Sequence record: MF158042
Source of the DNA: Shigella phage Sd1
Length of the DNA: 48,262 nucleotides
Strand: one strand, 5' to 3'
Shown: positions 1 through 48,262 of the stretch, piece after piece
How positions within the stretch are numbered: position 1 is the first letter of the stretch
Layout: each line of letters starts with the position of its first letter
The notes under the pieces: generated by a model
What the model was told of the DNA's origin: nothing
Seen by the model: the letters and a program-made list of their open reading frames with translations, nothing else
Database searches by the model: none
Translations under genes and position numbers: made by a program

Positions 1-316
1 TAAAGCCTTATCTACTGCCGCCTTATGGATTGCAAGGTGCTTCATGAGAAGTGCGTCGCACTCGCGCTTTGTGTATACCTTCCCTGGAATAACGTCTGAA
101 CCAGTGATGCCTGCGCAAATAGTCCACACCCCAGCAACATCCCTGTAAGGCCTGTACTCAACACCCTCATGCTCATTCAGGAATGGAACCGCCAACGCCA
201 TTGCGCCAGCTACAGCCGAACCAATGACCTTATTCTTGATGCTCATCATTTACTCCTGATTCTCATTGCCTCGCGAATGTCGCCATCCTCAAGTGCTTTA
301 TGGAGCGCTTTACTGT
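1..316. repeat. Terminal duplication; identical to 47947-48262 (window overlaps itself by 316 bp)
   Basis: Direct comparison of the first and last lines of the window shows identical sequence; consistent with a circular or circularly permuted genome of about 47,946 bp. Confidence 0.9.
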
Positions 317-461
317 CACGCCAGCGCAGCCATGCGCCAAAAATACCAAAGCACACGGCAATAACTAAGCCAATAATGCCGATGATTGTGTTGTCAGATA
401 AACCGCCGCCCATAGCTACTCCGCTACCGGACAAGGCGGCTGCGTCATAGAAATGCTTCAT
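246..461 (-). CDS. Holin (pinholin-like, 71 aa); 3' end duplicated at window end
   Basis: Small protein with Gly/Ala-rich weak hydrophobic segment and a strong TM segment (TIIGIIGLVIAVCFGIFGAWL) plus charged C-terminus; stop overlaps endolysin start (ATGA) across the wrap point. Confidence 0.5.
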   Translation of the reverse strand: MKHFYDAAALSGSGVAMGGGLSDNTIIGIIGLVIAVCFGIFGAWLRWRDSKALHKALEDGDIREAMRIRSK

Positions 462-520
462 GTTGCGGCCTCTTTAAGTTGATTTGGTTAAATAATACCA
501 GACATTGCACTTTGACATAA

Positions 521-550
521 ACGAAAAAAGGCAGCCATAAAGGCCGCCTG
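521..550 (-). terminator. Putative rho-independent terminator (minus strand)
   Basis: GC stem ggcagcc/ggccgcc with one mismatch, followed on the minus strand by a T-run. Confidence 0.4.
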
Positions 551-575
551 TTTGCAAGTTGATGTTTATTATAAG

Positions 576-749
576 TTAGTCTGCGATAATAAATTCCACC
601 AATTCTCCATCAATCGGGGCGAAGATCCAAGTCATGTCATCTCCATAAATCTTGTAGTTACCATCACCCTGGTACTCACCACTGTAAGGATTGTTTACAG
701 TAAATGGAAGTGATTTGGATTTGTTGCTAAAGCAGAATAATTTAGTCAT
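576..749 (-). CDS. Hypothetical small protein (57 aa), not in ORF track
   Basis: ATG with upstream gagag SD-like sequence, open frame to TAA. Confidence 0.3.
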   Translation of the reverse strand: MTKLFCFSNKSKSLPFTVNNPYSGEYQGDGNYKIYGDDMTWIFAPIDGELVEFIIAD

Positions 750-761
750 TTTGATAATCTC

Positions 762-950
762 TCAACGGTTTACGCAAATAAGCGTGTTTACATTAATCGG
801 GAAGCAGTTGCCACCCATTGTATTAATCATTACGAAAGTACAGTTAGGGTAATACTCAAGGCTCCTGGCTTTAACTACTTGCGATGGGCAATTTGAGAAC
901 AAAACTTCATCGCCCACCTTAACCATGTCAACTTTAATTGTTTGCAGCAT
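762..950 (-). CDS. Hypothetical protein
   Basis: ORF in co-directional early gene block. Confidence 0.4.
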   Translation of the reverse strand: MLQTIKVDMVKVGDEVLFSNCPSQVVKARSLEYYPNCTFVMINTMGGNCFPINVNTLICVNR

Positions 951-1135
951 TAACGCTCTCCAAGTGCCGCAAGTATTGCATAAGCGATTTCACGTGCATT
1001 CTTAGAGGTAAGGTTAATGGTGTCAACTTTCATATCTTCTTCGCTAGAGCCATACGCCTGCGCAATCTTAAAGGTCTTACCAAAACCAACATCTTTAACT
1101 TCGATTTGTGCATCTGATTGTGTGAACTTAGCCAT
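950..1135 (-). CDS. Hypothetical protein (61 aa, start at MAKFTQ)
   Basis: Internal ATG preceded by gagagg SD and by the conserved promoter/leader element. Confidence 0.45.
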   Translation of the reverse strand: MAKFTQSDAQIEVKDVGFGKTFKIAQAYGSSEEDMKVDTINLTSKNAREIAYAILAALGER

Positions 1136-1168
1136 TTTTGTATCCTCTCGTTTTGTTTCGATGGAGTA

Positions 1169-1211
1169 AATATACCCCATCGTTTGATTTTCGTTTTAGC
1201 TATTCGTGCTG
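1169..1211 (-). promoter_or_regulatory. Palindrome-type promoter P1 (tagctattcgtgctg, 22-bp spacer, TATATT)
   Basis: Member of repeated architecture: TAGCA-N5-TGCTA site, 22 bp, -10-like hexamer, leader ctccatcgaaacaaaac. Confidence 0.55.
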
Positions 1212-1215
1212 TTTA

Positions 1216-2343
1216 TTACATTCCTGGGCGGTAAATGAATCGACCAATCTCACCAAACTTCTTGTGGTAAACAATTACTGCAGCCTGTCGATAGCTCCTC
1301 CAACCACCACGAGCAGCGTAAGCATCCTTACTCGCTAGCGCCGGGTGAACCTCGTCAATACCAAGAGTGCATTCTGTTACTGTTGCATGATGGAAGTGGC
1401 CTGAGTGGCAATAAACAAACTCACATTCACCAAAGTCCTTGCGATAATCAGTGGCCATTGCAGAAAGTCTTCCCTCAGCTTTCTTCATGGTGTGACCATG
1501 AGTATAACCAAGCAATGTAGACCCGTAGCGAGTCTTGTGCATGATTGCAGGACTAACATCAACATAGACTCGTGGCTCATTGTCATAGAATGCAGCCATT
1601 GCAGCGCGCAGCCAAATCATTGATGCCTGATCGTGGTTGCCTTCAATAACCTGAATCTCAACCTCTTTATGCTTCATTAGCATCTTAGTTACAGTTGCAC
1701 GCAGAGATCGAATAGCAACATATACCAACTTGGCAAATCGACTATCCTGATCAAGTACGTGCTTACTTGCTGGTGTAACCGCATCAAGACCATCAGAGTG
1801 AAGGAAATCACCTCCAATCAGAAGCACTGCCTTCTCTGAATTTGGAGCTTTGCTAATTGAATAGTCAAAGTATGAATTCATCAACTTTTCAGCTGTTGAC
1901 GTGTCGTAGTTCTCACCAGCCTCGTGGGCGTGAGCCATCATGCCAATGTGAATGTCAAAAACCGGGTAAAGCGTTAACGTCTCATCGAAATCAACTTTAT
2001 CACTCTCAACAACTTCAGCCTTCGGGAGTTCTGAGCAAAATGCCTCTTTTGCTTGAGTCATAATCTCTTCAAGTCGCTCATTATCAATACTAGTCTTCAC
2101 CCATCGAATCTTCTCGTTACCTTCAGCATCAATCATGGTTGAAGTTCCTTTAACCATGTAGCCATCTGGAACTAGCTTCTTGATACCTTCATTTCCGTGA
2201 CCATCACCAGCTTTGGCCAGCTTGCTACGACGCAATTCAACGTTGCGAATGTTCATTCCGTACTTCTCTGCGATCGCCTTATTGGTCATTCCATTTTCAA
2301 GTTCTTCGCGTAGTTGTTCGTTGCTAATCTTTGCAGTTGCCAT
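1216..2343 (-). CDS. Calcineurin-like metallophosphoesterase with N-terminal HTH region
   Basis: Motifs DIHIG, GGDFLHSD, GNHD, HGHT, HSGHFHH in translation; N-terminal segment NKAIAEKYGMNIRNVELRR looks like a helix-turn-helix. Confidence 0.6.
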   Translation of the reverse strand: MATAKISNEQLREELENGMTNKAIAEKYGMNIRNVELRRSKLAKAGDGHGNEGIKKLVPDGYMVKGTSTMIDAEGNEKIRWVKTSIDNERLEEIMTQAKEAFCSELPKAEVVESDKVDFDETLTLYPVFDIHIGMMAHAHEAGENYDTSTAEKLMNSYFDYSISKAPNSEKAVLLIGGDFLHSDGLDAVTPASKHVLDQDSRFAKLVYVAIRSLRATVTKMLMKHKEVEIQVIEGNHDQASMIWLRAAMAAFYDNEPRVYVDVSPAIMHKTRYGSTLLGYTHGHTMKKAEGRLSAMATDYRKDFGECEFVYCHSGHFHHATVTECTLGIDEVHPALASKDAYAARGGWRSYRQAAVIVYHKKFGEIGRFIYRPGM

Positions 2344-2426
2344 TATATAAGTTCCTTAATTCATTACGATAAAGTATAGGATAGTAAAGCTAAACAGTGG
2401 TGCTAATGCTACTAGTATAAGGCTCT

Positions 2427-2678
2427 TCATTCAACTTCTTTCAACCAGTAGTCGATAACTTCCTCACTAATTGCTAATTTCTTGTCAAGGTCAGTCATGC
2501 ACAGATTTCCGCATGCCGGAGAGTAGTAAATCTGCACCCACTTCCCGTCTTTAGTTTTTGCATTCACATCTACATAATCAGGAGGCAACCAGTCAGCAAT
2601 AGGTATCACTCTAAACTTCGCTCCACTTTGCCCATACACTAAATCGTAATGCTCTGGCTGAAAATCAAAACCCAACAT
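2427..2678 (-). CDS. Hypothetical protein
   Basis: ORF in early block. Confidence 0.4.
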   Translation of the reverse strand: MLGFDFQPEHYDLVYGQSGAKFRVIPIADWLPPDYVDVNAKTKDGKWVQIYYSPACGNLCMTDLDKKLAISEEVIDYWLKEVE

Positions 2679-2680
2679 AC

Positions 2681-2929
2681 TTAATCCTTAGGCTTCGTTA
2701 TCTTAAACTTGAATCCCTCAGATTTAAGGAATTCATTAACATCAATTCTCACACCTGGCTTAACTCTTACGTATTTTCTTGGGCGTTCATCCATGTAAGA
2801 GAATTTCCCATTAAACACAACACTGATATCTTTTATGTCAAAGAATCGGGATATCTGCTTAATGTCACATTGCAAGCCAGCCTCTCCACAATGCGCCCAT
2901 ACAGCGGCGCGTCCGGTTTCAACTATCAT
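2681..2929 (-). CDS. Hypothetical protein
   Basis: ORF in early block; start overlaps upstream small ORF stop (ATGA). Confidence 0.4.
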   Translation of the reverse strand: MIVETGRAAVWAHCGEAGLQCDIKQISRFFDIKDISVVFNGKFSYMDERPRKYVRVKPGVRIDVNEFLKSEGFKFKITKPKD

Positions 2930-3051
2930 AATCCGTAAGCCATTTTCAGGTATTCTTTAGCGCACATCCAAAGATAGTCGCAACTTTGATTTACCGCCGC
3001 CTTTGAATATATCTGAGCAAGGTCGAACATCTCTTTGTCTACAATTTTCAT
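2926..3051 (-). CDS. Hypothetical small protein (41 aa), not in ORF track
   Basis: ATG 30 nt downstream of a palindrome-type promoter; ATGA overlap with next gene. Confidence 0.3.
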   Translation of the reverse strand: MKIVDKEMFDLAQIYSKAAVNQSCDYLWMCAKEYLKMAYGL

Positions 3052-3081
3052 CTCTCAATCCTCTGCGCTGTTGATGTGTTT

Positions 3082-3124
3082 AATATAATCCATCCGTGGA
3101 TTTTAGTTTTAACAAAAAGTGCTA
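3082..3124 (-). promoter_or_regulatory. Palindrome-type promoter P12 (variant site taacaaaaagtgcta, 22-bp spacer, TATATT)
   Basis: Same architecture; site overlaps stop codon of upstream gene. Confidence 0.5.
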
Positions 3125-3313
3125 TTCGACTAAGAAACTAACTTCCTTTCCGTTCGAATCTCTGCACCCGTAATATCCATCACCTTGATAACTAACGAAC
3201 CATTGGCAACCATCGTCGCTTTCTACTGTTATTTCACCATCTGAATGAAAGTTAATTTCGTAATCATCGAGCAGTGTAAAGTGTCCATTTGTTTTTACAC
3301 AGATGCCAGTCAT
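3122..3313 (-). CDS. Hypothetical protein (start at MTGICV)
   Basis: ATG with ggag SD 8 nt upstream; ORF track start is a TTG further upstream. Confidence 0.4.
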   Translation of the reverse strand: MTGICVKTNGHFTLLDDYEINFHSDGEITVESDDGCQWFVSYQGDGYYGCRDSNGKEVSFLVE

Positions 3314-3531
3314 AAGAAATACTCCGGGCAATCTTTCTTCATTTCTTCAATGTCAGCAACCATACGGTCGCGCCATGTTTCGATATCTGTTTTCAGGTAA
3401 TCTTCTTCGAAACTATAATCAAGGCACCACGCTAAATCCCAAACGTCATGTTTATATCCAGACTTGGTCAACTCCTGAGCCACCATCGCCTGAAAGAGTT
3501 CCCATTGCTTATCAAAAGTTAATTTTTTCAT
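3310..3531 (-). CDS. Hypothetical protein
   Basis: ORF, start/stop overlaps with neighbours. Confidence 0.45.
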   Translation of the reverse strand: MKKLTFDKQWELFQAMVAQELTKSGYKHDVWDLAWCLDYSFEEDYLKTDIETWRDRMVADIEEMKKDCPEYFL

Positions 3532-3689
3532 TATTCTGACACTCCAAATCCATCAATTAGCCTAATAGGAACAACAACCTCACATCCACCATCAATTACG
3601 AAAACAAACTTGTCAATGTATTGTGAGAATGTGTTGAATAAGAATTTTGAATCCTCTCCGGTTTTCCAGTTTACGATTGCCTCTCTCAT
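3531..3689 (-). CDS. Hypothetical small protein (52 aa), not in ORF track
   Basis: ATG overlapping stop of upstream gene (ATGA), open to TAA. Confidence 0.3.
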   Translation of the reverse strand: MREAIVNWKTGEDSKFLFNTFSQYIDKFVFVIDGGCEVVVPIRLIDGFGVSE

Positions 3690-3886
3690 TCTGATACCTC
3701 ATCAAACTTTTCACCAAATGCGTTTTTAACAGTTTCCAGGTCATCTTTGTATGTTGGGCTAACCTCGAATGCGTAACCATCGTTATCATCAAGTGAATAT
3801 CCGGAATCTGAAATAACAAGCTCATATTGATAACCAGTCTTGCGTGATTCGTAGATTTTTCCAGTAAATATAGTGATAGCAGCCAT
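3686..3886 (-). CDS. Hypothetical protein (start at MAAITIF)
   Basis: ATG preceded by conserved leader cttcatcgaaacgaaacgcagagagagaaacaaa and promoter P2. Confidence 0.45.
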   Translation of the reverse strand: MAAITIFTGKIYESRKTGYQYELVISDSGYSLDDNDGYAFEVSPTYKDDLETVKNAFGEKFDEVSE

Positions 3887-3922
3887 TTTGTTTCTCTCTC
3901 TGCGTTTCGTTTCGATGAAGTG

Positions 3923-3965
3923 ATAATACACCACCTCACCGATTCGTCTTTAGCAATTCGTGCTA
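3923..3965 (-). promoter_or_regulatory. Palindrome-type promoter P2 (tagcaattcgtgcta, 22-bp spacer, TATTAT)
   Basis: Same architecture; site overlaps VRR-NUC stop codon. Confidence 0.55.
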
Positions 3966-4382
3966 TTTTGAAATCATTTCTTTGAATGCCGCAAGAAAAC
4001 CTTCACGCCCATAAGCCACAGCTGCGAAACCCCCTGCTTCCCTTACGCTTTTTAAGAAAGCCTTTTGGTCTTCACTGACTGGACTAGCCTGAGTTTTTCC
4101 CGCCCTCTTTAGCTCTATAGCTCCAAATGGATATCTTCCTCGCAATGATTCAGGTATCAGAAAAAAGCAATCTGATACGCCCTTAAGGAGGCCTTTTGCC
4201 GCATCCTTTCTGGCTGCGCACATTGATTTCTTTCCCTCATTAACGGTATGCCAATAGAGAATCTGAGGGTGGTTATACTTAACCCAATCAGAGCAAAAGA
4301 TTTGTTCGTCATCCTCCTTTGGGCATGACTTAACCGGGCCCTGGTAAAACTCAATGTAATCCTCTTTATCTGTAATTTTCAT
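3963..4382 (-). CDS. VRR-NUC domain nuclease
   Basis: Translation contains GVSDCFFLIPE...GAIELKRAG...SEDQKAFL pattern typical of VRR-NUC; start at MKITDK with ggagg SD. Confidence 0.6.
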   Translation of the reverse strand: MKITDKEDYIEFYQGPVKSCPKEDDEQIFCSDWVKYNHPQILYWHTVNEGKKSMCAARKDAAKGLLKGVSDCFFLIPESLRGRYPFGAIELKRAGKTQASPVSEDQKAFLKSVREAGGFAAVAYGREGFLAAFKEMISK

Positions 4383-4383
4383 C

Positions 4384-6378
4384 TCAATCCTCCATAGTAA
4401 AAGATTTGTTTGCAATGATATCCTGACCTTTCTGATTTTTTCTGTGAGTCACCCGCAATGGCTCACGAAATTGACTTGCGTTAGTCATAATCATTCTTGC
4501 ATTACGCAGTCTCCCGATTCTAAATGCCTCCGCTTTGTTCTGTATGTGAGTCTGACAAAATGCTTTCCACTTAACAGAGCAAACACGATGGTCACTTTCT
4601 GGAAAAAATGTTTCATATGCAATGAACTTTTGACCATTGTGCGCCATGATTTCATAACGAGCAACTATGCCAGTTTGGTTTTTAGTTAGGCCAATGCTAA
4701 ATCCGTAAACTCTCAACCAATCCCCTTGGCGATACATCTTTCCCGAAAGTTTGGCGTTAGGGTCAATAAGCATTTCACCACAGCATCTACAGTTTTTGGC
4801 AACTATGTCGTTTTTCTCACCGCAGCCTTTCTTTAATATAACCTTTGTCTGCGGGTCTTCAATGTCATCGCAAGTACGAAACTGAAAAAAATGCTCACAC
4901 CTTTTACCGTCGATAACATTATTACAACGACGAGCAGAAGGAGAGTTCTCATAGCTGCAAGCTGGACATATTCTTGGCTCTTCACCACCCTTACGAGAAG
5001 ACTTGAATTTCTGGTCCTGAACCTCCTCTATGATTGGGTCAAAGTATAATTCTGCCATGTCATCAAGAGTGCCTGCGAAGTCCAATACCACATGATCTTC
5101 TTTAACCATACCCATTTCTTTATGCTTCTTCTTGAGTATACGCATACCACGACCAAGAAGCTGAATAAGCAATGTGATGCTGCCAACCTTGCGAAGAATT
5201 ATTGACGTATCCCACGGTGGGACATTTACGCCGGTTGTGAGGCATCCAATCTGGAAAATGAATTTATACTTACCCTCAGATGCGTCGGATAGAATCTCAC
5301 GGCGTTTTTTCTCCCCCGTGGAGTCGGTTACTATGGCCCAGGTTACACCCTTAGGGAGTGCAGCAGCAGCCTCTTCGCAATGACGCTTACCAGAGCAGGT
5401 AACAAGCGCCGCGTTCCTTGTCTCCATGAACTTTGCTGCAAACTGCATAATCTTTTGTGTCATAGACTGACTCTGGTGAATCTTCTCCTCCATTGCGTTC
5501 AGGTCTTTCTTGCTGAAGTCTTTAATTCCATCATCACCATCTGGCGTAAATTCTGTAAGGTCATAACCCAAATCACCAACCTCGCCGTAAACGGTTGGGA
5601 CAACGAAACCCAAGTCAACCAGGTAATTGGTTGGAACCTGCATAACCGTCTTACGCCAAAAACCTCGAATATTAGGATTACTGACCACTATGTGATTATT
5701 ATCACGGTATGGGCTACCAGTAAGGCCAAAGATACGTAGTTCGCGCTTGTATTTCTCACGGCAACGGCGTTTCATCTCACTTATGATTAATGTGTACTGA
5801 GATCGACCTGTACCAGTTAAGCCCGTATACTCACCATCCTTAAAAACCATCTCACCTTTTGCCGTGCTCATTTGCTCAAACGTTTCTTCGTTCTCTTCTG
5901 CCTCGACAATATCCATGTGATCCACCATATGACACTCATCTATGGCTATTACAGCAGGAACGTAGTCACCAAGCCCCTTAAACAATCCGTTGGCTGCTGT
6001 ACCCTCACTAGCAACTATGGTTTGGTAATAAACTGATTTAACGTTAAGTCCGGCGCAATAGACGCTGTTACGGATACCGAAATTACGAAGCTCTTCTGAG
6101 TTCTGGCTAATTATCTCTGACTGGCGAGAAAGAACCATGTAAGGCAAGCCCAATTGCTCCATGCGCTTACCAATCATAGCAAGAATGATTGTCTTACCGG
6201 CAGACACAGAAAGGTCGGCGATAAATGGTGCCTCGTACTTGCCAATAGCCTTACCAATCGCATCAAATGTTACGCACTGAAAATGATAAGGAGTTACCTC
6301 ACCGAATGAGTAGTCCTTCTGAATCTCTTCAATGCGTTTTTTGTCAAAATTAGCAACCAGTTTCTCGATAGGCAACAT
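4384..6378 (-). CDS. ATP-dependent helicase (SF2, DEAD/DEAH-like) with C-terminal Cys-rich zinc-finger region
   Basis: Walker A SAGKT, DECH box (IDECHMV), C-terminal CPACS...C..C clusters. Confidence 0.7.
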   Translation of the reverse strand: MLPIEKLVANFDKKRIEEIQKDYSFGEVTPYHFQCVTFDAIGKAIGKYEAPFIADLSVSAGKTIILAMIGKRMEQLGLPYMVLSRQSEIISQNSEELRNFGIRNSVYCAGLNVKSVYYQTIVASEGTAANGLFKGLGDYVPAVIAIDECHMVDHMDIVEAEENEETFEQMSTAKGEMVFKDGEYTGLTGTGRSQYTLIISEMKRRCREKYKRELRIFGLTGSPYRDNNHIVVSNPNIRGFWRKTVMQVPTNYLVDLGFVVPTVYGEVGDLGYDLTEFTPDGDDGIKDFSKKDLNAMEEKIHQSQSMTQKIMQFAAKFMETRNAALVTCSGKRHCEEAAAALPKGVTWAIVTDSTGEKKRREILSDASEGKYKFIFQIGCLTTGVNVPPWDTSIILRKVGSITLLIQLLGRGMRILKKKHKEMGMVKEDHVVLDFAGTLDDMAELYFDPIIEEVQDQKFKSSRKGGEEPRICPACSYENSPSARRCNNVIDGKRCEHFFQFRTCDDIEDPQTKVILKKGCGEKNDIVAKNCRCCGEMLIDPNAKLSGKMYRQGDWLRVYGFSIGLTKNQTGIVARYEIMAHNGQKFIAYETFFPESDHRVCSVKWKAFCQTHIQNKAEAFRIGRLRNARMIMTNASQFREPLRVTHRKNQKGQDIIANKSFTMED

Positions 6379-6423
6379 ATCTAAATTCCTATAAAAATTG
6401 TCTTGTAGCGTTTAATTGAGTAC

Positions 6424-6466
6424 AATACTACCATCAAATCGGAATGACTTTTAACAAAAAATGCTA
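6424..6466 (-). promoter_or_regulatory. Palindrome-type promoter P13 upstream of helicase (variant site taacaaaaaatgcta)
   Basis: Palindrome, about 21 bp, TAGTAT-like -10 on the minus strand; lies in divergent region with the plus-strand gene at 6480. Confidence 0.4.
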
Positions 6467-6479
6467 TTGAGGTGGTGAA

Positions 6480-6965
6480 ATGAATGCAGTTGACAAGCGA
6501 ACCATTAATGGTAACAACGGAACAGTCCGCACTGAGGACAAAAGGCAACGCAAGCGACCTTCAGGTTACTACGTTTTAAAAGATGAAGTAAGGGCCGGAC
6601 TGCGCGCACGGCTAGAGATGGTTCTTGATTTCTTCGGCACAAAGGCAAACATAGCAAAGCAGTTAAAGGTAACCCCACAGGCTGTAGAGGAATGGTTTAA
6701 GCGTGGTATGATTTCTGCGCGTGGGGCTCAACTTTCGCACAACTACTACAAGCGAAATGGAGAAGGTTTTCGAGCCACATTCTGCCGACCGGACCTGCAA
6801 TTCGACGGCAACGGCAAGCCATTAACGCTTCGCTGCAAAAAGCGTCACATGCTGCGCGTCGTAACCGAGGCTGAACTAGCCACCAAGCCAGAGTGTCGAT
6901 CATGGCGCAAGATTAAGGAAGAGAATCGTAAAAAGCGAGAGGCAGAGAAAAACAGCACGATTTGA
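6480..6965 (+). CDS. Putative HTH DNA-binding protein
   Basis: Segment IAKQLKVTPQAVEEWFKRGMIS resembles Cro/YdaS-like HTH; gaggtggtg SD. Confidence 0.45.
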   Translation: MNAVDKRTINGNNGTVRTEDKRQRKRPSGYYVLKDEVRAGLRARLEMVLDFFGTKANIAKQLKVTPQAVEEWFKRGMISARGAQLSHNYYKRNGEGFRATFCRPDLQFDGNGKPLTLRCKKRHMLRVVTEAELATKPECRSWRKIKEENRKKREAEKNSTI

Positions 6966-7020
6966 TAAACAATGGCACTGTGCTTTATGTATAGTGCCTT
7001 TATTGTTTATGGAGGTATAC

Positions 7021-7947
7021 ATGAATCATCACGACAAGAATGAAGTAATATCTAAAATGAAAGGGATGTGGGGTGATTTTTACTCGTCACAACTAGGTTG
7101 GACAAGAGAGAATCTAAGTAAGAAACACGGCCCTTGCCCTAGCTGCGGTGGGCGTGATAGGTTTCGCTTCACTGATGAGTTGGGCCAAGAAAAGGGGAAT
7201 GGCTCAGCAATATGTAACCAATGCGGTAATGATAGTGGTGTAGGCTGGGTAATGAAGTGCTCTGGAATGAGTTATAGTGAAACAATAGATACACTTGGTG
7301 ATTGGCTGAATCTCGTTCCAATAGAGGTTATATCAAAAGCAAACAAAAGAGCATCAAGAACTTCACCGTATAAGATGGGGTCGCAAATGGACCATGAAAA
7401 ATGCTGGGAGATAATGCTTAGAACTGAAGTTGTAGAATCAACTCCACTCAGTACATACGAGGGTATCTATAGCGAGTTTGGTTTTGATGTTGGCCGGACA
7501 AAGTCAGGAGAAATAATTCACGCAATACCGTGCTTTATGGCATATGATGATGGCATATCAGAAGAGATGTGCAATGTGATGTTTATTAACGAGGAAGGAG
7601 ATGTTAGCTATGCTGCAAAAGATTATTCACGTCAGTCTGTGGCTGTTATTGGTTCCCTTAAGGATGATGAGTTCGCTTATTTGGTCGATAATTGGATTGA
7701 TGGTGTTCGCGTTCATCTTGCTACTGGGAACCGCTGTGTGCTTGTTTGCCACTCAAGCTACAACATGGAAATGATTGCTTACGCGCTTAGAAACTACAAG
7801 TTACGCATCGCTTGTACTCGCCACGATTTTGATTTACTCGCTGTTGCTGACGACCGCAATCTTGATATTGTAATACCAAATGATGATAACCACTTCAAAT
7901 CAGGAATAAGAAAGCGAATATACAAAGCAAGTGAATTGCTAGACTAA
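7021..7947 (+). CDS. Putative DNA primase (zinc-ribbon type)
   Basis: N-terminal CPSCGG...CNQCGN zinc-binding motif; ATG with perfect ggagg SD; sits beside the helicase. Confidence 0.55.
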   Translation: MNHHDKNEVISKMKGMWGDFYSSQLGWTRENLSKKHGPCPSCGGRDRFRFTDELGQEKGNGSAICNQCGNDSGVGWVMKCSGMSYSETIDTLGDWLNLVPIEVISKANKRASRTSPYKMGSQMDHEKCWEIMLRTEVVESTPLSTYEGIYSEFGFDVGRTKSGEIIHAIPCFMAYDDGISEEMCNVMFINEEGDVSYAAKDYSRQSVAVIGSLKDDEFAYLVDNWIDGVRVHLATGNRCVLVCHSSYNMEMIAYALRNYKLRIACTRHDFDLLAVADDRNLDIVIPNDDNHFKSGIRKRIYKASELLD

Positions 7948-7969
7948 CCTCCTTCGGGAGGTTTTTTTA
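7946..7969 (+). terminator. Rho-independent terminator after primase
   Basis: aacctcc-ttcg-ggaggtt stem-loop followed by TTTTTT. Confidence 0.75.
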
Positions 7970-7995
7970 TACCTGAAAGATGCTACAATCCAACT

Positions 7996-8010
7996 TAGCA
8001 ATTCGTGCTA
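7996..8010. promoter_or_regulatory. Palindrome site S3 (tagcaattcgtgcta) 25 bp upstream of tailspike start
   Basis: Perfect copy of the palindrome but no -10 at the usual plus-strand spacing; possible operator or antisense promoter. Confidence 0.35.
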
Positions 8011-8034
8011 TTTTACAAATGGAGACTTTACACA

Positions 8035-10293
8035 ATGGCGATTTATGACTTAGGAACAGCGTCGCTGGCCGCAAATGGCGAGATAACTGGCGTCGGGACA
8101 ACATGGAAAGCACCTCTTACATTGATCAGAGTTGGTGCAACCATTGTATTTAAAACTGAGCCAGTACAAATTTACACCATATCTGAGATCATCAGCGACA
8201 CACAGATTAATGTTTATAACCCCAATTCTGAAACTGCCCCTGCCGGAACTGGTTACGCGATTCTTGCTCACGATGGGATTACCGTTCAGGGTTTGGCTCA
8301 GGATGTTGCTGAAACTCTGCGTTACTATCAGTCAAAAGAAACTTCAATTGAGTCCTTAATTGAAATAATTGAAAACTCAGATATTGATGTTATTGATGGT
8401 AAAATTCAGGAAATGCAGCAAATTCTAAGTAGCACAATGGCAGCAGAAGCGTCAGCAAAATCAAGTAGTGATAGCGCTCTTGAATACAGTAATGAATCGA
8501 TAAACAGTTCTAATGAGTCAAAGTCTGCAAGGGATGAGGCGGTAGCTGCTAAGAATTCGACAATTGAAGCTATTAATAACGCAGGAGATGCTGGAACACT
8601 GGTTACACTCTCCAATTCTAGCGGCGCTTCTCTTATCGGCACGGCTGATGGCGTCACTGTTCAGGAGGCAATTACAAATATAAACTCCGAACTAAGCTCT
8701 GTGAGTGGTTTGAGGGGAGATTTAGCCAGTGTAGATGGTTCAAGTTTGGTCTATCTCCCGAGCTACGATGACCTGCGTTCGTATTCTGGCACAGCAACAT
8801 ATCTATATGTCAGAGGGCGAAGTGCTGGAACCACATTGGCCTGTGGGTGGTTTGGCATTTCCCTTGAGGATACTACAACGCCAGACGATGACGGGACAAT
8901 TTTAGTCGACGCCCTCAATCGGAGATGGGTTCGTATATTTAATGGGGTCTTACTTCCAGAATGGTTTGGGGCCGATCCATCAGGAACTTCAGATTGCACG
9001 AGCGCTTTTAATAAATGCTTCGCATCTGCAAAAGGAAAAGAGGTAAAACTAGGCGGTAAGTATAAATTCCTTAACCCTATTGTAGTTGACTACGGGGATC
9101 AGTATAGCCTCAAGGTTAGTGGCACCGGGAGCTCAAACCATAAGAGTGGCGCGAAGACAGATAACTACTGTTATCTTGATTTTGATGATATCCCAGAAGG
9201 CTCGAGAGCTTTAACATTCAAAGGTGTAAGAGGTCTTAACCTAAATGATTTCCATATATCACACCGTAAAGCTAGCTCGTCGGTATCGATTGCTTTATGG
9301 ATTACTCAGCTTGATAACTTTAAAATTGATGGTTTAAGTATAGATTCAAATTCTGGCCCATCTGGTCAGGGTATTCGTTTCGGAGAGTCTAGTGGTGAAG
9401 ACTGTGCTTTCATGGGGTCGGTGTCAAATTGCAAAGTATGGATGCACGGGGGCGGGCCAGCATTTGCAGTGCAACCTTTATGCACATCAATAACACTAAA
9501 GAACTGCTATCAAATAGGGGGGTATTATTATTTTCAAGGCTGCATTTACATGTCCATGCTATCTTGTGCCTCAGAAGGAAGTCAGGTAAACGGTTATGGT
9601 TATGTTCTGTATTCCGTGAAAGGGCTCACGGCCATAAACTGTGCAGGTGAGGGAAATAAAAATGGAGTTTTTTACATTTCTAATGGATCAAGTAACGTAG
9701 AAATAATTTCTCCTTTTGGCTCTGGCAACAACTCGGGTAATACAGCTATACCTGGCGCCCTTGTTTATGTGGATGGAAGTAGTGGGTTTAATGCTAATAT
9801 TCATATAGATAACCCCGTGAGCGAGAATCAAGGCTCAAACACAGTTAATGATATTGGTTTTAGTTCTTCCAATAAAAACATTAGTGTATCAAACGTGTAT
9901 TCGCAGAATCTATCAAAAGGAATCGGTGGCTCTGATTCGTGGGCGGCTTTAGATCTTAGTGTTAGTGGGGATTTATCACAAAGGCGATTTACCTTCACCA
10001 CTAGTGGTTTCACGGTGTCATCACCGGTGATGAGTGGGAGGTACGTTAGAAATGGTAAGAGGGTTGATTTCCACCTATCATTTAGCGGAAGCTCTGTAAT
10101 AAACACAACACTTGGCTCGAGCCTTTTACAGCTTCCATTTGGTTCGTTGGTTGCTGAATCAGTATGCTCTGTTACTAGTAATACTGGCACCAGTTTTGGA
10201 AATGCAATCATAAATTCCAGTGGAAATATCTATTTACCAACAACTAGCGGAGCCACTGGTTTTGTAATTTCTGGCTCAATCATCACGGAATAA
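8035..10293 (+). CDS. Tailspike/tail fiber with conserved N-terminal anchor domain and beta-helix (pectate-lyase-like, putative depolymerase) body
   Basis: N-terminus MAIYDLGTASLAANGEITGVGTTWK... of the phage fiber N-terminal type; Ser/Asn/Gly-rich repetitive beta-strand composition with many NxxG/SxxN motifs; ATG with ggag SD. Confidence 0.6.
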   Translation: MAIYDLGTASLAANGEITGVGTTWKAPLTLIRVGATIVFKTEPVQIYTISEIISDTQINVYNPNSETAPAGTGYAILAHDGITVQGLAQDVAETLRYYQSKETSIESLIEIIENSDIDVIDGKIQEMQQILSSTMAAEASAKSSSDSALEYSNESINSSNESKSARDEAVAAKNSTIEAINNAGDAGTLVTLSNSSGASLIGTADGVTVQEAITNINSELSSVSGLRGDLASVDGSSLVYLPSYDDLRSYSGTATYLYVRGRSAGTTLACGWFGISLEDTTTPDDDGTILVDALNRRWVRIFNGVLLPEWFGADPSGTSDCTSAFNKCFASAKGKEVKLGGKYKFLNPIVVDYGDQYSLKVSGTGSSNHKSGAKTDNYCYLDFDDIPEGSRALTFKGVRGLNLNDFHISHRKASSSVSIALWITQLDNFKIDGLSIDSNSGPSGQGIRFGESSGEDCAFMGSVSNCKVWMHGGGPAFAVQPLCTSITLKNCYQIGGYYYFQGCIYMSMLSCASEGSQVNGYGYVLYSVKGLTAINCAGEGNKNGVFYISNGSSNVEIISPFGSGNNSGNTAIPGALVYVDGSSGFNANIHIDNPVSENQGSNTVNDIGFSSSNKNISVSNVYSQNLSKGIGGSDSWAALDLSVSGDLSQRRFTFTTSGFTVSSPVMSGRYVRNGKRVDFHLSFSGSSVINTTLGSSLLQLPFGSLVAESVCSVTSNTGTSFGNAIINSSGNIYLPTTSGATGFVISGSIITE

Positions 10294-10310
10294 AAATTGA
10301 GAGGTTTATG

Positions 10311-10344
10311 TAAATAAAAAGGCCCCGAAAGGGGCCTTATCTTT
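10311..10344. terminator. Bidirectional rho-independent terminator (ggcccc-gaaa-ggggcc)
   Basis: Perfect 6-bp GC stem with A-run upstream and T-rich downstream, between convergent tailspike and SSB genes. Confidence 0.7.
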
Positions 10345-10348
10345 GATA

Positions 10349-10771
10349 TCAGAAAGGGATGTCGTCTTCGAAGTTCTGCTTCTGCTGAGGTTGTTGCCGC
10401 TGCTGTTGCTGTTGTTGGGGCTGTTGTGGTTTTTTCTGTTGTTGCCCACCTTCAACACGCTGACTAAACTCAAGTCTAGGGTTGTTCATGTTAACCGTTA
10501 CGTATGTCTTTCCATCTTTATCGCGAACATCAACCGATAAACTCTCTGCGCTAACGCTAATAACCTTACCTTCTTGAAAGGCCTCATTGTACCAATCTAG
10601 CATTGATTCTTTAGCGAAAAACACAGCGCGGTAGTTGGTGTACTGTGATTGACCATCCTTATCTTTATATCGCTCACTAAAGTCAACTGCAAACATTTTC
10701 CAGTTACCATTGGCGTTTTGACCTTCTTTAGTGAATGGAGCGCGGCGAATCTGACCAGTAATTACGTGCAT
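10349..10771 (-). CDS. ssb: Single-stranded DNA-binding protein
   Basis: OB-fold-length protein with Gln/Pro-rich linker and acidic C-terminal tail ending DDIPF. Confidence 0.75.
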   Translation of the reverse strand: MHVITGQIRRAPFTKEGQNANGNWKMFAVDFSERYKDKDGQSQYTNYRAVFFAKESMLDWYNEAFQEGKVISVSAESLSVDVRDKDGKTYVTVNMNNPRLEFSQRVEGGQQQKKPQQPQQQQQQRQQPQQKQNFEDDIPF

Positions 10772-10818
10772 GTTATATTCTCTTCTCGTTTGATTATGGG
10801 GCAGAAGCCCCGTTTAAT

Positions 10819-11469
10819 TTAGAACTGCTCGATTGATTGTGATTCTACCGCTTCATTCGTTGCGTTTGCAACAACTTTAGTTACTTCTTTAGGTTTTGCT
10901 GGGTTGAAGCCGCTTGCAGAAGCCATCTTAATCTCTGCTTGCTTTTCGATGATAGCTTTCTCAACAATACCCCAAGTTGCGGCATCTGCTTGTGATTTGC
11001 AAGCCTTGTAAACCTCTACAAGTTCATCGCGAGTCTCTGCTTTCTCTACTTCGCGCTTCCAGTCCTTGACGCTCTTAACCGCAAGATTGCCGTCATCATC
11101 AGCCTGACTAAGACCGAGAGCTGCCGTAATAGCATATCGTCGACCGTACGTTAATGATGAGCCGGTCCCTTGGCAATCATTTTTAGCTAGCGGAACGATA
11201 GTAAGAAAAGAAACCCATTCAGCAGACTTAGCGTGATAAATCTTAGTCTCAACCTTAATCTGATTTGAAACTTCTGACTCAAGCATGCTCTGGAACATTA
11301 CTAGCCCGCTATCTTCTAAACCTGGCTCTACAGCCGCAAGAACATCATCCAGAGTAGCGTATTTGTTCTTTAGATGTAAGTTCTGCTTTGACTTTTCTGC
11401 CTTCGTAAACTTACTCTTAGCTTCAAATAGAGCCTGTAAAACTGATTTGTTGCTTTCTGAAGTTTTCAT
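10819..11469 (-). CDS. Putative single-strand annealing protein (ERF-like)
   Basis: About 216 aa, sits between exonuclease and SSB genes; GSSLTYGRRY segment; family assignment is tentative. Confidence 0.45.
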   Translation of the reverse strand: MKTSESNKSVLQALFEAKSKFTKAEKSKQNLHLKNKYATLDDVLAAVEPGLEDSGLVMFQSMLESEVSNQIKVETKIYHAKSAEWVSFLTIVPLAKNDCQGTGSSLTYGRRYAITAALGLSQADDDGNLAVKSVKDWKREVEKAETRDELVEVYKACKSQADAATWGIVEKAIIEKQAEIKMASASGFNPAKPKEVTKVVANATNEAVESQSIEQF

Positions 11470-11703
11470 TTATTCACCAATCCATTTTGCATTGTGATAT
11501 GAATCTAAAGTCATAAGACCAAAAGAAATTAAGTCATTTAAAAGAGCGTAATATATAATCTCTCTTTTGAAATAAATCCTTTCTTTACTTTTGATATCAG
11601 CGAATGCCCACACAACACCCTCACTTTCGCTGCTAAACTTACTCAAGATCTTACTTTTGCTTTCTTCTAGCTGATCTTTAAGTAACTTAATTTCATCTTT
11701 CAT
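11470..11703 (-). CDS. Hypothetical protein
   Basis: ORF preceded by conserved leader and promoter P4. Confidence 0.4.
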   Translation of the reverse strand: MKDEIKLLKDQLEESKSKILSKFSSESEGVVWAFADIKSKERIYFKREIIYYALLNDLISFGLMTLDSYHNAKWIGE

Positions 11704-11732
11704 GTTTTGATCCTCTCGTTGTCAATGAGGTA

Positions 11733-11775
11733 ACTATACCTCACCTATTAAATGTTGTTTTAGCAATTAGTGCTG
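11733..11775 (-). promoter_or_regulatory. Palindrome-type promoter P4 (tagcaattagtgctg, 22-bp spacer, TATAGT)
   Basis: Same architecture; site overlaps exonuclease stop codon. Confidence 0.55.
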
Positions 11776-12728
11776 TTTTCGTATTTCTTCATCTCATATT
11801 CTGGTATCTGTAAATCCATTTCCGTTTCGCCAAATCCGTAACCAGGCCATATATCAAGTTTCTTGCATTGTTTGTATGTTGATAAGGCGCTCATGTACTG
11901 TAATCTACCAACTTTCAAATGCTCCTTTGTTATTGTGTAGCACATTGGTAGGTACGGACTCTCTTTTTCCTGCGCCAATAGCTGAACAACAACTCGCCTC
12001 TTTTCATTAAAGGCTCGCACAAACAGGTCATGCTGAAGTGCCATTTTTAACAAATAACCATGCTTAAAGGCAAGGCGACCGAAACCTGACGGAGAGGCGT
12101 CGCTAGTTGTTTTGTAATCTCGGATATAAACAACATCACCAACAACATCAACATGATCCAGCCTTACCTTAACTCCGCACTCGTTAATCTCGCCGAAGAT
12201 TGATAACTCTCGCTGAGCGGTTTCACTGTTAACTATGGCGTTGTAAGCGGGAATGCCACACAACACTTCTCTCATCGCCTGTACAGTGTCAAAGTCCTTA
12301 GCCAATACAATCTCGCGGCCTTCGGCTTTAATCTCGCTAGAGCGCTGGATATCCCACCATACGTTTAGTGATTCGCCAGTCAGCGCCAGCATCTCCATCA
12401 ATTCGGGATAATCCTTCCCGGAAGTACCAGCAATACCCATAGACTTCAATCGAGTTGCTAAGGCTGCTTTACTGGTAATAAGGTCTTCAAACTCTTCCTG
12501 TGCTGGCTGTCGGTAATAAGTAGAATCGAATACTGAGTTTTCAAGAATAACCGTATGGGCTAGAGTGCCAAACTTAAGCGCCTTACTCTCGTCATCATGC
12601 TCAGCGTATTTATATGCAGCAGGGCAAGTTGAGAATATGTGAGCCAGACCAGAGCCAGACACATGGTCAGACTCCTGATGGTAGGCTTCGTTGGTTAACT
12701 CATCGTTAGTGTAAACCTTGAAGCTCAT
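11760..12728 (-). CDS. PD-(D/E)XK family exonuclease (recombination partner of annealase)
   Basis: Motif block VRLDHVDVVGDVVYIRDYKTT (D...D/E-x-K) in translation; position next to annealase and SSB. Confidence 0.55.
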   Translation of the reverse strand: MSFKVYTNDELTNEAYHQESDHVSGSGLAHIFSTCPAAYKYAEHDDESKALKFGTLAHTVILENSVFDSTYYRQPAQEEFEDLITSKAALATRLKSMGIAGTSGKDYPELMEMLALTGESLNVWWDIQRSSEIKAEGREIVLAKDFDTVQAMREVLCGIPAYNAIVNSETAQRELSIFGEINECGVKVRLDHVDVVGDVVYIRDYKTTSDASPSGFGRLAFKHGYLLKMALQHDLFVRAFNEKRRVVVQLLAQEKESPYLPMCYTITKEHLKVGRLQYMSALSTYKQCKKLDIWPGYGFGETEMDLQIPEYEMKKYENSTNC

Positions 12729-12731
12729 GAT

Positions 12732-12926
12732 TTACTCCTTAACCTTAATCACCTTAACAACCCCACCCAACTCTTCATCGTTAATACTACCCCATTCCAT
12801 AGCCTCAGCTTTCGTAGCGAATCGCTTAGCATCAGCTTTATGGTCGCAGTAACCTGAACCATCTTCGCAGTAGTAGACCGTGCCGAAAATCGGATTGTTT
12901 CGCTCTTGAATAATGAAGTATGCCAT
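12732..12926 (-). CDS. Hypothetical protein
   Basis: ORF. Confidence 0.4.
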   Translation of the reverse strand: MAYFIIQERNNPIFGTVYYCEDGSGYCDHKADAKRFATKAEAMEWGSINDEELGGVVKVIKVKE

Positions 12927-13054
12927 TTCTCTATCTCTCTTTGTTTGTGTGATTTAACTATGCCATCCGTAGCTAGGTTTATCCAATTGGTTTTGCCTAT
13001 TGTTTAACTGGAAACATTTTTGCCTCCTGTACTGGAAACGTTTTTGTTTACTGA

Positions 13055-13687
13055 TTACTTTTTATCCAACTTAAGCAAGCCGCCATTATCTAAAAGATTA
13101 GAAACCAGCTCATCCTTATCGATTACCTTCTGGCAAAGAATCTCACACTGAGATTGATATGAGTAGACCATCTCAAGAGCATCAAAGAGCCTGCTGGATT
13201 CAGACTTAACTTTATATAGCTCCTCGTGAACCTCCTCACCATTTGGAGCTTTATCAATGTACTTGTAGATAATCTTCTCTAGCTTGTAAACCTCATCCTC
13301 GGCGCGATTACGTGCTGCTAGCTCCTTGTTCGTTTGAAGCTTCTCTTTCAATACCATATCGTAAGATACCATCTTAGCCATGTGCTCTTTGAGTAACTTA
13401 TTCTCCCGCTCAAGGTGAAGCCAGCGATCAATGATTCTAGCAGCAATTTCTTGGCTATAACCAGCCATCAAAATCATCGTTTCCCTGAATTTTAGGTTAT
13501 ACATTGGTAAATCCTTGTTCTGGCTTGATTTGTAGGAGGATACAAATTTGTATTCTCCTCCATCACCAAACTGCCTATTAAGCATATCCCTAACATCCCT
13601 TAGTACTATAAAGTGTTCCTTGCCAGTTAATTCAGCAATCTCAAGGCTACTCATGGTTACGTTTTCATCAATATTCATCAGATTCAT
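13055..13687 (-). CDS. Rha-family phage regulatory protein (start uncertain; 13732 and 13798 are alternatives)
   Basis: N-terminus MNLMNIDENVTMSSLEIAELTGKEHFIVLRDVRDML matches the Rha-type N-terminal pattern. Confidence 0.5.
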   Translation of the reverse strand: MNLMNIDENVTMSSLEIAELTGKEHFIVLRDVRDMLNRQFGDGGEYKFVSSYKSSQNKDLPMYNLKFRETMILMAGYSQEIAARIIDRWLHLERENKLLKEHMAKMVSYDMVLKEKLQTNKELAARNRAEDEVYKLEKIIYKYIDKAPNGEEVHEELYKVKSESSRLFDALEMVYSYQSQCEILCQKVIDKDELVSNLLDNGGLLKLDKK

Positions 13688-13787
13688 ATCTATTCTCTCG
13701 TTACCGCTCCTGAGTTTGAGGAGCGCTTTCATTTGTATCTGCCATTTTTTGGTAGATAGACGCAGCACCATTGCTGCCGATGAGTGC

Positions 13788-13830
13788 ACTATACCCATTC
13801 ATGAAGCATCCGTTTTGATTATTCGTGCTG
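13788..13830 (-). promoter_or_regulatory. Palindrome-type promoter P5 (degenerate site tgattattcgtgctg, 22-bp spacer, TATAGT)
   Basis: Same spacing and -10 as the other copies; left arm degenerate. Confidence 0.45.
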
Positions 13831-14189
13831 TTTTGTATATCGCTGTAAAACGCACCAAAATACGTTTTGCGACTCAGTACGCCGCATGAATGCTGAATGT
13901 AACTCTTGTAACCAATGTATCCACCAATTTTGCACCCTATCTATATCTATATGCATTTCCTCCTTAACAGGAAATCAAACATAGTCTTTTATAAAAACAT
14001 ACCAACATAGCTATAGAGAGTAGTTACAAGATATACATAGTAATATATATAATAATAATAATACTCTAAAACCTTATTATATAAGGATTCTATAGTGTAA
14101 CTAATGCGTATCTGTGCGTAAAAAGCGTATACAATTTTCTGCGGATGAGATTGTATACATCGAGTTACATCGGTTACGCGTATATAAAA

Positions 14190-14233
14190 TAGCACGATTT
14201 GCTAAAGACTACCGCATCAGCCTTTGCTATAGT
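14190..14233 (+). promoter_or_regulatory. Palindrome-type promoter P6 (tagcacgatttgcta, 23-bp spacer, TATAGT)
   Basis: Followed by leader tactccatcgaaacgaaac and ATG at 14274. Confidence 0.55.
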
Positions 14234-14273
14234 TACTCCATCGAAACGAAACATACTTACTAAGGAATACAAA

Positions 14274-14378
14274 ATGACTAACTTAACCACTAACGTAATC
14301 TCTGCAATCTTTGGCGTGGCAGTTACTGGTTTCTTCGTATGGGTTCTGCTGCTGGCTTCAAACTTTAACGGTTTCTAA
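14274..14378 (+). CDS. Small membrane protein (34 aa), not in ORF track
   Basis: MTNLTTNVISAIFGVAVTGFFVWVLLLASNFNGF; single TM helix; directly downstream of promoter P6. Confidence 0.35.
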   Translation: MTNLTTNVISAIFGVAVTGFFVWVLLLASNFNGF

Positions 14379-14388
14379 GGTGAATAAG

Positions 14389-14610
14389 ATGAAAAAACTA
14401 ATCGTTATCGCAGCAATGATGTTAGGTGGGTGCTCTACGATGCCAGAACGCACTTGTACGGCGGTTTATGAGTCAGGTGGAATGAGTTACTCGGTTTATG
14501 TTTTTGGCACGCAGAAGCGCGGTGAGGAGCTTTTACTTAGGGCTGGATATCCATTCTCGTTTCAGTACGTCTCTGAGCGGAATTTTAAAGACCACGATTG
14601 TAGTGGTTGA
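14389..14610 (+). CDS. Lipoprotein (73 aa); possible Cor-like superinfection-exclusion protein
   Basis: Signal peptide with lipobox MMLGGC; aaggtgaataag SD; lies at the end of the tail module; the exclusion role is positional inference only. Confidence 0.5.
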   Translation: MKKLIVIAAMMLGGCSTMPERTCTAVYESGGMSYSVYVFGTQKRGEELLLRAGYPFSFQYVSERNFKDHDCSG

Positions 14611-14613
14611 TAA

Positions 14614-14644
14614 AGAAAAAGCCCCGAAAGGGGCTTATTTAATT
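14614..14644. terminator. Bidirectional rho-independent terminator (gcccc-gaaa-ggggc)
   Basis: GC stem flanked by A-run and T-run between convergent genes. Confidence 0.7.
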
Positions 14645-15203
14645 AAATGTTTTCAAATGGCAACATCACATTGCTGCCATCTATTGATTCTAATTTGCAT
14701 TTAAAATCAGGACCATCCACAATAGCCGTAACATCATCGTGCTCCCAATTCCTTGTACCATCCCAATCATAGTATAACATAGAATGCCAAGGCTCTATTC
14801 TCTTGCGGATATATTCAATGTCAACCCTCGGGAATGGGAATATTTCTCCACCTGGATCGGCGTCAAAGTAACCGTCAATGCAGAAAAATTTTATATTAAA
14901 TTCAGGCTTTAAATCCAAAAACTCAACTAATTCTGCGCCAGTTTTAATTGTTGACTGGTACCTATCTCCATACTTATGACCATCTGGATAAGATTTTGTA
15001 TCGATCACATTTGAAGAAAAGATGTAGTCCTTTATCTCTCTTGCTATTAAGTGATTTCCGAATGGAAGCATTTGCTCATTAGGTAAAACTGTAAAAGCTC
15101 CATCATACCACTCAATGTCAATCATAAATGGACCTTGATATATATGCGTATTATTAGTTACCCAGAACACAAATCTAACTGAGTTTTCCTTTAATTCATT
15201 CAT
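14643..15203 (-). CDS. Hypothetical protein (186 aa) at distal end of tail operon
   Basis: ORF; no recognisable motifs. Confidence 0.45.
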   Translation of the reverse strand: MNELKENSVRFVFWVTNNTHIYQGPFMIDIEWYDGAFTVLPNEQMLPFGNHLIAREIKDYIFSSNVIDTKSYPDGHKYGDRYQSTIKTGAELVEFLDLKPEFNIKFFCIDGYFDADPGGEIFPFPRVDIEYIRKRIEPWHSMLYYDWDGTRNWEHDDVTAIVDGPDFKCKLESIDGSNVMLPFENI

Positions 15204-15213
15204 TTATTTCTCC

Positions 15214-15897
15214 TTAATCGTAGTTTGATGTATTAATTGCCACCGCAGTAACCCCAGTGTTTATTGAACCAGTTTGAGAGCCAGGTACAGTATTGTATCC
15301 AGCCGCCCTTATCCTGGTTCTAGAGCCGTTGTAGTTAGCTGTTGTGTAGAGGTCAATTGTATACCTCTGAGGTATACCTCCAACAATTTGCTCAGATATT
15401 ATTGCCCCTAACCTCCTCGGCGATACCGCCCATGATCCCGACAGTGATGATTCTGTATCTATGTTTATACCGCCTCCAGCTTGCCCTGGAGTTCCAATAG
15501 TTCTTAAATCTGAAAGCACCTTCGTTTCGTTAGTTAGTATTAACTTACCAGCAGCATCCCATATTGCCATACCCCAATCAGGTAATGTTTGCGTGAATAT
15601 CCCGAAAATATATACTGTGGCAGTAAAATTTTCTCCGCTTGAGTTTTGCGCTGTGAAGTAAACATTTCCGGAGTTTGGCCCACTTGTGAATCTGTAAGCA
15701 GCAATTCCCGTACCTGTGTTTGTCTCTGTCGTCTTTGCGAAAACCATGCAAGGTATATCATTTGGAACTGGTATGTAAACTGAACCTGTCATACCACCAC
15801 TACCAGAATGGGTTGTTTTTTTGTATAAAGCAAAAGGTGTTGAGTTTGGGGTTATGAATGGATTTCCATTAACATCAATCATTGCACCATAAGACAT
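15214..15897 (-). CDS. Hypothetical tail-associated protein (start at MSYGAMIDVNGN)
   Basis: Beta-rich Gly/Thr/Ser/Asn composition; N-terminus resembles that of the upstream 101-aa protein; TAATG overlap with it. Confidence 0.4.
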   Translation of the reverse strand: MSYGAMIDVNGNPFITPNSTPFALYKKTTHSGSGGMTGSVYIPVPNDIPCMVFAKTTETNTGTGIAAYRFTSGPNSGNVYFTAQNSSGENFTATVYIFGIFTQTLPDWGMAIWDAAGKLILTNETKVLSDLRTIGTPGQAGGGINIDTESSLSGSWAVSPRRLGAIISEQIVGGIPQRYTIDLYTTANYNGSRTRIRAAGYNTVPGSQTGSINTGVTAVAINTSNYD

Positions 15898-16202
15898 TAT
15901 TGATTCTCCAGATAAATTACAAGGTAGCACTCTTCTGCTGGATAAACTCCATCTCCAGGCGTTGTTGTTGCTGATATCGTTATAGCGTTTCCACTTGCGG
16001 TTATCTTTCTGGCTGCCTCATTTCCACCAACACTCAAGCTGACTGTGTAACCTAACTTTGTTCCAGACGGTATTGTGTATGAGTAACTCCCTGAAGTTTG
16101 ACCAGTCTCAAGCTTAACAACCGCAACAACCGTGACTGGCTTAATCCCATAGTTATTGTAATTACCATTCGCATCATATGTAGCAATTCCATACTCAGCC
16201 AT
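15897..16202 (-). CDS. Hypothetical tail-associated protein (101 aa)
   Basis: N-terminus MAEYGIATYDANGN similar to downstream paralog; directly downstream of J-like gene. Confidence 0.4.
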   Translation of the reverse strand: MAEYGIATYDANGNYNNYGIKPVTVVAVVKLETGQTSGSYSYTIPSGTKLGYTVSLSVGGNEAARKITASGNAITISATTTPGDGVYPAEECYLVIYLENQ

Positions 16203-16250
16203 AAAATTCCTCCTGTTGATAAGGGCAATTCCATTTGCCCATTCTATCAG

Positions 16251-19200
16251 TTAGTAAACTCCAGTCAAACGACCAATCTGAACGCGAAGTCTTCCGTTAG
16301 CATCGGCAACCGAGATGGTCTGGTTCGTTTGCTTCATTTTACCCTCTCCGGCCGTTGAGCCGTTATTCTCGAAAGTGCCAGCCTTATCAAGCCTCCAACC
16401 AGTGTTATTTGCAACAAAGTTATTTGACTGAATAGCACCACCAATCTTCGCGTTAGTGATTGAACCGTCCTGAATCACCGCGCTCTGAATGAACACCTGG
16501 TTATTATCTACAACGAAAGGCAGCGACCACTGACCGGAACCAGAGCTAATGCCGTTGCTTATTGCGAACCTGTTAGCATCGAAAATGAACTGACTACGAA
16601 CATTTCCACCACTACCAGTTAACTCCATGCTCATACCAGCGCCGTACTCAACTCCATTGTACTTCAGACCAAGCTTAACGCCGTACTGAACACCAACGCC
16701 TTCGACCGTGGCATAAGAGTCAAGCTTCTGATTCAAGGCCGCCTCGTTATCTCCAAGCCTTGCGCTTAATTGAGTATCAGCTGTAGCCCTGGCTTCGGTC
16801 TCCGTAGCAAGCGCGGTTTCAATTGTCGTAATCTGACCAACAATCTCATCATCAATCTGCGCTTTAAGCTCTGTGAGAGCATCTACACGCGCCTGAGTTT
16901 CATCAGCAATCAAACTTACAGCCTGACGATATTCAGCCTTCCTTGCCCCATTCTCGCGCTTCATAACGCGAACATCAGTGTCGTTTGCCAGAGCATTCTC
17001 TATGATTGCCTCAGCCTGATTCTGGATGTCAGTATTTGCATCAATGGCGTTCTGGAGGAGATACTTGTAACCATCAGAGTTTTCGATATCAACCTTTATT
17101 TCACCAATGATTGCACTCACGTCATCGGATGCCATACCCCTGACAAAGTCAGTCCATGGAGATACGTTACCTATCCTGTCAATAATCCTTGCCCTGTACC
17201 ATCTTACGTTTCCTGCCGGCAAAGTTGTGTGCCAGTATTCGTACTGAGGATACGGAACCAGCGTAAGCAGTGACGCGTTCTCTGGGTTGTATGTACCATC
17301 ACCATTATCAGGAACCTGCTGAAGCTCAGTGTACGCAGTATCAGCTGAATCATTAGGAAACCCCCATTTAACCCTAATCCCGAAAACCTCATCATCAGAT
17401 GCGGTAATTACAGGCGGCGCAGAAGGCTCCCCAATCTTGCCAGTCAGGCTAACTGTCGTGATATCAGACCAAGCAGATACCGATTTCTGGTCAGTTACAG
17501 CACGAACCCTTACGTCGTAAATGCCGGCGTAAATGCCTTCAATATCAACCTCTGTGTTAGCCGTCTCTGGCACGTTAATCCAGTTGCCGTTATTCTTACG
17601 CCATTGTACGTTGTATGTTTTTGCATACTGCACCTTGTCGTAGCCAATAACCATCGTCTCAACGCTCAAACCCTGAACTACCTTACTGTAGCTAGTAACG
17701 GTGATATTTTCAGGTGGTAAAATCCTGTCGGGGTCAACGATGCTTGTTGGCCTGTCATCGATGTTTACACCATAGTCAATCTCATCGTACTTGTTAGGAT
17801 CATACTGAACAGCCGTGATGCTGTACTGGAATGAGTCCTCTCCGTCCGTGTTAGCTTTTTGAATACCGGTCACCACGTACTGCTGCAACGCCAGATTCTG
17901 CTTGTCGATTGCGAATACCGTATCCGGCTGAGGTGTGAAGCTAAATGCTGTATTCAGTTCAAGCGTCAACTTATCGGCAGATACCGAAGCGATAGTTCTG
18001 TACTCTGGGCTGCCATCTGGCTTGTTGATTAGAATCCTGTCGCCAGGGTCAGCATCAATAGCGAACGGAACAAAAACCTGCAATCCTGTAGCTTTAACAA
18101 TTCGCCCCGAAAGGTTCAATGTGTAGTTGCTAGACCACGCCTGGTCATTGACAGCAATCACATCACCAATCATAGGAATCATGCCTTCTAGGCCAGTTGT
18201 AAACGTTACCGTTTCACTGCGCAGGTTTGTTTTCAGCAACCAACGACCTCGTCGGTTAGCTTCACTGCGCCTTACGCATCCAATTGCAGTCAGGTCTACA
18301 GGGTTATAACCAAATCGGCGAGTTGCCTCAAGGTCGAATACCGGCTCCACATCTTGCTGGTAGTTGTTCTGCTCGTCATCAAACTGAACGTTGGCTGTCG
18401 TGTAAAGGCTCTTGTCGCTGGAAAACGTGCGGTTGAACAATCCATTAACTACGTTGTCATTAGTGAATACGTAGCTGGGTTGACGCGGCCTGTCCACTAC
18501 AATACCGATTTGCTCACCATCATAGAAAGTTAATCCACGGAAGATTGAGCAGATATCACGAATCAGCTGGTACGCTTCAACTTTCTGTTGCATGACAACG
18601 TTGCAAGTGTAACGCGGCTCCAATCCACCCTTTCCATCAGGAACCATCTGGTCGCAGAATTGCGCAGCTTCATACAGACCCCATTTATCAATCTCAACGC
18701 CAAGTTCACGCTGATCTAAGCCATAACGCTGACTAACCACCAGATCATATAAAACCCAGGCCGGGTTGTCAGACCATGCCATTTTAAATGTTCCATTCCA
18801 TGTGCCGCTATAAGTCCTTGTCTCTGGATTGTAGTTTGTCGGTACGCGGATAAGTTTCCACTTCTTCTTAATGGCTATCGTTGGGATCCCGTTAGGGAAC
18901 AGGTCGGAACTAAACTCCACGTAAACAAGTGCTGTTAGCGGGTAACGGAACTTAGCGTCGATTACTTCCTGATAGGTTGTAATCTGCATTCCGTTAACCA
19001 TGGTGCTGCTTGTTGAGTCTGGCGTTAACTTCCTAATACGAACAAGAGCGCTGCTAAACTCGGCTGGTAGGTTAACCCTGATGCTACGGTCGTAACCTGT
19101 TGTAGTTTTACCGTTAGCCACGCCTCTGGTATATTCAGTGTACGCTGAGCCATTAACTGATAAATCGATTGCATATTCGCATGTTGTGCCATTTAAATCT

Positions 19201-19646
19201 CCATTCTCTTCTTGCTTAACGAGCCTAGGCCAGAACAGCTTAACGCGGATTGCTGAAAGCTGACTGTTGTTAACTGCGATGATGTAAGGTGTATCATTGT
19301 TAATCTCACGACTAACCTGAATCTCGGATGCTGCACCATCTAGTCCTGATATGTAATCTTGAGATTGAGTGCCCGGGCGAAACTCAGCGGTTACACCTTC
19401 ATAGTTGAATGAGTTGTCCTGGTTCTGCACTGGAACATCAGCAAGGTAAACATCCTTTAGTGAGAAGCTAGAATCAACCTCACCATCAGCAACCGCAAGC
19501 AGAACCTTAATCTTGTTTAGTGAAATCAGGTTATCTTCTTGCTCTACAGGCGTGTGCGGCTTCTTGCTACCACCCTTGCTTCCATAAATCTTTGGCAAAT
19601 CGGCCATATCATATAACCTCGTTATTTGTTTAACCATTTGTGCCAT
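16251..19646 (-). CDS. Tail tip / host-specificity protein (lambda J-like, 1131 aa)
   Basis: Very large protein directly downstream of I/K/L/M-like genes; size and position typical of central tail fiber. Confidence 0.7.
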   Translation of the reverse strand: MAQMVKQITRLYDMADLPKIYGSKGGSKKPHTPVEQEDNLISLNKIKVLLAVADGEVDSSFSLKDVYLADVPVQNQDNSFNYEGVTAEFRPGTQSQDYISGLDGAASEIQVSREINNDTPYIIAVNNSQLSAIRVKLFWPRLVKQEENGDLNGTTCEYAIDLSVNGSAYTEYTRGVANGKTTTGYDRSIRVNLPAEFSSALVRIRKLTPDSTSSTMVNGMQITTYQEVIDAKFRYPLTALVYVEFSSDLFPNGIPTIAIKKKWKLIRVPTNYNPETRTYSGTWNGTFKMAWSDNPAWVLYDLVVSQRYGLDQRELGVEIDKWGLYEAAQFCDQMVPDGKGGLEPRYTCNVVMQQKVEAYQLIRDICSIFRGLTFYDGEQIGIVVDRPRQPSYVFTNDNVVNGLFNRTFSSDKSLYTTANVQFDDEQNNYQQDVEPVFDLEATRRFGYNPVDLTAIGCVRRSEANRRGRWLLKTNLRSETVTFTTGLEGMIPMIGDVIAVNDQAWSSNYTLNLSGRIVKATGLQVFVPFAIDADPGDRILINKPDGSPEYRTIASVSADKLTLELNTAFSFTPQPDTVFAIDKQNLALQQYVVTGIQKANTDGEDSFQYSITAVQYDPNKYDEIDYGVNIDDRPTSIVDPDRILPPENITVTSYSKVVQGLSVETMVIGYDKVQYAKTYNVQWRKNNGNWINVPETANTEVDIEGIYAGIYDVRVRAVTDQKSVSAWSDITTVSLTGKIGEPSAPPVITASDDEVFGIRVKWGFPNDSADTAYTELQQVPDNGDGTYNPENASLLTLVPYPQYEYWHTTLPAGNVRWYRARIIDRIGNVSPWTDFVRGMASDDVSAIIGEIKVDIENSDGYKYLLQNAIDANTDIQNQAEAIIENALANDTDVRVMKRENGARKAEYRQAVSLIADETQARVDALTELKAQIDDEIVGQITTIETALATETEARATADTQLSARLGDNEAALNQKLDSYATVEGVGVQYGVKLGLKYNGVEYGAGMSMELTGSGGNVRSQFIFDANRFAISNGISSGSGQWSLPFVVDNNQVFIQSAVIQDGSITNAKIGGAIQSNNFVANNTGWRLDKAGTFENNGSTAGEGKMKQTNQTISVADANGRLRVQIGRLTGVY

Positions 19647-19651
19647 TCTAC

Positions 19652-19682
19652 ACTAAATAAAAAACCCGCACTAGGCGGGTTG
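19652..19682 (-). terminator. Rho-independent terminator after HNH gene, immediately upstream of J start
   Basis: acccgc/gcgggt stem followed by TTTTTATTT on the minus strand. Confidence 0.6.
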
Positions 19683-19687
19683 TGATT

Positions 19688-20176
19688 TTACTTGCCGTGC
19701 CTCTCAGTGTATTCACCGTTAAGGTTCTCCGCGCTCTTCCTGGCGCACACAGCCTCAAACCAATCATCAAATAGACCTAAATGTTTTCTCTTTTTGTTTA
19801 TTGATATAGTAACCCACCACATTCCAGTTAGCTTGTGAAAACCCACTCCTGCAACGCCACTCTTGTTGTCAGACCTTTTTGACCTGTTTTTTGAGTTTAT
19901 AGATGAGGATACGACTCTTAAGTTTTCAGCTGAGTTATCTAATCTATCTCCGTTTATGTGGTCAATCTCCATGCCATCTGGAGGCATCTTGAACCCATTC
20001 CTAAGATACCAAAGTATCCTATGCGATGCAGTTTGCTTATCATTTAGCTTCACATACCTGTATCCAGAATGATGGATGAATCCAGCCTCAACTCCTATGT
20101 TTGCTGCGTTATTTCTTGCTGACTTCCAATAAAGTTTTCCGTCAATCTCGTAGAGGTAATCCTCGAATCTCTGCAT
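19688..20176 (-). CDS. HNH endonuclease with AP2-like DNA-binding domain (homing-endonuclease-like)
   Basis: MEIDHINGDRLDNSAENLRVV (HNH motif) followed by GVAGVGFHKLTGMWWVTISINKKRKHLGLF (AP2-like). Confidence 0.7.
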   Translation of the reverse strand: MQRFEDYLYEIDGKLYWKSARNNAANIGVEAGFIHHSGYRYVKLNDKQTASHRILWYLRNGFKMPPDGMEIDHINGDRLDNSAENLRVVSSSINSKNRSKRSDNKSGVAGVGFHKLTGMWWVTISINKKRKHLGLFDDWFEAVCARKSAENLNGEYTERHGK

Positions 20177-20233
20177 TTTAAGTCACCTAAAGAATAAATC
20201 CTGAGGTGACTGTAATGCAGAATGATTCAATTA

Positions 20234-20815
20234 TCAAGAAATATCTTCACTATAACTTCCTGCCGAAAACACAGCACCACCAACCGTCCGATATCCATAA
20301 GGTAAGCAAACCGGGTTTCCTGCTGCAATGGTGTTAACCGCCGATCCGAATGCGTATGAAGCTCGGTTACTCGTTTGTGATGCCTGGTCATTCAATCCCG
20401 TAGCCTGTGGGGCAAGCAACTGCGATACACCACCAGCTGCAAGTCCAATACCAGCAGTAAGAAGAACTGTAGCCGCACCACCAGTAAAGATAAAAGAAGC
20501 ACCAATCAATGCAGCGCCAAGTAGTGTTTGAAACAAACCGCCAGACTTGCGACCTTGAGGGATTGGCATAATCCTAATCTCTCTAACCGCTGAGAAATCA
20601 GATAGCCTGTGCTCATTAAGATTCTTGCCATCAGCGAATACTGCAAACCTTGTGTTCTGGCCCACATGACTACCCATGAATTCTTTAAAAGCTGGGTAGT
20701 TAATGCATAATGCTCGCAGAGCTTCAGGTACGGACTTAACGCAGAGTTTGTGCACTCGCCCAAACCTGCGCCCCAAACCTAATCCCAACTTAACATCAAT
20801 CACGTTCTGGGTCAT
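20234..20815 (-). CDS. Tail assembly protein (lambda I-like)
   Basis: Position after K-like gene; C-terminal Gly/Ala-rich hydrophobic segment; ATG with ggagg SD. Confidence 0.5.
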   Translation of the reverse strand: MTQNVIDVKLGLGLGRRFGRVHKLCVKSVPEALRALCINYPAFKEFMGSHVGQNTRFAVFADGKNLNEHRLSDFSAVREIRIMPIPQGRKSGGLFQTLLGAALIGASFIFTGGAATVLLTAGIGLAAGGVSQLLAPQATGLNDQASQTSNRASYAFGSAVNTIAAGNPVCLPYGYRTVGGAVFSAGSYSEDIS

Positions 20816-21542
20816 AACCCGCATCCTCCGGTAAATCTTTATGTCTTACGATTCGTACAGTCCTCTCACGATAGTAATCGCCGTACAAATCAACCTTGCT
20901 CATCTTACCATATAAATGGTGCAGAATTTTATTGTCACCAATGTAGATTGCGGCGTGGTTTGTCTTCTCGCTTTGAATCTGCATCATAATCATTGATCCA
21001 ATGGGAATGTCATTACCCATAACTAATTCGAAACCCTCTAACTCCCAGTTGTCATCGTAGATATTGTCAGTGTATTCATTTGTCCACCATTGGTAATCAA
21101 CTCGATAATCATTCAGCTTAACTCCATAATTGCCGTGGTAAGCCATAATAAGACCCCAGCAATCGAAGCTACCCAAACCCCAAGGTCTGCCAGCCAGAGG
21201 CATTTTTTCAGGCTGAAGAACTCGCAAATCACCCTCAGGGATACTAACAATAATATAAGGCAGCTCACACTCGTTACAGCTACAGATATCGGCTGCGCTT
21301 GGTATAGTCGTAGCGCCGTCGCCAGTATGAGAGTGAACAACATAAACCACATTACTTTCATCTGAAATCTCCATGAATTCTGCTGGGTCAAGAATGAATG
21401 ATTGCTCGGGTGTTTTGGATACGTTTGTAATCCTGTGATACTTCTGCGCCATTCCCTTTTGAGTTACAACCCCGCAAGATTCCTGCGGGTAAACCTCGTT
21501 TGCGTGTCGAAATATTTCGAGTTTGCATTTTGGTGTTAACAT
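20796..21542 (-). CDS. Tail assembly protein (lambda K-like; JAB/MPN plus NlpC/P60-like)
   Basis: HSHTGDG metal-binding-like motif and Cys/His residues in C-terminal half; position between L-like and I-like genes. Confidence 0.6.
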   Translation of the reverse strand: MLTPKCKLEIFRHANEVYPQESCGVVTQKGMAQKYHRITNVSKTPEQSFILDPAEFMEISDESNVVYVVHSHTGDGATTIPSAADICSCNECELPYIIVSIPEGDLRVLQPEKMPLAGRPWGLGSFDCWGLIMAYHGNYGVKLNDYRVDYQWWTNEYTDNIYDDNWELEGFELVMGNDIPIGSMIMMQIQSEKTNHAAIYIGDNKILHHLYGKMSKVDLYGDYYRERTVRIVRHKDLPEDAGYDPERD

Positions 21543-21553
21543 TATTACCCCCC

Positions 21554-22318
21554 TTAGTTTTGGTTTGCTTTCGCTTGCAGGCTTGCAGCAGCACAGCCGC
21601 CAAAATCTAATTGATTGTTAGCACCGAACCTTAACTTACAGGCGGTCACGGTTCCAGCGCAGAAGTCTTGAGATGGGTCAGTCACAGGCGCGTTGTCCTT
21701 ATCGAAATATCGAGTGCCCATGTAGTTACATCCATTCCCTGAGCGGTAAAGTCCTCGCTGAGCCCAATAACAAACAGACTGAACCAGTCGCGCAGGAATG
21801 TAAATGCCATCCATATCCATTGGGCTAGTTAGTTCAAATGACGCCGTGTTATAGTCAACCTGCTTCGGTCGCTCAATGAAGTAAACCAACTTACGGTAAT
21901 CCCCATCAGCAATGGTGCCATCTTCGTTAATGTTCTCTCGAAGTGTGATCCAGATAGTAACCTTGGCCTGAACAAGCCCGTTGTAAGTGCGGATAAGCGC
22001 CGAGATGTTTTGGTCAACGTTTGATACAACCAGCGTTACCTTGTTTGCCTTTCCGTCAGAAGTCATGTTAATTCCCTGAATACCGAAAGGCCTAGCACCG
22101 TACTCCTCACCTCTGAAAGTTATTGTCTTTGCTGGTAGCGGCTGACCAGTTGACTGAGCCATCATAATCTCTTCAGGTGTATAGCTGATGTTCTCCCCAT
22201 GAAAGCGATAAATGCGCCCTCCAAACTTGCTGCCGTCCACTTCAATTAGTGTAACAACCTCACCAGGGAACAAGCTTTGTAATTGATTCTCAAACTTAGT
22301 GCTTAATGGCGTTGCCAT
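21554..22318 (-). CDS. Minor tail protein (lambda L-like)
   Basis: Position and size; start at MATPLS with ggag SD. Confidence 0.55.
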   Translation of the reverse strand: MATPLSTKFENQLQSLFPGEVVTLIEVDGSKFGGRIYRFHGENISYTPEEIMMAQSTGQPLPAKTITFRGEEYGARPFGIQGINMTSDGKANKVTLVVSNVDQNISALIRTYNGLVQAKVTIWITLRENINEDGTIADGDYRKLVYFIERPKQVDYNTASFELTSPMDMDGIYIPARLVQSVCYWAQRGLYRSGNGCNYMGTRYFDKDNAPVTDPSQDFCAGTVTACKLRFGANNQLDFGGCAAASLQAKANQN

Positions 22319-22330
22319 AATATTTCTCCA

Positions 22331-22353
22331 ATAAAAAGGGCCCTGTAGGGCCC
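22331..22353 (-). terminator. Intra-operon hairpin terminator (gggccc-tgta-gggccc)
   Basis: Perfect 6-bp GC stem followed by TTTTTATT on the minus strand. Confidence 0.55.
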
Positions 22354-22364
22354 ATATTAACACT

Positions 22365-22715
22365 TTATGTCATGCTAGTAAAAACTTCGGTAAACTTCAT
22401 TGATACAGTCTGCACCTCCCTGGTATTTGGTGTAACACTGATGCTGTCCTGTGCCACAACAAACAGCTTAAGATCACCCTGTGGAGTTGTCCATGCAAAA
22501 GGGGTGATGATATGCGCAAAGCAGAAGTCCAACACTTCCTTCCAGTTGGTGTTGGTGTAGGTCATGTTGTAGGTTCTGACGTTTGTGTTATATCCTCCAC
22601 TTCCAATCTGCCTGTAACCATTACCGAATGAAACACTCCTTACATTGCTTGCGTTGGTAAATGATCCGCCGCCATTTTGAACCTGTGTACAAAAAGTAAA
22701 AGTATCTAATGCCAT
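22365..22715 (-). CDS. Minor tail protein (lambda M-like)
   Basis: Size and position directly downstream of tape measure gene. Confidence 0.5.
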   Translation of the reverse strand: MALDTFTFCTQVQNGGGSFTNASNVRSVSFGNGYRQIGSGGYNTNVRTYNMTYTNTNWKEVLDFCFAHIITPFAWTTPQGDLKLFVVAQDSISVTPNTREVQTVSMKFTEVFTSMT

Positions 22716-22746
22716 TTAAAATCCTTAGAGGCCGAAGCCCCATTTA

Positions 22747-25713
22747 TTAACTATAACCACGCAAGAACTGGTAAGCAGTCCCGCCTTGCTGGAAGGATTG
22801 AGTAATCTCTTCCGCGATGATAACCCTGATACCAGATTCTAACTGTTTAGCGTCATTACCGGCACCACCACCAAGACCTGTCTGAACGGTAACATTCACG
22901 CCACCGACATTAACATTGCTTCCGCTAACAAGTCCACCAGTCGCATATCCAGGACCAGAACCGACAATACCTCCGTTTGCGTACCCGCGCATCAGCTTGT
23001 ACAGGTTATCCACACCAATCCTTGATGTTGCCTCTTTTGTGAATACAAACTCTCCACGATGAACTGTGCCTGCTGGCTCATATTTTCCACCATTACCAGT
23101 GTAGCCGCCAGAGGCAAAGCCAATAGAGCTAGCAATAGAGCCAATCGCGCCGCCACTACCACCAAAACTTGAGATGGTTGACTCAATTGCCTTAATCAAA
23201 AGAAGCTGAGTTGCAATGCGTGCAATCTGCTTCAAAATTGACGCGGTAAACTCACGGAAGTTGGCCTCTCCAGTAGTTACCAGGTTTGTGATCTGGTCAG
23301 TCAATCCATTGAATGCGCTCATTGCTAGCTCAGAACCAATCTGATTGAAGTTTGCTAATTCATCAGCAGTCTCAGCGAACGCAGACTTAACACCAGCTAG
23401 CCAGTTGCCACGTAACGCGTCCTCCTGGTTGTAGAAATTCTGACGAGCCTGAAGTAAAGCCTGGAAGTCAGTGTCATCTACGGAGCCTCCTTTAGAAACC
23501 TGCTGTGCTTCTAGCGCTGCCAACTCACGCCGCCTTTCAGCTTCACGTTGAGATAATCCAGCGCCAGTACTAATTGATGCCGCTTCAGCGTTAATCTGTC
23601 GAGTTTTCTTGATATTGTCATCAAGCAACTTATTGGCGCGCTCCTGCAATACAATCTGATCACCAAGCTCAGCCTTCTCTCTAGCAAGGCCAAGAATCTT
23701 ATCCTGCTGAAGTAGTAACCTTCGCTGCTCCTTTGTAATGGTGCCATCAGCAAGCCTTTCATTGAGGATAGCAAACTTAGCCTCTTCTGCGAATAGCTGC
23801 TTTCGCTCGTTACTGATTACATCACTAATCTGGCGGTGCTCCTGAAGAACCTTAAGCTGCGCCTGAAGAGCTAAAACGCCTGACTCGTAGCTGATTGTAA
23901 GGTCCCTCTGGTCCTTAACTCCTTGCTTTCTCTTCTTGTTTGCCTCCTCAATATCCTTAAGCTCCTGCTCCCTGGCCTTTCTGCGCTTCTCGAACTCAGC
24001 ATCGGATTCACCAGTTCTCTGCTGCTCTTCCTGGGTTGGGGTAACGTAACCAAGTTCACCCTTGCGAATCCTTGCATCACGTTCCGCTACGGACTTAACT
24101 AACTCTTCATTGGCTTTCTTAATTCCCTCATTCTGCTTTTCGAACTGCTGAACTAGCTCACTACCAACTCCATCAGCGCCAGGGATATTCTGGAATGCTT
24201 TAATTGTTGAGATCAGGAAGTTGTTGATCAGAACATCACCCTGGCCAATCAGCAACTGAATCTGCTCAATAGTACCAGCAACAACGTCTACTATAAGGTT
24301 TAGTGCGCCAAGCGTCCTGTTCCCGATATCCGTCCAAACCCGAGAAACGAAGTTTTTGAAGCTATCCCAAGCCTTCTCAAGCGGCGTTAGAGACTCCGCG
24401 ACTTTTGTTAAGCGATTCTCCATTACATCAGCAAATAGCTTAGTAGCCGCCGTTACAGCCTGCGTCTGACCCTCTGTAACCCTAATTTGCTCGATGTACT
24501 TAAGCTGGCCAGCGGTTAAGAAGTTAAACTGCTTATCAAGTTCAGCCAGGCCTTTGACCGGGTCATTTGCGATTTTATCGAAGTTCTTAACGATATCATC
24601 AGCGGAATCACCAGTGACTGTGGCCCAGCGCGCAGTCGCCTCAGTAATAATTGAAATCTGAGCTACCGTGCGGTTCCCACTTGCGACCAATCCATTAGCA
24701 ATCTCGTGGCCAAGACCTTGAGTTGCGCCTGCAGCCTCAGCCGCATTCCTTGCCAGTTTCTGAACTGCGCCAGCTGATAAGTTCGCTGATTGCCCGGTCA
24801 GGGTAAGCGTCTGGTTTAGCTGTGAAGTGTTCTGATAAGCCTGATAAGCAGACAATCCCAGAGCACCAAGAGCAACACCGAGAGCTCCAGCTGCGACAAC
24901 GAACGGGTTTAATGCAGCAAGTGCAAACCTGAATGTATTCGCTACGCCTCCAAAGCTATCCTTAATCTGACCGCCTTGCTGAATTGCGATTAGCCAGATT
25001 GGAATGCCGCCAGCTAATGAAGTTCCAATATCTGTAATCTGCGCTGGCAGCGTACGGATTGCGTTCTTATACTGCCCCACTGATAATCCAGAGCGCTGCA
25101 ATGCCTGAGATTGCCTTGTTAATGCTGCTGCGGATTGGTCAGCTGCCGCTCCGATTTGTGCAATAATTGGCGCCGCCTGGCTTGAAACTCCTAACTCTGC
25201 CGCCCTTAACTTTAACAACTCCTCGCGAGTTAATGTTGCCGCCTGGGCCTCAGCTTGTAGTGACTTAAGGAATCTTTCCGCTTGGGTTGCAGCTTGAGCC
25301 TTGGCTTTTGAAGCCTCGATTGCAGCCCTGCCTTCCTCAGTCAATGCGCGCTGTGAATTACGAAGCCTGTTAGTCTGAGTCTCCAGAGCCTCGCTTAAAC
25401 GGTAGAATTCAGCTTCAGGAATAACGCCAGCGGAGAAGGATTTATCCAGTGCGTCAGCTGCTTCCTGCAGTTTGCGAAGCTTTCCTGCGGTTGGATCAAT
25501 TGCGGTTTGCAACTGACGGAATGCTGTTCGCTGCTCAGAAAGATATCTGGCAGTATCGCGAGCCTGATTCTTCGCAACCAGCTCGGCGTTGACGAACTCA
25601 CTAACACCAGCTGCCGCCTGCTCATTGGCACGTTTAAATTCTTGCAGGGACTTTGTGCCCTGGTCAACCTGGCGAACGTCAACGCCAAGTGTGATACCTG
25701 CAAATTCTGCCAT
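22747..25713 (-). CDS. Tail tape measure protein
   Basis: About 990 aa, Ala/Gln/Leu-rich coiled-coil composition, follows G/GT chaperone; start at MAEFAGI with ggagg SD. Confidence 0.75.
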   Translation of the reverse strand: MAEFAGITLGVDVRQVDQGTKSLQEFKRANEQAAAGVSEFVNAELVAKNQARDTARYLSEQRTAFRQLQTAIDPTAGKLRKLQEAADALDKSFSAGVIPEAEFYRLSEALETQTNRLRNSQRALTEEGRAAIEASKAKAQAATQAERFLKSLQAEAQAATLTREELLKLRAAELGVSSQAAPIIAQIGAAADQSAAALTRQSQALQRSGLSVGQYKNAIRTLPAQITDIGTSLAGGIPIWLIAIQQGGQIKDSFGGVANTFRFALAALNPFVVAAGALGVALGALGLSAYQAYQNTSQLNQTLTLTGQSANLSAGAVQKLARNAAEAAGATQGLGHEIANGLVASGNRTVAQISIITEATARWATVTGDSADDIVKNFDKIANDPVKGLAELDKQFNFLTAGQLKYIEQIRVTEGQTQAVTAATKLFADVMENRLTKVAESLTPLEKAWDSFKNFVSRVWTDIGNRTLGALNLIVDVVAGTIEQIQLLIGQGDVLINNFLISTIKAFQNIPGADGVGSELVQQFEKQNEGIKKANEELVKSVAERDARIRKGELGYVTPTQEEQQRTGESDAEFEKRRKAREQELKDIEEANKKRKQGVKDQRDLTISYESGVLALQAQLKVLQEHRQISDVISNERKQLFAEEAKFAILNERLADGTITKEQRRLLLQQDKILGLAREKAELGDQIVLQERANKLLDDNIKKTRQINAEAASISTGAGLSQREAERRRELAALEAQQVSKGGSVDDTDFQALLQARQNFYNQEDALRGNWLAGVKSAFAETADELANFNQIGSELAMSAFNGLTDQITNLVTTGEANFREFTASILKQIARIATQLLLIKAIESTISSFGGSGGAIGSIASSIGFASGGYTGNGGKYEPAGTVHRGEFVFTKEATSRIGVDNLYKLMRGYANGGIVGSGPGYATGGLVSGSNVNVGGVNVTVQTGLGGGAGNDAKQLESGIRVIIAEEITQSFQQGGTAYQFLRGYS

Positions 25714-25722
25714 GTAACCTCC

Positions 25723-25756
25723 ATAAAAAAACCTCCACAAAGGGAGGTTATTTTTG
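25723..25756. terminator. Hairpin (acctcc-N6-ggaggt) between GT and tape measure genes
   Basis: GC stem with A-run and T-run on either side; overlaps stop codon of the GT frame. Confidence 0.5.
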
Positions 25757-26409
25757 CCTTACTTGCATCATCTCAAGTGCTTTGCACTCCAGTATTCGCA
25801 AGTCATTTAAAGTCATCTCTTTGTCCTTGACATTATACACATCAAAGAGGAAAGGGAGTACTGAATAATCTATTCCGGTAGCGCCGCTCATACCTACACG
25901 CCATTGAGTTGAAGCTGCCTGATAAACATTCCATGCAAGCATCATGTCATCATCGAAGTATAACTCTTCCGGCTCCTCATCTTCATAATCGGAACGCCGC
26001 ATGCCAATAGCTTCAAGTTCGGCGTCCGTTGGCTCTCTTTGGTATTGTAGATATACAGCGCGTTTTAGTTTTTTGCTCGCTGACCCGCCAAAGCCTGCAT
26101 ATAAGCGTTAGTCAGTGCCAGGACGGATGCCGGGAACAGGGATACCAGCTCTTCGATGTTCTCGTCGTTGAATTCTTCTTCAAGGTTCCAACCGCTGCAA
26201 ATCTCTTTAACAAAGTCAAAGTCCTTAAGGCCTTCGGTCTGGAATACTTCCTGAATCTCTTTAGCCTTGCGATGCTTTGCTGTAAAGATAACCTCAGCTT
26301 CTTCTCCGTTAATCATCTGGAATTTTACAGGTAACTTGAAGTCAGGCAATGCGCCAAGTTTGAGTTTGAATTTTGCCATTTTTATTACTCCTCTCGTAAG
26401 TTGAAGCAT
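25748..26409 (-). CDS. Tail assembly chaperone G-T fusion made by programmed -1 frameshift
   Basis: Slippery heptamer A_AAA_AAC (minus strand, about 26068-26074) immediately before the G stop codon; the -1 frame is open from there to 25748. Confidence 0.55.
26065..26379 (-). CDS. Tail assembly chaperone (G-like)
   Basis: Small acidic protein between major tail and tape measure genes; start at MAKFKL with gaggag SD. Confidence 0.6.
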   Translation of the reverse strand: MAKFKLKLGALPDFKLPVKFQMINGEEAEVIFTAKHRKAKEIQEVFQTEGLKDFDFVKEICSGWNLEEEFNDENIEELVSLFPASVLALTNAYMQALAGQRAKN

Positions 26410-26413
26410 GATT

Positions 26414-26444
26414 ATAAAATAAAAAAGCCCTCATTGCGAGGGCC
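26414..26444 (-). terminator. Rho-independent terminator after major tail protein gene
   Basis: gccctc/gagggc stem followed by TTTTTTATTTT on the minus strand. Confidence 0.65.
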
Positions 26445-26451
26445 TTGTAAC

Positions 26452-27102
26452 TTATGCTGCCAGGAAGCTGTAGCGTCCACGTACCGTAATTGCTACGGAT
26501 ACAGTTTCGATTTCGTTAACGCTTACATTTGGAGTTTCGTTGAAAGCAACGGTACCAGTCCACAGGCGAACTTCGCTAGCTTTTGGTACATATGCACGAA
26601 TCGCAGTAACCTTGCCACTTTCATCCAGTTCACGAAGAATTGGGTAGATTGGGTTATTGTATTCATGAGCAAAGGTATAAGTCGTGTTTACTGCAGACTT
26701 GTAGGTAGGAATCTGCTGTTCACGGTCATCGCTCAAGCACTGATAGGTAACGAACTGCTGCTCACCACCGTCAGTAGAAACATCCTGAATACAAGGCATT
26801 TCAAACCAGGTGAGAACCTTGGCGATAGTTGCCGTGCCACCAGCCGGGAATTTCAGGGTTGAAGTGGTGTCGATACCTTCAACAGTGATAGTCGTAGAAG
26901 TGGTAGACACTACGCGAAGCTGCTTATCAGCCAGGTTAGACCAGGTTGCAGATTCAACAACAATGAAATCGCCAGTTGCGAAAGTTGAAGCATCAGCAAC
27001 CGTCATTACCGGCTGAACTGCGTTGGTGATTGCTGTAACATTTACCGCGTCAGAGCGCGAACCCTCAATAAAAATTTGACTGCCATTTGCAAGGTGAGCC
27101 AT
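26452..27102 (-). CDS. Major tail protein
   Basis: Position upstream of G/GT and tape measure; Thr/Val/Ser-rich beta composition. Confidence 0.6.
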   Translation of the reverse strand: MAHLANGSQIFIEGSRSDAVNVTAITNAVQPVMTVADASTFATGDFIVVESATWSNLADKQLRVVSTTSTTITVEGIDTTSTLKFPAGGTATIAKVLTWFEMPCIQDVSTDGGEQQFVTYQCLSDDREQQIPTYKSAVNTTYTFAHEYNNPIYPILRELDESGKVTAIRAYVPKASEVRLWTGTVAFNETPNVSVNEIETVSVAITVRGRYSFLAA

Positions 27103-27116
27103 TTAAATCTCCTTAA

Positions 27117-27515
27117 TTAATCCATACGTACGTAGAATCGGACAGGAATGAACCAGCCGGATTGTGATTTTACTGGAGGAAACACAGAACCGCCTTCATA
27201 AATGTATCCGCTGTCAAGCATTGTACCATCGGCGAAAGCTTCTGACAATCGCCCAGCCAATTGGCGAGGCCTATCAGTGCCCTCACCTGGTGAAAAGAAT
27301 ATAGAGACCTGAACCATGCCTACGTAATAACGGCATGTTCGCTGCAATCCCCATGTCACGCTATCAACCTCCGTGTAGTCAAACTTCAACCACATAGAGC
27401 CATTACTAGGTGGCGTGAATCCGCAGTTCTCATAAGCCACTGGAAGCCCACCTGCAATATCAACCGCTGCATCACTAACCAGCTTTCTTGCCGCTACCAT
27501 CATTTCATAGTGCAT
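27117..27515 (-). CDS. Putative tail terminator/completion protein
   Basis: Position immediately upstream of major tail gene. Confidence 0.4.
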   Translation of the reverse strand: MHYEMMVAARKLVSDAAVDIAGGLPVAYENCGFTPPSNGSMWLKFDYTEVDSVTWGLQRTCRYYVGMVQVSIFFSPGEGTDRPRQLAGRLSEAFADGTMLDSGYIYEGGSVFPPVKSQSGWFIPVRFYVRMD

Positions 27516-27933
27516 TTGACTTTTTCCTTATAGCGTCATTAAAGTAAAAACCAAGCCTCTTAGTGACGATACCAAGGACTCCGTTTGGCGCCTGACCAGA
27601 ATAACCAAACTCCAATGGAACTGCATATGTTAGCGCGTTTGTGATATATATTGTATGAGTAGCTTTATCCCTAGCCAGGGCGTGAATCTGCCTTCTTAGT
27701 GACCTAATTGTGTCTGCCCCATCCTTGTCATAGTTGTTCAAGCTGATAAGTGATGGATTGTTTCCAGTAGCCTGCCAGTTACCCTTAAACCTTCCTGTAT
27801 CAACCGGAGATAGCTTGACGATATCCCTTGCAGCGTCATCAAGGGCGTCATCGATAATCTCCGGAATTGCTTCCATTACTGAATCGGCCCAATCATTAAT
27901 CTTTAGCTTAAACAGAAGATTATCATTAGCCAT
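27505..27933 (-). CDS. Tail completion protein (HK97 gp10-like)
   Basis: Segment SPVDTGRFKGNWQ resembles HK97 gp10 family signature. Confidence 0.5.
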   Translation of the reverse strand: MANDNLLFKLKINDWADSVMEAIPEIIDDALDDAARDIVKLSPVDTGRFKGNWQATGNNPSLISLNNYDKDGADTIRSLRRQIHALARDKATHTIYITNALTYAVPLEFGYSGQAPNGVLGIVTKRLGFYFNDAIRKKSNAL

Positions 27934-28303
27934 AAGTTGCAGCCCTCCGTAGTACTGGCCTGTAGGCGATTACAGTTCCAGTTGGCTTCACTGGTCGAGG
28001 GTCAATTACTGTGTAGGCTTCCTGGTCGATGTAGATGCGGTCACCTTCCGATACAACTGAATCAGCAGTAAAAATTCCGCGACGGTCACCGAATTTGATG
28101 ATGTCACCGTCAATGTCTCGCGCTTTGAATTCACGGATAACACCCCGCACAGTATATGAAGTCCCAGGTGCGCGCACTTCGTAGCCATTCACGATGGAGA
28201 TGGTTGGTTGGGTTGTGGCTTCGAAAACTCCATCACCATCTGACAGGAGATTAATGCCAGCTTTAATTTGCTGTTGCAAAAGTGCGTGATTCATCGGCAG
28301 CAC
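27926..28303 (-). CDS. Putative head-tail joining protein
   Basis: Position between connector-like and tail completion genes. Confidence 0.4.
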   Translation of the reverse strand: MLPMNHALLQQQIKAGINLLSDGDGVFEATTQPTISIVNGYEVRAPGTSYTVRGVIREFKARDIDGDIIKFGDRRGIFTADSVVSEGDRIYIDQEAYTVIDPRPVKPTGTVIAYRPVLRRAATYG

Positions 28304-28692
28304 CTCGACCCACCAGAAGTAATCAAACCCCAGCGGCCAACTTTGCGACGCATTAAATCAATGTAAAGCTTACCCCATGAGGACGCCTCAAGGTTAGATG
28401 AGCTCGCGGCGGCGGTGCTTGTGTCGTAGCTAATCGTGTACTCTCCGGAAAGGGAGTAGGACTTAACCCGGTCAGAGGATGTCTGGCTTGAATCATTCTC
28501 AGTCTTAAGTGCAATGTCCTGGCTAAGCAAGTGGAGCGTGTAGAACGCCAATGCTGGAACCTGCTTGTCGCCAAACTTATCTAGACAGATAAAAAGCTTT
28601 GCCACCTCAATCCATGCGTTAAGAACATCATCAGGCTGGTTGTTCAGCGGCGGGTACAGCTGTCTCATATACGCAATTACTTCTTCATTCAT
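28291..28692 (-). CDS. Putative head-tail connector protein
   Basis: Position after capsid gene set. Confidence 0.4.
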   Translation of the reverse strand: MNEEVIAYMRQLYPPLNNQPDDVLNAWIEVAKLFICLDKFGDKQVPALAFYTLHLLSQDIALKTENDSSQTSSDRVKSYSLSGEYTISYDTSTAAASSSNLEASSWGKLYIDLMRRKVGRWGLITSGGSRCCR

Positions 28693-28705
28693 GTGATATC
28701 TCCAT

Positions 28706-28735
28706 ACAATAAAGGACGCCGAAGCGCCCTTTTGG
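28706..28735 (-). terminator. Weak hairpin terminator (minus strand)
   Basis: 7-bp stem with one G-U pair and ttcg loop followed by T-rich tract. Confidence 0.3.
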
Positions 28736-28736
28736 T

Positions 28737-29033
28737 TTATTTGTAGTCGCCGCCATTCTCAGCTTCATCAATAGTCTTTGGTTGCTTCTTAGGCTTAGCC
28801 TTGTCTTTAACTTCCTGCTCGATTTCTTTAGTTGCCTTGTGGTCATCCTCAACCTCAAGCTTGCCTTCAGCTACCAAAATCTTTAAGCCAACGGATAACT
28901 CCTCAACCTCGATAGTATCGCCTGGAAGATAATCTTTTGCGCCAAGACGGATAACACAAGCACCTTTATGTAACAGTTTCATTCTTTCCTCCTTTGTTTC
29001 GATTTTCAAATGATAACACACAAACTTAATCAA
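28737..29033 (-). CDS. Hypothetical protein
   Basis: ORF with Lys/Glu-rich C-terminus. Confidence 0.35.
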   Translation of the reverse strand: MIKFVCYHLKIETKEERMKLLHKGACVIRLGAKDYLPGDTIEVEELSVGLKILVAEGKLEVEDDHKATKEIEQEVKDKAKPKKQPKTIDEAENGGDYK

Positions 29034-29616
29034 CTAAAGAGTCTCTGTTGTGATCATCAATCCTCGCGTACTCCCCGTTCAGCTCAATGCTTTTCATCAT
29101 GTATGCGCTCGCAGCCTCTTCTGGAGTAAGGAAGCAGCCTATGTGAATCTCCTGGTAATTATGCGTAATCCTTGCCGTCCATTTACCTATCTTTTTATTG
29201 TACCTCACACCTTTTATGCCGCTAGTGTTTGTTGAGTACTTACCCTTGTTTGCTGAGTTAGCTTTCGTGCTAGAGTCCCTAAGGTTTTCTATCTTGTCGT
29301 TTAGGCTATTGCCATCAACATGATCTATCTCACCGCAAGGCCATCTTTTATTGTGTATAGCCCACTTCACCCTTGATGCTATGAATGTTCTATCTTTCCC
29401 GTCAACCCTCATTGAGAAAACAAATCTCAGAGAGCCATCGGATGTACTAACCGACTCACACCCAACATATTTACCAGCATATTTTGCATTGAATATTGAG
29501 TCACCCCTGCATGTTACAACCCTACTGCGCCAAGTCATTCTGGATTCGTTTGGGTTGGATTCAATCCGGCTAATTAAAAGCTCCAGCAAATCATCTGTTT
29601 CTAACTTTCCCGCCAT
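29026..29616 (-). CDS. HNH endonuclease with AP2-like domain (second paralog)
   Basis: GEIDHVDGNSLNDKIENLR (HNH) followed by GIKGVRYNKKIGKWTARITHNYQEIHIGCF (AP2-like); ggaggg SD. Confidence 0.7.
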   Translation of the reverse strand: MAGKLETDDLLELLISRIESNPNESRMTWRSRVVTCRGDSIFNAKYAGKYVGCESVSTSDGSLRFVFSMRVDGKDRTFIASRVKWAIHNKRWPCGEIDHVDGNSLNDKIENLRDSSTKANSANKGKYSTNTSGIKGVRYNKKIGKWTARITHNYQEIHIGCFLTPEEAASAYMMKSIELNGEYARIDDHNRDSLVD

Positions 29617-29640
29617 TTTAAACCCTCCGATTTTCTATAG

Positions 29641-29668
29641 ACAAAAAAATAGCACCCCGAAGGGTGCT
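29641..29668 (-). terminator. Rho-independent terminator after major capsid gene
   Basis: gcaccc-cgaa-gggtgc stem followed by TATTTTTTT on the minus strand. Confidence 0.6.
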
Positions 29669-29689
29669 TGTCATTGTCAAAAAGTGCTA
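29645..29689 (-). promoter_or_regulatory. Palindrome-type promoter P14 for HNH gene (variant site tagcactttttgaca, hairpin in spacer, TATTTT)
   Basis: Palindrome site right after capsid stop, GC hairpin in spacer, -10-like T-rich hexamer. Confidence 0.4.
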
Positions 29690-30637
29690 TTAAGCAAAAG
29701 TAATGCCCTTCATGACAGCCATCGTTAAAGGCCTAAACACGATCAGACCAGTTGCTTTAGAAGTCACTGGAACGCGGAAGTGCAGGTCTCGCGGCTGAGC
29801 AGGCAGAGCGTTTGTCGGCTCGGTGATCTCGATCGCCATGTTGTTAGCGTCTTTCTCATAAGCGATAGCTGCAGAGGTACCAGTTCCATTGTAATCATTC
29901 AGGTACTGAACAAACTCAACGGTTACGCCGCTATTGTTCTGGCGGAAGAATTCACCATAGCTAACAGACGTGCCAGGAACCAGGTTCTGCATAATACGAC
30001 GAGCGGTAGTAGGAAGAAGCAGGTGCGTAGCGCGGTGCTGACCGTTAGTTGAAGTCTCGATAATATCCAGCAGGCTTGTAATATCGCTTACCGCTGTAGT
30101 AGGTTGAGACCATGAGCCACCGCTAACAACGTTGTTGATATTTGGATAGTCGAACACGCTAGGGATTCCGTGAACGGTAGAGCCTGACCATACCAGTTTA
30201 TCAAGAAGCTTGTCGTGCGCTTCGAAAGCCAGAGACTGCTTGCGAGCAGACAGTGACTGACCAGTAGCCTGACCAACTTTAATTTCATCGATAGAAATCA
30301 GGAAAGCGTTACCGAAACGGAAAACTTTACCCTGGCGTTCAGTTGCCAAAGCATCAACCAGCGGCAGGTCATCAGTGTAGTCAGCTACGATCTGAGCAAT
30401 TCCAACACCATCAAATACCGGATACTCAAAGTACTTAGCGTAGCCAGGGATTTCATTGCTAACAGGGAACAGGTTTACTACGGAGTTCTGATCGTACTCA
30501 GTTTCGTAAGCTTTATTCAGGCTTGCAGTGAGCTGCTTCACGGTCCAGATACCAGCCGCGTCGGCTTTATCAACACCCATTGCGCGCAGGTGGTTAGTAA
30601 TCTTTTCTTGCTCGAAAGCGTCAAGTTTGATAGTCAT
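29690..30637 (-). CDS. Putative major capsid protein (start uncertain, 30637 or 30649)
   Basis: About 315 aa; sits in head module downstream of protease/scaffold and small Gly-rich protein; followed by strong terminator. Confidence 0.5.
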   Translation of the reverse strand: MTIKLDAFEQEKITNHLRAMGVDKADAAGIWTVKQLTASLNKAYETEYDQNSVVNLFPVSNEIPGYAKYFEYPVFDGVGIAQIVADYTDDLPLVDALATERQGKVFRFGNAFLISIDEIKVGQATGQSLSARKQSLAFEAHDKLLDKLVWSGSTVHGIPSVFDYPNINNVVSGGSWSQPTTAVSDITSLLDIIETSTNGQHRATHLLLPTTARRIMQNLVPGTSVSYGEFFRQNNSGVTVEFVQYLNDYNGTGTSAAIAYEKDANNMAIEITEPTNALPAQPRDLHFRVPVTSKATGLIVFRPLTMAVMKGITFA

Positions 30638-30736
30638 ATTAAGATGCATCCTTTTGTTTATGAGTTTACGTGTCAATTATACACGAGATTTTGATTGGAA
30701 CAATAGGCGATTCCTTTCGCCTTTAACTTTAATCCA

Positions 30737-32212
30737 CTATGCGAGAGGTTTGCTTAGGTTTTCCACCTTATAAGCGTAAACGCCTGCCAAAGTATCAGAT
30801 GAGTTCCTTATTCCAACTATTGTAAGCTTGAAGCATTTAGAGTCAGCCGTAGCTCCTGGTGATGTGGTTATGTAATGCTCAGATGTGACTCCAAAAACGC
30901 CTGGCTTGAATACGCTATTCCAAAGAGCGGCCCCAGGAGGCATGCTTGTTACTATCGCTGTGTAGTTTTTCAACTTATCAGCTGCAACTGTAGTGAGTGA
31001 GTCAATCTGGTATGCAGTGTGCCTTATTGAAGCGATATTTGCTGTACCAGTATTACTAACACCAACCCATAAACCCTTGGCTGGAACTGTGGCGTTCTTC
31101 TCTCCGGTAAGGGCGAACCTTATTGTTGTCTCTCCGGGTATATCTATAAAGTCAGTATCCGTCTGATTGATCAACCCCGACCTTACGCCTGAAGCTACGT
31201 TATAAGAGGCTGGACCAGCCACCCCCTGTAAGCCCTGAGGTCCCGTAGGGCCCTGCAATCCACGCTCACCCTGCGGGCCTGCCGGGCCTTGTGGTCCAAC
31301 TGCACCAGCTACACCTTGTAAGCCTTGCGGGCCGGCTGGGCCTTGCTCACCTTGCAGGCCCCTCTCGCCTTGTGGGCCTTGAATACCTTCCGGACCTGTC
31401 GGGCCAGTTGGGCCTGCTGGACCAGCGGAACCCTGTGGGCCTGGGGCACCCTGTGCGGCCAGTAACTCCCAGGAATCGCTAACATCTGGATTTTCTCCGG
31501 TCACGGCGGCGGTAGCAAACCAGCTAGAGTTGTTAAATGTAACGACATCATCTTTAACGTAAGCTGTCGCAGCGTCGTACATCCCGCGGAATGTTAAGCC
31601 TGCCGGACCAACTGGACCCGCATCACCTTTATCACCTTTAGGGCCGGCCGGACCTGCTGCGCCGGTTGCACCGATAGGGCCTTGCGGACCAGACTCGCCA
31701 GTTTCACCTTGAGGACCTTGCGGGCCTACGGGGCCAGCTGGACCAGTGTCGCCTTTGGCACCTGCCGAGCCTGCCGGGCCGGTAGCACCTGTTGGGCCTT
31801 GAGGACCCTGTGGACCAATAGCTCCTGCCGGGCCCGCTGGACCCTGTGGACCAACCGGACCTTGCGGGCCTGCTTCACCTGAGCCTCCTTCTTCATCACT
31901 TACAAAATCACCTTTCGCCAGCGCTGAAAGATAAGCACCATCTTCGAAGTGGGCATTGCCAAACCTGCGCCAGCCCTGGGCTAGATATCTGTTAACCCTG
32001 TTAACTAATCCCTGAATTGTGGTATCGGATGTCACCATGAAGTCTTCAACGTTGTTTGCTGTTCCTTTCGCCATCTTCATGCCAAAGAGGGTGCCGCTCA
32101 GCATCTGCACGTCGCCATATGGCTGGAATCCTGATGAAATCATGATTTTTACGTTTCTGGCTAAGATTTCAGGTGAATTCCCTACTGCCATAGCAATTTC
32201 TGTGTAAGCCAT
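30737..32212 (-). CDS. Collagen-like repeat protein (two Gly-X-Y tracts)
   Basis: Two long uninterrupted G-X-Y runs ([16 protein letters not shown]... and [22 protein letters not shown]...) flanked by globular N- and C-terminal domains; aggag SD. Confidence 0.8.
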
Positions 32213-32263
32213 CTCTATCTCCTGATTGGTTAATAATCATTGACAGTCTAACAGAAAATTGGC

Positions 32264-32287
32264 AATAAAAAACCTCCCGAAGGAGGC
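32264..32287 (-). terminator. Rho-independent terminator after SGNH gene
   Basis: cctcc-cgaa-ggagg stem followed by T-run on the minus strand; 20 bp identical to terminator at 33638-33657. Confidence 0.65.
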
Positions 32288-32293
32288 TTAATA

Positions 32294-33586
32294 TTACGCT
32301 CGAGACACTGAAAGGATTTCAACTCGCTCACCGGTCTGCAGGTATAGCTGTCCGGCAACGTCATTCTCATCAATGGCATTTACTACACCAGAGAAGATTC
32401 TTACGCCAAATCCCTTAGTCAGCCTTGCAACTACGTTAAATCCGCGAGGCTTAACTGGAACCATTAATGACTTCTGACCTGTGGCTGCCAGAAGAACTTC
32501 GCGAGCCATTGCCATACCCCTGAACTCATGACCCATAGCGCCAGGGTGAACCCTATCAGTTCCGGTGTATATTTCAGAGTTTGCTGCCGTTACATAATTG
32601 CTAATGTTGATTACTGGTATCCCGTTATCAGCACAGAAGCCATCAACCAACTCAACAACCCTCTGAGTTGTGGCATTCAATCCAATTGGTGTTGCGCAGC
32701 TAATCTGGATGATTGGTACATCACTGTAAGTCTTCCTGGTCTCCTCCAGGCACTCCGACATAGACCTAAGCAGCCACTCAGCCTTGCCAGGGTCATTTAT
32801 TGAAACTGAGTCATTATAACCAAGCGCCCACGAGATAACGTCAGGTTTTCTATTTAACGCTGCGAGCCTTGTCTTTACCCTGTTAATCGGGAACCTGCCC
32901 TCCTCTTTTGAAGTCCAGGCCGATCCACCAATCCCTTCGCAGATACCATCGAATCCAAGCGATCGACTAAAAGTATAGAAGTCGTTTACTGCAGGGGATG
33001 AGCCATAAGCCTGAGTCCTAAATCCCGCACCAGTACCAGCGGTGTAGCTATCACCCATCTGGTAAATGAATGGCCTTTTAATAGTAATATCCCTGCTAAT
33101 CGTGTCTAACGGACCGAATGCGAAAGAGCCAAATGCAGTGTTAACGCCATAAATCTCAATATGCCTTAACTTTCCGCTAACGACTCCATCATTGGCCTTC
33201 ACTTGAATCCAGCTAACACCCTCAGTGGTTGGTGTCGTGATAGCATCTAGGGTTACCAATTTACCGTCAACGAATATTGAGTAAGATGAAAGAGAGCCAA
33301 TGGTCTTAATTTCAAAAAGCCTTGAATCAGTCATAAACTCAAGTTTCATCTGAAGGCCATTCGAAGGCTTCTGACCAGTGTAAGACCCGCCTGAAACGTT
33401 ATCAAATCCGTAGGTTGTCCACATGAGATTGGTCTCATTAAGTCTATTGATAACTTGAGGGGTGGTAATTGATGTTGCGGCCCTGATTTCCTTGATTGCG
33501 GAAAACTCAGTCGATAGCTGAACTGGCTGCATAGTAGCCAAGCCGTTTTCAATATTTCTTTTTACCAAATCAATAAAGCTTGCCAT
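32294..33586 (-). CDS. SGNH/GDSL-family hydrolase (esterase) with N-terminal extension
   Basis: Block I GDSYT, block III GYND, block V DRVHPG in C-terminal half of translation. Confidence 0.7.
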   Translation of the reverse strand: MASFIDLVKRNIENGLATMQPVQLSTEFSAIKEIRAATSITTPQVINRLNETNLMWTTYGFDNVSGGSYTGQKPSNGLQMKLEFMTDSRLFEIKTIGSLSSYSIFVDGKLVTLDAITTPTTEGVSWIQVKANDGVVSGKLRHIEIYGVNTAFGSFAFGPLDTISRDITIKRPFIYQMGDSYTAGTGAGFRTQAYGSSPAVNDFYTFSRSLGFDGICEGIGGSAWTSKEEGRFPINRVKTRLAALNRKPDVISWALGYNDSVSINDPGKAEWLLRSMSECLEETRKTYSDVPIIQISCATPIGLNATTQRVVELVDGFCADNGIPVINISNYVTAANSEIYTGTDRVHPGAMGHEFRGMAMAREVLLAATGQKSLMVPVKPRGFNVVARLTKGFGVRIFSGVVNAIDENDVAGQLYLQTGERVEILSVSRA

Positions 33587-33634
33587 TTTCTTTCCTCCAA
33601 TTTTAAGTGAAACTAATTGTACCAGTTTACAGGC

Positions 33635-33659
33635 GTAAAAAAACCTCCCGAAGGAGGTT
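33635..33659 (-). terminator. Rho-independent terminator upstream of SGNH gene
   Basis: acctcc-cgaa-ggaggt stem followed by TTTTTTT on the minus strand. Confidence 0.65.
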
Positions 33660-33676
33660 TAGTTTAGCTTTGCTAA

Positions 33677-34147
33677 TTATTTCTGAATAACCTGAACTTC
33701 AACGAGAGCAGGCTCACCAGATACTGCGTCAGCGGCTTGGAAGCCACCCGCAAAGGTCCAGTTAGTGGTAACTGCTCCGCCGCTTGTTGCGGAACCATCA
33801 GTACCAATGGTAACAGCACTACCAAATGCAGGAGCAGAAGAAAGGCCGGTAACCATCCAGATTCGACCGTGAGTCATTACGTTAGCAACCTGGAAGTTAT
33901 CAATGTTACCAACAACACCACCGTAAGAACCGCGCGGGCTTTCGTAATGTGACTTCACCAGAACACCGTATACGTTATCGGCAACAGCGGAAACCAGAAC
34001 TTTGTGACCATCAGCATCAACAGAATCGACACCAACAGCATAACCAACACCCTGAACTACTCCGGTAGACATTACACATGCACCATCAATATTGTACAGA
34101 GAGGTATCTGCAACCATACCAGCAGTAGCTTGACGACGAATTGCCAT
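33677..34147 (-). CDS. Small Gly/Ala/Val-rich head protein (putative decoration/cement protein)
   Basis: 156 aa, beta-rich; position directly after protease/scaffold gene. Confidence 0.4.
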   Translation of the reverse strand: MAIRRQATAGMVADTSLYNIDGACVMSTGVVQGVGYAVGVDSVDADGHKVLVSAVADNVYGVLVKSHYESPRGSYGGVVGNIDNFQVANVMTHGRIWMVTGLSSAPAFGSAVTIGTDGSATSGGAVTTNWTFAGGFQAADAVSGEPALVEVQVIQK

Positions 34148-34158
34148 ATTAAGACTCC

Positions 34159-35262
34159 TTATTTTTTCAATTTAGCGAGGCGAGCGCGCGGGTTAAGAGT
34201 CTTAACTTCCGGTGCTGCATCAGATTTTTCCGCGCCAGCAACTGCTACACGGGCTTCAGCCATTTTATCAGAAGATTTGGCGATATCAAAGGCCGCATCG
34301 ATGTACGCATCAGATTTCTCAGCAACTTCAATACCAGACACTTCTTTAACATAAGCAACTTTGATTGCTTTAGCGTCCAGGCCATCACATTTAACGCCAA
34401 CTTCCGCAGCGGTAGCAACCAGAGCGGCAAGCTCATCAGCATCAGCTTTAGCTTTAGCTACGGCAGCTTCGATTTCGGCTGGGATGCCATCAACTTTAGC
34501 TTTCAGTGCGTTGCGCTCAGCTTCCAGGGTGTCAGCTTTGGCTTTTGCCTGCTCTGCATCAGCTTTAACAGCTTCGATGTGCTTAGCAACTTCCGTGGCG
34601 ATTTCGAACTCCTGCTCGCCATCCAGTTTAATCTTAATCATCAATTTATCCTCTTTATTTGATTGAACGGTATCAGTATACGGGTTTTCCTGCTCCCCGT
34701 CCAGATTGAGTTTTGCAATACCAGCCCTTCCGCGATAAACCATTGCAAGGTGATTAACCCTGATGTCTCGCTGAATACCATCAAACTCTTCGTACCCATC
34801 AGGAGCAATCTGCATTACATCTGTCTTAAGCACATACTCGCCAGTTAGTGGGTCGCCCCACCCTGGAGTCATGTCTACGAAAGCCTGATAGCCAACGGAT
34901 AACTCTTTCGCCTCGCCAGCCATAGCCTTTTCAATTGCGCTCTTGTCGTAAACAACGATTGGAGCAACAACTGCATTACCCATCTTCTCAGCCTTGCCAG
35001 AAATAGAGCCAACAACAACTTCTTTAGCGTTATCTGAGTTAACTTCTACATGGTCAAGCGTAACCGGCTTACCCTGAAAGCTGGAAAGAGAGGTGTCATT
35101 GAATACCTCCTCAGATGGCCTGAACTCCCTTACCGCATTGCCGTCAATGTCGTAATAAACCTGAACCCCAATTCGTGCCACCACAGGCGTATCGACGAGA
35201 AAACCGTTCTCATCAATTGCAGCCTTGAATATGGAGTTATCATAGCGCATCTTACTCTTCAT
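34159..35262 (-). CDS. Putative prohead protease/scaffold fusion
   Basis: Globular N-terminal domain followed by Ala/Lys/Glu-rich coiled-coil C-terminus (AEQAKAKADTLEAERNALKAKVD); position after portal. Confidence 0.45.
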   Translation of the reverse strand: MKSKMRYDNSIFKAAIDENGFLVDTPVVARIGVQVYYDIDGNAVREFRPSEEVFNDTSLSSFQGKPVTLDHVEVNSDNAKEVVVGSISGKAEKMGNAVVAPIVVYDKSAIEKAMAGEAKELSVGYQAFVDMTPGWGDPLTGEYVLKTDVMQIAPDGYEEFDGIQRDIRVNHLAMVYRGRAGIAKLNLDGEQENPYTDTVQSNKEDKLMIKIKLDGEQEFEIATEVAKHIEAVKADAEQAKAKADTLEAERNALKAKVDGIPAEIEAAVAKAKADADELAALVATAAEVGVKCDGLDAKAIKVAYVKEVSGIEVAEKSDAYIDAAFDIAKSSDKMAEARVAVAGAEKSDAAPEVKTLNPRARLAKLKK

Positions 35263-36529
35263 TAATCACTACCTCCTCGGCTAATTCTTCCTGAGCGGGT
35301 TGCTCCGGCAAGTTAACATCGCCATCCTGAAGCTTAACCTCTGTAGCGATGGTACGTAGTGTATCACGAGCTTCTTCGGTATTCATCACGCCAGCCGCAA
35401 TCAATGCGGCAACCGAGTTCACATTCTTCTCAAGAATCTCAGACTTATCCTTGTCACTAACCTGGGATAGTGGGTTAAATTCTACTGACCACTCTTGCTC
35501 AGTTACGATGAACGATAGCAGGAACTCAAGGAGAGGCAGTAATTCAGCCTTGCGCTTACGGTCAACATAACCATAGAAGGTCTCCAAAGCAGTGTTCTGG
35601 CTTGCTGATACGCCACCAACGTTTTTGCCCTTCAAGATAATCTCGTGAATACCGCTCAGAGCAACAATTCGGTCAAACTTCTGGCTCAGAAAAGTATCAA
35701 TCCCACCAATGTCTGAGTTGAGAACGTTGTATTCCTCGCTCTCCGCGTCAATGCCGATAGCCTGACCAACACCACTGTTGTTATCTACCTGCGCCAGTCG
35801 CAATCGAGCCGCGCCAAAACCATCTGAATCGTCACATAAGTCAGCAAGACCTTTTGCTTTCCAAACCGCCTGCTGTTTACGACGCAGTAACTGAGTAGCC
35901 AGTCGCTCACAGTTCTGATAGTCGTCAATAGCGTCGATTAAGTCACCAGTTAGTACGCTTGCTCCCCATCCGTCGTTGTTACGACGTAAATTGTTAGGTA
36001 CTCGCTCGCCATCAATGATATGACAACGTGTGTAGTGCACATCGTAGAACGTTGCCGCACCATTTGGCGTAATGCGGTAGGTTACTGGCTTACCAAAACG
36101 TGCGTTACGTGGATTCTCCTCGCGAGTCTGAACCCTCACTTGCTGGCGGTCGTATACGCGAACTGTTTCTAGTTCTGCACCATCACTAACTGGGCTGGTT
36201 AGCGCCCTGCTATCCTTAACAATTGCCACTACAGCAGCGCCACCGTATAACCTGGCCCATGCCAGAGCGTCGATTACACTATCCGAAAGGTCTAGGTCAT
36301 CCCAACGAGACCAGAACTTGCCTTCATCGTCGATACCTTCGATGTTAAAGCCAGCGCCAAGTGCGACCTCTGGCACGATATCAATAATTCGGCGAACTAG
36401 TGCGCTACTGACGTAAAGCTGCTCAAGCTGAGCTGGAGCTGTTAGGCCAAGGCCGCCAAACTTTCCGTAAATCTCGCTACCATCACTCCCGTTAAGAAAG
36501 ATGTTTGCGTAGCTGTCTGCTTTTACCAT
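35252..36529 (-). CDS. Putative portal protein
   Basis: 425 aa directly downstream of terminase large subunit region. Confidence 0.5.
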   Translation of the reverse strand: MVKADSYANIFLNGSDGSEIYGKFGGLGLTAPAQLEQLYVSSALVRRIIDIVPEVALGAGFNIEGIDDEGKFWSRWDDLDLSDSVIDALAWARLYGGAAVVAIVKDSRALTSPVSDGAELETVRVYDRQQVRVQTREENPRNARFGKPVTYRITPNGAATFYDVHYTRCHIIDGERVPNNLRRNNDGWGASVLTGDLIDAIDDYQNCERLATQLLRRKQQAVWKAKGLADLCDDSDGFGAARLRLAQVDNNSGVGQAIGIDAESEEYNVLNSDIGGIDTFLSQKFDRIVALSGIHEIILKGKNVGGVSASQNTALETFYGYVDRKRKAELLPLLEFLLSFIVTEQEWSVEFNPLSQVSDKDKSEILEKNVNSVAALIAAGVMNTEEARDTLRTIATEVKLQDGDVNLPEQPAQEELAEEVVINEE

Positions 36530-36540
36530 GTAATTTCTCC

Positions 36541-36567
36541 AATAAAAAAAGCCCCTGAGTAGGGGCT
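36541..36567 (-). terminator. Rho-independent terminator upstream of portal gene
   Basis: agcccct/aggggct stem followed by TTTTTTTATT on the minus strand. Confidence 0.6.
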
Positions 36568-36587
36568 AGTGTATCACAGAGTTTTGA

Positions 36588-36914
36588 TTACTCGAACTTG
36601 ATTTCAAATTTGACTGAAGACACTTTGGCGCCAAGTCTATCAGCCTCATTTAGCTCGCCAATTAACTCGTAGAAGTAGCTTTTTTGCACCAAGTTGCCAT
36701 TGATATAATACTTTAGGCTTGCTGGCTCCTCAAATAAATCATCATCTTCTACTATTTCGAAATCATAGACACTGCTATTGTCAATTGAGACGCGGCAACC
36801 ATTATCATCAATTACAAATTTGCACTTATACCCATCATTAATCTGATATTTCATACCTTTAGTGAAGTTGAAAAAGCTATCATCCATTTTGTAACCTTTA
36901 AAAATTGCCTTCAT
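36588..36914 (-). CDS. Hypothetical protein (108 aa) between terminase and portal
   Basis: ORF with gagaggag SD, own promoter P7 and downstream terminator. Confidence 0.45.
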   Translation of the reverse strand: MKAIFKGYKMDDSFFNFTKGMKYQINDGYKCKFVIDDNGCRVSIDNSSVYDFEIVEDDDLFEEPASLKYYINGNLVQKSYFYELIGELNEADRLGAKVSSVKFEIKFE

Positions 36915-36943
36915 TTCATATCTCCTCTCGTTTTGATGAGTTG

Positions 36944-36986
36944 ATTATACGCCATCCCTGGCGATTGTATTTAGCAATTCGTGCTA
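36944..36986 (-). promoter_or_regulatory. Palindrome-type promoter P7 (tagcaattcgtgcta, 22-bp spacer, TATAAT)
   Basis: Perfect palindrome overlapping TerL stop codon, consensus -10, leader caactcatcaaaacgagagg. Confidence 0.6.
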
Positions 36987-38564
36987 CTTCACTCCAGCTA
37001 GTCGCATCAACCTGGCCCTTGGGTCATCACTTAAGTTCAACTCACAGTTGATTGCCATTGTTGTAGTATCGACAATGTCATCATGCGGATGTGAATCGTC
37101 AGCAGTAAACGCAGAGAACTCAGTTAATAGCGAAGTAAGCCATGGCGCAGAGTCTGGAAGAACTACGTTACCAGCCTTAATCTGTGGCAATGCGCTCATC
37201 ACCCTGGTTAACTTATCTGTATCAGGAACGAAAGGATCGATAGGAGTTCGCATTGTTCGGCCTGCTGACTGGATAAGGCCGATACCAGACGCCTTCTTCT
37301 CTATAATAACCTTGCGCAAGATTCCATCTGTTTTACTGGTGGCTCTGTGCTTGCTCTCAAAGTCAAGAAGAGCCTGCTCAAGCTCTGGAGCCTCCCATTT
37401 GCCTCTTACCATATCCAGAAGGTAAAGCTTGTTACCCTTACGTCCCCACAACTGAAATACAGAGTAGTCGCTATAACTCTTCGTCGTCATGGCGGTATCA
37501 GCCGTAATGAAGCGGTAGTCATACTTGACTGGCGGCCTGTTATTCTCATCAAGACGAACAAACCAATCGACGTTTATCAGGTTTCCACCTAGAGCTACTG
37601 GAGATTGTTGGTACTGGCTTAGGAATGTGTACGGGTCTGAATCCCACATCGCCACTAAGTCATGCACAGATTCCTTTTGCGGGAAATAGCTATAGTACTT
37701 GACCCCATCGCGCTCAACTGATTCAGATGACAGGACGTCCCTTTCGAATTGCTCACGAATCCAGTCAGGAAGGTCATTCACGTAATCTTCAGTAACCAGC
37801 GCCGGTATTTTAACCACATCAAAGTCGATACCCATGCCTCCAGAAGTCATGAACCACGTTGAATCCTGCGTATGAAGCCTTTGCTGAATTGACAGAATCG
37901 GCGTAGCTTTACCTTTAACACTGCTAGCCCTACGAGAACGGATGGTGTTCTTGAGTAAAACGTGTACAGCTTCACGCCTAACCTTGCTGAGCATATCGTC
38001 TGGCTTGTCTGGGTCATCAAGCATCAAGCAGCCACTATAAGTTTCAGTAATATAACCGCCACGCGCACCAGTAATCTGACCGCCAATTGCTTTCGATATA
38101 GCTTCGAATCTAACCTTGCCACTCCCATCAAGAACCTGAATCTCGTCATCTTTGCACGTACCGAACTTACAGGGCCATAGCTCCTGAAACTCAGCTGACT
38201 TGATAAGGTCGCGAACTCGCTTTGAGTTACGCTTCACGAGGCTATCGGAGAATGAAAGGCTCAGGTTTCTCACTTTCTTTAGCTTAAGCATTGAGTACAC
38301 CGGAAAGTGGATTGAAGTAATCTCAGTTTTACCGGCCCCGGGAGCTACGTTAATGATAGTATCCCTACGCTCCCCGCTGATAACCTCGTCAATGATTCGG
38401 CAAAGGTACTTATGATGCCAGTTAGGGATGTATCGCTCGCCTTGAGTTAACTGAAACCACACCCGAAGGAATGCTTCAAAGCTATGAGTGGATAACGCCT
38501 TAATTGCCAGCTTTTCGGCTGGCGTCATATCTTCCCAAGCTAGTGTATTCATAGTACAAGCCAA
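36984..38564 (-). CDS. Terminase large subunit
   Basis: Walker A NVAPGAGKT, Walker B-like LMLDDPD, C-terminal nuclease-like acidic residues. Confidence 0.7.
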   Translation of the reverse strand: MACTMNTLAWEDMTPAEKLAIKALSTHSFEAFLRVWFQLTQGERYIPNWHHKYLCRIIDEVISGERRDTIINVAPGAGKTEITSIHFPVYSMLKLKKVRNLSLSFSDSLVKRNSKRVRDLIKSAEFQELWPCKFGTCKDDEIQVLDGSGKVRFEAISKAIGGQITGARGGYITETYSGCLMLDDPDKPDDMLSKVRREAVHVLLKNTIRSRRASSVKGKATPILSIQQRLHTQDSTWFMTSGGMGIDFDVVKIPALVTEDYVNDLPDWIREQFERDVLSSESVERDGVKYYSYFPQKESVHDLVAMWDSDPYTFLSQYQQSPVALGGNLINVDWFVRLDENNRPPVKYDYRFITADTAMTTKSYSDYSVFQLWGRKGNKLYLLDMVRGKWEAPELEQALLDFESKHRATSKTDGILRKVIIEKKASGIGLIQSAGRTMRTPIDPFVPDTDKLTRVMSALPQIKAGNVVLPDSAPWLTSLLTEFSAFTADDSHPHDDIVDTTTMAINCELNLSDDPRARLMRLAGVK

Positions 38565-38658
38565 AGCATGATTGGTGAGGTGATAATTATTGAAACCAGA
38601 GCCAGAACCTTAAAGTCCTCAGCATATGATTTGCAAATAAACTTTTTGCTCTTAATAA

Positions 38659-39174
38659 TCATAGCTTCTCCATAATAGATTCAAGTGCGGCCTTCATAGC
38701 TTCCTCGTCGTTAACTACCGCATTAGAAGCGTTGTTGATGTTAACCTCTTGCGGCTTGTCGATACCAAGGTCTTTGCCAATCAGTCCAGGGTTGACGATG
38801 TTGTTAACACCCAGCTGATACTTCTGCTCAAAGATGACCGAATCCACAAACTCCATCACCTCATCGAATCCAGGCGAAGATCGCCATTTACTAATGGCAT
38901 TATGACCTACACCGCAGAAAAGCTGGAAGCCAGTTATCGTAAATACTCTCGGCTTGTGAATAAGGTTTTCTGTTACGACGCCCTGAAAGCTAGCCGTTTC
39001 AATGGCCTTAATCGCTTGCTCTTCAGCCCAGCTGAAATACCTGACGGCCATGTCGAATACCTGTTCAGGGGTGTACCTGTGGTTAATCTTCAGATTGGCA
39101 ATATCGCCATACTTCTTGTTATACAGCTCCTTGAAGTTTCCTATCTTCTGGTGAATCTTTTTCTCTTCTGGCAT
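38659..39174 (-). CDS. Putative terminase small subunit
   Basis: Position immediately upstream of TerL; 171 aa. Confidence 0.4.
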   Translation of the reverse strand: MPEEKKIHQKIGNFKELYNKKYGDIANLKINHRYTPEQVFDMAVRYFSWAEEQAIKAIETASFQGVVTENLIHKPRVFTITGFQLFCGVGHNAISKWRSSPGFDEVMEFVDSVIFEQKYQLGVNNIVNPGLIGKDLGIDKPQEVNINNASNAVVNDEEAMKAALESIMEKL

Positions 39175-39219
39175 GTGATATTCCTCCTGTTTTAAAAGTC
39201 ATTGTACCATGAGTACGGA

Positions 39220-39246
39220 CGAAAAAAAGCCCTCACTAGGAGGGCG
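39220..39246 (-). terminator. Rho-independent terminator upstream of terminase genes
   Basis: gccctc...gagggc stem followed by TTTTTTTC on the minus strand. Confidence 0.6.
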
Positions 39247-39273
39247 AAGAACTACATTGCGAGATTACCAATC

Positions 39274-39459
39274 TCAAACGAGGGATACTTTATCAACGCT
39301 GACTTTGTGGACTTTCAGGTCGATCTTAAATGCTGCCTTTGCAGCTGAAACTGCTTCTTCAGGGCTGTTAGCAAGAAACCTACCTTCGTAGGATTGCTGG
39401 CAAGATTTGCATTGCCTTCCCATTAGGCGGGAAGTTAAACGGACTTCGTAGTTATTCAC
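39274..39459 (-). CDS. Hypothetical protein (GTG start)
   Basis: ORF with ggag SD 8 nt upstream of GTG. Confidence 0.3.
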   Translation of the reverse strand: MNNYEVRLTSRLMGRQCKSCQQSYEGRFLANSPEEAVSAAKAAFKIDLKVHKVSVDKVSLV

Positions 39460-39475
39460 TAGGATGCTCCATGAT

Positions 39476-39551
39476 TGGCGTTCCGCGCTGGACTCGAACC
39501 AGCAACTGAGACTTAGGAGGTCTCTGCGTTATCCTGTTACACCAGCAGAAC
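39476..39551 (-). tRNA. tRNA-Arg (anticodon CCU)
   Basis: Manual fold: acceptor GTTCTGC/GCGGAAC, D-arm GTGT/ACGC, anticodon stem GAGAC/GTCTC with loop CTCCTAA, T-arm GCTGG-TTCGAGT-CCAGC, discriminator G and encoded CCA. Confidence 0.6.
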
Positions 39552-39556
39552 TTAAT

Positions 39557-39630
39557 TGGCACGGGATGTTGGAATCGAACCAACCTCTTTGGTTTTGGAG
39601 GCCACTATTCTACCAATGAACTAACCCCAT
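39557..39630 (-). tRNA. tRNA-like gene, possible tRNA-Trp (anticodon CCA); anticodon stem non-canonical
   Basis: Acceptor ATGGGGT/ATCCCGT with two G-U pairs, D-arm GTTC/GAAT, T-arm GTTGG-TTCGATT-CCAAC, encoded CCA; anticodon stem has only 3 Watson-Crick pairs. Confidence 0.4.
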
Positions 39631-39911
39631 TTTGTTAGATGCCGGTTACGGAATCCGGCGAGCTTTCACAATGCTCCGACTATATCGAGTTACCACATCG
39701 ATTGGTTCGCTTCGCGAAGTTCTCAATGCATAACTGCGGTTTATTTGCCTCGTATCTTTACCCAGCCCGGCTATCGGCTTGCATCTCCGCGATGCGCGTT
39801 ACGGTCATTGCCGTCTACGTGGTTAATACTAACCACTTTTAACATTTACGTCAAGCCATGACGACGAAATAAATCCAAGTCAACATGCCAGCCAGTAGCC
39901 AGATTGATAGC

Positions 39912-40151
39912 TCAGTCATAAATGTTACTCCCATCTTCACGCTTACCGCAGCGTCCTGCCAGATAACCGGAAACCCAAACGAAGCGCATCTTCTCGATGA
40001 TTGTACTGACTGGGCTATGGAACTCACAGATAACCGCCTTCATGATGTCGTTATCTTGCTTCTGCTTGCTGGTTAGCTTATCCACTGCCTCGTTTAGCTT
40101 CTTAGCCTGGGCGCGCACTGCGTTGAATTGTGGTTGAGTAAGTCCGAACAT
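39912..40151 (-). CDS. Hypothetical protein
   Basis: ORF. Confidence 0.4.
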   Translation of the reverse strand: MFGLTQPQFNAVRAQAKKLNEAVDKLTSKQKQDNDIMKAVICEFHSPVSTIIEKMRFVWVSGYLAGRCGKREDGSNIYD

Positions 40152-40235
40152 TTAATATTCCTTTTTAGCTGCCACATAGTCAAGAATAATCCAAAGAACA
40201 ACTGGAATAGCTAAACAAATGATTATCTCAAACAT
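40152..40235 (-). CDS. Small hydrophobic peptide (27 aa), not in ORF track
   Basis: MFEIIICLAIPVVLWIILDYVAAKKEY; gaagg SD; stop directly abuts next ATG. Confidence 0.3.
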   Translation of the reverse strand: MFEIIICLAIPVVLWIILDYVAAKKEY

Positions 40236-40711
40236 GATTAAGCCTTCTTGTAAGATTGAATGTCGCCGCCGAGTACTGTATGTTGTGCTTTTGCTGCTTC
40301 ATAACTATCGTGAACAATCTTATGCATCACGCTGTTAAACTTGCCAGTGTAGTATGTATGGACCCAAATCATTCTTCAGTCTCCCATCCATCAATAAGAG
40401 CTAAAGGCACTCTAACATCGCCGTTAAATGTTTCAAGATACCAAAACTTATCGCACTCCTTAATGCTGAATACATCAATCTCAGTTGTCTTGCCAGTCTT
40501 CCAGAAGATTCTTACAGTTTTCATTTTTTATCCTCGCGCTCACGCCACATATTCATCAATTCAAAGTAGGCCATTGCCTCATCGCCATCCTTTGCCTCAT
40601 CCATCATCTTTTTGCACCACTCATAAGGTGATTGTTCTTTAAGCCAGTGTAGCTTTACCACTTTATCAGCCATTACTCAACCCTCTCATACTCAAATTCA
40701 CTGATACTAAC

Positions 40712-40882
40712 CTAATTTCCAACACTAACAAACTCAGTTTCACGAATTGCGTGGATTGATAGATCTCCATTATTGTACTTACCTGACACCTCTACAACAT
40801 CGCCAACTTCGAACCCGCATTCGCGAAGTGTGATGGACTCGTCATCAGTAACATAATCAACATCGATAATTTTAATTTTCAT
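40712..40882 (-). CDS. Hypothetical small protein (56 aa), not in ORF track
   Basis: ATG preceded by leader aatcgaaacgaacgaggaag and promoter P8. Confidence 0.35.
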   Translation of the reverse strand: MKIKIIDVDYVTDDESITLRECGFEVGDVVEVSGKYNNGDLSIHAIRETEFVSVGN

Positions 40883-40912
40883 TTCTGCTTCCTCGTTCGT
40901 TTCGATTTAGTA

Positions 40913-40955
40913 ATAGTATCGCATCCTTGCGATTGATGTTTAGCAATTAGTGCTA
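40913..40955 (-). promoter_or_regulatory. Palindrome-type promoter P8 (tagcaattagtgcta, 22-bp spacer, TACTAT)
   Basis: Same architecture. Confidence 0.5.
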
Positions 40956-40956
40956 T

Positions 40957-41292
40957 TTACCAAGGAAGGCCGTCTTCCCATTCGTAAGTATCAGACCTTT
41001 TTTCTATGAATGAATTATTTACTTTCATCATATCCCCGCTAACCACAAATCTTTTATTTTTCTTATTAATATCCTTATGAGCGTATAGCTCCTTAGCTTT
41101 CTGCAGTGACTCAATTGAGTCATCAATGTCAGTGAGGTAGTCTTTATGTCCGCGTAGACCTGTACATAGCATCTTCTTGATTGCGTGCTGAGTTGCTGGG
41201 TCTGTTACCTGGAATGCATCCAGAACGCGATATACATCAATAGTAGTTACCGTGCCATCCAGACCAATAATCTCTCGGTTGTACTTACTCAT
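40957..41292 (-). CDS. Hypothetical protein
   Basis: ORF. Confidence 0.45.
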   Translation of the reverse strand: MSKYNREIIGLDGTVTTIDVYRVLDAFQVTDPATQHAIKKMLCTGLRGHKDYLTDIDDSIESLQKAKELYAHKDINKKNKRFVVSGDMMKVNNSFIEKRSDTYEWEDGLPW

Positions 41293-41548
41293 ATATCAAT
41301 CCTCACGCTCTTCAGGAAAGCTGATACCAAGCTCATCTCCATCGCACCTAGTTGGCTCGCCATATCCTTCATATAGTTCGATGCATTCATCAATGTAAAA
41401 ATTACTGTATTCGCCATTATGAATCTTCATATCTCAATCCTCGTTATTGTGCCGCCATGCGTCTTCTGCATCAACATGGCGTATCTATCGTCTACATAGT
41501 GCAGGAGCATATCAATACCCCTGCTACTGAACTTGTGTTCGTAGATTA

Positions 41549-41788
41549 TCACTTGTATTGACTAGCCAGCTGGCAACCTGATAGTGCGGTGCAAATCTGC
41601 TCGTATCGGCTCCATGCTGTATCCGTATCCCACGGGAGCTCATCGTTATCATCGAACTCTTGGTTGCGAATCTGATTTAGAACCTCATTGATAACGCCTG
41701 AATCCTGGAACATCCCTTTTGAGTCAAAGTACTGAAGTGAGACTTTGAGCGCAAATGCGTGCTCTTCTGATAGATTGATGGTAATCAT
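41549..41788 (-). CDS. Hypothetical protein
   Basis: ORF downstream of promoter P9. Confidence 0.4.
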   Translation of the reverse strand: MITINLSEEHAFALKVSLQYFDSKGMFQDSGVINEVLNQIRNQEFDDNDELPWDTDTAWSRYEQICTALSGCQLASQYK

Positions 41789-41830
41789 GTTAGCTTCCTC
41801 TCGTTTAATTGCCTTTGCTTCAATAAGGCC

Positions 41831-41873
41831 ACTATATCAAATGGCCTTGCGGAAGGTTTACCAATTCGTGCTA
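41831..41873 (-). promoter_or_regulatory. Palindrome-type promoter P9 (taccaattcgtgcta, 22-bp spacer, TATAGT)
   Basis: Same architecture; site overlaps stop codon of upstream gene. Confidence 0.5.
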
Positions 41874-42074
41874 TTGCGGTTTATTATTTTTGTTATACCA
41901 CTCAGCACAGGATATCCACGCAAAGAATGCCGTATTTGTTTGTAAATCAATATACTGCTGGTCTTCGTGCTTAGTCATTGGGTATTGGGTTCTCTGCAAG
42001 TCAAATCCAGTTTTCTTGGTGGCCCAATGCTCGAAGTCTTCTCTGACATTTTTGCATTCGTCTAAATCAAACAT
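41871..42074 (-). CDS. Hypothetical protein
   Basis: ORF. Confidence 0.4.
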   Translation of the reverse strand: MFDLDECKNVREDFEHWATKKTGFDLQRTQYPMTKHEDQQYIDLQTNTAFFAWISCAEWYNKNNKPQ

Positions 42075-42622
42075 TATTTAGTCTCCTTAATCATTTCCTG
42101 GTAAGCGTTAATCATTGCCACCGCGCCCTTAAGTTCTTCACCTTCAAGTCCAGCAACGCTTGGTGACAGCTTGAGCAATCGAGATTTAAACCTTTCAATG
42201 GTTGCTGCCTCCCTCTCCGATTCCTGCTTTTTCTTCTCGCGACTTCCAGTCCAGTGCGCGCCGTTCTCAATGTATATTACCAGGTATTTATCTGCGCCAT
42301 CACCATCGAAGCTACCAGGGTTTACCTGCTCGCCATCCTCATCAATCCAGATGAACTTATAGCGCGCTCGCTTGTTTGCATCTCGAAGCTCGGTCATTCT
42401 CGAAACCGTATTATAAATGTATGAGTTCTTTAGTTCCGGCATCGCCCTATCTGCAAGGTTTAGGATCTCACTGGTCTCCTCATCATACTGCATCTCAGGG
42501 TATTCTTTCCCGCGAACCAGCTTGAATATCTGGCTAACCGGAACTTTGAACTCACCACCCTCAGACGCCATCGCGTTACGAACCATCTCGCGGATAACTT
42601 CACCTAGTGTTACTTTCTGCAT
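42074..42622 (-). CDS. Hypothetical protein (182 aa), first gene of leftward early block
   Basis: ORF immediately downstream of AT-rich hub. Confidence 0.45.
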   Translation of the reverse strand: MQKVTLGEVIREMVRNAMASEGGEFKVPVSQIFKLVRGKEYPEMQYDEETSEILNLADRAMPELKNSYIYNTVSRMTELRDANKRARYKFIWIDEDGEQVNPGSFDGDGADKYLVIYIENGAHWTGSREKKKQESEREAATIERFKSRLLKLSPSVAGLEGEELKGAVAMINAYQEMIKETK

Positions 42623-43252
42623 GTTAATACCTCGTTTGGTTTACTTCGTTTCAGTGATTGCTATATTGCCACCTATTTACGTGTCGGTCAATGTATATTT
42701 TAGTATATTTTATCATGGATACGCATTTTTCCTCTCTAGCCCGCACCAGCACGGATTGTAAACCTGCCGTATCCCCTGTATACAGTTTTTTGAGGTTATT
42801 TCCTATATATGCGCCTTTTTATTCCTACAATATCATCCCTTTCTGACAGGTGTCAGAATATATGCGCGGAACATATCAACCATTCCATCCATGACCGGTA
42901 TACACGGTATACATATATATAATAATAATAATAATAATAGAGTAAAAGGTTGATATATATAGATATTATATTGTATATCGAGTGTATATTGGCGTAAAAA
43001 ACGTAGGTTAGTGTTCACTAACTTTTGTGACGACACTGAGTATACGTAGGATACGCGTATATCATTAAATGGCTCAGCAAGAATCAAAATCAACTTGTAT
43101 GGTAGTCCATCCATCTTTCATTCACTCACTCATCAATTCATTGCTCAATTCGCAACAATCAAAAACATCATTGCATCTGAAGCAACATTGCTATATGTGC
43201 AATAATCATGTGAATCATTGCAATAGCTGCAACAAACCATAAATCGAACGAA

Positions 43253-43296
43253 TAGCACTTTTTGCTAATGACCATTCAGCCCTGATTGGTTATATT
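43253..43296 (+). promoter_or_regulatory. Palindrome-type promoter P10 (tagcactttttgcta, 23-bp spacer, TATATT)
   Basis: Perfect-arm palindrome, -10, leader cattacatcaacaacgaggag. Confidence 0.55.
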
Positions 43297-43324
43297 CATT
43301 ACATCAACAACGAGGAGATAAAAC

Positions 43325-43549
43325 ATGAATGCGATTATCATTAACAACGAAATCAAGTATGACAAAGATGCATTAAGCCTGGCTGATATGGGTTATGAAA
43401 TTGGTGAGAAGGTTCACCTATCAGTTTGCCAGTTAAGTGGTGAGATGTACTTAACTGTTAAGCAAGACTTAGTAATCGATGGAATCGTTGCTGTCTATGC
43501 TGGAGAAGAGATTTGCGTTAGTGACGATGAAGTGGAGATGATGGCATGA
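43325..43549 (+). CDS. Hypothetical protein
   Basis: ORF. Confidence 0.4.
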   Translation: MNAIIINNEIKYDKDALSLADMGYEIGEKVHLSVCQLSGEMYLTVKQDLVIDGIVAVYAGEEICVSDDEVEMMA

Positions 43550-43785
43550 AGGTTCGCTGCACTAACGTCATCCAGAGCACAGATAAGAAAGTATTAACGC
43601 CGTTCGTAAAAGGCTCTGTATACGACGCTGATCCGCTAATCATTAACGGCAAGACAATCCCGAACGAATGGGTAATTAATGGTGCTGAGAGACCGCACAA
43701 GCACGATACGGGGTGGATTGCTATTGCTGGTTGGAAGGTTGGTATGTTTATCCCTGGCATCGCAACTTTTGACGAGGTGAAATAA
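43546..43785 (+). CDS. Hypothetical protein
   Basis: ORF, ATGA overlap with upstream gene. Confidence 0.4.
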   Translation: MKVRCTNVIQSTDKKVLTPFVKGSVYDADPLIINGKTIPNEWVINGAERPHKHDTGWIAIAGWKVGMFIPGIATFDEVK

Positions 43786-43937
43786 TGCTTAAGCCATCTG
43801 ATTTGAACTATTATGATCTAGAAACTATAGCTAAATACAGCGGCAAAGGTTGGCCTGTTGGTGACTACTTCAAGGAAGATTTAATTGAAAGCTTTGAAAT
43901 AACACAGAAAGCAATTGAGAAGGCAAAGAAGAAATGA
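43785..43937 (+). CDS. Hypothetical small protein (50 aa), not in ORF track
   Basis: TAATG and ATGA overlaps with neighbours indicate translational coupling. Confidence 0.3.
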   Translation: MLKPSDLNYYDLETIAKYSGKGWPVGDYFKEDLIESFEITQKAIEKAKKK

Positions 43938-44617
43938 AAAAGGTAATTTACTGCCTGTTTGATGGTTCAGGTATCGCTGGCCTGCCATGGGCTGAGAATG
44001 GTCACACAGTCTACTGCTTCAACGCGGACTCAGGTAATCATGGCGAATATCACATTAAGATGCAGCATGAGAATATCCACTATATCAACATGTGGATTGA
44101 TAAGGATTTCATCACTAAGTGCGAATTGCTCGGGCTTCCTCCGGCGCAGATGGTTATCGGCTTCCCTGATTGCACGCTGTTCTCTCAGTCAGGATCACAG
44201 CATGAGCGGGGTGAAGATGAACTGGCGTACGCCCTGGCTAATGCTAAGCTTGTCGAAGAGGTTGGCAATCACTTTAATGCTCCATGGATGGTTGAGAATC
44301 CGGTAGGTAAGCTGTCAACTCTATGGCGTAAGCCTGATTTCTATTTCAACCCGTATGAGTACGGAGGGCTAATGAATGCTCATGATCTGCCGTACCACGA
44401 AAAAATGCCAAAATACGACGGATACACCAAGAAAACTTGCATCTGGCATGGCAACGGATTCGTTGAGCCAGTGAAGAATCCCGGGCCGATTAACATCGGT
44501 TTCTTTTGGGGATGGAAGTACCTCGGCGGGAAGTCTGCTAAGACTAAGCAGTTGCGCTCACTGACTCCACGTGGATTTGCGCGCGCCGTATACCTGGCGA
44601 ATCATTTAACCAAATAG
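43934..44617 (+). CDS. Compact DNA methyltransferase-like protein (C5-cytosine MTase-like motifs)
   Basis: Motif I-like LFDGSGIAG near N-terminus, motif IV-like GFPDCTLFSQSG, motif VI-like ENPVG; no DPPY/NPPY seen. Confidence 0.45.
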   Translation: MKKVIYCLFDGSGIAGLPWAENGHTVYCFNADSGNHGEYHIKMQHENIHYINMWIDKDFITKCELLGLPPAQMVIGFPDCTLFSQSGSQHERGEDELAYALANAKLVEEVGNHFNAPWMVENPVGKLSTLWRKPDFYFNPYEYGGLMNAHDLPYHEKMPKYDGYTKKTCIWHGNGFVEPVKNPGPINIGFFWGWKYLGGKSAKTKQLRSLTPRGFARAVYLANHLTK

Positions 44618-44657
44618 CACGAATTGCTAAAGCCCTTCGGGGCTTATGCTGTATATT
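44615..44657 (+). promoter_or_regulatory. Palindrome-type promoter P11 (tagcacgaattgcta, hairpin in 22-bp spacer, TATATT)
   Basis: Site overlaps MTase stop codon; spacer contains agccc-ttcg-gggct hairpin; leader catatcatcgaaacgaaac. Confidence 0.55.
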
Positions 44658-44695
44658 CATATCATCGAAACGAAACACACTAAAGGAAAGTAATC

Positions 44696-45049
44696 ATGGC
44701 TACCACTCTGACTAAGAATTTTGTTTCTAGCGAAAACAAGTTATATAAAGCTCGAGTAAAAGATGGTGTAGAGCAAATTAAACTCGATGGAAAATGGGTT
44801 AACCTAGGAATGATGGGTCATTACATTAAAACAAAGACACTGCTTTGCACCAAGGTTGACCATAGCAATCCGCTAAAGAAATCTTTCACTGAAGGCAAGC
44901 GTTATCAGATTGATATGCACGCAGGGTTGGGTCGCAATGCTGGCTATATCTATGATAATGACGGTGACGGATGGCAGCTCACTCTCGATGATGAAGTTGG
45001 TTATGATGTTGGTTTTGGAATGTATAAATTTGAGGCCGCTTACAAATGA
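44696..45049 (+). CDS. Hypothetical protein
   Basis: ORF. Confidence 0.4.
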   Translation: MATTLTKNFVSSENKLYKARVKDGVEQIKLDGKWVNLGMMGHYIKTKTLLCTKVDHSNPLKKSFTEGKRYQIDMHAGLGRNAGYIYDNDGDGWQLTLDDEVGYDVGFGMYKFEAAYK

Positions 45050-45231
45050 AGAGGATTAGAGTTTTATGCTCGGCCACCAGAGATATAGTGGTAGGTGGCG
45101 AAGTAATAATAAAGGCTGGACATACATTTAAGTGCTATATGGTTGGTGTTGGTCATTATTATGTCAATAGAAAAGGGATGAGATTTAACTTGATTGATGG
45201 TGAGTTTAAAGTAAATAGCATTTTTTGTTAA
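45046..45231 (+). CDS. Hypothetical protein
   Basis: ORF, ATGA overlap. Confidence 0.35.
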   Translation: MKRIRVLCSATRDIVVGGEVIIKAGHTFKCYMVGVGHYYVNRKGMRFNLIDGEFKVNSIFC

Positions 45232-45259
45232 TGACACTACCCGCTTCGGCGGGTATATT
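45216..45259 (+). promoter_or_regulatory. Palindrome-type promoter P15 (variant site tagcattttttgtta, hairpin in 23-bp spacer, TATATT)
   Basis: Site overlaps stop codon; spacer contains cccgc-ttcg-gcggg hairpin; leader caatcgataacaacgagagag. Confidence 0.5.
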
Positions 45260-45291
45260 TATATCAATCGATAACAACGAGAGAGAATAAG

Positions 45292-46875
45292 ATGTTTGAT
45301 TTTAACGAAGACAAGTTATCAGTAGAACAAGTGATGTCTGTCGCTGCGGCTGAAAATCTACCACCATTGCGAGTCGCAATTAATGCAAATGGCTATCGTC
45401 AGAGTGCATCATTCTGGAAAGCTCCGGTCGAGATTGATTCAACTGGTGATAAATATCCGGTTATCTCACTTGGTAATGATTGTGACGTTGTTGGTAAGCT
45501 ATCAGCCAACATTGCGCGCTCAGTTCAGTTCCCTGAGTCATCCGCTTATATGCATTTTCTTGGCTGCATATCAGCGGCAATGCTTGGTCGATTCACTGTT
45601 GAATACCATGGAACTCAGCAGCCGACATCCCTATACGTCGTAACCAGTCAGCCTCCATCAACTGGTAAGTCAGCCATTAACTCACTCGCACTAGCGCCAA
45701 TGATTGCTGAGACTGAGCGACTTAATGAATTACGCAAGCGTGAGCGTAAGAAGATTATGGCTAAGCTGTCATCTCTGGCAAAAGAGATGAAGCAAGAGAA
45801 GTCACCATCAGAAATGGCTGGATTATTCGAAGAGAAAGAGGAGCTGGAGGAGAAGCTCGAGAAGCTATGCGATATCGTTTTCCCCGTGTCCGATACCACA
45901 CCTGAGGGCCTTGCCAGAATAAACAACCGCCAGGGTAACTTTGCGGTTATCTCGGATGAAGCAACTAGCGTCAACTCACTGCTTGGCATGACCTATGGTG
46001 ATGGCTCAAAGAAAACTAACAGCGAACTGGTACTCAAGGCGTGGGATGCTGGTAACGTATCTATCGCGCGTGCGAATGCTGAGAATAACATGAGTTTCGT
46101 AGCAATGGGGTGTATCTCTGTTATTGCGCAGGATGAGACAATAAACGCCATCATGAATGCCGGCGCGCGCGGTATCGGTGTGTCAGAGCGTTTTCTACTT
46201 GTGCGTGAAAAGTCATTCCTTGGCGAGCGTGTATTCGTCGATGAGAATGGTAACTCAACTTACGAGCCAATTGATGGTGAGCTTAAGGCTAACTACTTCC
46301 GCCTGGTTCACGAAATCATGAATGAGCAAGAAGTAAAGTTGACGGTTAGCAACTCAGCAATGAAGTACCTCAACCGAGCACGCCAGGAGATGGAACCTCA
46401 CCTTGCTGACGGCGGTAAGTATTCACACACAATGCTTAGAGGTGCGCTTGGTAAAATGGATAAACAGGTAATTCGCCTTGCTGCAGTTCTTCACACTATC
46501 AGCAACTGGTTCAGCCATAATGGCGGGAGTCCGCAGAAGTCCAGAGAGATTGAACTGGAAACGATGCAAGAGGCTTTATTGATGTTTGATGAGCTGAGTA
46601 AAACTTATCTATCTTCCGCTAACGCCGCTGGTCATGCAGGTGACAATGCGGAGATGAATAAGCTAATTGATATCCTGATTAAGCAAGGCAGGAATAGTAA
46701 AGGAGTTGTAGGCTTGCGCTCACTCTATGAAGCAGCACGCAAGGTTAAGCCTTTTGAGGCTCAGTCTGGCGTAATGGCTAAGATTAAAGACCACTTACTT
46801 CCGATGCTTGATGAGAAAAACTACACCTGCCTGATTGGTGATAAGGTTTACATTAATCCGCGACTGCTGGGGTGA
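45292..46875 (+). CDS. Walker-A ATPase, possible replication-associated protein
   Basis: P-loop VVTSQPPSTGKS followed by acidic coiled region; largest plus-strand early protein; a DUF3987-type fold is a guess. Confidence 0.4.
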   Translation: MFDFNEDKLSVEQVMSVAAAENLPPLRVAINANGYRQSASFWKAPVEIDSTGDKYPVISLGNDCDVVGKLSANIARSVQFPESSAYMHFLGCISAAMLGRFTVEYHGTQQPTSLYVVTSQPPSTGKSAINSLALAPMIAETERLNELRKRERKKIMAKLSSLAKEMKQEKSPSEMAGLFEEKEELEEKLEKLCDIVFPVSDTTPEGLARINNRQGNFAVISDEATSVNSLLGMTYGDGSKKTNSELVLKAWDAGNVSIARANAENNMSFVAMGCISVIAQDETINAIMNAGARGIGVSERFLLVREKSFLGERVFVDENGNSTYEPIDGELKANYFRLVHEIMNEQEVKLTVSNSAMKYLNRARQEMEPHLADGGKYSHTMLRGALGKMDKQVIRLAAVLHTISNWFSHNGGSPQKSREIELETMQEALLMFDELSKTYLSSANAAGHAGDNAEMNKLIDILIKQGRNSKGVVGLRSLYEAARKVKPFEAQSGVMAKIKDHLLPMLDEKNYTCLIGDKVYINPRLLG

Positions 46876-46974
46876 CTTATGAGAAAGATTGAAAGTTTTG
46901 TCATGTATTCACTAATACCGATTCACTTGATTAGCATTTTGTTTTGCATACTATCATTAATTTATGGGTGATTT

Positions 46975-47310
46975 ATGTTTTTACTAGATGTGTTCAAGTT
47001 CTGCGAGAGCTATGAAAGGTTTAACAGGCAGCACCTGGCGGTATTCATTTACCGCCACAAAGACTGCGAGCGGATGGCGAAGGCCGCTGGAGTTACTACT
47101 CGTTACTTTGCATCATCTGCGTCAAAGGAGTTTCTAGCAAGATGCATGACTGCAGGTTACATCGATGGGGTTAATGGTAACTACTGGAGTAAGGGTAGTA
47201 CAAAGCGACCGTTCGGATTCAGCTTCAGATGCCTTAATGGTGAGATTGATAAGTACACCAATGATATGATGACGATAAAAGAAATGACAGACGACCAATT
47301 GTTCGCATAA
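46975..47310 (+). CDS. Hypothetical protein
   Basis: ORF preceded by sigma70-like TTGATT-16-TACTAT. Confidence 0.4.
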   Translation: MFLLDVFKFCESYERFNRQHLAVFIYRHKDCERMAKAAGVTTRYFASSASKEFLARCMTAGYIDGVNGNYWSKGSTKRPFGFSFRCLNGEIDKYTNDMMTIKEMTDDQLFA

Positions 47311-47312
47311 AA

Positions 47313-47340
47313 GAAAGGAGCCTTTAGGCTCCTTTTTTGT
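47313..47340. terminator. Bidirectional rho-independent terminator (ggagcc-ttta-ggctcc)
   Basis: Perfect 6-bp stem, TTTTTT downstream on plus strand; spanin stop codon lies in the loop. Confidence 0.7.
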
Positions 47341-47728
47341 TTCCTGCAAATCTTAAAGCGAAGTAAGTTAACAAACCAGAAACCAACCCAGCCAGAACTC
47401 CCCATACTAATGAGTCAACCCCAGAGTTTTCGGTGCTATGAATTTCAATCTTTTCAGCGGTTATTGTGTTAGCTGATAGACCTGTAGCAGCAGTCTTTTT
47501 CTGGCTTGATGAGTCTACATCTCTGTTAGTTGAGTTGCGCATATCGCTATCTACTGCGCTGGATTTATCTGTTTGGCTGGATACTCCAAGCCCAGTCTTC
47601 TGATTAGACTCACCAACCTGCGCGGTTGCTTCAATGCCATCCTTTGCTGGTAATAAATCAGAAATATCCGACAGGCCAGAGCAACCAGTCAGTAATGCAG
47701 TTGCAATAATTATAGCTCCGACACGCAT
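47324..47728 (-). CDS. Unimolecular spanin (u-spanin)
   Basis: N-terminal signal peptide with lipobox LLTGC and C-terminal TM segment SLVWGVLAGLVSGLLTYFALRF. Confidence 0.6.
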   Translation of the reverse strand: MRVGAIIIATALLTGCSGLSDISDLLPAKDGIEATAQVGESNQKTGLGVSSQTDKSSAVDSDMRNSTNRDVDSSSQKKTAATGLSANTITAEKIEIHSTENSGVDSLVWGVLAGLVSGLLTYFALRFAGNKKGA

Positions 47729-48195
47729 AACTTAATCTCCGCGTTACGCCTGTTAACCAGGCCTTTGCTAACAACCTTCTTCCCACCAACGGTGATTTTA
47801 TTCCACATGGAGAATGCATCGCATCCGCCTAGGATATCACCACGATTCATCCGCCTGATAACCGTTGAGTTACGCATTGCGTTAGTGCCAATATTGTATG
47901 ACAAGCTGTAGAGTGCCGCCCTGGTGCTTACCGGAACATCCACTTTTAAAGCCTTATCTACTGCCGCCTTATGGATTGCAAGGTGCTTCATGAGAAGTGC
48001 GTCGCACTCGCGCTTTGTGTATACCTTCCCTGGAATAACGTCTGAACCAGTGATGCCTGCGCAAATAGTCCACACCCCAGCAACATCCCTGTAAGGCCTG
48101 TACTCAACACCCTCATGCTCATTCAGGAATGGAACCGCCAACGCCATTGCGCCAGCTACAGCCGAACCAATGACCTTATTCTTGATGCTCATCAT
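47710..48195 (-). CDS. Endolysin (phage lysozyme with N-terminal SAR-like signal anchor); 5' part also present at 1-249
   Basis: N-terminal weakly hydrophobic Gly/Ala-rich segment KVIGSAVAGAMALAVPF followed by EGVEYRPYRDVAGVWTICAGIT lysozyme-type catalytic region. Confidence 0.7.
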   Translation of the reverse strand: MMSIKNKVIGSAVAGAMALAVPFLNEHEGVEYRPYRDVAGVWTICAGITGSDVIPGKVYTKRECDALLMKHLAIHKAAVDKALKVDVPVSTRAALYSLSYNIGTNAMRNSTVIRRMNRGDILGGCDAFSMWNKITVGGKKVVSKGLVNRRNAEIKLCVSEL

Positions 48196-48262
48196 TTACT
48201 CCTGATTCTCATTGCCTCGCGAATGTCGCCATCCTCAAGTGCTTTATGGAGCGCTTTACTGT
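47947..48262. repeat. Second copy of the terminal duplication (equals 1-316)
   Basis: Same as above. Confidence 0.9.

Follow-up and report, generated by a model that had tools for sequence, protein, structure and literature searches.

The window analysed here is the whole 48,262-nucleotide stretch of DNA from Shigella phage Sd1 (sequence record MF158042), a T1-like siphovirus of the Drexlerviridae that is close to the Rogunavirinae. Its tail genes lie on the minus strand, and Pfam assignments give the order tail terminator, tube, G, T, tape measure and M-like minor tail protein (Table 1), the same order as that of the lambda tail genes U-V-G-T-H-M. The region around G and T shares 85-92% nucleotide identity with tail modules of other Drexlerviridae (Escherichia, Klebsiella and Shigella phages), the nearest matches being the Rogunavirinae phiEB49, Opt-79 and C119 (also e4/1c and Rogue1). 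G and T sit between the tube gene (Phage_tail_3) and the tape measure gene, which is the position expected of a G/GT pair of tail assembly chaperones. The terminator-like hairpin that overlaps the T stop (Table 1) has an equivalent in the annotation of Klebsiella phage Skenny, a terminator after the GT CDS.

Table 1. Features of the G/T region of the window; all coordinates refer to the window.
Feature	Coordinates	Strand	Basis or remark
Tail terminator gene	27515..27117	-	Pfam
Major tail tube protein gene, directly upstream of G	26452..27102	-	Pfam Phage_tail_3, E=2e-70
Terminator-like hairpin with T run, separating tube gene and G	26424..26446	-	Skenny has terminators annotated at the equivalent place
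Shine-Dalgarno sequence GAGAGGAG of G, 8 nt ahead of ATG 26379	26388..26395	-	Read from the sequence
Gene G, tail assembly chaperone, 104 aa and TAA (26067..26065)	26065..26379	-	Product of standard decoding
TAA closing the -1 frame upstream	26108..26110	-	Confines the shift to 13 codons
Slippery heptamer A_AAA_AAC in X_XXY_YYZ phase, zero-frame TAA directly after; proposed -1 shift site	26068..26074	-	Phase check
Predicted GT fusion, 210 aa, joining 26379..26068 to 26068..25748	25748..26379	-	phrog_17368; orthologous join in Skenny
T-like extension in the -1 frame, 106 codons (LKRAVYLQYQ...MQVRQK) and stop 25750..25748	25748..26068	-	Translation
ATG taken by ORF callers as the start of an 84-aa 'T' ORF	26000..26002	-	No Shine-Dalgarno sequence, not conserved
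Terminator-like hairpin (CCTCC...GGAGG and T7)	25730..25749	-	Overlaps the T stop, precedes the tape measure start
Tape measure gene, 988 aa, lambda-H-like, directly downstream of T	22747..25713	-	TMP_2, E=8e-59, and Tape_meas_lam_C, E=3e-17

The G protein is a member of the Phage_TAC_4 family (PF08748; E=3.8e-38; 130.9 bits against a cut-off of 21.1), its residues 1-104 aligning with positions 1-124 of the 124-position profile. The CDSs labelled 'tape measure chaperone' in relatives are equal to G in length (315 nt, 104 aa). The original prediction had set the upper limit of the region at 26409, where the open frame has its first ATG; translation of G in fact begins at ATG 26379, which is preceded by the Shine-Dalgarno sequence and yields the 104-aa form found in relatives.

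On the minus strand, the 3' end of G reads ...CAG CGA GCA AAA AAC TAA. The first A of AAAAAAC is also the last base of GCA, and the zero-frame reading is A_AAA_AAC. The original prediction, which had noted the heptamer in the context GCA-AAA-AAC-TAA, was verified in both position (26074..26068) and phase. It had also called the heptamer a canonical slippery site; the phase is indeed the right one, but the term needs qualifying, as A_AAA_AAC reportedly shifts much less readily than A_AAA_AAG in E. coli (PMC5009743). Because the -1 frame is closed upstream by a TAA, any shift must fall within 13 codons, and A_AAA_AAC is the sole slippery heptamer in this overlap. The string AAAAAAC occurs 15 times in the window, counting both strands. 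Only the copy in G stands in phase where a long ORF ends, with 119 open codons ahead of it, and also abuts a stop codon and leads into a long -1 extension. An SD-like sequence, GGCGGGT, 9 nt upstream of the heptamer was considered as an internal stimulator and was not counted: its G-rich bases form Ala-Gly codons and vary synonymously among relatives.

Downstream of the heptamer, the -1 frame had been predicted to stay open for about 107 codons into the ORF at 25748-26002. The count gave 106 sense codons with the listed ORF in frame. A -1 stop between 26068 and 26002 was looked for and none was found, the frame being open to 25750..25748; the distance from the G stop to ATG 26002 was likewise confirmed as 62 nt (26064..26003). 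In the GT reading, the C at 26068 is read twice and the extension begins LKRAVYLQYQREPTDAELEAIGMRRSDYEDEE...; written from the slip to its end, it is LKRAVYLQYQREPTDAELEAIG-MRRSDYEDEE...MQVRQK (106 sense codons). The extension is a DUF1799 domain (PF08809; E=8.3e-14; 52 bits against a cut-off of 26), with extension residues 21-101 covering positions 1-80 of the 80-position profile. It also matches phrog_680 (E=1e-34) from extension residue 9, upstream of the ATG, which is residue 23. The complete fusion aligns end to end with phrog_17368 of the PHROGs collection (query 1-210, profile 1-213 of 213, E=3.8e-87), and fused products therefore already form a family. A protein database search with the fusion returned a single match, a 123-aa DUF1799 protein, and a PDB sequence search returned no match.

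The arrangement is conserved well beyond the closest relatives. A tblastn search of a phage collection with the GT fusion matched 1082 records, 852 of which carry most of the query, and every full-length match among the 60 listed rows had G and T split into two pieces in different frames. The T frame was -1 relative to G in all 31 loci of a first set, from near-identical to ~30% identical sequences. Peptide patterns well away from the slip site, scanned against IMG/VR, identified 80 distinct relatives, and the -1 relation of T to G, which in the window comes with a 13-codon overlap, holds in 79 of them. The exception (L080) has a 5-A run, one base shorter, that puts G into the +1 frame; this is probably a homopolymer error. 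Most of the 80 relatives carry A_AAA_AAC with an adjacent stop (58/80). The others have A_AAA_GTT or A_AAA_GCC followed by TAA (16/80) or A_AAG_GTC followed by TAA (5/80), so that A_AAR at the penultimate codon is the sole element common to 79 of the 80. At the same position, 16 distant relatives have G_GGA_AAC and a stop (12 on viral contigs of 68-107 kb and 4 on shorter fragments).

The pattern of substitutions provides further evidence. Pairwise codon differences were scored for their synonymous share in the window and 79 of the 80 relatives (80 sequences in total). In the 9 codons before the site, this share was 0.57 in frame 0 and 0.03 in frame -1. Over the 20 codons after the stop, the shares were 0.035 in frame 0 and 0.49 in frame -1, and the 62-nt 'gap' taken by itself carries the same -1-frame synonymous signature. 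Given this switch from frame 0 to frame -1, the translation under selection therefore changes frame at the heptamer. As sequence evidence for the slip site, these comparative data are much stronger than any estimate based on chance.

Programmed -1 ribosomal frameshifting at A_AAA_AAC, yielding G as the major and GT as the minor product, is very probably the explanation of this locus. Gene order, protein families, the -1 relation, the frame switch of selection and the join annotated in Skenny all agree with the G/GT chaperone frameshift that the original prediction had proposed upstream of the tape measure gene. Most ribosomes would terminate at the TAA and release the 104-aa G protein, and a minority would slip one base back on A_AAA_AAC (26074..26068). 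The slipped ribosomes would then read CTA AAA CGC... in the -1 frame to 25748, giving a 210-aa GT protein composed of the G domain and a DUF1799 'T' domain. We infer that slippage occurs, and likewise its frequency, the roles of G and T and the identity of the slipping tRNAs. In lambda, tail assembly needs both G and GT, and virions contain neither; the G part binds the tape measure protein and the T part the tube protein (PMC5009743). By analogy, G and the G part of GT would form a coat on the tape measure protein, recruitment of the tube protein would fall to the T part, and neither G nor GT would end up in the virion. With one ribosome-binding site for both products, the G:GT ratio would be fixed by the slip frequency.

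Two other accounts of how T is expressed were weighed against the frameshift. G and T might be separate proteins, with an 84-aa T initiated at ATG 26002, perhaps by re-initiation after the G stop. This is very unlikely. The ATG does exist, and a 255-nt CDS is annotated there in Opt-79, C119 and phiEB49, but no Shine-Dalgarno sequence was found in the 20 nt upstream of it and it stands 62 nt from the G stop. The ATG is present only in the Rogunavirinae-like subset; in T1, herni, mar001J1, Skenny, Tempevirinae-like phages, Webervirus and most IMG/VR relatives the position codes for Leu instead. In relatives without it, the first in-frame start is codon 41, which has no Shine-Dalgarno sequence and lies inside DUF1799. 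Some records accordingly have no T gene in their annotation, and others call short fragments. Extension residues 1-22 (LKRAVYL.YQ..PTD.EL.A.G) are conserved as protein although the ATG that follows them is absent in most relatives; purifying selection acts on these 22 codons in the -1 frame, and the DUF1799 and phrog_680 matches both begin upstream of the ATG. The downstream ORF is one without a start of its own, the stretch ahead of the ATG being coding in the -1 frame, and ATG 26002 is probably an internal Met codon of GT. An even more improbable account is transcriptional slippage on the A6 run, in which one extra A in some mRNAs would let ordinary translation produce GT. Six consecutive A residues are present at the site, but transcriptional slippage is generally productive only on runs of about 8-9 or more. 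The 5-A run of L080 indicates that run length is unstable, at least in sequence data, and polymerase slippage is a known route to a change of frame (PMC5009743). Against this, homologous -1 sites with 3-4 A residues (A_AAG_GTC, A_AAA_GTT and G_GGA_AAC) make polymerase slippage implausible, and what is conserved is the in-phase position and the adjacent stop, which are relevant to ribosomes and irrelevant to a polymerase.

The ribosomal frameshift itself could proceed in more than one way. Given a frameshift, we lean towards a slip after Asn has been decoded, either as tandem slippage of the Lys and Asn tRNAs or as a slip of P-site tRNA-Asn with the slow-to-decode TAA in the A site. Such a slip predicts the junction ...QRAKN-LKRAVY..., and the full heptamer would permit tandem slippage, AAA to AAA and AAC to AAA. 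A slip after Asn is favoured because 'AAC plus stop' is common to most T1-like relatives and to the distant G_GGA_AAC relatives. The conserved stop abutting the heptamer fits a P-site slip during slow termination. Such a 'shifty stop' is an idea reportedly put forward by Weiss et al. in 1987 that may apply to this -1 site. Alternatively, the same -1 frameshift could involve a single tRNA-Lys that moves from AAA (26073..26071) to AAA (26074..26072) before AAC is decoded. The junction would then be ...QRAK-KLKRAVY..., with Lys in place of Asn, the family element would be A_AAR, and the full heptamer would be incidental. The near-universal A_AAR speaks for such a slip, as it is the only feature that 79 of the 80 relatives share, and the sites of Rogunavirus (A_AAG_GTC) and Webervirus (A_AAA_GTT/GCC) allow no other. 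Z_ZZN tetranucleotides, A_AAG especially, are moreover established minimal -1 sites in E. coli, an example being G_CGA_AAG of IS1222 (PMC5009743). However, the distant relatives use G_GGA_AAC and a stop without an A_AAR Lys codon, which leaves AAC plus stop as the common part, and in 58 of the 80 relatives the full heptamer and its abutting stop persist despite many synonymous changes nearby. The single-tRNA slip is a possibility to which we give distinctly less credence. Since tandem slippage is impossible at A_AAG_GTC and A_AAA_GTT, these sites weaken the tandem detail of the preferred slip after Asn; they do not weaken the frameshift itself.

A stimulatory RNA structure downstream of the heptamer, which the original prediction had suggested looking for, did not emerge in the window: folds of 121, 70 and 48 nt gave nothing significant. 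The minimum free energy was no better than that of shuffled sequences (z=-0.10 for 121 nt, z=+1.0 for 70 nt and -7.4 kcal/mol for the first 48 nt). Neither a stem-loop nor a pseudoknot was found 5-9 nt after the heptamer of the window, the spacing looked for in a 3' stimulator, and an Rfam scan of 25600..26500 returned matches at chance level only. A 9-bp stem picked out by eye at ~26028..25985 was rejected; it starts 39 nt from the heptamer, too far for a canonical stimulator. With no significant structure in the window, the efficiency of the shift may therefore be low. The lambda G:GT ratio is ~30:1 (PMC5009743), and the low shiftiness of A_AAA_AAC would suit a similarly low GT fraction.

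Many relatives have a hairpin, GGGCGGUU...AAGCCGCCC, located 6-7 nt after the heptamer, with folding z-scores of -2 to -3.3. It is formed by the T-frame codons for Arg-Ala-Val and Lys-Pro-Pro, and the window and the Rogunavirus group do not have it because Arg-Glu-Pro is encoded there. Among the A_AAA_AAC sequences, 39 of 59 fold at -14 kcal/mol or below within the first 48 nt. Pair counting across 23 diverse sequences gave no convincing covariation in the hairpin: 70.7% of cells were paired, compared with 68.7% in shuffles, and 3 pairs showed double changes, compared with 2.3 in shuffles. The hairpin of the relatives is thus a candidate stimulator only, and one that is absent from the window.

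Comparison with characterized systems places the locus among known G/GT pairs. In lambda, too, the genes lie between the major tail and tape measure genes, the second ORF has no start of its own and begins as a -1-frame overlap with the first, and a slippery heptamer near the end of G has no evident downstream structure. The lambda heptamer, G_GGA_AAG, precedes the G stop by 5 codons and its extension has 144 codons, whereas A_AAA_AAC of the window abuts the stop and is followed by a 106-codon extension. The families also differ, lambda having Phage_TAC_2 for G and Phage_tail_T for T and the window Phage_TAC_4 and DUF1799. Neither G nor T of the window gave a Pfam match to PF06894 or PF06223, or a significant BLASTP alignment with lambda gpG or gpT. 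Judged by Pfam and BLASTP, the locus lies outside the sequence families of lambda, and its resemblance to lambda would be one of position and proposed mechanism.

The closest documented counterpart is Skenny (MK931444), a Webervirus whose orthologous Drexlerviridae genes are annotated with a joined CDS, 'tail assembly chaperone frameshift product', that shares its RBS with the short form. GT proteins of the Skenny/Stevie type are ~46% identical to the GT of the window. The Skenny site is GCA AAA GTT TAA, in which the A_AAA tetranucleotide is followed by a stop one codon further on, in contrast to the full heptamer and adjacent stop of the window. The genome papers of Citrobacter phage Stevie and of Skenny describe a translational frameshift of the tape measure chaperones as conserved (PMC4319613, PMC6763657). 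The same shift sequence has been proposed in other viruses: in gp12/gp13 of Acinetobacter phage Loki, AAAAAAC directly before the chaperone stop was proposed as the shift site (PMC5313236), and A_AAA_AAC is listed as the g-t shift site of the haloarchaeal virus HCTV-2 (PMC5009743). These viruses belong to unrelated hosts and phage groups, and their likeness to the window is confined to the shift sequence. In the literature searched, no protein-level report of a GT product was found for any Drexlerviridae phage, the joined annotations and the papers being inferences.

The site is thus already annotated and published for T1-like phages, through the joined CDS of Skenny and through Stevie, and corresponds to the ordinary G/GT mechanism of long-tailed phages. 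What the analysis provides is the correct gene model for the locus, a short G CDS and a joined GT CDS (26379..26068 joined to 26068..25748). This G and GT model replaces two chaperone genes separated by a 62-nt gap, which is the annotation in most deposited relatives. It would also add a further instance of the conserved G/GT mechanism, which sets the ratio of two chaperones for correct tail length.

At one orthologous position, the Drexlerviridae have several forms of the site. The heptamer with an adjacent stop and a hairpin occurs in many Tempevirinae/Tunavirinae-like phages, the heptamer and adjacent stop without the hairpin in the window and a few others, a bare A_AAG in Rogunavirus and a bare A_AAA in Webervirus. 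That this amounts to turnover of the recoding signal within the family is a tentative suggestion, and one we think less likely than not to hold. If the variants give different G:GT ratios, or if all share a single-tRNA-Lys slip, they would form a naturally occurring set of variants in which the tuning of bacterial -1 sites could be dissected, and the set would also test how far tail assembly tolerates changes in the G:GT ratio. Several shift-site solutions at the same codon could in this way serve the study of shift-efficiency tuning in E. coli phages.

The Rogunavirinae (phiEB49, Opt-79, C119, e4/1c and Rogue1) share with the window the same 62-nt gap and ATG, and a G protein identical save for its last residue. 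They differ in the site, GCA AAG GTC TAA, which is A_AAG_GTC instead of A_AAA_AAC, and in their annotation, which has two separate CDSs and no join. Over the slip site, the window and these nearest relatives are separated by three substitutions clustered in four bases, in genes whose G proteins are otherwise identical, and the phage collection held no record more than 91% identical to the window over the 101 nt around the site. This difference in shift site between the phage and its nearest relatives, within a family of diverse site architectures, is the only mildly unusual aspect of the locus.

The slip site and its immediate surroundings were compared between the window and its relatives, which included both GenBank phages and IMG/VR viral contigs. 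A distant set (L014-L029) consists of IMG/VR viral contigs, twelve of 68-107 kb and four fragments of 4-24 kb, each encoding a G homologue (27-44% identity) as well as a homologue of the T domain. In all of them, G ends in G_GGA_AAC with a stop codon (TAA, TGA or TAG) immediately after it. Judged from this shared ending, the "XXA_AAC + stop" arrangement long predates the T1-like group.

Closer to the window, the slip site itself has diverged. At 26074..26062 the window reads GCA AAA AAC TAA AAC, whereas its nearest relatives among the Rogunavirinae (L001-L003 and L008-L012) read GCA AAG GTC TAA AGC. The slip site thus carries three differences in a stretch of four bases, and one more lies just past the stop. 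The remainder of the G protein sequence is the same in the window and these relatives. Because the window's A_AAA_AAC heptamer is also found in relatives more distant than the Rogunavirinae, it looks ancestral, and the A_AAG site of the Rogunavirus group looks derived.

A single viral contig, L080 (IMGVR_UViG_2974632794_000001), is exceptional. At about position 1005 of its locus it reads GTAAAAACTAA, with five A residues rather than six; as a result, G continues for 24 codons in the +1 frame and T does not lie at -1. The five-A run is likely a homopolymer sequencing error, although this contig is possibly a natural mutant.

Downstream of the heptamer, folding predicts a hairpin that is both stable and rich in GC, GGGCGGUU..CUG-loop-CAG..AAGCCGCCC, in many Tempevirinae/Tunavirinae-like relatives (loci L052, L057, L061, L066, L067, L076, L077, L079, L081, L096 and L098, among others). 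It begins 6-7 nt past A_AAA_AAC, which is the canonical spacing; folds of 70 nt have energies between -18 and -24 kcal/mol and z-scores of roughly -2 to -3.3. Counts of paired positions gave no clear sign of covariation in this candidate stem. This GC-rich hairpin is absent from the equivalent position in the window (about 26061..26030), and likewise from the region after the slip site in the Rogunavirus group and a few other relatives.

The G-T pair is also flanked on both sides by terminator-like hairpins (see table), and terminators are annotated at both equivalent places in the Webervirus Skenny. This bracketing may attenuate expression of the chaperone and tape measure genes relative to that of the tube protein.

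Features of the window surrounding the chaperone locus and the putative homing endonuclease ORF
Feature	Position	Strand	Details
Terminator-like hairpin + T run	26446..26424	-	3' of tube gene
Terminator-like hairpin + T run	25749..25730	both	overlaps T stop, just before tape measure SD and start
196-aa ORF	29026..29616	-	HNH_3 (E=1e-6); AP2 (E=7e-8, slightly under gathering score)
Major capsid gene	30676..29690		flanks 196-aa ORF
DUF7444 gene	29033..28737		flanks 196-aa ORF

Annotation of the chaperone locus is inconsistent among the GenBank relatives examined: some records carry two separate "tape measure chaperone" CDSs, others G only or short T fragments, and RefSeq copies name both ORFs "tail length tape measure protein". 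Among these relatives, the joined frameshift product appears only in CPT-annotated records such as Skenny. A search of a protein database (5.8 billion sequences) with the 210-aa GT fusion returned a single homologue, a 123-aa DUF1799 protein, whereas more than 1000 phage records encode relatives; the family is evidently missed by, or missing from, the word-index protein search.

Elsewhere in the window, the domain content of the 196-aa ORF makes it look like a homing endonuclease.

Follow-up and report, generated by a model that had tools for sequence, protein, structure and literature searches.

A direct repeat (DR) with the consensus aaATAGCACnnnTTGnTAAAA has been published for phage TLS, where it points along transcription about 76 nt 5' of start codons; stoperators are one possible role put forward for it by the authors, and no polymerase or sigma gene was found in that analysis (PMC11447400). 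A phage polymerase or sigma gene is likewise annotated in none of the records of T1, Sf12, AHP24 and ETEP102. The stretch analysed here, called the window (48,262 nucleotides from Shigella phage Sd1, record MF158042), is a T1-like phage genome of the Drexlerviridae, with structural genes 94% identical to those of Shigella phage Sf12, and its 15-bp palindrome TAGCA-N5-TGCTA is the published 21-nt DR of this family. The palindrome, whose dyad has the form TAGCAC-N3-TTGnTA, is present in the 48 kb in seven exact copies and five with one mismatch, about 0.1 exact copies being expected by chance on our own arithmetic; from the geometry of the sites, where its centre lies near -42, the DR can be regarded as a putative activator site. 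One inverted DR, at 7996-8010, lies downstream of a TGcTACAAT box, in an operator-like position.

At 14 sites in the window, and at 126 in nine genomes (119 of them unique), the palindrome is found 22-23 nt 5' of a TAnnnT box; the sites of different genomes are partly orthologous, so that the statistics overstate their independence. Such a box stands at the set spacing in 126 of 157 candidate DRs, against about 8% estimated by us for chance, and 120 of the 126 keep to 22 +/- 1 nt; the spacer measures 22 nt at 93 sites and 23 nt at 16. Typical -10 boxes include TATAGT, TATTAT and TATATT, with TGn before the box in 39 of the 119 unique sites, while hexamers of the ATGACA type are specific to 23-nt spacers; the predicted +1 is A in 104 of the 119, the start codon lies about 26 nt downstream of it, and a Shine-Dalgarno sequence with a start codon is found within 60 nt in 116. 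The unit is always oriented in the direction of the downstream gene, and the stop codon of the upstream gene occupies fixed offsets within the DR (0 in 44 sites, -4 in 18, +13 in 12). In all nine genomes, palindrome and -10 box thus have the anatomy of a predicted promoter; transcript mapping was not found in the literature for any Drexlerviridae phage, and it is from this anatomy that we infer that the units fire.

The initial annotation had drawn attention to three sites (Table 1) where stop codon, palindrome, GC-rich hairpin and -10 box overlap within about 45 bp, and this arrangement is confirmed. The tetraloops that it described as TTCG or CGAA are present too, but "CGAA" is only the plus-strand reading of site 1, which lies on the minus strand; in the transcribed sense all three loops are C(UUCG)G. 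At sites 1 and 3 the 23-bp spacer begins with the 6 nt ATGACA, which agree with the sigma-70 -35 hexamer in 5 of 6 positions.

Table 1. Coordinates of the DR modules and neighbouring genes in the window
Feature	Position	Strand	Details and basis
Major capsid gene	29690..30676	-	Pfam Major_capside, E = 2.8e-39; ORF list
Capsid stop TAA	29690-29692	-	directly adjoins site 1 DR
Site 1 DR (palindrome) TAGCACTTTTTGACA	29675..29689	-	palindrome search
Site 1 -35-like hexamer ATGACA	29669..29674	-	17 bp from TATTTT; promoter scan
Site 1 hairpin AGCACCC-UUCG-GGGUGCU	29651..29668	-	dG -12.2 kcal/mol; folding; family covariation
Site 1 U tract and candidate -10 TATTTTTTT	29643..29651	-	scans; family alignment
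HNH/AP2 homing-endonuclease gene	29026..29616	-	Pfam HNH_3 and AP2; behind candidate site 1 promoter
Methyltransferase-like gene	43934..44617	+	ORF list; DNA methyltransferase in relatives' annotation
Its stop TAG	44615-44617	+	first three bases of site 2 DR
Site 2 DR TAGCACGAATTGCTA	44615..44629	+	perfect palindrome; palindrome search
Site 2 hairpin AAGCCC-UUCG-GGGCUU	44630..44645	+	dG -8.8 kcal/mol; folding
Site 2 -10 box TATATT	44652..44657	+	22 nt after DR
Site 2 predicted start site and conserved leader ATCGAAACGAAAC	44664..44676	+	start codon 44696
61-aa ORF	45046..45231	+	ORF list; stop TAA 45229-45231 in 3' end of DR
Site 3 DR TAGCATTTTTTGTTA	45216..45230	+	palindrome search
Site 3 -35-like hexamer ATGACA	45231..45236	+	17 bp from TATATT; promoter scan
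Site 3 hairpin UACCCGC-UUCG-GCGGGUA	45238..45255	+	dG -11.7 kcal/mol; folding; terminator scan
Site 3 -10 box TATATT	45254..45259	+	predicted start ~45266
DUF3987 helicase-like gene	start codon 45292	+	downstream of site 3
Fourth module	26411..26459	-	after major tail gene, before tail-chaperone gene
DR promoter, class B hairpin GUGAGGUGGUG/CACUUCAU	3915..3965	-	G-U pairs included; -10-spanning
DR promoter, class B hairpin GUGAGGUA/UACCUCAU	11725..11775	-	around TATAGT; folding
DR promoter before primase gene	6953..7002	+	folding
DR promoter after large terminase gene	36937..36986	-	short spacer hairpin CGCCA-GGGA-UGGCG adjoining TATAAT
DR promoter	40906..40955	-	short spacer hairpin AUCGCA-AGGA-UGCGAU adjoining TACTAT
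Divergent DR promoter of helicase gene	6418..6466	-	internal negative control

That one element could both end a transcript and restart transcription, as had also been proposed, fares differently from site to site. At site 1 the hairpin (z = -3.82; none of 200 dinucleotide shuffles folds as well) is followed by T in 7 of 8 nt, and the T-run 29643-29649 does not vary in the family alignment; compensatory changes are seen at 6 of the 8 stem pairs, 93.8% of cells are paired, and the covariation score is reached by none of 500 shuffles. In every genome examined the capsid gene is followed by a hairpin and a T-run, with differing stems, and we predict here a strong, conserved and covarying intrinsic terminator of the capsid transcript. 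Its U tract also resembles a -10 box and discriminator: the candidate TATTTT (29646-29651) runs into the T-run and has TGc before it, as in an extended -10, and the promoter scan gives a 9/12 match with TG ahead of the second hexamer. A DR stands 23 nt before TATTTT in the versions of the window/C119/phiKP26, Rogue1 and phiEB49. At site 3, where the scan gives 10/12 (joint top of 40 promoter-like sites in 28300-48262), the hairpin (z = -3.61; 1 of 200 shuffles) has a tail, UAUUUAUA, with 5 T in 8 nt and a terminator-like scan score, and is predicted to be a terminator of moderate strength; it is identical in Sf12, AHP24, ESCO41 and Opt-79, and other lineages have a -10-spanning hairpin in its place. 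At site 2, behind a gene for which no Pfam match was obtained, the proposal does less well: the hairpin (z = -2.48; 2 of 200 shuffles) adjoins the palindrome, 6 nt from the -10 box, the sequence after its stem, AUGCUGUA, has 3 T in 8 nt and no U tract, and seven genomes have the identical structure whereas in three it has decayed, so that the label "terminator" is doubtful and either a weak terminator or a 3' stabiliser may be present. The stems of sites 2 and 3, being invariant among relatives, offer no covariation.

Three sites are an undercount. A fourth module contains the major-tail stop TAA (26452-26454) inside a degenerate DR, then the hairpin GGCCCUC-GCAAU-GAGGGCU (26426-26444), a T-run and TATAAT (26411-26416), and its hairpin is a strong predicted intrinsic terminator; altogether, a significant hairpin lies between palindrome and start site at 11 of the window's 15 palindrome sites. 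At 3915..3965 the DR begins with the stop TAG, and the primase hairpin (GGCACUGUGC...GUAUAGUGCC; dG -15.4 kcal/mol, two G-U pairs) overlaps the -10 box. Besides hairpins lying within the spacer (class A), others (class B) have arms flanking the -10 box, with the hexamer in the loop and no U tract. Sites 1-3 are no special device; they stand at the strong end of a continuum that runs through the family.

Among the 119 unique DR promoters, 66% fold better than their shuffles at p<=0.05 (mean z -2.78), and the presence of a hairpin goes with that of a gene upstream. When a same-direction ORF ends at the DR (102 sites), mean z is -3.09 and 75% are significant, against -0.91 and 18% for the 17 sites having no such ORF; the contrast (p = 6e-6) survives grouping into 68 sequence clusters (p = 1e-4). 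At 6418..6466 no same-direction gene lies upstream and no hairpin was found (folding z = +0.49), and the divergent helicase promoters of five genomes, lacking hairpins, retain DR, spacing and -10 box. The sense strand is the more stable at 91 sites, the antisense at 28 (p = 6e-9), 100 of the 855 pairs of the sense folds are G-U against 56 of the 811 of the antisense folds, and sense-strand loops are UUCG or GAAA. Upstream-gene context, sense stability and G-U excess tie the hairpin to the upstream transcript and not to promoter recognition, and the suggestion that it affects factor binding or promoter function finds no support: promoters of the same class with no same-direction gene upstream do without it, and its strand asymmetry is RNA-like.

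Beside the observed anatomy, conservation, covariation, strand asymmetry and context dependence we set a reading that we consider probable, namely that the middle of the promoter also encodes the 3' RNA hairpin of the upstream gene, and that some of these hairpins act as terminators. Most early gene junctions in the window would follow one compact plan: the upstream stop codon in or against the 15-bp DR dyad, the -10 box TAnnnT 22-23 nt after the DR and, 6 nt past the -10 box, an A beginning the conserved leader ATCGAAACGA, with Shine-Dalgarno sequence and start codon to follow. The host sigma-70 RNA polymerase would need only the DR and the -10 box, plus the -35-like ATGACA in the 23-nt subclass, so that about 16-22 nt between these elements and the 6-nt discriminator would be free to encode the hairpin. 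If GC-rich, UUCG-capped and ending at a T-rich -10 box and discriminator, the hairpin would be an intrinsic terminator whose U tract is supplied by the -10 box, a mode that may be strong at site 1 and at 26411-26459 and moderate at site 3; incoming polymerases would let go of their RNA a few nt short of the start of new transcripts, and this release could set the capsid and tail stoichiometry and stop read-through polymerases from occluding the promoter. With a poor U tract (site 2), or with the 3' arm in the discriminator (class B), the hairpin would more likely be a 3' stability or processing element causing little termination. Judging from the genomes compared, this space-saving layout seems common to the whole phage family.

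The term "terminator" fits only a minority of the hairpins, and only some are credible as intrinsic terminators: just about 20% of those within the spacer carry 5 T or more in the next 8 nt, and the sequence behind the class B stems is AUCGAAAC, with 0-2 U (on average 0.81 T in 8). An unlikely but serious alternative is that the hairpins are mainly intercistronic elements of mRNA stability or processing, which are mostly read through and which, after an endonucleolytic cut in the A-rich leader, keep 3' exonucleases off the upstream cistron, true termination being confined to a few sites such as the capsid and major tail junctions. The U-poor tails of class B, of site 2 and of most of class A (21% with at least 5 T) agree with it, as do the many stems of just 5-6 bp (dG -4 to -7 kcal/mol) and the exchange of classes A and B at the same gene junction between lineages, which suggests a shared role without a U tract; the canonical stems and T-rich tails of sites 1, 3 and 26459, called by the terminator scan, and the invariance of the capsid T-run speak against it, and no processing site or RNase motif was identified. 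Stability is the other end of the same continuum, and suits site 2 better than it does sites 1 and 3.

It is very improbable that at sites 1-3 the DR is a roadblock ("stoperator") or repressor site, with TATTTT or TATATT only the U-rich tail of a terminator and no promoter present. The possibility was named by the TLS authors (PMC11447400), and the inverted DR past TGcTACAAT would suit it. At site 1, moreover, the leader has no ATCGAAAC motif; T1, AHP24 and ETEP102 have the capsid terminator but no DR with it, and in Sf12, JK06 and Opt-79 the gene after the capsid comes with a separate TATAAT at 44 nt from a DR-like dyad, so that TATTTT may here be the U tract alone. Against this stand the constant spacing and the frequency of TAnnnT, the orientation, always that of the gene downstream, the A at +1 and the start codon behind it, the occurrence of the unit in divergent intergenic regions devoid of a terminator, ATGACA at 17 bp in sites 1 and 3 with TGn in site 1, and the need of the HNH gene (annotated in relatives as HNH endonuclease), behind a strong terminator, for some promoter.

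Least probable of all is a role at the DNA level, analogous to the hairpin promoters of phage N4, in which a cruciform or non-template hairpin alters activator or polymerase binding or presents the -10 box single-stranded: the hairpins do lie exactly between DR and start site, the class B loop does hold the -10 hexamer, and the strand asymmetry would also fit a non-template-strand DNA hairpin tolerating G-T wobbles, but DR promoters with no same-direction gene upstream have no hairpins, neither the place nor the class of the hairpin is tied to the -10 box, sense-strand loops are of RNA type (UUCG or GNRA), loops of 9-12 nt disfavour cruciform extrusion, the phage polymerase or sigma gene is missing from the TLS analysis and records cited at the outset, and AHP24 has the same UUCG hairpin at a junction where DR and -10 box are both absent. 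For the preferred reading, in which the hairpin belongs to the upstream RNA, actual termination is what we infer, and independent annotation of relatives supports this reading: the terminators of the T1 GenBank record (38973-39001, 39998-40024 and 41980-42007) fall inside the DR-to-(-10) intervals at T1 38954, 39977 and 41957, and in the AHP24 record an annotated terminator overlaps a promoter behind the major tail gene, in the place equivalent to 26411-26459.

The structural region of the window shares 94% identity with Shigella phage Sf12 and also matches Rogue1, JK06, C119 and other Rogunavirinae, so that the window is that of a T1-like siphophage of the family Drexlerviridae. The three sites at which the initial annotation had placed overlapping terminator-promoter modules (sites 1-3; positions and neighbouring genes are collected in the Table) read as described there, and the observation is confirmed: the stop codon of one gene, a palindrome TAGCA-N5-TGCTA, a hairpin and the -10 box of the next gene are packed together. 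The stop codon is the TAG of TAGCAC at site 2 and the TAA of TGTTAA at site 3, both within the palindrome, and adjoins the palindrome at site 1. The stems comprise 7, 6 and 7 pairs at sites 1, 2 and 3 (dG -12.2, -8.8 and -11.7 kcal/mol, respectively), with UUCG loops throughout; all three are stems of the kind found in intrinsic terminators, being GC-rich, at least 5 pairs long with a 3-8 nt loop, and placed on the sense strand just past the stop codon. Site 1 lies on the minus strand, the same as the genes there, and because it is read in that sense direction all three loops are C(UUCG)G in the transcript; of the loops originally listed as "TTCG or CGAA", the former holds in sense at all three sites, while CGAA is the opposite-strand reading of site 1.

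As to the genes of the region, a Pfam search of the "methyltransferase-like" gene upstream of site 2 returned no domain, and its label comes from the annotation of relatives only. Rfam returned nothing in the region of the sites and elsewhere just two tRNAs, which are neighbours; Sf12 and AHP24 annotate one tRNA-Arg. An ORF of repetitive GGN-rich DNA between the capsid region and a decoration-like gene bears conflicting labels in relatives (collagen-like protein, tail fibre, "DNA polymerase") and is probably mis-annotated in public records.

Positions of the features discussed (strand in brackets; window coordinates unless a relative is named)
Feature	Position	Remarks
Site 1	29643-29692(-)	sense read TAA-TAGCACTTTTTGACA-ATGACAA-GCACCC-TTCG-GGGTGC-TATTTTTTT
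Gene upstream of site 1	(-)	major capsid; Pfam Major_capside
Gene downstream of site 1	29026-29616(-)	HNH/AP2 homing endonuclease, after capsid gene; extra gene with DR promoter
Site 2	44615-44657(+)	
Gene upstream of site 2		DNA methyltransferase by relatives' annotation
Site 3	45216-45259(+)	
Gene downstream of site 3		DUF3987 helicase-like protein
Fourth module	26411-26459(-)	after major tail gene; GGCCCUC-GCAAU-GAGGGCU, T-run, TATAAT
Stop codons at DR sites	3963-3965, 3122-3124, 36984-36986, 44615-44617	
Conserved leader, examples	44664-44676, 3904-3916(-), 14240-14252	from predicted transcription start
Weaker class A stem, example	36950-36963	CGCCA-GGGA-UGGCG
Class B hairpins, window	3915-3939(-), 11725-11744(-), 41825-41848(-), 6974-6998(+)	examples
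Class B hairpins, phage T1 (locus L008)	1451, 2270, 4345, 4865, 47632	examples
Divergent helicase promoter	6418-6466	inverted DR at 6452-6466
Candidate phage regulator	6480-6965(+)	conserved Cro-like HTH protein; P22_Cro, E = 3e-6, below Pfam's cut-off
Opposite-pointing perfect DR	7996-8010	between primase terminator and lateral tail-fibre gene
Its counterparts in relatives' loci	L003 33562, L004 47648, L006 23040, L007 44023, L008 34903	conserved in six genomes
108-aa ORF	36588-36914(-)	between large terminase and portal; extra gene with DR promoter
tRNA genes (Rfam)	39479-39551(-), 39560-39630(-)	
GGN-rich ORF	30737-32212(-)	

Judging from its sequence, its orientation with transcription and its distance to the start codon, which all agree, the palindrome is the Drexlerviridae direct repeat (DR) described in the 2024 re-annotation of phage TLS; the section of that paper on the repeat gives a 21-nt consensus, aaATAGCACnnnTTGnTAAAA, occurring in 21 places of TLS, oriented with transcription and about 76 nt before start codons, names T1, Rtp and Rogue1 as further carriers, and, without settling on a function, considers a stoperator, an enhancer site and a UP-like element (PMC11447400). 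Sites 2 and 3 (aaATAGCACGAATTGCTAAAG and aaATAGCATTTTTTGTTAATG) agree with this consensus and site 1 (taATAGCACTTTTTGACAATG) is one position off it; from the start of the DR to the ATG there are 73, 81 and 76 nt (sites 1, 2 and 3), against the published ~76. The window carries 14 DR sites with a -10 box, and related genomes 10-18 each. The same section handles the repeat in isolation: the fixed 22-23 nt to a -10 box is not given there, and the stop codon embedded in the repeat and the hairpins between repeat and start site are likewise absent from it (PMC11447400).

The family census comprised the window together with AHP24, Sf12, ETEP102, TH30, two Klebsiella Weberviruses, Msk and T1, all of them Drexlerviridae. 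At 102 sites in these nine genomes the stop codon of the upstream gene falls at fixed DR offsets, being the TAG of TAGCAC in 44, lying 4 nt ahead of the DR in 18, and being a TAA at the DR 3' end (GCTAA) in 12; since the stop lies inside the DR at fixed offsets, a single sequence is both a coding and a regulatory signal.

When the DR copies of the window are aligned, the DR is followed by 22-23 nt, TAnnnT, 6 nt and then ATCGAAACGA. Across the nine genomes TAnnnT occurs at 21-25 nt in 126 of 157 DR matches, yielding 126 DR/-10 units (119 unique) with spacers of 22 nt in 93 and 23 nt in 16; the hexamers are TATAGT, TATTAT, TATATT, TATGAT and similar, and sites 1-3 have TATTTT, TATATT and TATATT. 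Among the 119 unique units the predicted +1 is an A in 104, a Shine-Dalgarno sequence and start codon follow within 60 nt in 116 (median 26 nt), and TGn precedes the -10 box in 39. The initial transcribed sequence of DR promoters is unusually conserved: from the predicted transcription start, the leader ATCGAAACGA(A) recurs in most of them and in all nine genomes.

The 23-nt spacers specifically start with ATGACA, ATGACC or AAGACA, -35-like hexamers separated from the -10 box by 17 bp. This subclass includes sites 1 and 3 (ATGACA at 17 bp), site 1 having also the TGc of an extended -10 box, and site 2 has neither a -35 hexamer at 17 +/- 1 bp nor an extended -10 TGn. In most members of the family the -35 hexamer scores at most 3/6. 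In a promoter scan of 28300-48262, site 3 (ATGACA-17-TATATT, 10/12) was joint top of 40 promoter-like sites, and site 1 was flagged with its extended -10 TG. With +1 taken as 7 nt past the -10 box, the DR spans -49 to -35 and is centred at -42 when the spacer is 22 nt, and at -43 when it is 23 nt, being therefore a dyad-symmetric site near the -41.5 typical of class II activators. The sequence argues strongly that the DR/-10 units are host sigma-70 promoters; a literature search for start-site or transcriptome data on Drexlerviridae found none. The proposal that the DR is a roadblock only, and the -10 box only a U tract, is possible for site 1 taken alone and fails for the family because of how the units are spaced and what lies downstream of them. 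A -35 role for the TTGCTA half was considered and discarded, 22-23 nt being a spacing incompatible with sigma-70.

Two candidates may be named for a factor that would bind the DR. The arms TAGCA/TGCTA fit the consensus of E. coli Lrp, yAGhAwATTwTdCTr (PMC5554404), DRs matching 11-13 of its 15 positions (e.g., 44615-44629), against a mean of 6.06 matches for random 15-mers of the window, at least 12 being reached by 0.1% of them. This resemblance, one of motif to motif, is an unproven lead that Lrp of the host could be what binds the DR, instead of a phage protein. IHF, CRP, FNR, the T4 MotA box and the UP element were each rejected, their spacing or conserved bases misfitting the DR. Among phage proteins the candidate is the Cro-like HTH protein. 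Its gene has an inverted DR, that of the divergent helicase promoter, in its 5' UTR, 13 nt before the ATG and downstream of a TACAAT box, which suggests autoregulation if the protein binds the DR. A further perfect DR, between the primase terminator and the lateral tail-fibre gene, points the opposite way and follows an extended -10 box, TGcTACAAT, 6 nt downstream; its position is operator-like, or it possibly belongs to an antisense promoter aimed into the terminator.

Hairpins are not a peculiarity of three sites, a notion that fails on the census: a significantly stable fold between DR and start site is present at 11 of 15 DR sites of the window and, with p<=0.05, at 66% of the 119 unique family sites (54% with p<=0.01; mean z -2.78). 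In class A, which includes sites 1-3, the entire stem-loop lies in the spacer, usually ending exactly at the -10 box, weaker members having stems of 5-6 bp. Class B hairpins bracket the -10 hexamer, which comes to stand within the loop or next to it: their 5' arm belongs to the spacer, and their 3' arm is formed by the 6-nt discriminator and ends just ahead of the predicted +1, as in the T1 hairpin GGGGUA...UAUAGU-UACCCC. Arm sequences vary between sites with pairing kept; class B arms covary from site to site (GGGGUA/UACCCC, AAGGCC/GGCCUU, GGGAGUA/UACUCCC), G-U pairs are present, and no U tract follows. At some sites the two classes are mutually exclusive, like an attenuator-type alternative fold; at 48869(-) of the relative's locus L005 a class A hairpin, CCCGGUC-AGGGA-GAUCGGG, overlaps a class B one, GGAGAU...AUCUCC.

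Three independent tests point to these hairpins as belonging to the RNA of the upstream gene. The first is context: the 102 sites at which a same-direction ORF ends at the DR have a mean MFE of -10.5 kcal/mol and a mean z of -3.09, 75% being significant, versus -4.8 kcal/mol, -0.91 and 18% at the 17 sites where no such ORF is present, which are mostly divergent promoters, including the helicase promoter (p = 6e-6, and 1e-4 once sites are collapsed to 68 sequence clusters). The second is strand: the sense fold is better than the antisense fold at 91 sites versus 28 (p = 6e-9), and of the pairs formed, 100 of 855 are G-U on the sense strand versus 56 of 811 on the antisense strand (p = 0.001). 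The third is the loop, the commonest on the sense strand being UUCG, GAAA and NGGA. From context, strand and loop it follows that the hairpin is not needed for promoter function, and that an upstream gene predicts a hairpin. The simplest reading of the placement is compaction: the only free sequence from the DR to the leader would be the spacer, the middle of the -10 box and the discriminator, and the 3' structure of the upstream gene would be placed there.

A role of the hairpin at the level of DNA, either in factor binding or as in phage N4, is disfavoured. Four points speak against such a role: the outcome of the context test, a strand asymmetry of the RNA type, a hairpin position that floats, and annotations of relatives in which no phage polymerase gene appears. 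Promoter recognition as its main role is rejected on the comparison of promoters with and without an upstream same-direction gene. Chance is rejected as well, the window holding 7 exact and 5 one-mismatch copies of TAGCA-N5-TGCTA in 48 kb, with ~0.1 exact copies expected, and the folds being significant against dinucleotide-preserving shuffles (z -3.82, -2.48 and -3.61 at sites 1, 2 and 3).

Whether upstream 3' structures of this kind also terminate transcription varies from site to site. After the capsid gene (site 1) a hairpin and T-run are present in every genome examined, with differing stems: GCACCC/GGGUGC, CCACCC/GGGUGG, AGCCCUC/GAGGGCU, AGCCAUCC/GGGUGGCU, and others in T1, TH30 and the Weberviruses. 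In an alignment of eight sequences pairing holds in 93.8% of cells, two-sided changes were seen in 6 of 8 pairs, the T-run is invariant, and the covariation score was matched by 0 of 500 shuffles. A fourth module, missing from the initial annotation, follows the major tail gene, and its TATAAT lies ahead of the tail assembly chaperone gene, whose start is probably 26379, not 26409. At both site 1 and this module 7 of the 8 nt past the stem are T; on this sequence evidence the two are classic terminators of highly expressed structural genes and predicted to be true ones.

Site 3 is probably a partial terminator: its tail, UAUUUAUA, has a borderline 5 T in 8 with A interspersed. Its stem is identical in Sf12, AHP24, ESCO41 and Opt-79, and a class B hairpin takes its place at this junction in T1, TH30, ETEP102, CJ19, RobRod40 and Msk; in AHP24 a UUCG hairpin stands ahead of the helicase gene with no DR or -10 box at all. 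Seven genomes share one and the same site 2 stem, which has decayed in AHP24, ETEP102 and Msk; directly past it, four of the six relatives have UUUUCCUG, and the tract of the window, UUAUGCUG, is poorer. Covariation at sites 2 and 3 was sought in 5-7 further genomes, where stems proved invariant or replaced wholesale and hence uninformative. Family-wide, tails with at least 5 T in 8 follow 21% of class A hairpins and no class B hairpin. We conclude that the hairpins, as far as their sequences tell, form a continuum from terminators to non-terminators; at site 2 and in class B the hairpin would stop little transcription and more likely serves to stabilise the upstream cistron at its 3' end, or to mark that end. 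The interpretation first put forward is supported in part: termination plus restart fits sites 1 and 3 and is weak at site 2, which has 3 T in 8 and on which a terminator scan that calls the other two is silent, and nothing points to the suggested effect of the hairpin on factor binding, promoters of the same class without an upstream gene having no hairpin.

As a promoter, site 1 is the least certain of the three. The capsid terminator occurs without a DR in T1, AHP24 and ETEP102; Sf12, JK06 and Opt-79 have a DR-like dyad and, 44 nt on, a separate TATAAT to which the usual leader is attached. Genomes with the HNH endonuclease gene directly downstream have a canonical DR exactly 23 nt ahead of TATTTT, and this layout is kept in three diverged versions (window/C119/phiKP26, Rogue1 and phiEB49) whose DRs differ and keep the consensus. 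The conserved layout, together with ATGACA at 17 bp and TGc, suggests that the site 1 unit is the promoter of the inserted endonuclease gene. DR promoters of the late region are seen beside extra genes missing from some relatives, namely this endonuclease gene and a 108-aa ORF, for which Pfam gave no match; mobile genes may carry or recruit DR promoters.

A more ambitious reading sees in the junction a "relay" selected across the family, with the stop in the factor site, the 3' hairpin in the spacer or discriminator and release in the -10 box, adds class B hairpins as a second device and has the DR read by a host global regulator; taken jointly, these claims are improbable. Class B hairpins would then be functional beyond saving space, either as a processing or stability signal through which read-through RNA would acquire the 5' end of promoter-initiated RNA, or by coupling upstream transcription to promoter firing, and the regulator would be the one indicated by the Lrp-consensus match. 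If Lrp does read the DR, T1-like phages, which encode neither polymerase nor sigma factor, would have their early programme coupled to the physiology of the host. Phages of this type are frequent contaminants in laboratories and industry, and they are candidates for phage therapy.

Compaction, the preferred reading, involves no new principle, overlapping signals being expected in compact phage genomes, and its value is moderate. It gives the repeat a place as upstream element in a promoter of fixed geometry and explains why terminators seem to lie "inside" promoters; it makes testable predictions on RNA 5' and 3' ends and offers a model both for the DR, long without an explanation, and for the insulation of transcription units in T1-like phages. 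Annotation should improve, current records marking only sigma-70 look-alikes and calling terminators separately, and synthetic biology would gain very short natural parts, terminator and promoter together in ~60 bp.

Among known systems, canonical intrinsic terminators with C(UUCG)G or GNRA loops are resembled by site 1, by the fourth module and, less clearly, by site 3, which share with them a 7-pair GC stem, a 4-5 nt loop and a T-rich tail directly past the stop codon. They differ in that the U tract doubles as the -10 box and discriminator of the next promoter and the stem lies inside the promoter spacer, and in that site 2 and most other hairpins of the family have no U tract. Class II activator-dependent sigma-70 promoters carry, for example, CRP or FNR sites centred at -41.5; DR units are like them in having a 15-bp dyad near -42/-43, a good -10 box and, in most cases, a poor -35 hexamer or none, but in the subclass including sites 1 and 3 the ATGACA places the dyad upstream of a complete promoter, and the activator is only putative. 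In the hairpin promoters of phage N4 the virion RNA polymerase reads the hairpin as DNA, and the hairpin is needed for initiation. A short hairpin at the promoter is common to both, whereas those of DR promoters are dispensable where there is no upstream gene and behave as sense RNA; the N4 combination of required hairpin and phage polymerase is not found here, no polymerase gene being annotated in relatives' records and none having been found in the TLS analysis (PMC11447400).

The T1 late region has been described as "transcriptons", modules that have sigma-70 promoters and "perhaps enhancers" and are bounded on either side by rho-independent terminators (Roberts et al. 2004, cited after PMC11447400). 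The T1 GenBank terminators 38973-39001, 39998-40024 and 41980-42007, like the hairpins of sites 1 and 3 in type, fall within DR-to--10 intervals (T1 DRs 38954, 39977 and 41957), and the AHP24 GenBank record has one overlapping terminator/promoter pair, after the major tail gene. Because of these annotations and the transcripton description the ingredients were already known; the T1 and AHP24 annotations, however, do not link terminators to the DR and miss both the -10-spanning hairpins and the dependence on the upstream gene. In the literature consulted there is no description of the fixed DR-to--10 geometry, of the stop codon in the DR, of upstream 3' hairpins being systematically placed between DR and start, of their dependence on an upstream gene or of the -10-spanning class. 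T7 class II terminators, which act as E. coli extended -10 promoters, offer another short sequence that stops one transcript and starts another, with an extended -10 box within the terminator; these signals are hairpin-less, serve T7 polymerase and were found accidentally in constructs (bioRxiv 10.64898/2026.02.12.705533), whereas the DR modules would be hairpin terminators for the host polymerase, inside natural promoters and across a whole phage family.

Follow-up and report, generated by a model that had tools for sequence, protein, structure and literature searches.

Shigella phage Sd1 encodes two adjacent tRNAs just upstream of its terminase genes: a tRNA-Arg(CCU) already known from related phages, and a newly acquired tRNA-Trp(CCA) of a natural class, with one extra mismatch in its anticodon stem. 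The finding is real but largely ordinary. In the best explanation, to which we give somewhat better than even chances, both are genuine tRNA genes that the phage would carry as cargo where its packaging and late region begins, one supplying the decoding of AGG and the other being a working, recently gained Trp tRNA.

Genome and Organization of the tRNA Module

The window analyzed is the whole record MF158042, with a length of 48,262 nt. Bases 1-300 are duplicated exactly at 47947-48246, and the record thus represents a complete genome with a terminal overlap, which is either an assembly product or a terminal redundancy. Based on record comparison, Sd1 is a T1-like siphovirus of the Drexlerviridae, subfamily Rogunavirinae. 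Among the records, Shigella phage Sf12 comes closest, with 91% identity across roughly half of an 18-kb query; Rogue1, JK06, C119, phiKP26, phiEB49 and the Opt-79 group are next.

ARAGORN identifies exactly two tRNA genes in the whole genome, both on the minus strand. They belong to a compact module with the following features, from the upstream to the downstream end:

39851..39919, minus strand: 22-aa hydrophobic ORF, MTELSIWLLAGMLTWIYFVVMA (sequence; alignment)
39826..39854, minus strand: sigma-70-like promoter, TTGACG-17 nt-TAGTAT (consensus scan)
39741..39825, minus strand: non-coding block, ~85-90 nt and nearly invariant, following the promoter-like site (alignment)
39683..39740, minus strand: variable part of the leader with palindromic ATCGA...TCGAT (alignments, with indels and replacement between relatives)
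39641..39678, minus strand: two-hairpin element (covariation; RNAalifold; covariance model)
39557..39636, minus strand: inserted segment of 80 nt, AACAAA plus tRNA-Trp (multiple alignment against all relatives)
39557..39630, minus strand: tRNA-Trp(CCA), 74 nt, CCA encoded (ARAGORN; Rfam RF00005)
39552..39556, minus strand: 5-nt spacer ATTAA between tRNA-Trp and tRNA-Arg (sequence)
39476..39551, minus strand: tRNA-Arg(CCU), 76 nt, CCA encoded (ARAGORN; Rfam RF00005)
39274..39459, minus strand: 61-aa ORF, phrog_2919 (ORF list; PHROGs E = 1.6e-28)
39222..39245, minus strand: intrinsic-terminator-like hairpin GCCCTCCTAGTGAGGGC (hairpin 39245-39229) with a T7 run (scan)
39201..39209, minus strand: putative extended -10 promoter-like site TGgTACAAT before terS (read from the sequence)
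38659-39174, minus strand: terS (phrog_606, PF16677), followed by terL on the same strand

The proposed unit would run from the promoter through the leader, the two-hairpin element, tRNA-Trp, tRNA-Arg and the 61-aa ORF to the terminator. The protein encoded by this ORF has a weak similarity (E = 0.03) to the metal-binding MxCxxC domain found in copper ATPases. The terminator-like hairpin is a member of a family of terminator-like repeats (D13) and is directly followed by the extended -10 site and then by the ribosome-binding site of terS, which appears, from these signals, to have its own promoter. The tRNA unit looks like a self-contained transcription module, and its layout matches the "transcripton" proposed for the late region of T1, in the form in which this proposal is quoted in PMC11447400. 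The position upstream of the terminase genes, which had been reported in an earlier note on this DNA, is borne out by the 61-aa ORF, terS and terL, all downstream on the same strand.

Elsewhere in the genome, an intergenic family of 20-21-nt repeats, AAATAGCACnnnTTGCTAAA, follows the direction of transcription in its orientation (for example at 3950-3969, 7995-8014, 14187-14207, 36971-36990, 40940-40959 and 44612-44632), and some copies are part of a longer unit of ~63 nt. Its consensus is the same as that of the 21-nt repeats reported for phage TLS (PMC11447400). The family is probably what the earlier note named "hub A". Collagen-like Gly-X-Y triplet repeats are located at 31194-31780 on the minus strand, within a 491-aa ORF (30737-32212) that is named differently in relatives, being a "DNA polymerase" in Sf12 and a "collagen-like protein" in Opt-719.

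The Conserved tRNA-Arg(CCU)

The two minus-strand tRNA genes had been placed by the earlier note at 39476-39551 and 39557-39630, 5 nt apart, which agrees exactly with ARAGORN and Rfam. The scan with ARAGORN that it had put forward as a check was run and called both genes, and both match Rfam RF00005 from end to end, with 52.0 bits for tRNA-Arg and 49.3 bits for tRNA-Trp against a gathering score of 29. The positions that sustain the tertiary structure (U8, A14, G18-G19, U33, a purine at 37 and the GTTCRA T-loop) are present in both according to the sequence and the cmscan alignment. The same is true for the 3' CCA, so that the encoded CCA previously noticed in tRNA-Trp is also found in tRNA-Arg.

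The first gene had been read as a cleanly folding tRNA-Arg for the AGG codon; ARAGORN calls the CCU anticodon, and the minimum-energy fold is the cloverleaf. The gene is located at the same place in all eight relatives that were scanned, and 72-74 of its 76 nt are identical to the copies in C119, Sf12, Rogue1 and phiEB49. It is a conserved cargo of Rogunavirinae phages that has been published before, and there is nothing new in it. The AGG codon is generally known to be rare in E. coli. Rogue1 and JK06 share a single arginyl-tRNA for this codon, described as rare in E. coli by the same authors (PMC3496638), and "1 arginyl-tRNA" is listed for AHP24-type phages (PMC4070988). The gene of the Rogue1/JK06 type (Rogunavirus) is the same and has the same position, upstream of a small ORF and the terminase genes. 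Nothing material differs, except that the Sd1 copy has an extra tRNA gene ahead of it.

Codon counts were made on a greedy ORF set of 73 Sd1 genes, with the late block defined as 16251-39459. AGG accounts for 12.0 per 1000 codons and for 177 of the 712 Arg codons (25%), and it is about twice as frequent in the late block (16.2 per 1000) as in the rest of the genome (7.8 per 1000). The cognate codon of tRNA-Arg is thus much commoner in the phage than in the host, which is the pattern of codon compensation. Codon compensation by this tRNA for the late genes is well supported; tRNA-Arg(CCU) would most likely supply AGG decoding, above all for the late genes. Compared with other phage tRNAs carried for codon compensation, the Sd1 gene fits quantitatively, and the tRNAs are likewise located at the head of the late region.

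Origin of tRNA-Trp and its Insertion Slot

The multiple alignment shows tRNA-Trp as a clean insertion. In relatives, the order is ...CCGGCA-CCTATTCTA-tRNA-Arg, with the hairpin running directly into tRNA-Arg, compared with ...CCGGCA-TCT-AACAAA-tRNA-Trp-ATTAA-tRNA-Arg in Sd1. None of the eight relatives scanned contains tRNA-Trp, and no Drexlerviridae match was found among 50,697 phage records, in which the best BLAST match is Alishewanella phage Slicko01 (83.8%). A comparison with 5,426 E. coli genomes gave no match either; the identity to host trpT is 71%, with the differences clustered in the anticodon stem. Neither IMG/VR nor the JGI metagenomes or GTDB genomes contain the exact sequence of the anticodon arm, and a donor search in these three collections and the E. 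coli genomes gave no exact or near-exact source. By these comparisons, tRNA-Trp is apparently foreign to both the host and the phage lineage and looks like a recent single acquisition. It would be a horizontal addition of recent date, set precisely between the two-hairpin element and tRNA-Arg.

The content of this slot differs among Drexlerviridae. It is empty of tRNA in 50EP, CJ19, GaoY1-9D, AAS23 and three IMG/VR contigs, holds Arg-CCU in most Rogunavirinae and in BUCT-XGG-1, and holds Arg-UCU in ESCO41. In phiEB49, Arg-CCU is accompanied by an annotated tRNA-Val(AAC) (segment 2020-2096) that scores below the Rfam threshold, and in the Opt-79 group by a tRNA-like gene whose D-loop is enlarged by a 33-nt insertion; both of these second genes are positioned downstream of tRNA-Arg. 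The one in Klebsiella phage Opt-79 (segment 2221-2319) scores 42.7 bits and has an A at position 33.

A Covarying Two-Hairpin Element and the Leader

The tRNAs of Sd1 sit directly 3' of a two-hairpin element. The first hairpin (H1, 39676-39660) consists of a GUGA loop on a 6-bp stem, in which one A is bulged. The second (H2, 39659-39641) is the GCCGG...CCGGC hairpin that the earlier note had pointed out, and it proves to be real, as it is supported by covariation. The alignment comprises 11 distinct sequences, drawn from Rogunavirinae, Nouzillyvirus and Sauletekiovirus. In it, 98.6% of cells are paired and the loops are invariant (AUUGUGAAA and AUUCCGUAA). Of the 13 pairs, 6 show changes in both partners, and one-sided changes are absent. 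This level was reached in none of 500 shuffles, and the slid controls also gave zero. Searches with the covariance model give a single hit in each genome, which scores 71.8 bits in Sd1. A tertiary contact of 2 bp between loop and flank (39678-39677 with 39650-39649) is possible from the alignment, where the covarying pair 39677-39650 rests on a single event. Because all pairs are Watson-Crick, the data fit folding of either strand, as RNA or as DNA. A loop of GNRA type on the sense strand speaks for sense RNA.

The element occurs in phages with or without tRNAs, in three Drexlerviridae clades. In the tRNA-less phages, the phrog_2919 ORF has its Shine-Dalgarno sequence and start codon 12-15 nt downstream of where the element ends. 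This position identifies the two hairpins as a 5'-UTR element, and the same layout indicates that the tRNAs were inserted between the element and the ribosome-binding site. A role in antitermination is weakened by the promoter-like site that terS has after the terminator. A 12-nt likeness between H1 and a sequence near the Trp tRNA of an IMG/VR contig was discarded as generic, since it is the D-arm of a neighboring tRNA. The Rfam tRNA model does not match the element, and an Rfam search over 39150-40000 with E up to 10 returned only the two tRNAs, with nothing for the leader or the two-hairpin element. Conceivably, the element is a new RNA that acts in cis in the late transcripts of Drexlerviridae.

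The region at 39631-39910 had been described as non-coding. This is true for about 39631-39850, which contains no conserved ORF, but not for the distal end, where the conserved 22-aa ORF (39919-39851) is found. The differences between phages in this ORF are mostly synonymous in the alignment of relatives, and its ATG overlaps the TGA of an upstream 79-aa ORF (phrog_303). In C119 and Rogue1, the same segment forms the C-terminus of a 64-aa ORF. Two further leader ORFs on the sense strand, of 24 and 16 aa, were rejected: their differences are mostly non-synonymous, and the start codon is lost in e4/1c. Over 10 phages, the promoter-like site keeps both hexamers with little or no change, while its spacer varies.

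In the nearly invariant block, none of the 28 predicted pairs is compensatory and the few substitutions break the predicted stems; no credible ORF, no E. coli match and no Rfam match was found in it. The constraint on this block is one that acts on the sequence. Candidates for its nature are a protein-binding site or a pac-type site in the DNA and a sequence-specific RNA; the TLS paper (PMC11447400) gives no site comparable to such a pac candidate. The whole leader was rejected as a stable RNA with a fold z-score of -0.97. The palindromic stretch of the variable part holds the 20-mer TATATCGAGTTACCACATCG (39681-39700), which the earlier note had taken for a motif shared with hub A. This sharing is not confirmed: no second copy exists at up to 3 mismatches, the best other matches have at least 5 mismatches in 20 positions, and the AAATAGCACnnnTTGCTAAA family, although real in Sd1, is absent from the leader.

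The Anticodon Stem of tRNA-Trp

The anticodon arm of tRNA-Trp reads GUGGC-CUCCAAA-ACCAA. Three Watson-Crick pairs make up its stem, with the mismatches G27.A43 at the top and C31.A39 at the bottom, just as the earlier note had described it, and the Rfam alignment marks 27-43 and 31-39 as non-canonical. The canonical five pairs are therefore not reached, whereas host trpT, present as a single copy in all 5,426 E. coli genomes, has a 5-bp stem and G24. In the remaining parts, the gene has a D-stem with U11-A24, a variable loop of 4 nt and an A at position 9. It carries the anticodon CCA, the discriminator G73 and A1-U72, which we take to be the identity elements of an E. coli-type TrpRS. The acceptor pair 2-71 is U2.G71 instead of the G2-C71 of four aligned Trp tRNAs. 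Both sides have changed with a wobble pair kept, which would be a sign of past selection on the structure.

The two mismatches seem to differ in origin. The same arm with G39 (GUGGC-CUCCAAA-GCCAA) exists in the Trp tRNAs of an Alishewanella phage, a marine metagenome contig and the MAG TMED88, so that G27.A43 is inherited and natural. C31.A39 alone is private to Sd1 and is due to a single G-to-A change at position 39. In a sample of 101 Trp tRNAs from IMG/VR, collected with a scan pattern that leaves the stem free, 27-43 is unpaired in 13, which is close to the 8% in bacteria, and the bottom pair is open in two; both end pairs are open in none of the 101. A24 is found in 23 of them. The doubly weakened 3-bp stem is the sole unusual feature of this tRNA. 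An earlier impression that phage Trp tRNAs mostly have 27-43 unpaired (six of eight) was dropped as selection bias of a sample picked by similarity, the stem-free sample giving 13/101. Imperfect anticodon stems of other kinds are seen in the Trp tRNAs of Providencia phage PR1 (C31.C39) and Proteus phage YP1 (A27.G43 and U29.U41).

In a 2026 survey of bacteria (PMC13092985), 27-43 is unpaired in 3171 of 38,615 tRNA-Trp(CCA) genes, a normal minority class, and about 6.5% of standard-code genomes have a sole Trp tRNA of this type. The majority of the genes with 27-43 unpaired have A9C and/or G24A as well, and the bottom pair is open in 267 bacterial Trp tRNA genes (PMC13092985). Sd1 tRNA-Trp shares the CCA anticodon and the unpaired 27-43 (as G.A) with the "Blastocrithidia-like" 4-bp-stem tRNA-Trp(CCA) of that survey. 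However, this class keeps the other four pairs and a 7-nt loop, whereas Sd1 has C31.A39, and its definition lacks A9C and G24A, whereas in Sd1 A24 pairs with U11. A24 is also present in most of the bacterial 4-bp-stem examples (PMC13092985) and places the Sd1 gene, with this reservation for the bottom pair, in the larger class of 4-bp stems with A9C and/or G24A (PMC13092985). The survey makes no mention of phages, whereas the Sd1 gene is phage-borne, and the UGA reassignment or readthrough discussed for the 4-bp-stem class has left no visible signal in the Sd1 genome.

The closest sequences, in Alishewanella phage Slicko01 and the IMG/VR contig 3300029305_003994, show 79-83% identity in global alignment. 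The contig shares the D-arm and the AGAG variable loop with Sd1, and Slicko01 shares the GUGGC/xCCAA anticodon arm. These are large, unrelated phages with many tRNAs and an intact 31-39 pair, whereas Sd1 has a single Trp gene in a 48-kb T1-like genome. The Hirsh UGA suppressor is reportedly the G24A form of E. coli tRNA-Trp. U11-A24 and the unchanged CCA anticodon are common to both; A24 is, however, the native state of a foreign tRNA lineage in Sd1 and a mutation of trpT in the suppressor, and readthrough by the Sd1 tRNA is putative.

In the nearest-neighbor model, the cloverleaf of tRNA-Trp has -13.5 kcal/mol and the minimum-energy fold, which is different from the cloverleaf, -16.9 kcal/mol. 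With G39, the predicted fold is a cloverleaf of -17.2 kcal/mol, so that A39 would cost ~3.7 kcal/mol. This predicted cost makes a weak case against a working tRNA-Trp, because the minimum-energy folds of functional relatives are not cloverleaves either.

Possible Roles of tRNA-Trp

A functional extra Trp tRNA is the most likely role, followed by a decaying passenger. The gene belongs to the natural class with 27-43 unpaired, and its private G39-to-A change also opens the bottom pair. It would probably be co-transcribed and processed with tRNA-Arg and still be charged with Trp, adding a further copy to a tRNA for which the host has a single gene. Among the options listed in the earlier note, a divergent tRNA fits best because of the 49.3 bits, the Trp identity marks and the G27.A43 shared with clearly functional Trp tRNAs; nothing supports a tRNA-like regulatory RNA.

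The demand for codons offers no reason for the gene. TGG usage in Sd1 is not above that of E. coli, and the cognate codon is thus not much commoner in the phage than in the host. TGG reaches 12.5 per 1000 codons compared with 11.7 in Sf12, which is without tRNA-Trp, and as it is not raised relative to Sf12, codon demand does not explain tRNA-Trp. The codon-usage check suggested in the earlier note thus turned out positive for AGG and negative for TGG. On present evidence, tRNA-Trp fits neither of the models for phage tRNA cargo, codon compensation or counter-defence.

The main alternative, which we regard as distinctly less probable although not far-fetched, is that tRNA-Trp came in by illegitimate recombination as a neutral passenger of no benefit and is already decaying, with G39-to-A as the first inactivating hit; the gene may then be a pseudogene in the making. 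The unenriched TGG and the codon and stop usage, unchanged relative to Sf12, are in line with this, as are the absence of a doubly opened stem among the 101 IMG/VR Trp tRNAs and the restriction of the gene to one known genome. Other occupants of the slot also look degenerate, namely the phiEB49 "tRNA-Val" and the Opt-79 gene with the D-loop insertion. Against this, the gene still scores 49.3 bits, has its conserved tertiary positions, G73, A1-U72 and CCA intact and is free of lesions in all remaining parts. Moreover, C.A at 31-39 is tolerable as a wobble-like pair, and an open bottom pair occurs in the 267 bacterial genes mentioned above (PMC13092985).

A further reading, improbable in our estimate, is a UGA-leaky tRNA, which would decode UGA as Trp more often than its host counterpart and so alter termination late in infection. 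The idea comes from the combination, in tRNA-Trp, of G27.A43, A24 (the state of the Hirsh suppressor) and a further loosened stem, and from the 24 of 73 Sd1 ORFs that stop at TGA. In E. coli tRNA-Trp(CCA), the mutation C27A, which opens 27-43, increases UGA readthrough ~2.5-fold in vivo, and it is required within the C27A/G24A/G59A triple mutant in vitro (PMC13092985). This published effect is modest, though, and was measured under overexpression, and many standard-code bacteria use Trp tRNAs with 4-bp stems (PMC13092985); A24 is common among viral contigs as well (23/101). The search for signals of UGA readthrough was negative: the TGA-terminated genes of Sd1 have no long or otherwise notable in-frame extensions, and TGA is not depleted, ending 24 of 73 ORFs in Sd1 and 20 of 73 in Sf12. 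The stronger form of the idea, a virus-borne near-cognate suppressor with unchanged CCA that is expressed from a strong late promoter and reads UGA as Trp far above the host tRNA, is equally improbable.

Least likely of all, and with very small chances, is a counter-defence tRNA whose altered anticodon arm escapes a nuclease, of host or prophage, by which the sole tRNA-Trp of the host is depleted. In the host, trpT is a single gene, and the differences from it are concentrated in the anticodon stem; however, the anticodon loop CUCCAAA is identical to that of the host, tRNA-Trp is not widespread among relatives, and we know of no E. coli nuclease that targets tRNA-Trp. Three publications (PMC10264068, PMC11555353, PMC11464382) provide the precedent of phage tRNAs that rescue infection from tRNA-cleaving defences, but the published escape changes sit in the loop.

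Significance for Drexlerviridae

As far as the searched collections show, the Sd1 gene is the first tRNA-Trp on record for the T1-like phages (Drexlerviridae). United in its stem are features for which recent work has shown that they raise the reading of UGA by tRNA-Trp(CCA) in E. coli (PMC13092985). The two-hairpin element that marks the insertion point is a well-supported conserved structure without a described family. In this position, Sd1 tRNA-Trp documents the precise gain of a tRNA gene at the site where the tRNA content of Drexlerviridae turns over.

Follow-up and report, generated by a model that had tools for sequence, protein, structure and literature searches.

What is the long gap between divergent genes near the right end of the Shigella phage Sd1 sequence for? 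Sd1, a T1-like siphophage, belongs to the subfamily Braunvirinae of the Drexlerviridae, and we analysed the whole 48,262-nucleotide stretch of record MF158042, here termed the window. The gap, termed hub B, spans positions 42623-43324 and is non-coding. At its left edge starts a DUF7174 gene on the minus strand (42074-42622), and at its right the first rightward gene opens with an ATG at 43325 on the plus strand and encodes a 74-amino-acid product with a match to phrog_5684. A sequence-only reading of this DNA had described the hub as a non-coding separator of leftward and rightward gene blocks that carries iteron-like repeats, a description implying a replication origin. The orientation of the two flanking genes agrees with its role as a separator. 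For the function we favour another answer, to which we assign a probability of about 60%: hub B would be the genome-end control region of a headful-packaging phage, combining a divergent promoter region with a pac site.

The comparison rests on alignments of the whole hub from 12 phages and of its right-hand part from 21 phages plus T1. In this region Sd1 is closest to Escherichia phage JeanPiccard (Bas02), with Veterinaerplatzvirus phages next. JeanPiccard is annotated with a 707-bp gap at the equivalent place, and the homologous gap is the largest annotated one in both Rtp and T1. The three ORF calls inside hub B found no match in a PHROG search, and all three are disrupted by frameshifts, stops or lost starts in most of the 11 relatives; the earlier suspicion that they are not genes was well placed, and the hub, itself conserved, can be treated as non-coding. 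By comparison it splits into four parts: a left arm, an AT-rich module, a conserved block, and a TAGCA-N5-TGCTA element with a -10 box.

The conserved block (43067-43250, ~185 bp) is single-copy. Rtp, MSK and RobRod40 match it at 91-93% identity, against 44-60% for the surrounding hub DNA, and identity in the same three phages rises to 96-98% over 43088-43135; the conserved core AAAATCAACTTGTATGGTAGTCCATCCATCTTTCATTCACTCAC occupies 43086-43129. Matches to the block at 80-95% identity are found in 128 phage records, at one place per record, and in many of the phages that carry it the DUF7174 protein has ~35% identity. A search of 5,426 complete E. coli genomes for satellites with the block found none.

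The right-hand portion of the block holds an array of four inverted-repeat sites of the form ATTGC-N7-GCAAY (43139-43235): R1 at 43140-43155, R2 at 43170-43185, R3 at 43187-43202 and R4 at 43217-43232. The hexamer CATTGC occurs four times, always on the plus strand (43139, 43169, 43186 and 43216), and ATTGCAAT lies at 43217-43224. Both had been noted in the sequence-only reading as part of a cluster of CATTGC and GCAATG half-sites; literal GCAATG, however, is absent, and the true partner is GCAAY. Its term iteron-like also fits poorly, as the repeats are inverted, with start-to-start spacings of 30/17/30 bp in a layout of overall two-fold symmetry, and are not phased direct iterons. The same reading had staked its case on the repeats recurring in relatives, and ATTGC sites are indeed present across the 21 aligned phages.

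Statistically, the array is far from what chance would give. ATTGC-N7-GCAA has six matches in the window versus 0.82 expected, a count reached in 0 of 100 shuffles; five of the six fall in 43140-43232, the sixth is an isolated chance match at 23211, and the genome has no other such cluster. Across the 21 phages the half-sites hardly vary (0.14 bit entropy, 72% of positions invariant), compared with 0.68 bit and 18% for the N7 spacers (permutation p < 5e-5). Half-sites this constant around spacers this free point to a protein that recognises a specific DNA sequence, and neither to coding sequence nor to RNA structure. A conserved linker, CAACAAnCCATAAATCnAACGA (43236-43250), connects the array with the promoter element on its right; 40% of its columns are invariant in the 21 phages.

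The same substitution pattern bears on whether the block has a product of its own, be it a small protein or an RNA, structured or small. Several GenBank records carry small annotated CDSs over it (TR1 ORF13, a BEK1-1 CDS and Phleasolo_63), and the window has ORFs at 43069-43242 on the plus strand and 42833-43114 on the minus strand. Against this, the ORFs are broken in most relatives through lost start codons, stops and frameshifts, they match no PHROG family, and substitutions concentrate in the N7 spacers with neither a codon nor a stem pattern. An Rfam search of hub B gave no match at E <= 1; over the whole window, Rfam returned two tRNAs only, at 39479-39630. A structured RNA in the block was considered and rejected, since RNA or DNA folding is no better than that of shuffles (z about -0.2). 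We regard a coding or RNA function as very improbable indeed, and the annotated CDSs as probably spurious.

What a protein bound here might do is suggested by published DNA ends from four relatives, which can be placed on the window. Published work and database annotation, including the label that the TR1 GenBank record gives to a spurious CDS over the block, agree in pointing to packaging. The SU57 record was opened by its authors at an end coinciding with an abrupt coverage change, chosen from several candidate ends, and its start corresponds to window 43084. For MSK, PhageTerm gave a start at 36862 on the forward strand only, which corresponds to 43102 and points leftward. The UDF157lw record was reorganised by PhageTerm as that of a pac-type phage, and its boundary falls at 43109/43110; for TR1, PhageTerm position 3615, published as a position only, falls at 43110. 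The four ends span no more than 26 bp (43084-43110) and precede the array on its left by 30-55 bp, in what we take as the cleavage-proximal part of the proposed pac block (43067-43138, read on the minus strand). The quality of the PhageTerm calls behind the mapped ends is uneven, and PhageTerm found no terminus in two other T1-like studies.

The T1 reference record, which opens with a 2.8-kb terminal redundancy (repeat_region 1-2800), adds a more distant point. Its position 1 falls inside CATTGC-attctaa-GCAACAATCAC / GTTGCA-caccat-GCAACAATCAC, homologous to R1 and R2; on the window this is ~43186, to the right of where PhageTerm puts the ends of the closer relatives by about 80 bp. The packaging direction reported for MSK, SU57, UDF157lw and T1 is leftward, toward terS and terL. 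As regards other records, that of Rtp starts at window ~43192; ESCO41, tried as a record with terminal repeats, was rejected, for its record starts within the hub and carries no repeat.

The gene content of Sd1 agrees with packaging by the headful. T1-like phages are documented pac-type headful packagers (PMC11447400 among others), and Sd1 encodes both headful-type terminase subunits as judged by Pfam: a small terminase (TerS) with a GP3_package match (38659-39174) and a large terminase with a Terminase_6C match (36984-38564), both on the minus strand, as are the structural and packaging genes generally. The TerS gene lies 3.9 kb from the proposed pac site. At the ends of the assembly, bases 1-316 equal bases 47947-48262, so that the 48,262-base sequence is circularly closed with a 316-bp terminal overlap; this is compatible with terminally redundant, circularly permuted virion DNA, and could also be an assembly overlap.

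In the mechanism that we propose, the small terminase, of the P22-gp3 family, would bind the single-copy ATTGC-N7-GCAAY array, and the large terminase would open the packaging series with a cut at ~43084-43110, 30-55 bp further left, within the conserved TCCATCCATCTTTCATTCACTCAC stretch, the presumed cleavage region. Packaging would then move leftward across the DUF7174 gene and the small early genes, on through the tRNAs and the genes for terminase, and would yield virion DNA that is terminally redundant and partly permuted. We infer both the reading of the array by the small terminase and, by homology, a cut in Sd1 at the same place as in its relatives. Because the four published ends and the T1 record sit at or next to the array, pac is a better-supported function for it than a replication origin.

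That packaging of T1-like phages starts in this hub is already known; the new element here is the sequence determinant. The authors of the SU57 paper did not identify pac in that phage. In TLS, pac was mapped by restriction analysis to the equivalent hub, and a sequence was assigned to it only by resemblance to P22 pac (PMC11447400); the array is absent from TLS, even though its pac maps there. Other observations run against a packaging function. The mapped cut lies beside the array and not inside it, and a palindrome of 17 bp is a more usual target for a dimeric HTH regulator than for the TerS proteins whose sites are known. Nor did a comparison of the array with TerS yield a co-variation signal. 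The Sd1 protein is 96-98% identical to TerS of Rogunavirinae and ~64% identical to that of Veterinaerplatzvirus and relatives, both groups keep the array, and phages with a 90%-identical array have a TerS only about 64% identical.

Immediately right of the block stands the putative rightward promoter. Its upstream part, AATAGCACTTTTTGCTAATGA (43251-43271, plus strand), is a copy of the 21-nt intergenic repeat of Drexlerviridae, TAGCA-N5-TGCTA, described with the consensus aaATAGCACnnnTTGnTAAAA for TLS, T1, Rtp and Rogue1 (PMC11447400). Like other members of that family the Sd1 copy fits the consensus, is intergenic and is oriented with its gene, about 60-85 nt before the start codon: here 72 nt before the ATG at 43325, in the same layout as at other oriented copies. 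There are 12 copies of TAGCA-N5-TGCTA in the window versus two expected, and in this one 71% of columns are invariant across 21 phages. Downstream follow a -10-like TATATT (43291-43296), a leader and the RBS GAGGAG before the ATG, a plus-strand unit spanning 43291-43327. A TATAnT hexamer occurs 22-23 bp after TTGCTA at 10 oriented TAGCA sites, and a promoter scan gave a match at 43268-43296. The TAGCA-N5-TGCTA element and -10 box (43251-43296) would accordingly be read, from layout and motif, as the promoter for the rightward gene block. The 21-nt repeat accounts for the last ~75 nt of hub B only. It is distinct from the ATTGC array, a non-random element of its own, and the sequence-only reading had rightly kept the two apart.

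With a promoter so close, the array could be given a purely transcriptional role, in which the ATTGC-N7-GCAAY sites are operators for a phage dimeric regulator that switches the early promoters of the rightward block, the leftward block or both, and in which the DNA ends close by are a coincidence or a secondary effect. Inverted repeats of 16-17 bp with conserved half-sites and a free spacer are classic HTH-dimer geometry, and candidate regulators would include a small early protein or the Cro-like HTH protein that the genome encodes at 6480-6965. Hub B moreover lies between divergent operons, and the array is 20-110 bp upstream of the TAGCA element and -10 box, a position with which a transcriptional role is equally compatible. 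The distribution of the sites speaks otherwise: the cluster is single despite at least 12 TAGCA-type promoters, and the second divergent hub, hub A, has no array. Occurrence once per genome is as expected for a cis-acting site, unlike a general operator. The array is also clear of the -35/-10 region, and the four mapped termini and the T1 pac position coincide with it. Finally, the block is 91-93% identical in Rtp, MSK and RobRod40, yet over the same comparisons not one column is invariant in the 19 bp from the TAGCA element to the -10 box (43272-43290; 1.48 bits), and the segment 43251-43300 is only 60-74% identical. We therefore consider a role confined to transcriptional control unlikely.

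Leftward transcription would be served by the variable left arm (42623-42895, minus strand), read as the leader and candidate sigma70-type promoters of the DUF7174 gene. Its identity is 44-55% in MSK, RobRod40, Rtp and AHP42 and 66-95% in the other seven phages, and it contains conserved islands, for example TTTACGTGTCGGTCAATGTAT at 42676-42696. The promoter-like matches that a scan places in the arm are weak candidates only. One of them, on the minus strand, is overlapped by a perfect 18-bp palindrome, TTCTGACA-GG-TGTCAGAA (42841-42858); a third half-site, ATTCCTACA, lies in direct orientation at 42821-42829. MSK, RobRod40 and AHP42 have TTCCTACA-nn-TGTAGGAA as their version of the palindrome, both arms having changed together. 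It may act as an operator or as a hairpin, both being possible.

The AT-rich module (~170 nt, 42896-43066, plus strand), between the left arm and the block, is only 58-60% identical in Rtp, MSK and RobRod40, and has a recognisable internal order: a tandem pair of CGGTATACA, (ATA)7 at 42919-42939, GGTTGATATATATAGATATTATATTGTA, GYGTAW-like boxes ~10 bp apart at 42982, 42992 and 43001, the inverted repeat GTTAGTG-TT-CACTAAC at 43007-43022, and ACGCGTATAT at 43053-43062. Within it lies the least stable 80-bp duplex of the genome (42908-42987; dG -76.6 against a mean of -108 with sd 6, ~5 sd away), and the second-least stable segment is in hub A. The module is in fact paralogous to DNA in hub A: positions 14024-14129 align to 42901-43006 with a score of 67, against 22 +/- 3 (maximum 38) for shuffles. 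The sequence-only reading had proposed motifs common to the two hubs, and the underlying similarity proves both real and larger than it claimed. The two 14-mers on which it had relied are present in hub B (TTGTATATCGAGTG at 42971-42984 and ACGCGTATATCATT at 43053-43066) and do not occur in hub A with up to two mismatches; hub A has gapped look-alikes of them. In the same way, the run that it called an (ATA)n microsatellite exists and does not behave as a free-running one, being 14-25 nt long in all 12 aligned phages and found again in hub A.

Rtp, SU57 and MSK likewise have exactly two copies of the module each, one per hub and in the same orientation. The GCGTAW boxes stand out in hub A and the copies of those three phages, and are degenerate in hub B of Sd1. 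Where the two hubs differ is in what follows the module: in hub A it directly abuts the TAGCA element, and in hub B the conserved block stands between ACGCGTATAT and TAGCAC. As judged from this arrangement, hub B resembles a promoter region of the hub A type into which a pac cassette of ~185 bp has been inserted at that point. The module in hub B may be an upstream or divergent promoter region, as the same module precedes the TAGCA promoter of hub A; neither by eye nor by promoter scan could a sigma70 -35/-10 pair be convincingly assigned in it.

It is also in the module that the case for a replication origin has to be weighed. At such an origin the ATTGC-N7-GCAAY sites, the GCGTAW boxes or both would be initiator iterons, and the (ATA)n segment would be the unwinding element at which helicase and primase are loaded. 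The least stable duplex lies ~150 bp from the array, the repeated ATTGC sites show conservation of the protein-binding type, and the GCGTAW boxes are phased at ~10 bp beside the AT run, most clearly in hub A, Rtp, SU57 and MSK; the T1 hub contains GGCGTAATTT twice. Sd1 has a DUF3987 helicase gene (45292-46875) 2 kb right of hub B and encodes a primase separately from it. No origin has been identified in any T1-like phage in the searchable literature, and our own search for a T1-like or Drexlerviridae origin, replication mapping or transcription-start maps found nothing usable.

For the array, these points are outweighed. Its ATTGC units are inverted at 30/17/30 spacing, in place of at least three phased direct iterons; a search of hub B for DnaA boxes, IHF cores and GATC sites found none; and its neighbours are the DUF7174 gene and the 74-amino-acid gene, so that the repeats lie neither inside nor next to an initiator gene. 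The AT-rich module occurs twice per genome, and its second copy comes without the ATTGC array. GC skew was tried as an origin indicator and rejected, as the skew at hub B just follows gene orientation. The published DNA ends, lastly, offer a direct alternative explanation for the conserved block. Taken together, this makes an origin at hub B quite improbable in our view. What survives of the origin implied by the sequence-only reading is an AT-rich segment of the unwinding type: the module is the more origin-like piece of hub B, more so than the ATTGC array, because it has the least stable duplex in the genome, phased GCGTAW repeats and two copies. One could go further and suppose that the two modules (~170-190 nt) act as twin replication origins, or as a pair of the ori/crr kind, at which the primase and the DUF3987 helicase work, with the pac cassette inserted into one copy. 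This we hold to be quite improbable. If it were true, the start of replication would be physically coupled to the start of packaging, and the duplicated module is in any case the first sequence-based candidate for the replication origin or origins of T1-like phages.

The proposed packaging function matters beyond Sd1. T1-like phages are classic models, notorious laboratory and fermentation contaminants and generalized transducers, and their pac is known as a region, with its sequence undefined. Here we offer a concrete conserved candidate: four ATTGC-N7-GCAAY sites, with a cut 30-55 bp away. Such a candidate would make testable the recognition of pac by a gp3-family small terminase, the engineering of packaging or transduction vectors, and the setting of consistent genome start coordinates.

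How does hub B compare with known systems? Lambda ori and P4 ori plus crr are iteron origins. Hub B resembles them in having repeated sites of the protein-binding type beside an easily melted AT-rich segment; it differs in that its array has no phased direct iterons, no surrounding initiator gene and no host-factor boxes. Proteins of the P4 type include the phi-R73 phage primase and the alpha replication protein of the CP-933 prophage. The T1 record describes the T1 primase as similar to these two. The presence of two related cis modules per genome may, by analogy, recall P4 ori/crr or SPP1 oriL/oriR.

Among packaging sites, SPP1 pac is organised as pacL-pacC-pacR, and P1 pac consists of repeated hexamers flanking the cut. 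The hub B candidate would share with them a unique cis site, several short repeats that the small terminase or pacase recognises beside a cleavage region, and one-way packaging. It is unlike both in that its repeats are inverted (ATTGC-N7-GCAAY) and all lie on the non-encapsidated side of the cut, and unlike P1 pac in having no GATC/Dam sites. With P22 and Sf6 the likeness lies in the GP3_package small terminase and in headful packaging with a preferred start. P22 pac, however, is a single asymmetric 22-bp sequence inside terS, whereas the hub B candidate is a four-site intergenic array. The 8-mer ATCTGAAG, common to P22 pac and hub B, sits in a variable spacer and is probably a chance match.

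The closest counterpart is T1 itself, a member of the same family, whose pac or left end (NC_005833 position 1) lies in a divergent gap of ~700 bp (162 + 538), between its first rightward gene and its last small gene; hub B is homologous to this end in position and, in part, in sequence. A blastn search of hub B against T1 gave no match, and the likeness emerged from reading the T1 junction and from alignment. The first rightward gene of T1, 538 bp from position 1, is the positional counterpart of the Sd1 DUF7174 gene, for which neither a DNA search nor tblastn found a T1 match. At position 1 T1 has CATTGC-N7-GCAACAATCAC and GTTGCA-N6-GCAACAATCAC, only two recognisable ATTGC-type units compared with the four sites of Sd1. 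Packaging nevertheless proceeds in the same direction, toward terS and terL, and the T1 hub presents its elements in the same order as hub B: CATTGC-N7-GCAACAATCAC repeats, ATATA runs, GCGTAA repeats and TAGCA elements.

Sites of the form TAGCAC-N3-TTGYTA, which belong to the 21-nt promoter-associated intergenic repeat of the Drexlerviridae (the TAGCA element), occur with an assignable orientation at 3110, 3951, 6452, 7996, 14190, 36972, 40941, 41859, 43253, 44615 and 45216, and without one at 11761. All of the oriented sites share one layout, in which the element is followed after 22–23 nt by TATAnT, a leader, a ribosome-binding site and ATG. The 22–23 nt interval frequently holds a short GC-rich hairpin (e.g. 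cccttcggggc or cccgcttcggcggg), and the leader downstream of the hexamer resembles CATCGAAACGAAAC. TTGCTA was rejected as a sigma70 −35 box, its distance to the −10 box being too great; with its centre at about −43, the TAGCA palindrome looks, by position, like a class-II activator site. The AT-rich module has its second copy in hub A (14024–14204), and the site at 14190 comes directly after it; in this copy GCGTAW occurs five times within 78 nt, including three boxes at 14106, 14116 and 14125 (spacing 10 and 9 bp).

The left arm of hub B, the non-coding stretch at 42623–43324, contains a perfect 18-bp palindrome, TTCTGACA-GG-TGTCAGAA (42841–42858), and near it a direct half-site, ATTCCTACA (42821–42829). 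In alignment, phages MSK, RobRod40 and AHP42 carry the palindrome as TTCCTACA-nn-TGTAGGAA, so that both arms have changed jointly, while the half-site is unchanged where the neighbouring arms have changed. The palindrome may serve as an operator or form a hairpin.

Within the ORF at 30737–32212 (minus strand), the stretch 31270–31874 is GC-rich (0.57–0.59) with tandem repeats of 9-nt and 36-nt period, which suggests that the predicted 491-aa product includes a collagen-like Gly-X-Y repeat region.

Bases 1–316 and 47947–48262 are 100% identical, leaving 47,946 unique bases; the sequence is thus an assembly that either closes into a circle or overlaps at its ends. The small terminase (terS, 38659–39174) is 96–98% identical to those of Rogunavirinae phages (AKS96, C119) and only about 64% identical to those of the Veterinaerplatzvirus, IME542 and ZL19 phages, which have the hub B block in common with this phage; the genome is therefore mosaic around its packaging genes. 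Two adjacent tRNA genes lie on the minus strand at 39479–39551 and 39560–39630 (Rfam, 52 and 49 bits); among relatives, SU57, TR1 and the AHP/AKS phages are described with a single tRNA-Arg.

Over the conserved, proposed packaging-start (pac) block of hub B, several GenBank records of relatives annotate small CDSs: TR1 ORF13 (1494–1643 of stretch L006), a BEK1-1 CDS (1571–1687 of L005) and Phleasolo_63 (158–280 of L020). These are probably spurious. The ORFs over the block in our window, 43069–43242 (plus) and 42833–43114 (minus), are not conserved among relatives.

The spacer of R2, one of the block's four ATTGC-N7-GCAAY sites, holds ATCTGAAG (43174–43181), an 8-mer also found within P22 pac as quoted in PMC11447400. 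Since alignment shows this spacer to vary between relatives, the match is probably due to chance. The hub of phage TLS differs from hub B: as seen at the ends of the TLS record (L014/L015), it lacks the ATTGC array. The record start instead carries CTCACTCACT and, after it, repeats of the AATCA type, which may act as another recognition motif in Tempevirinae.
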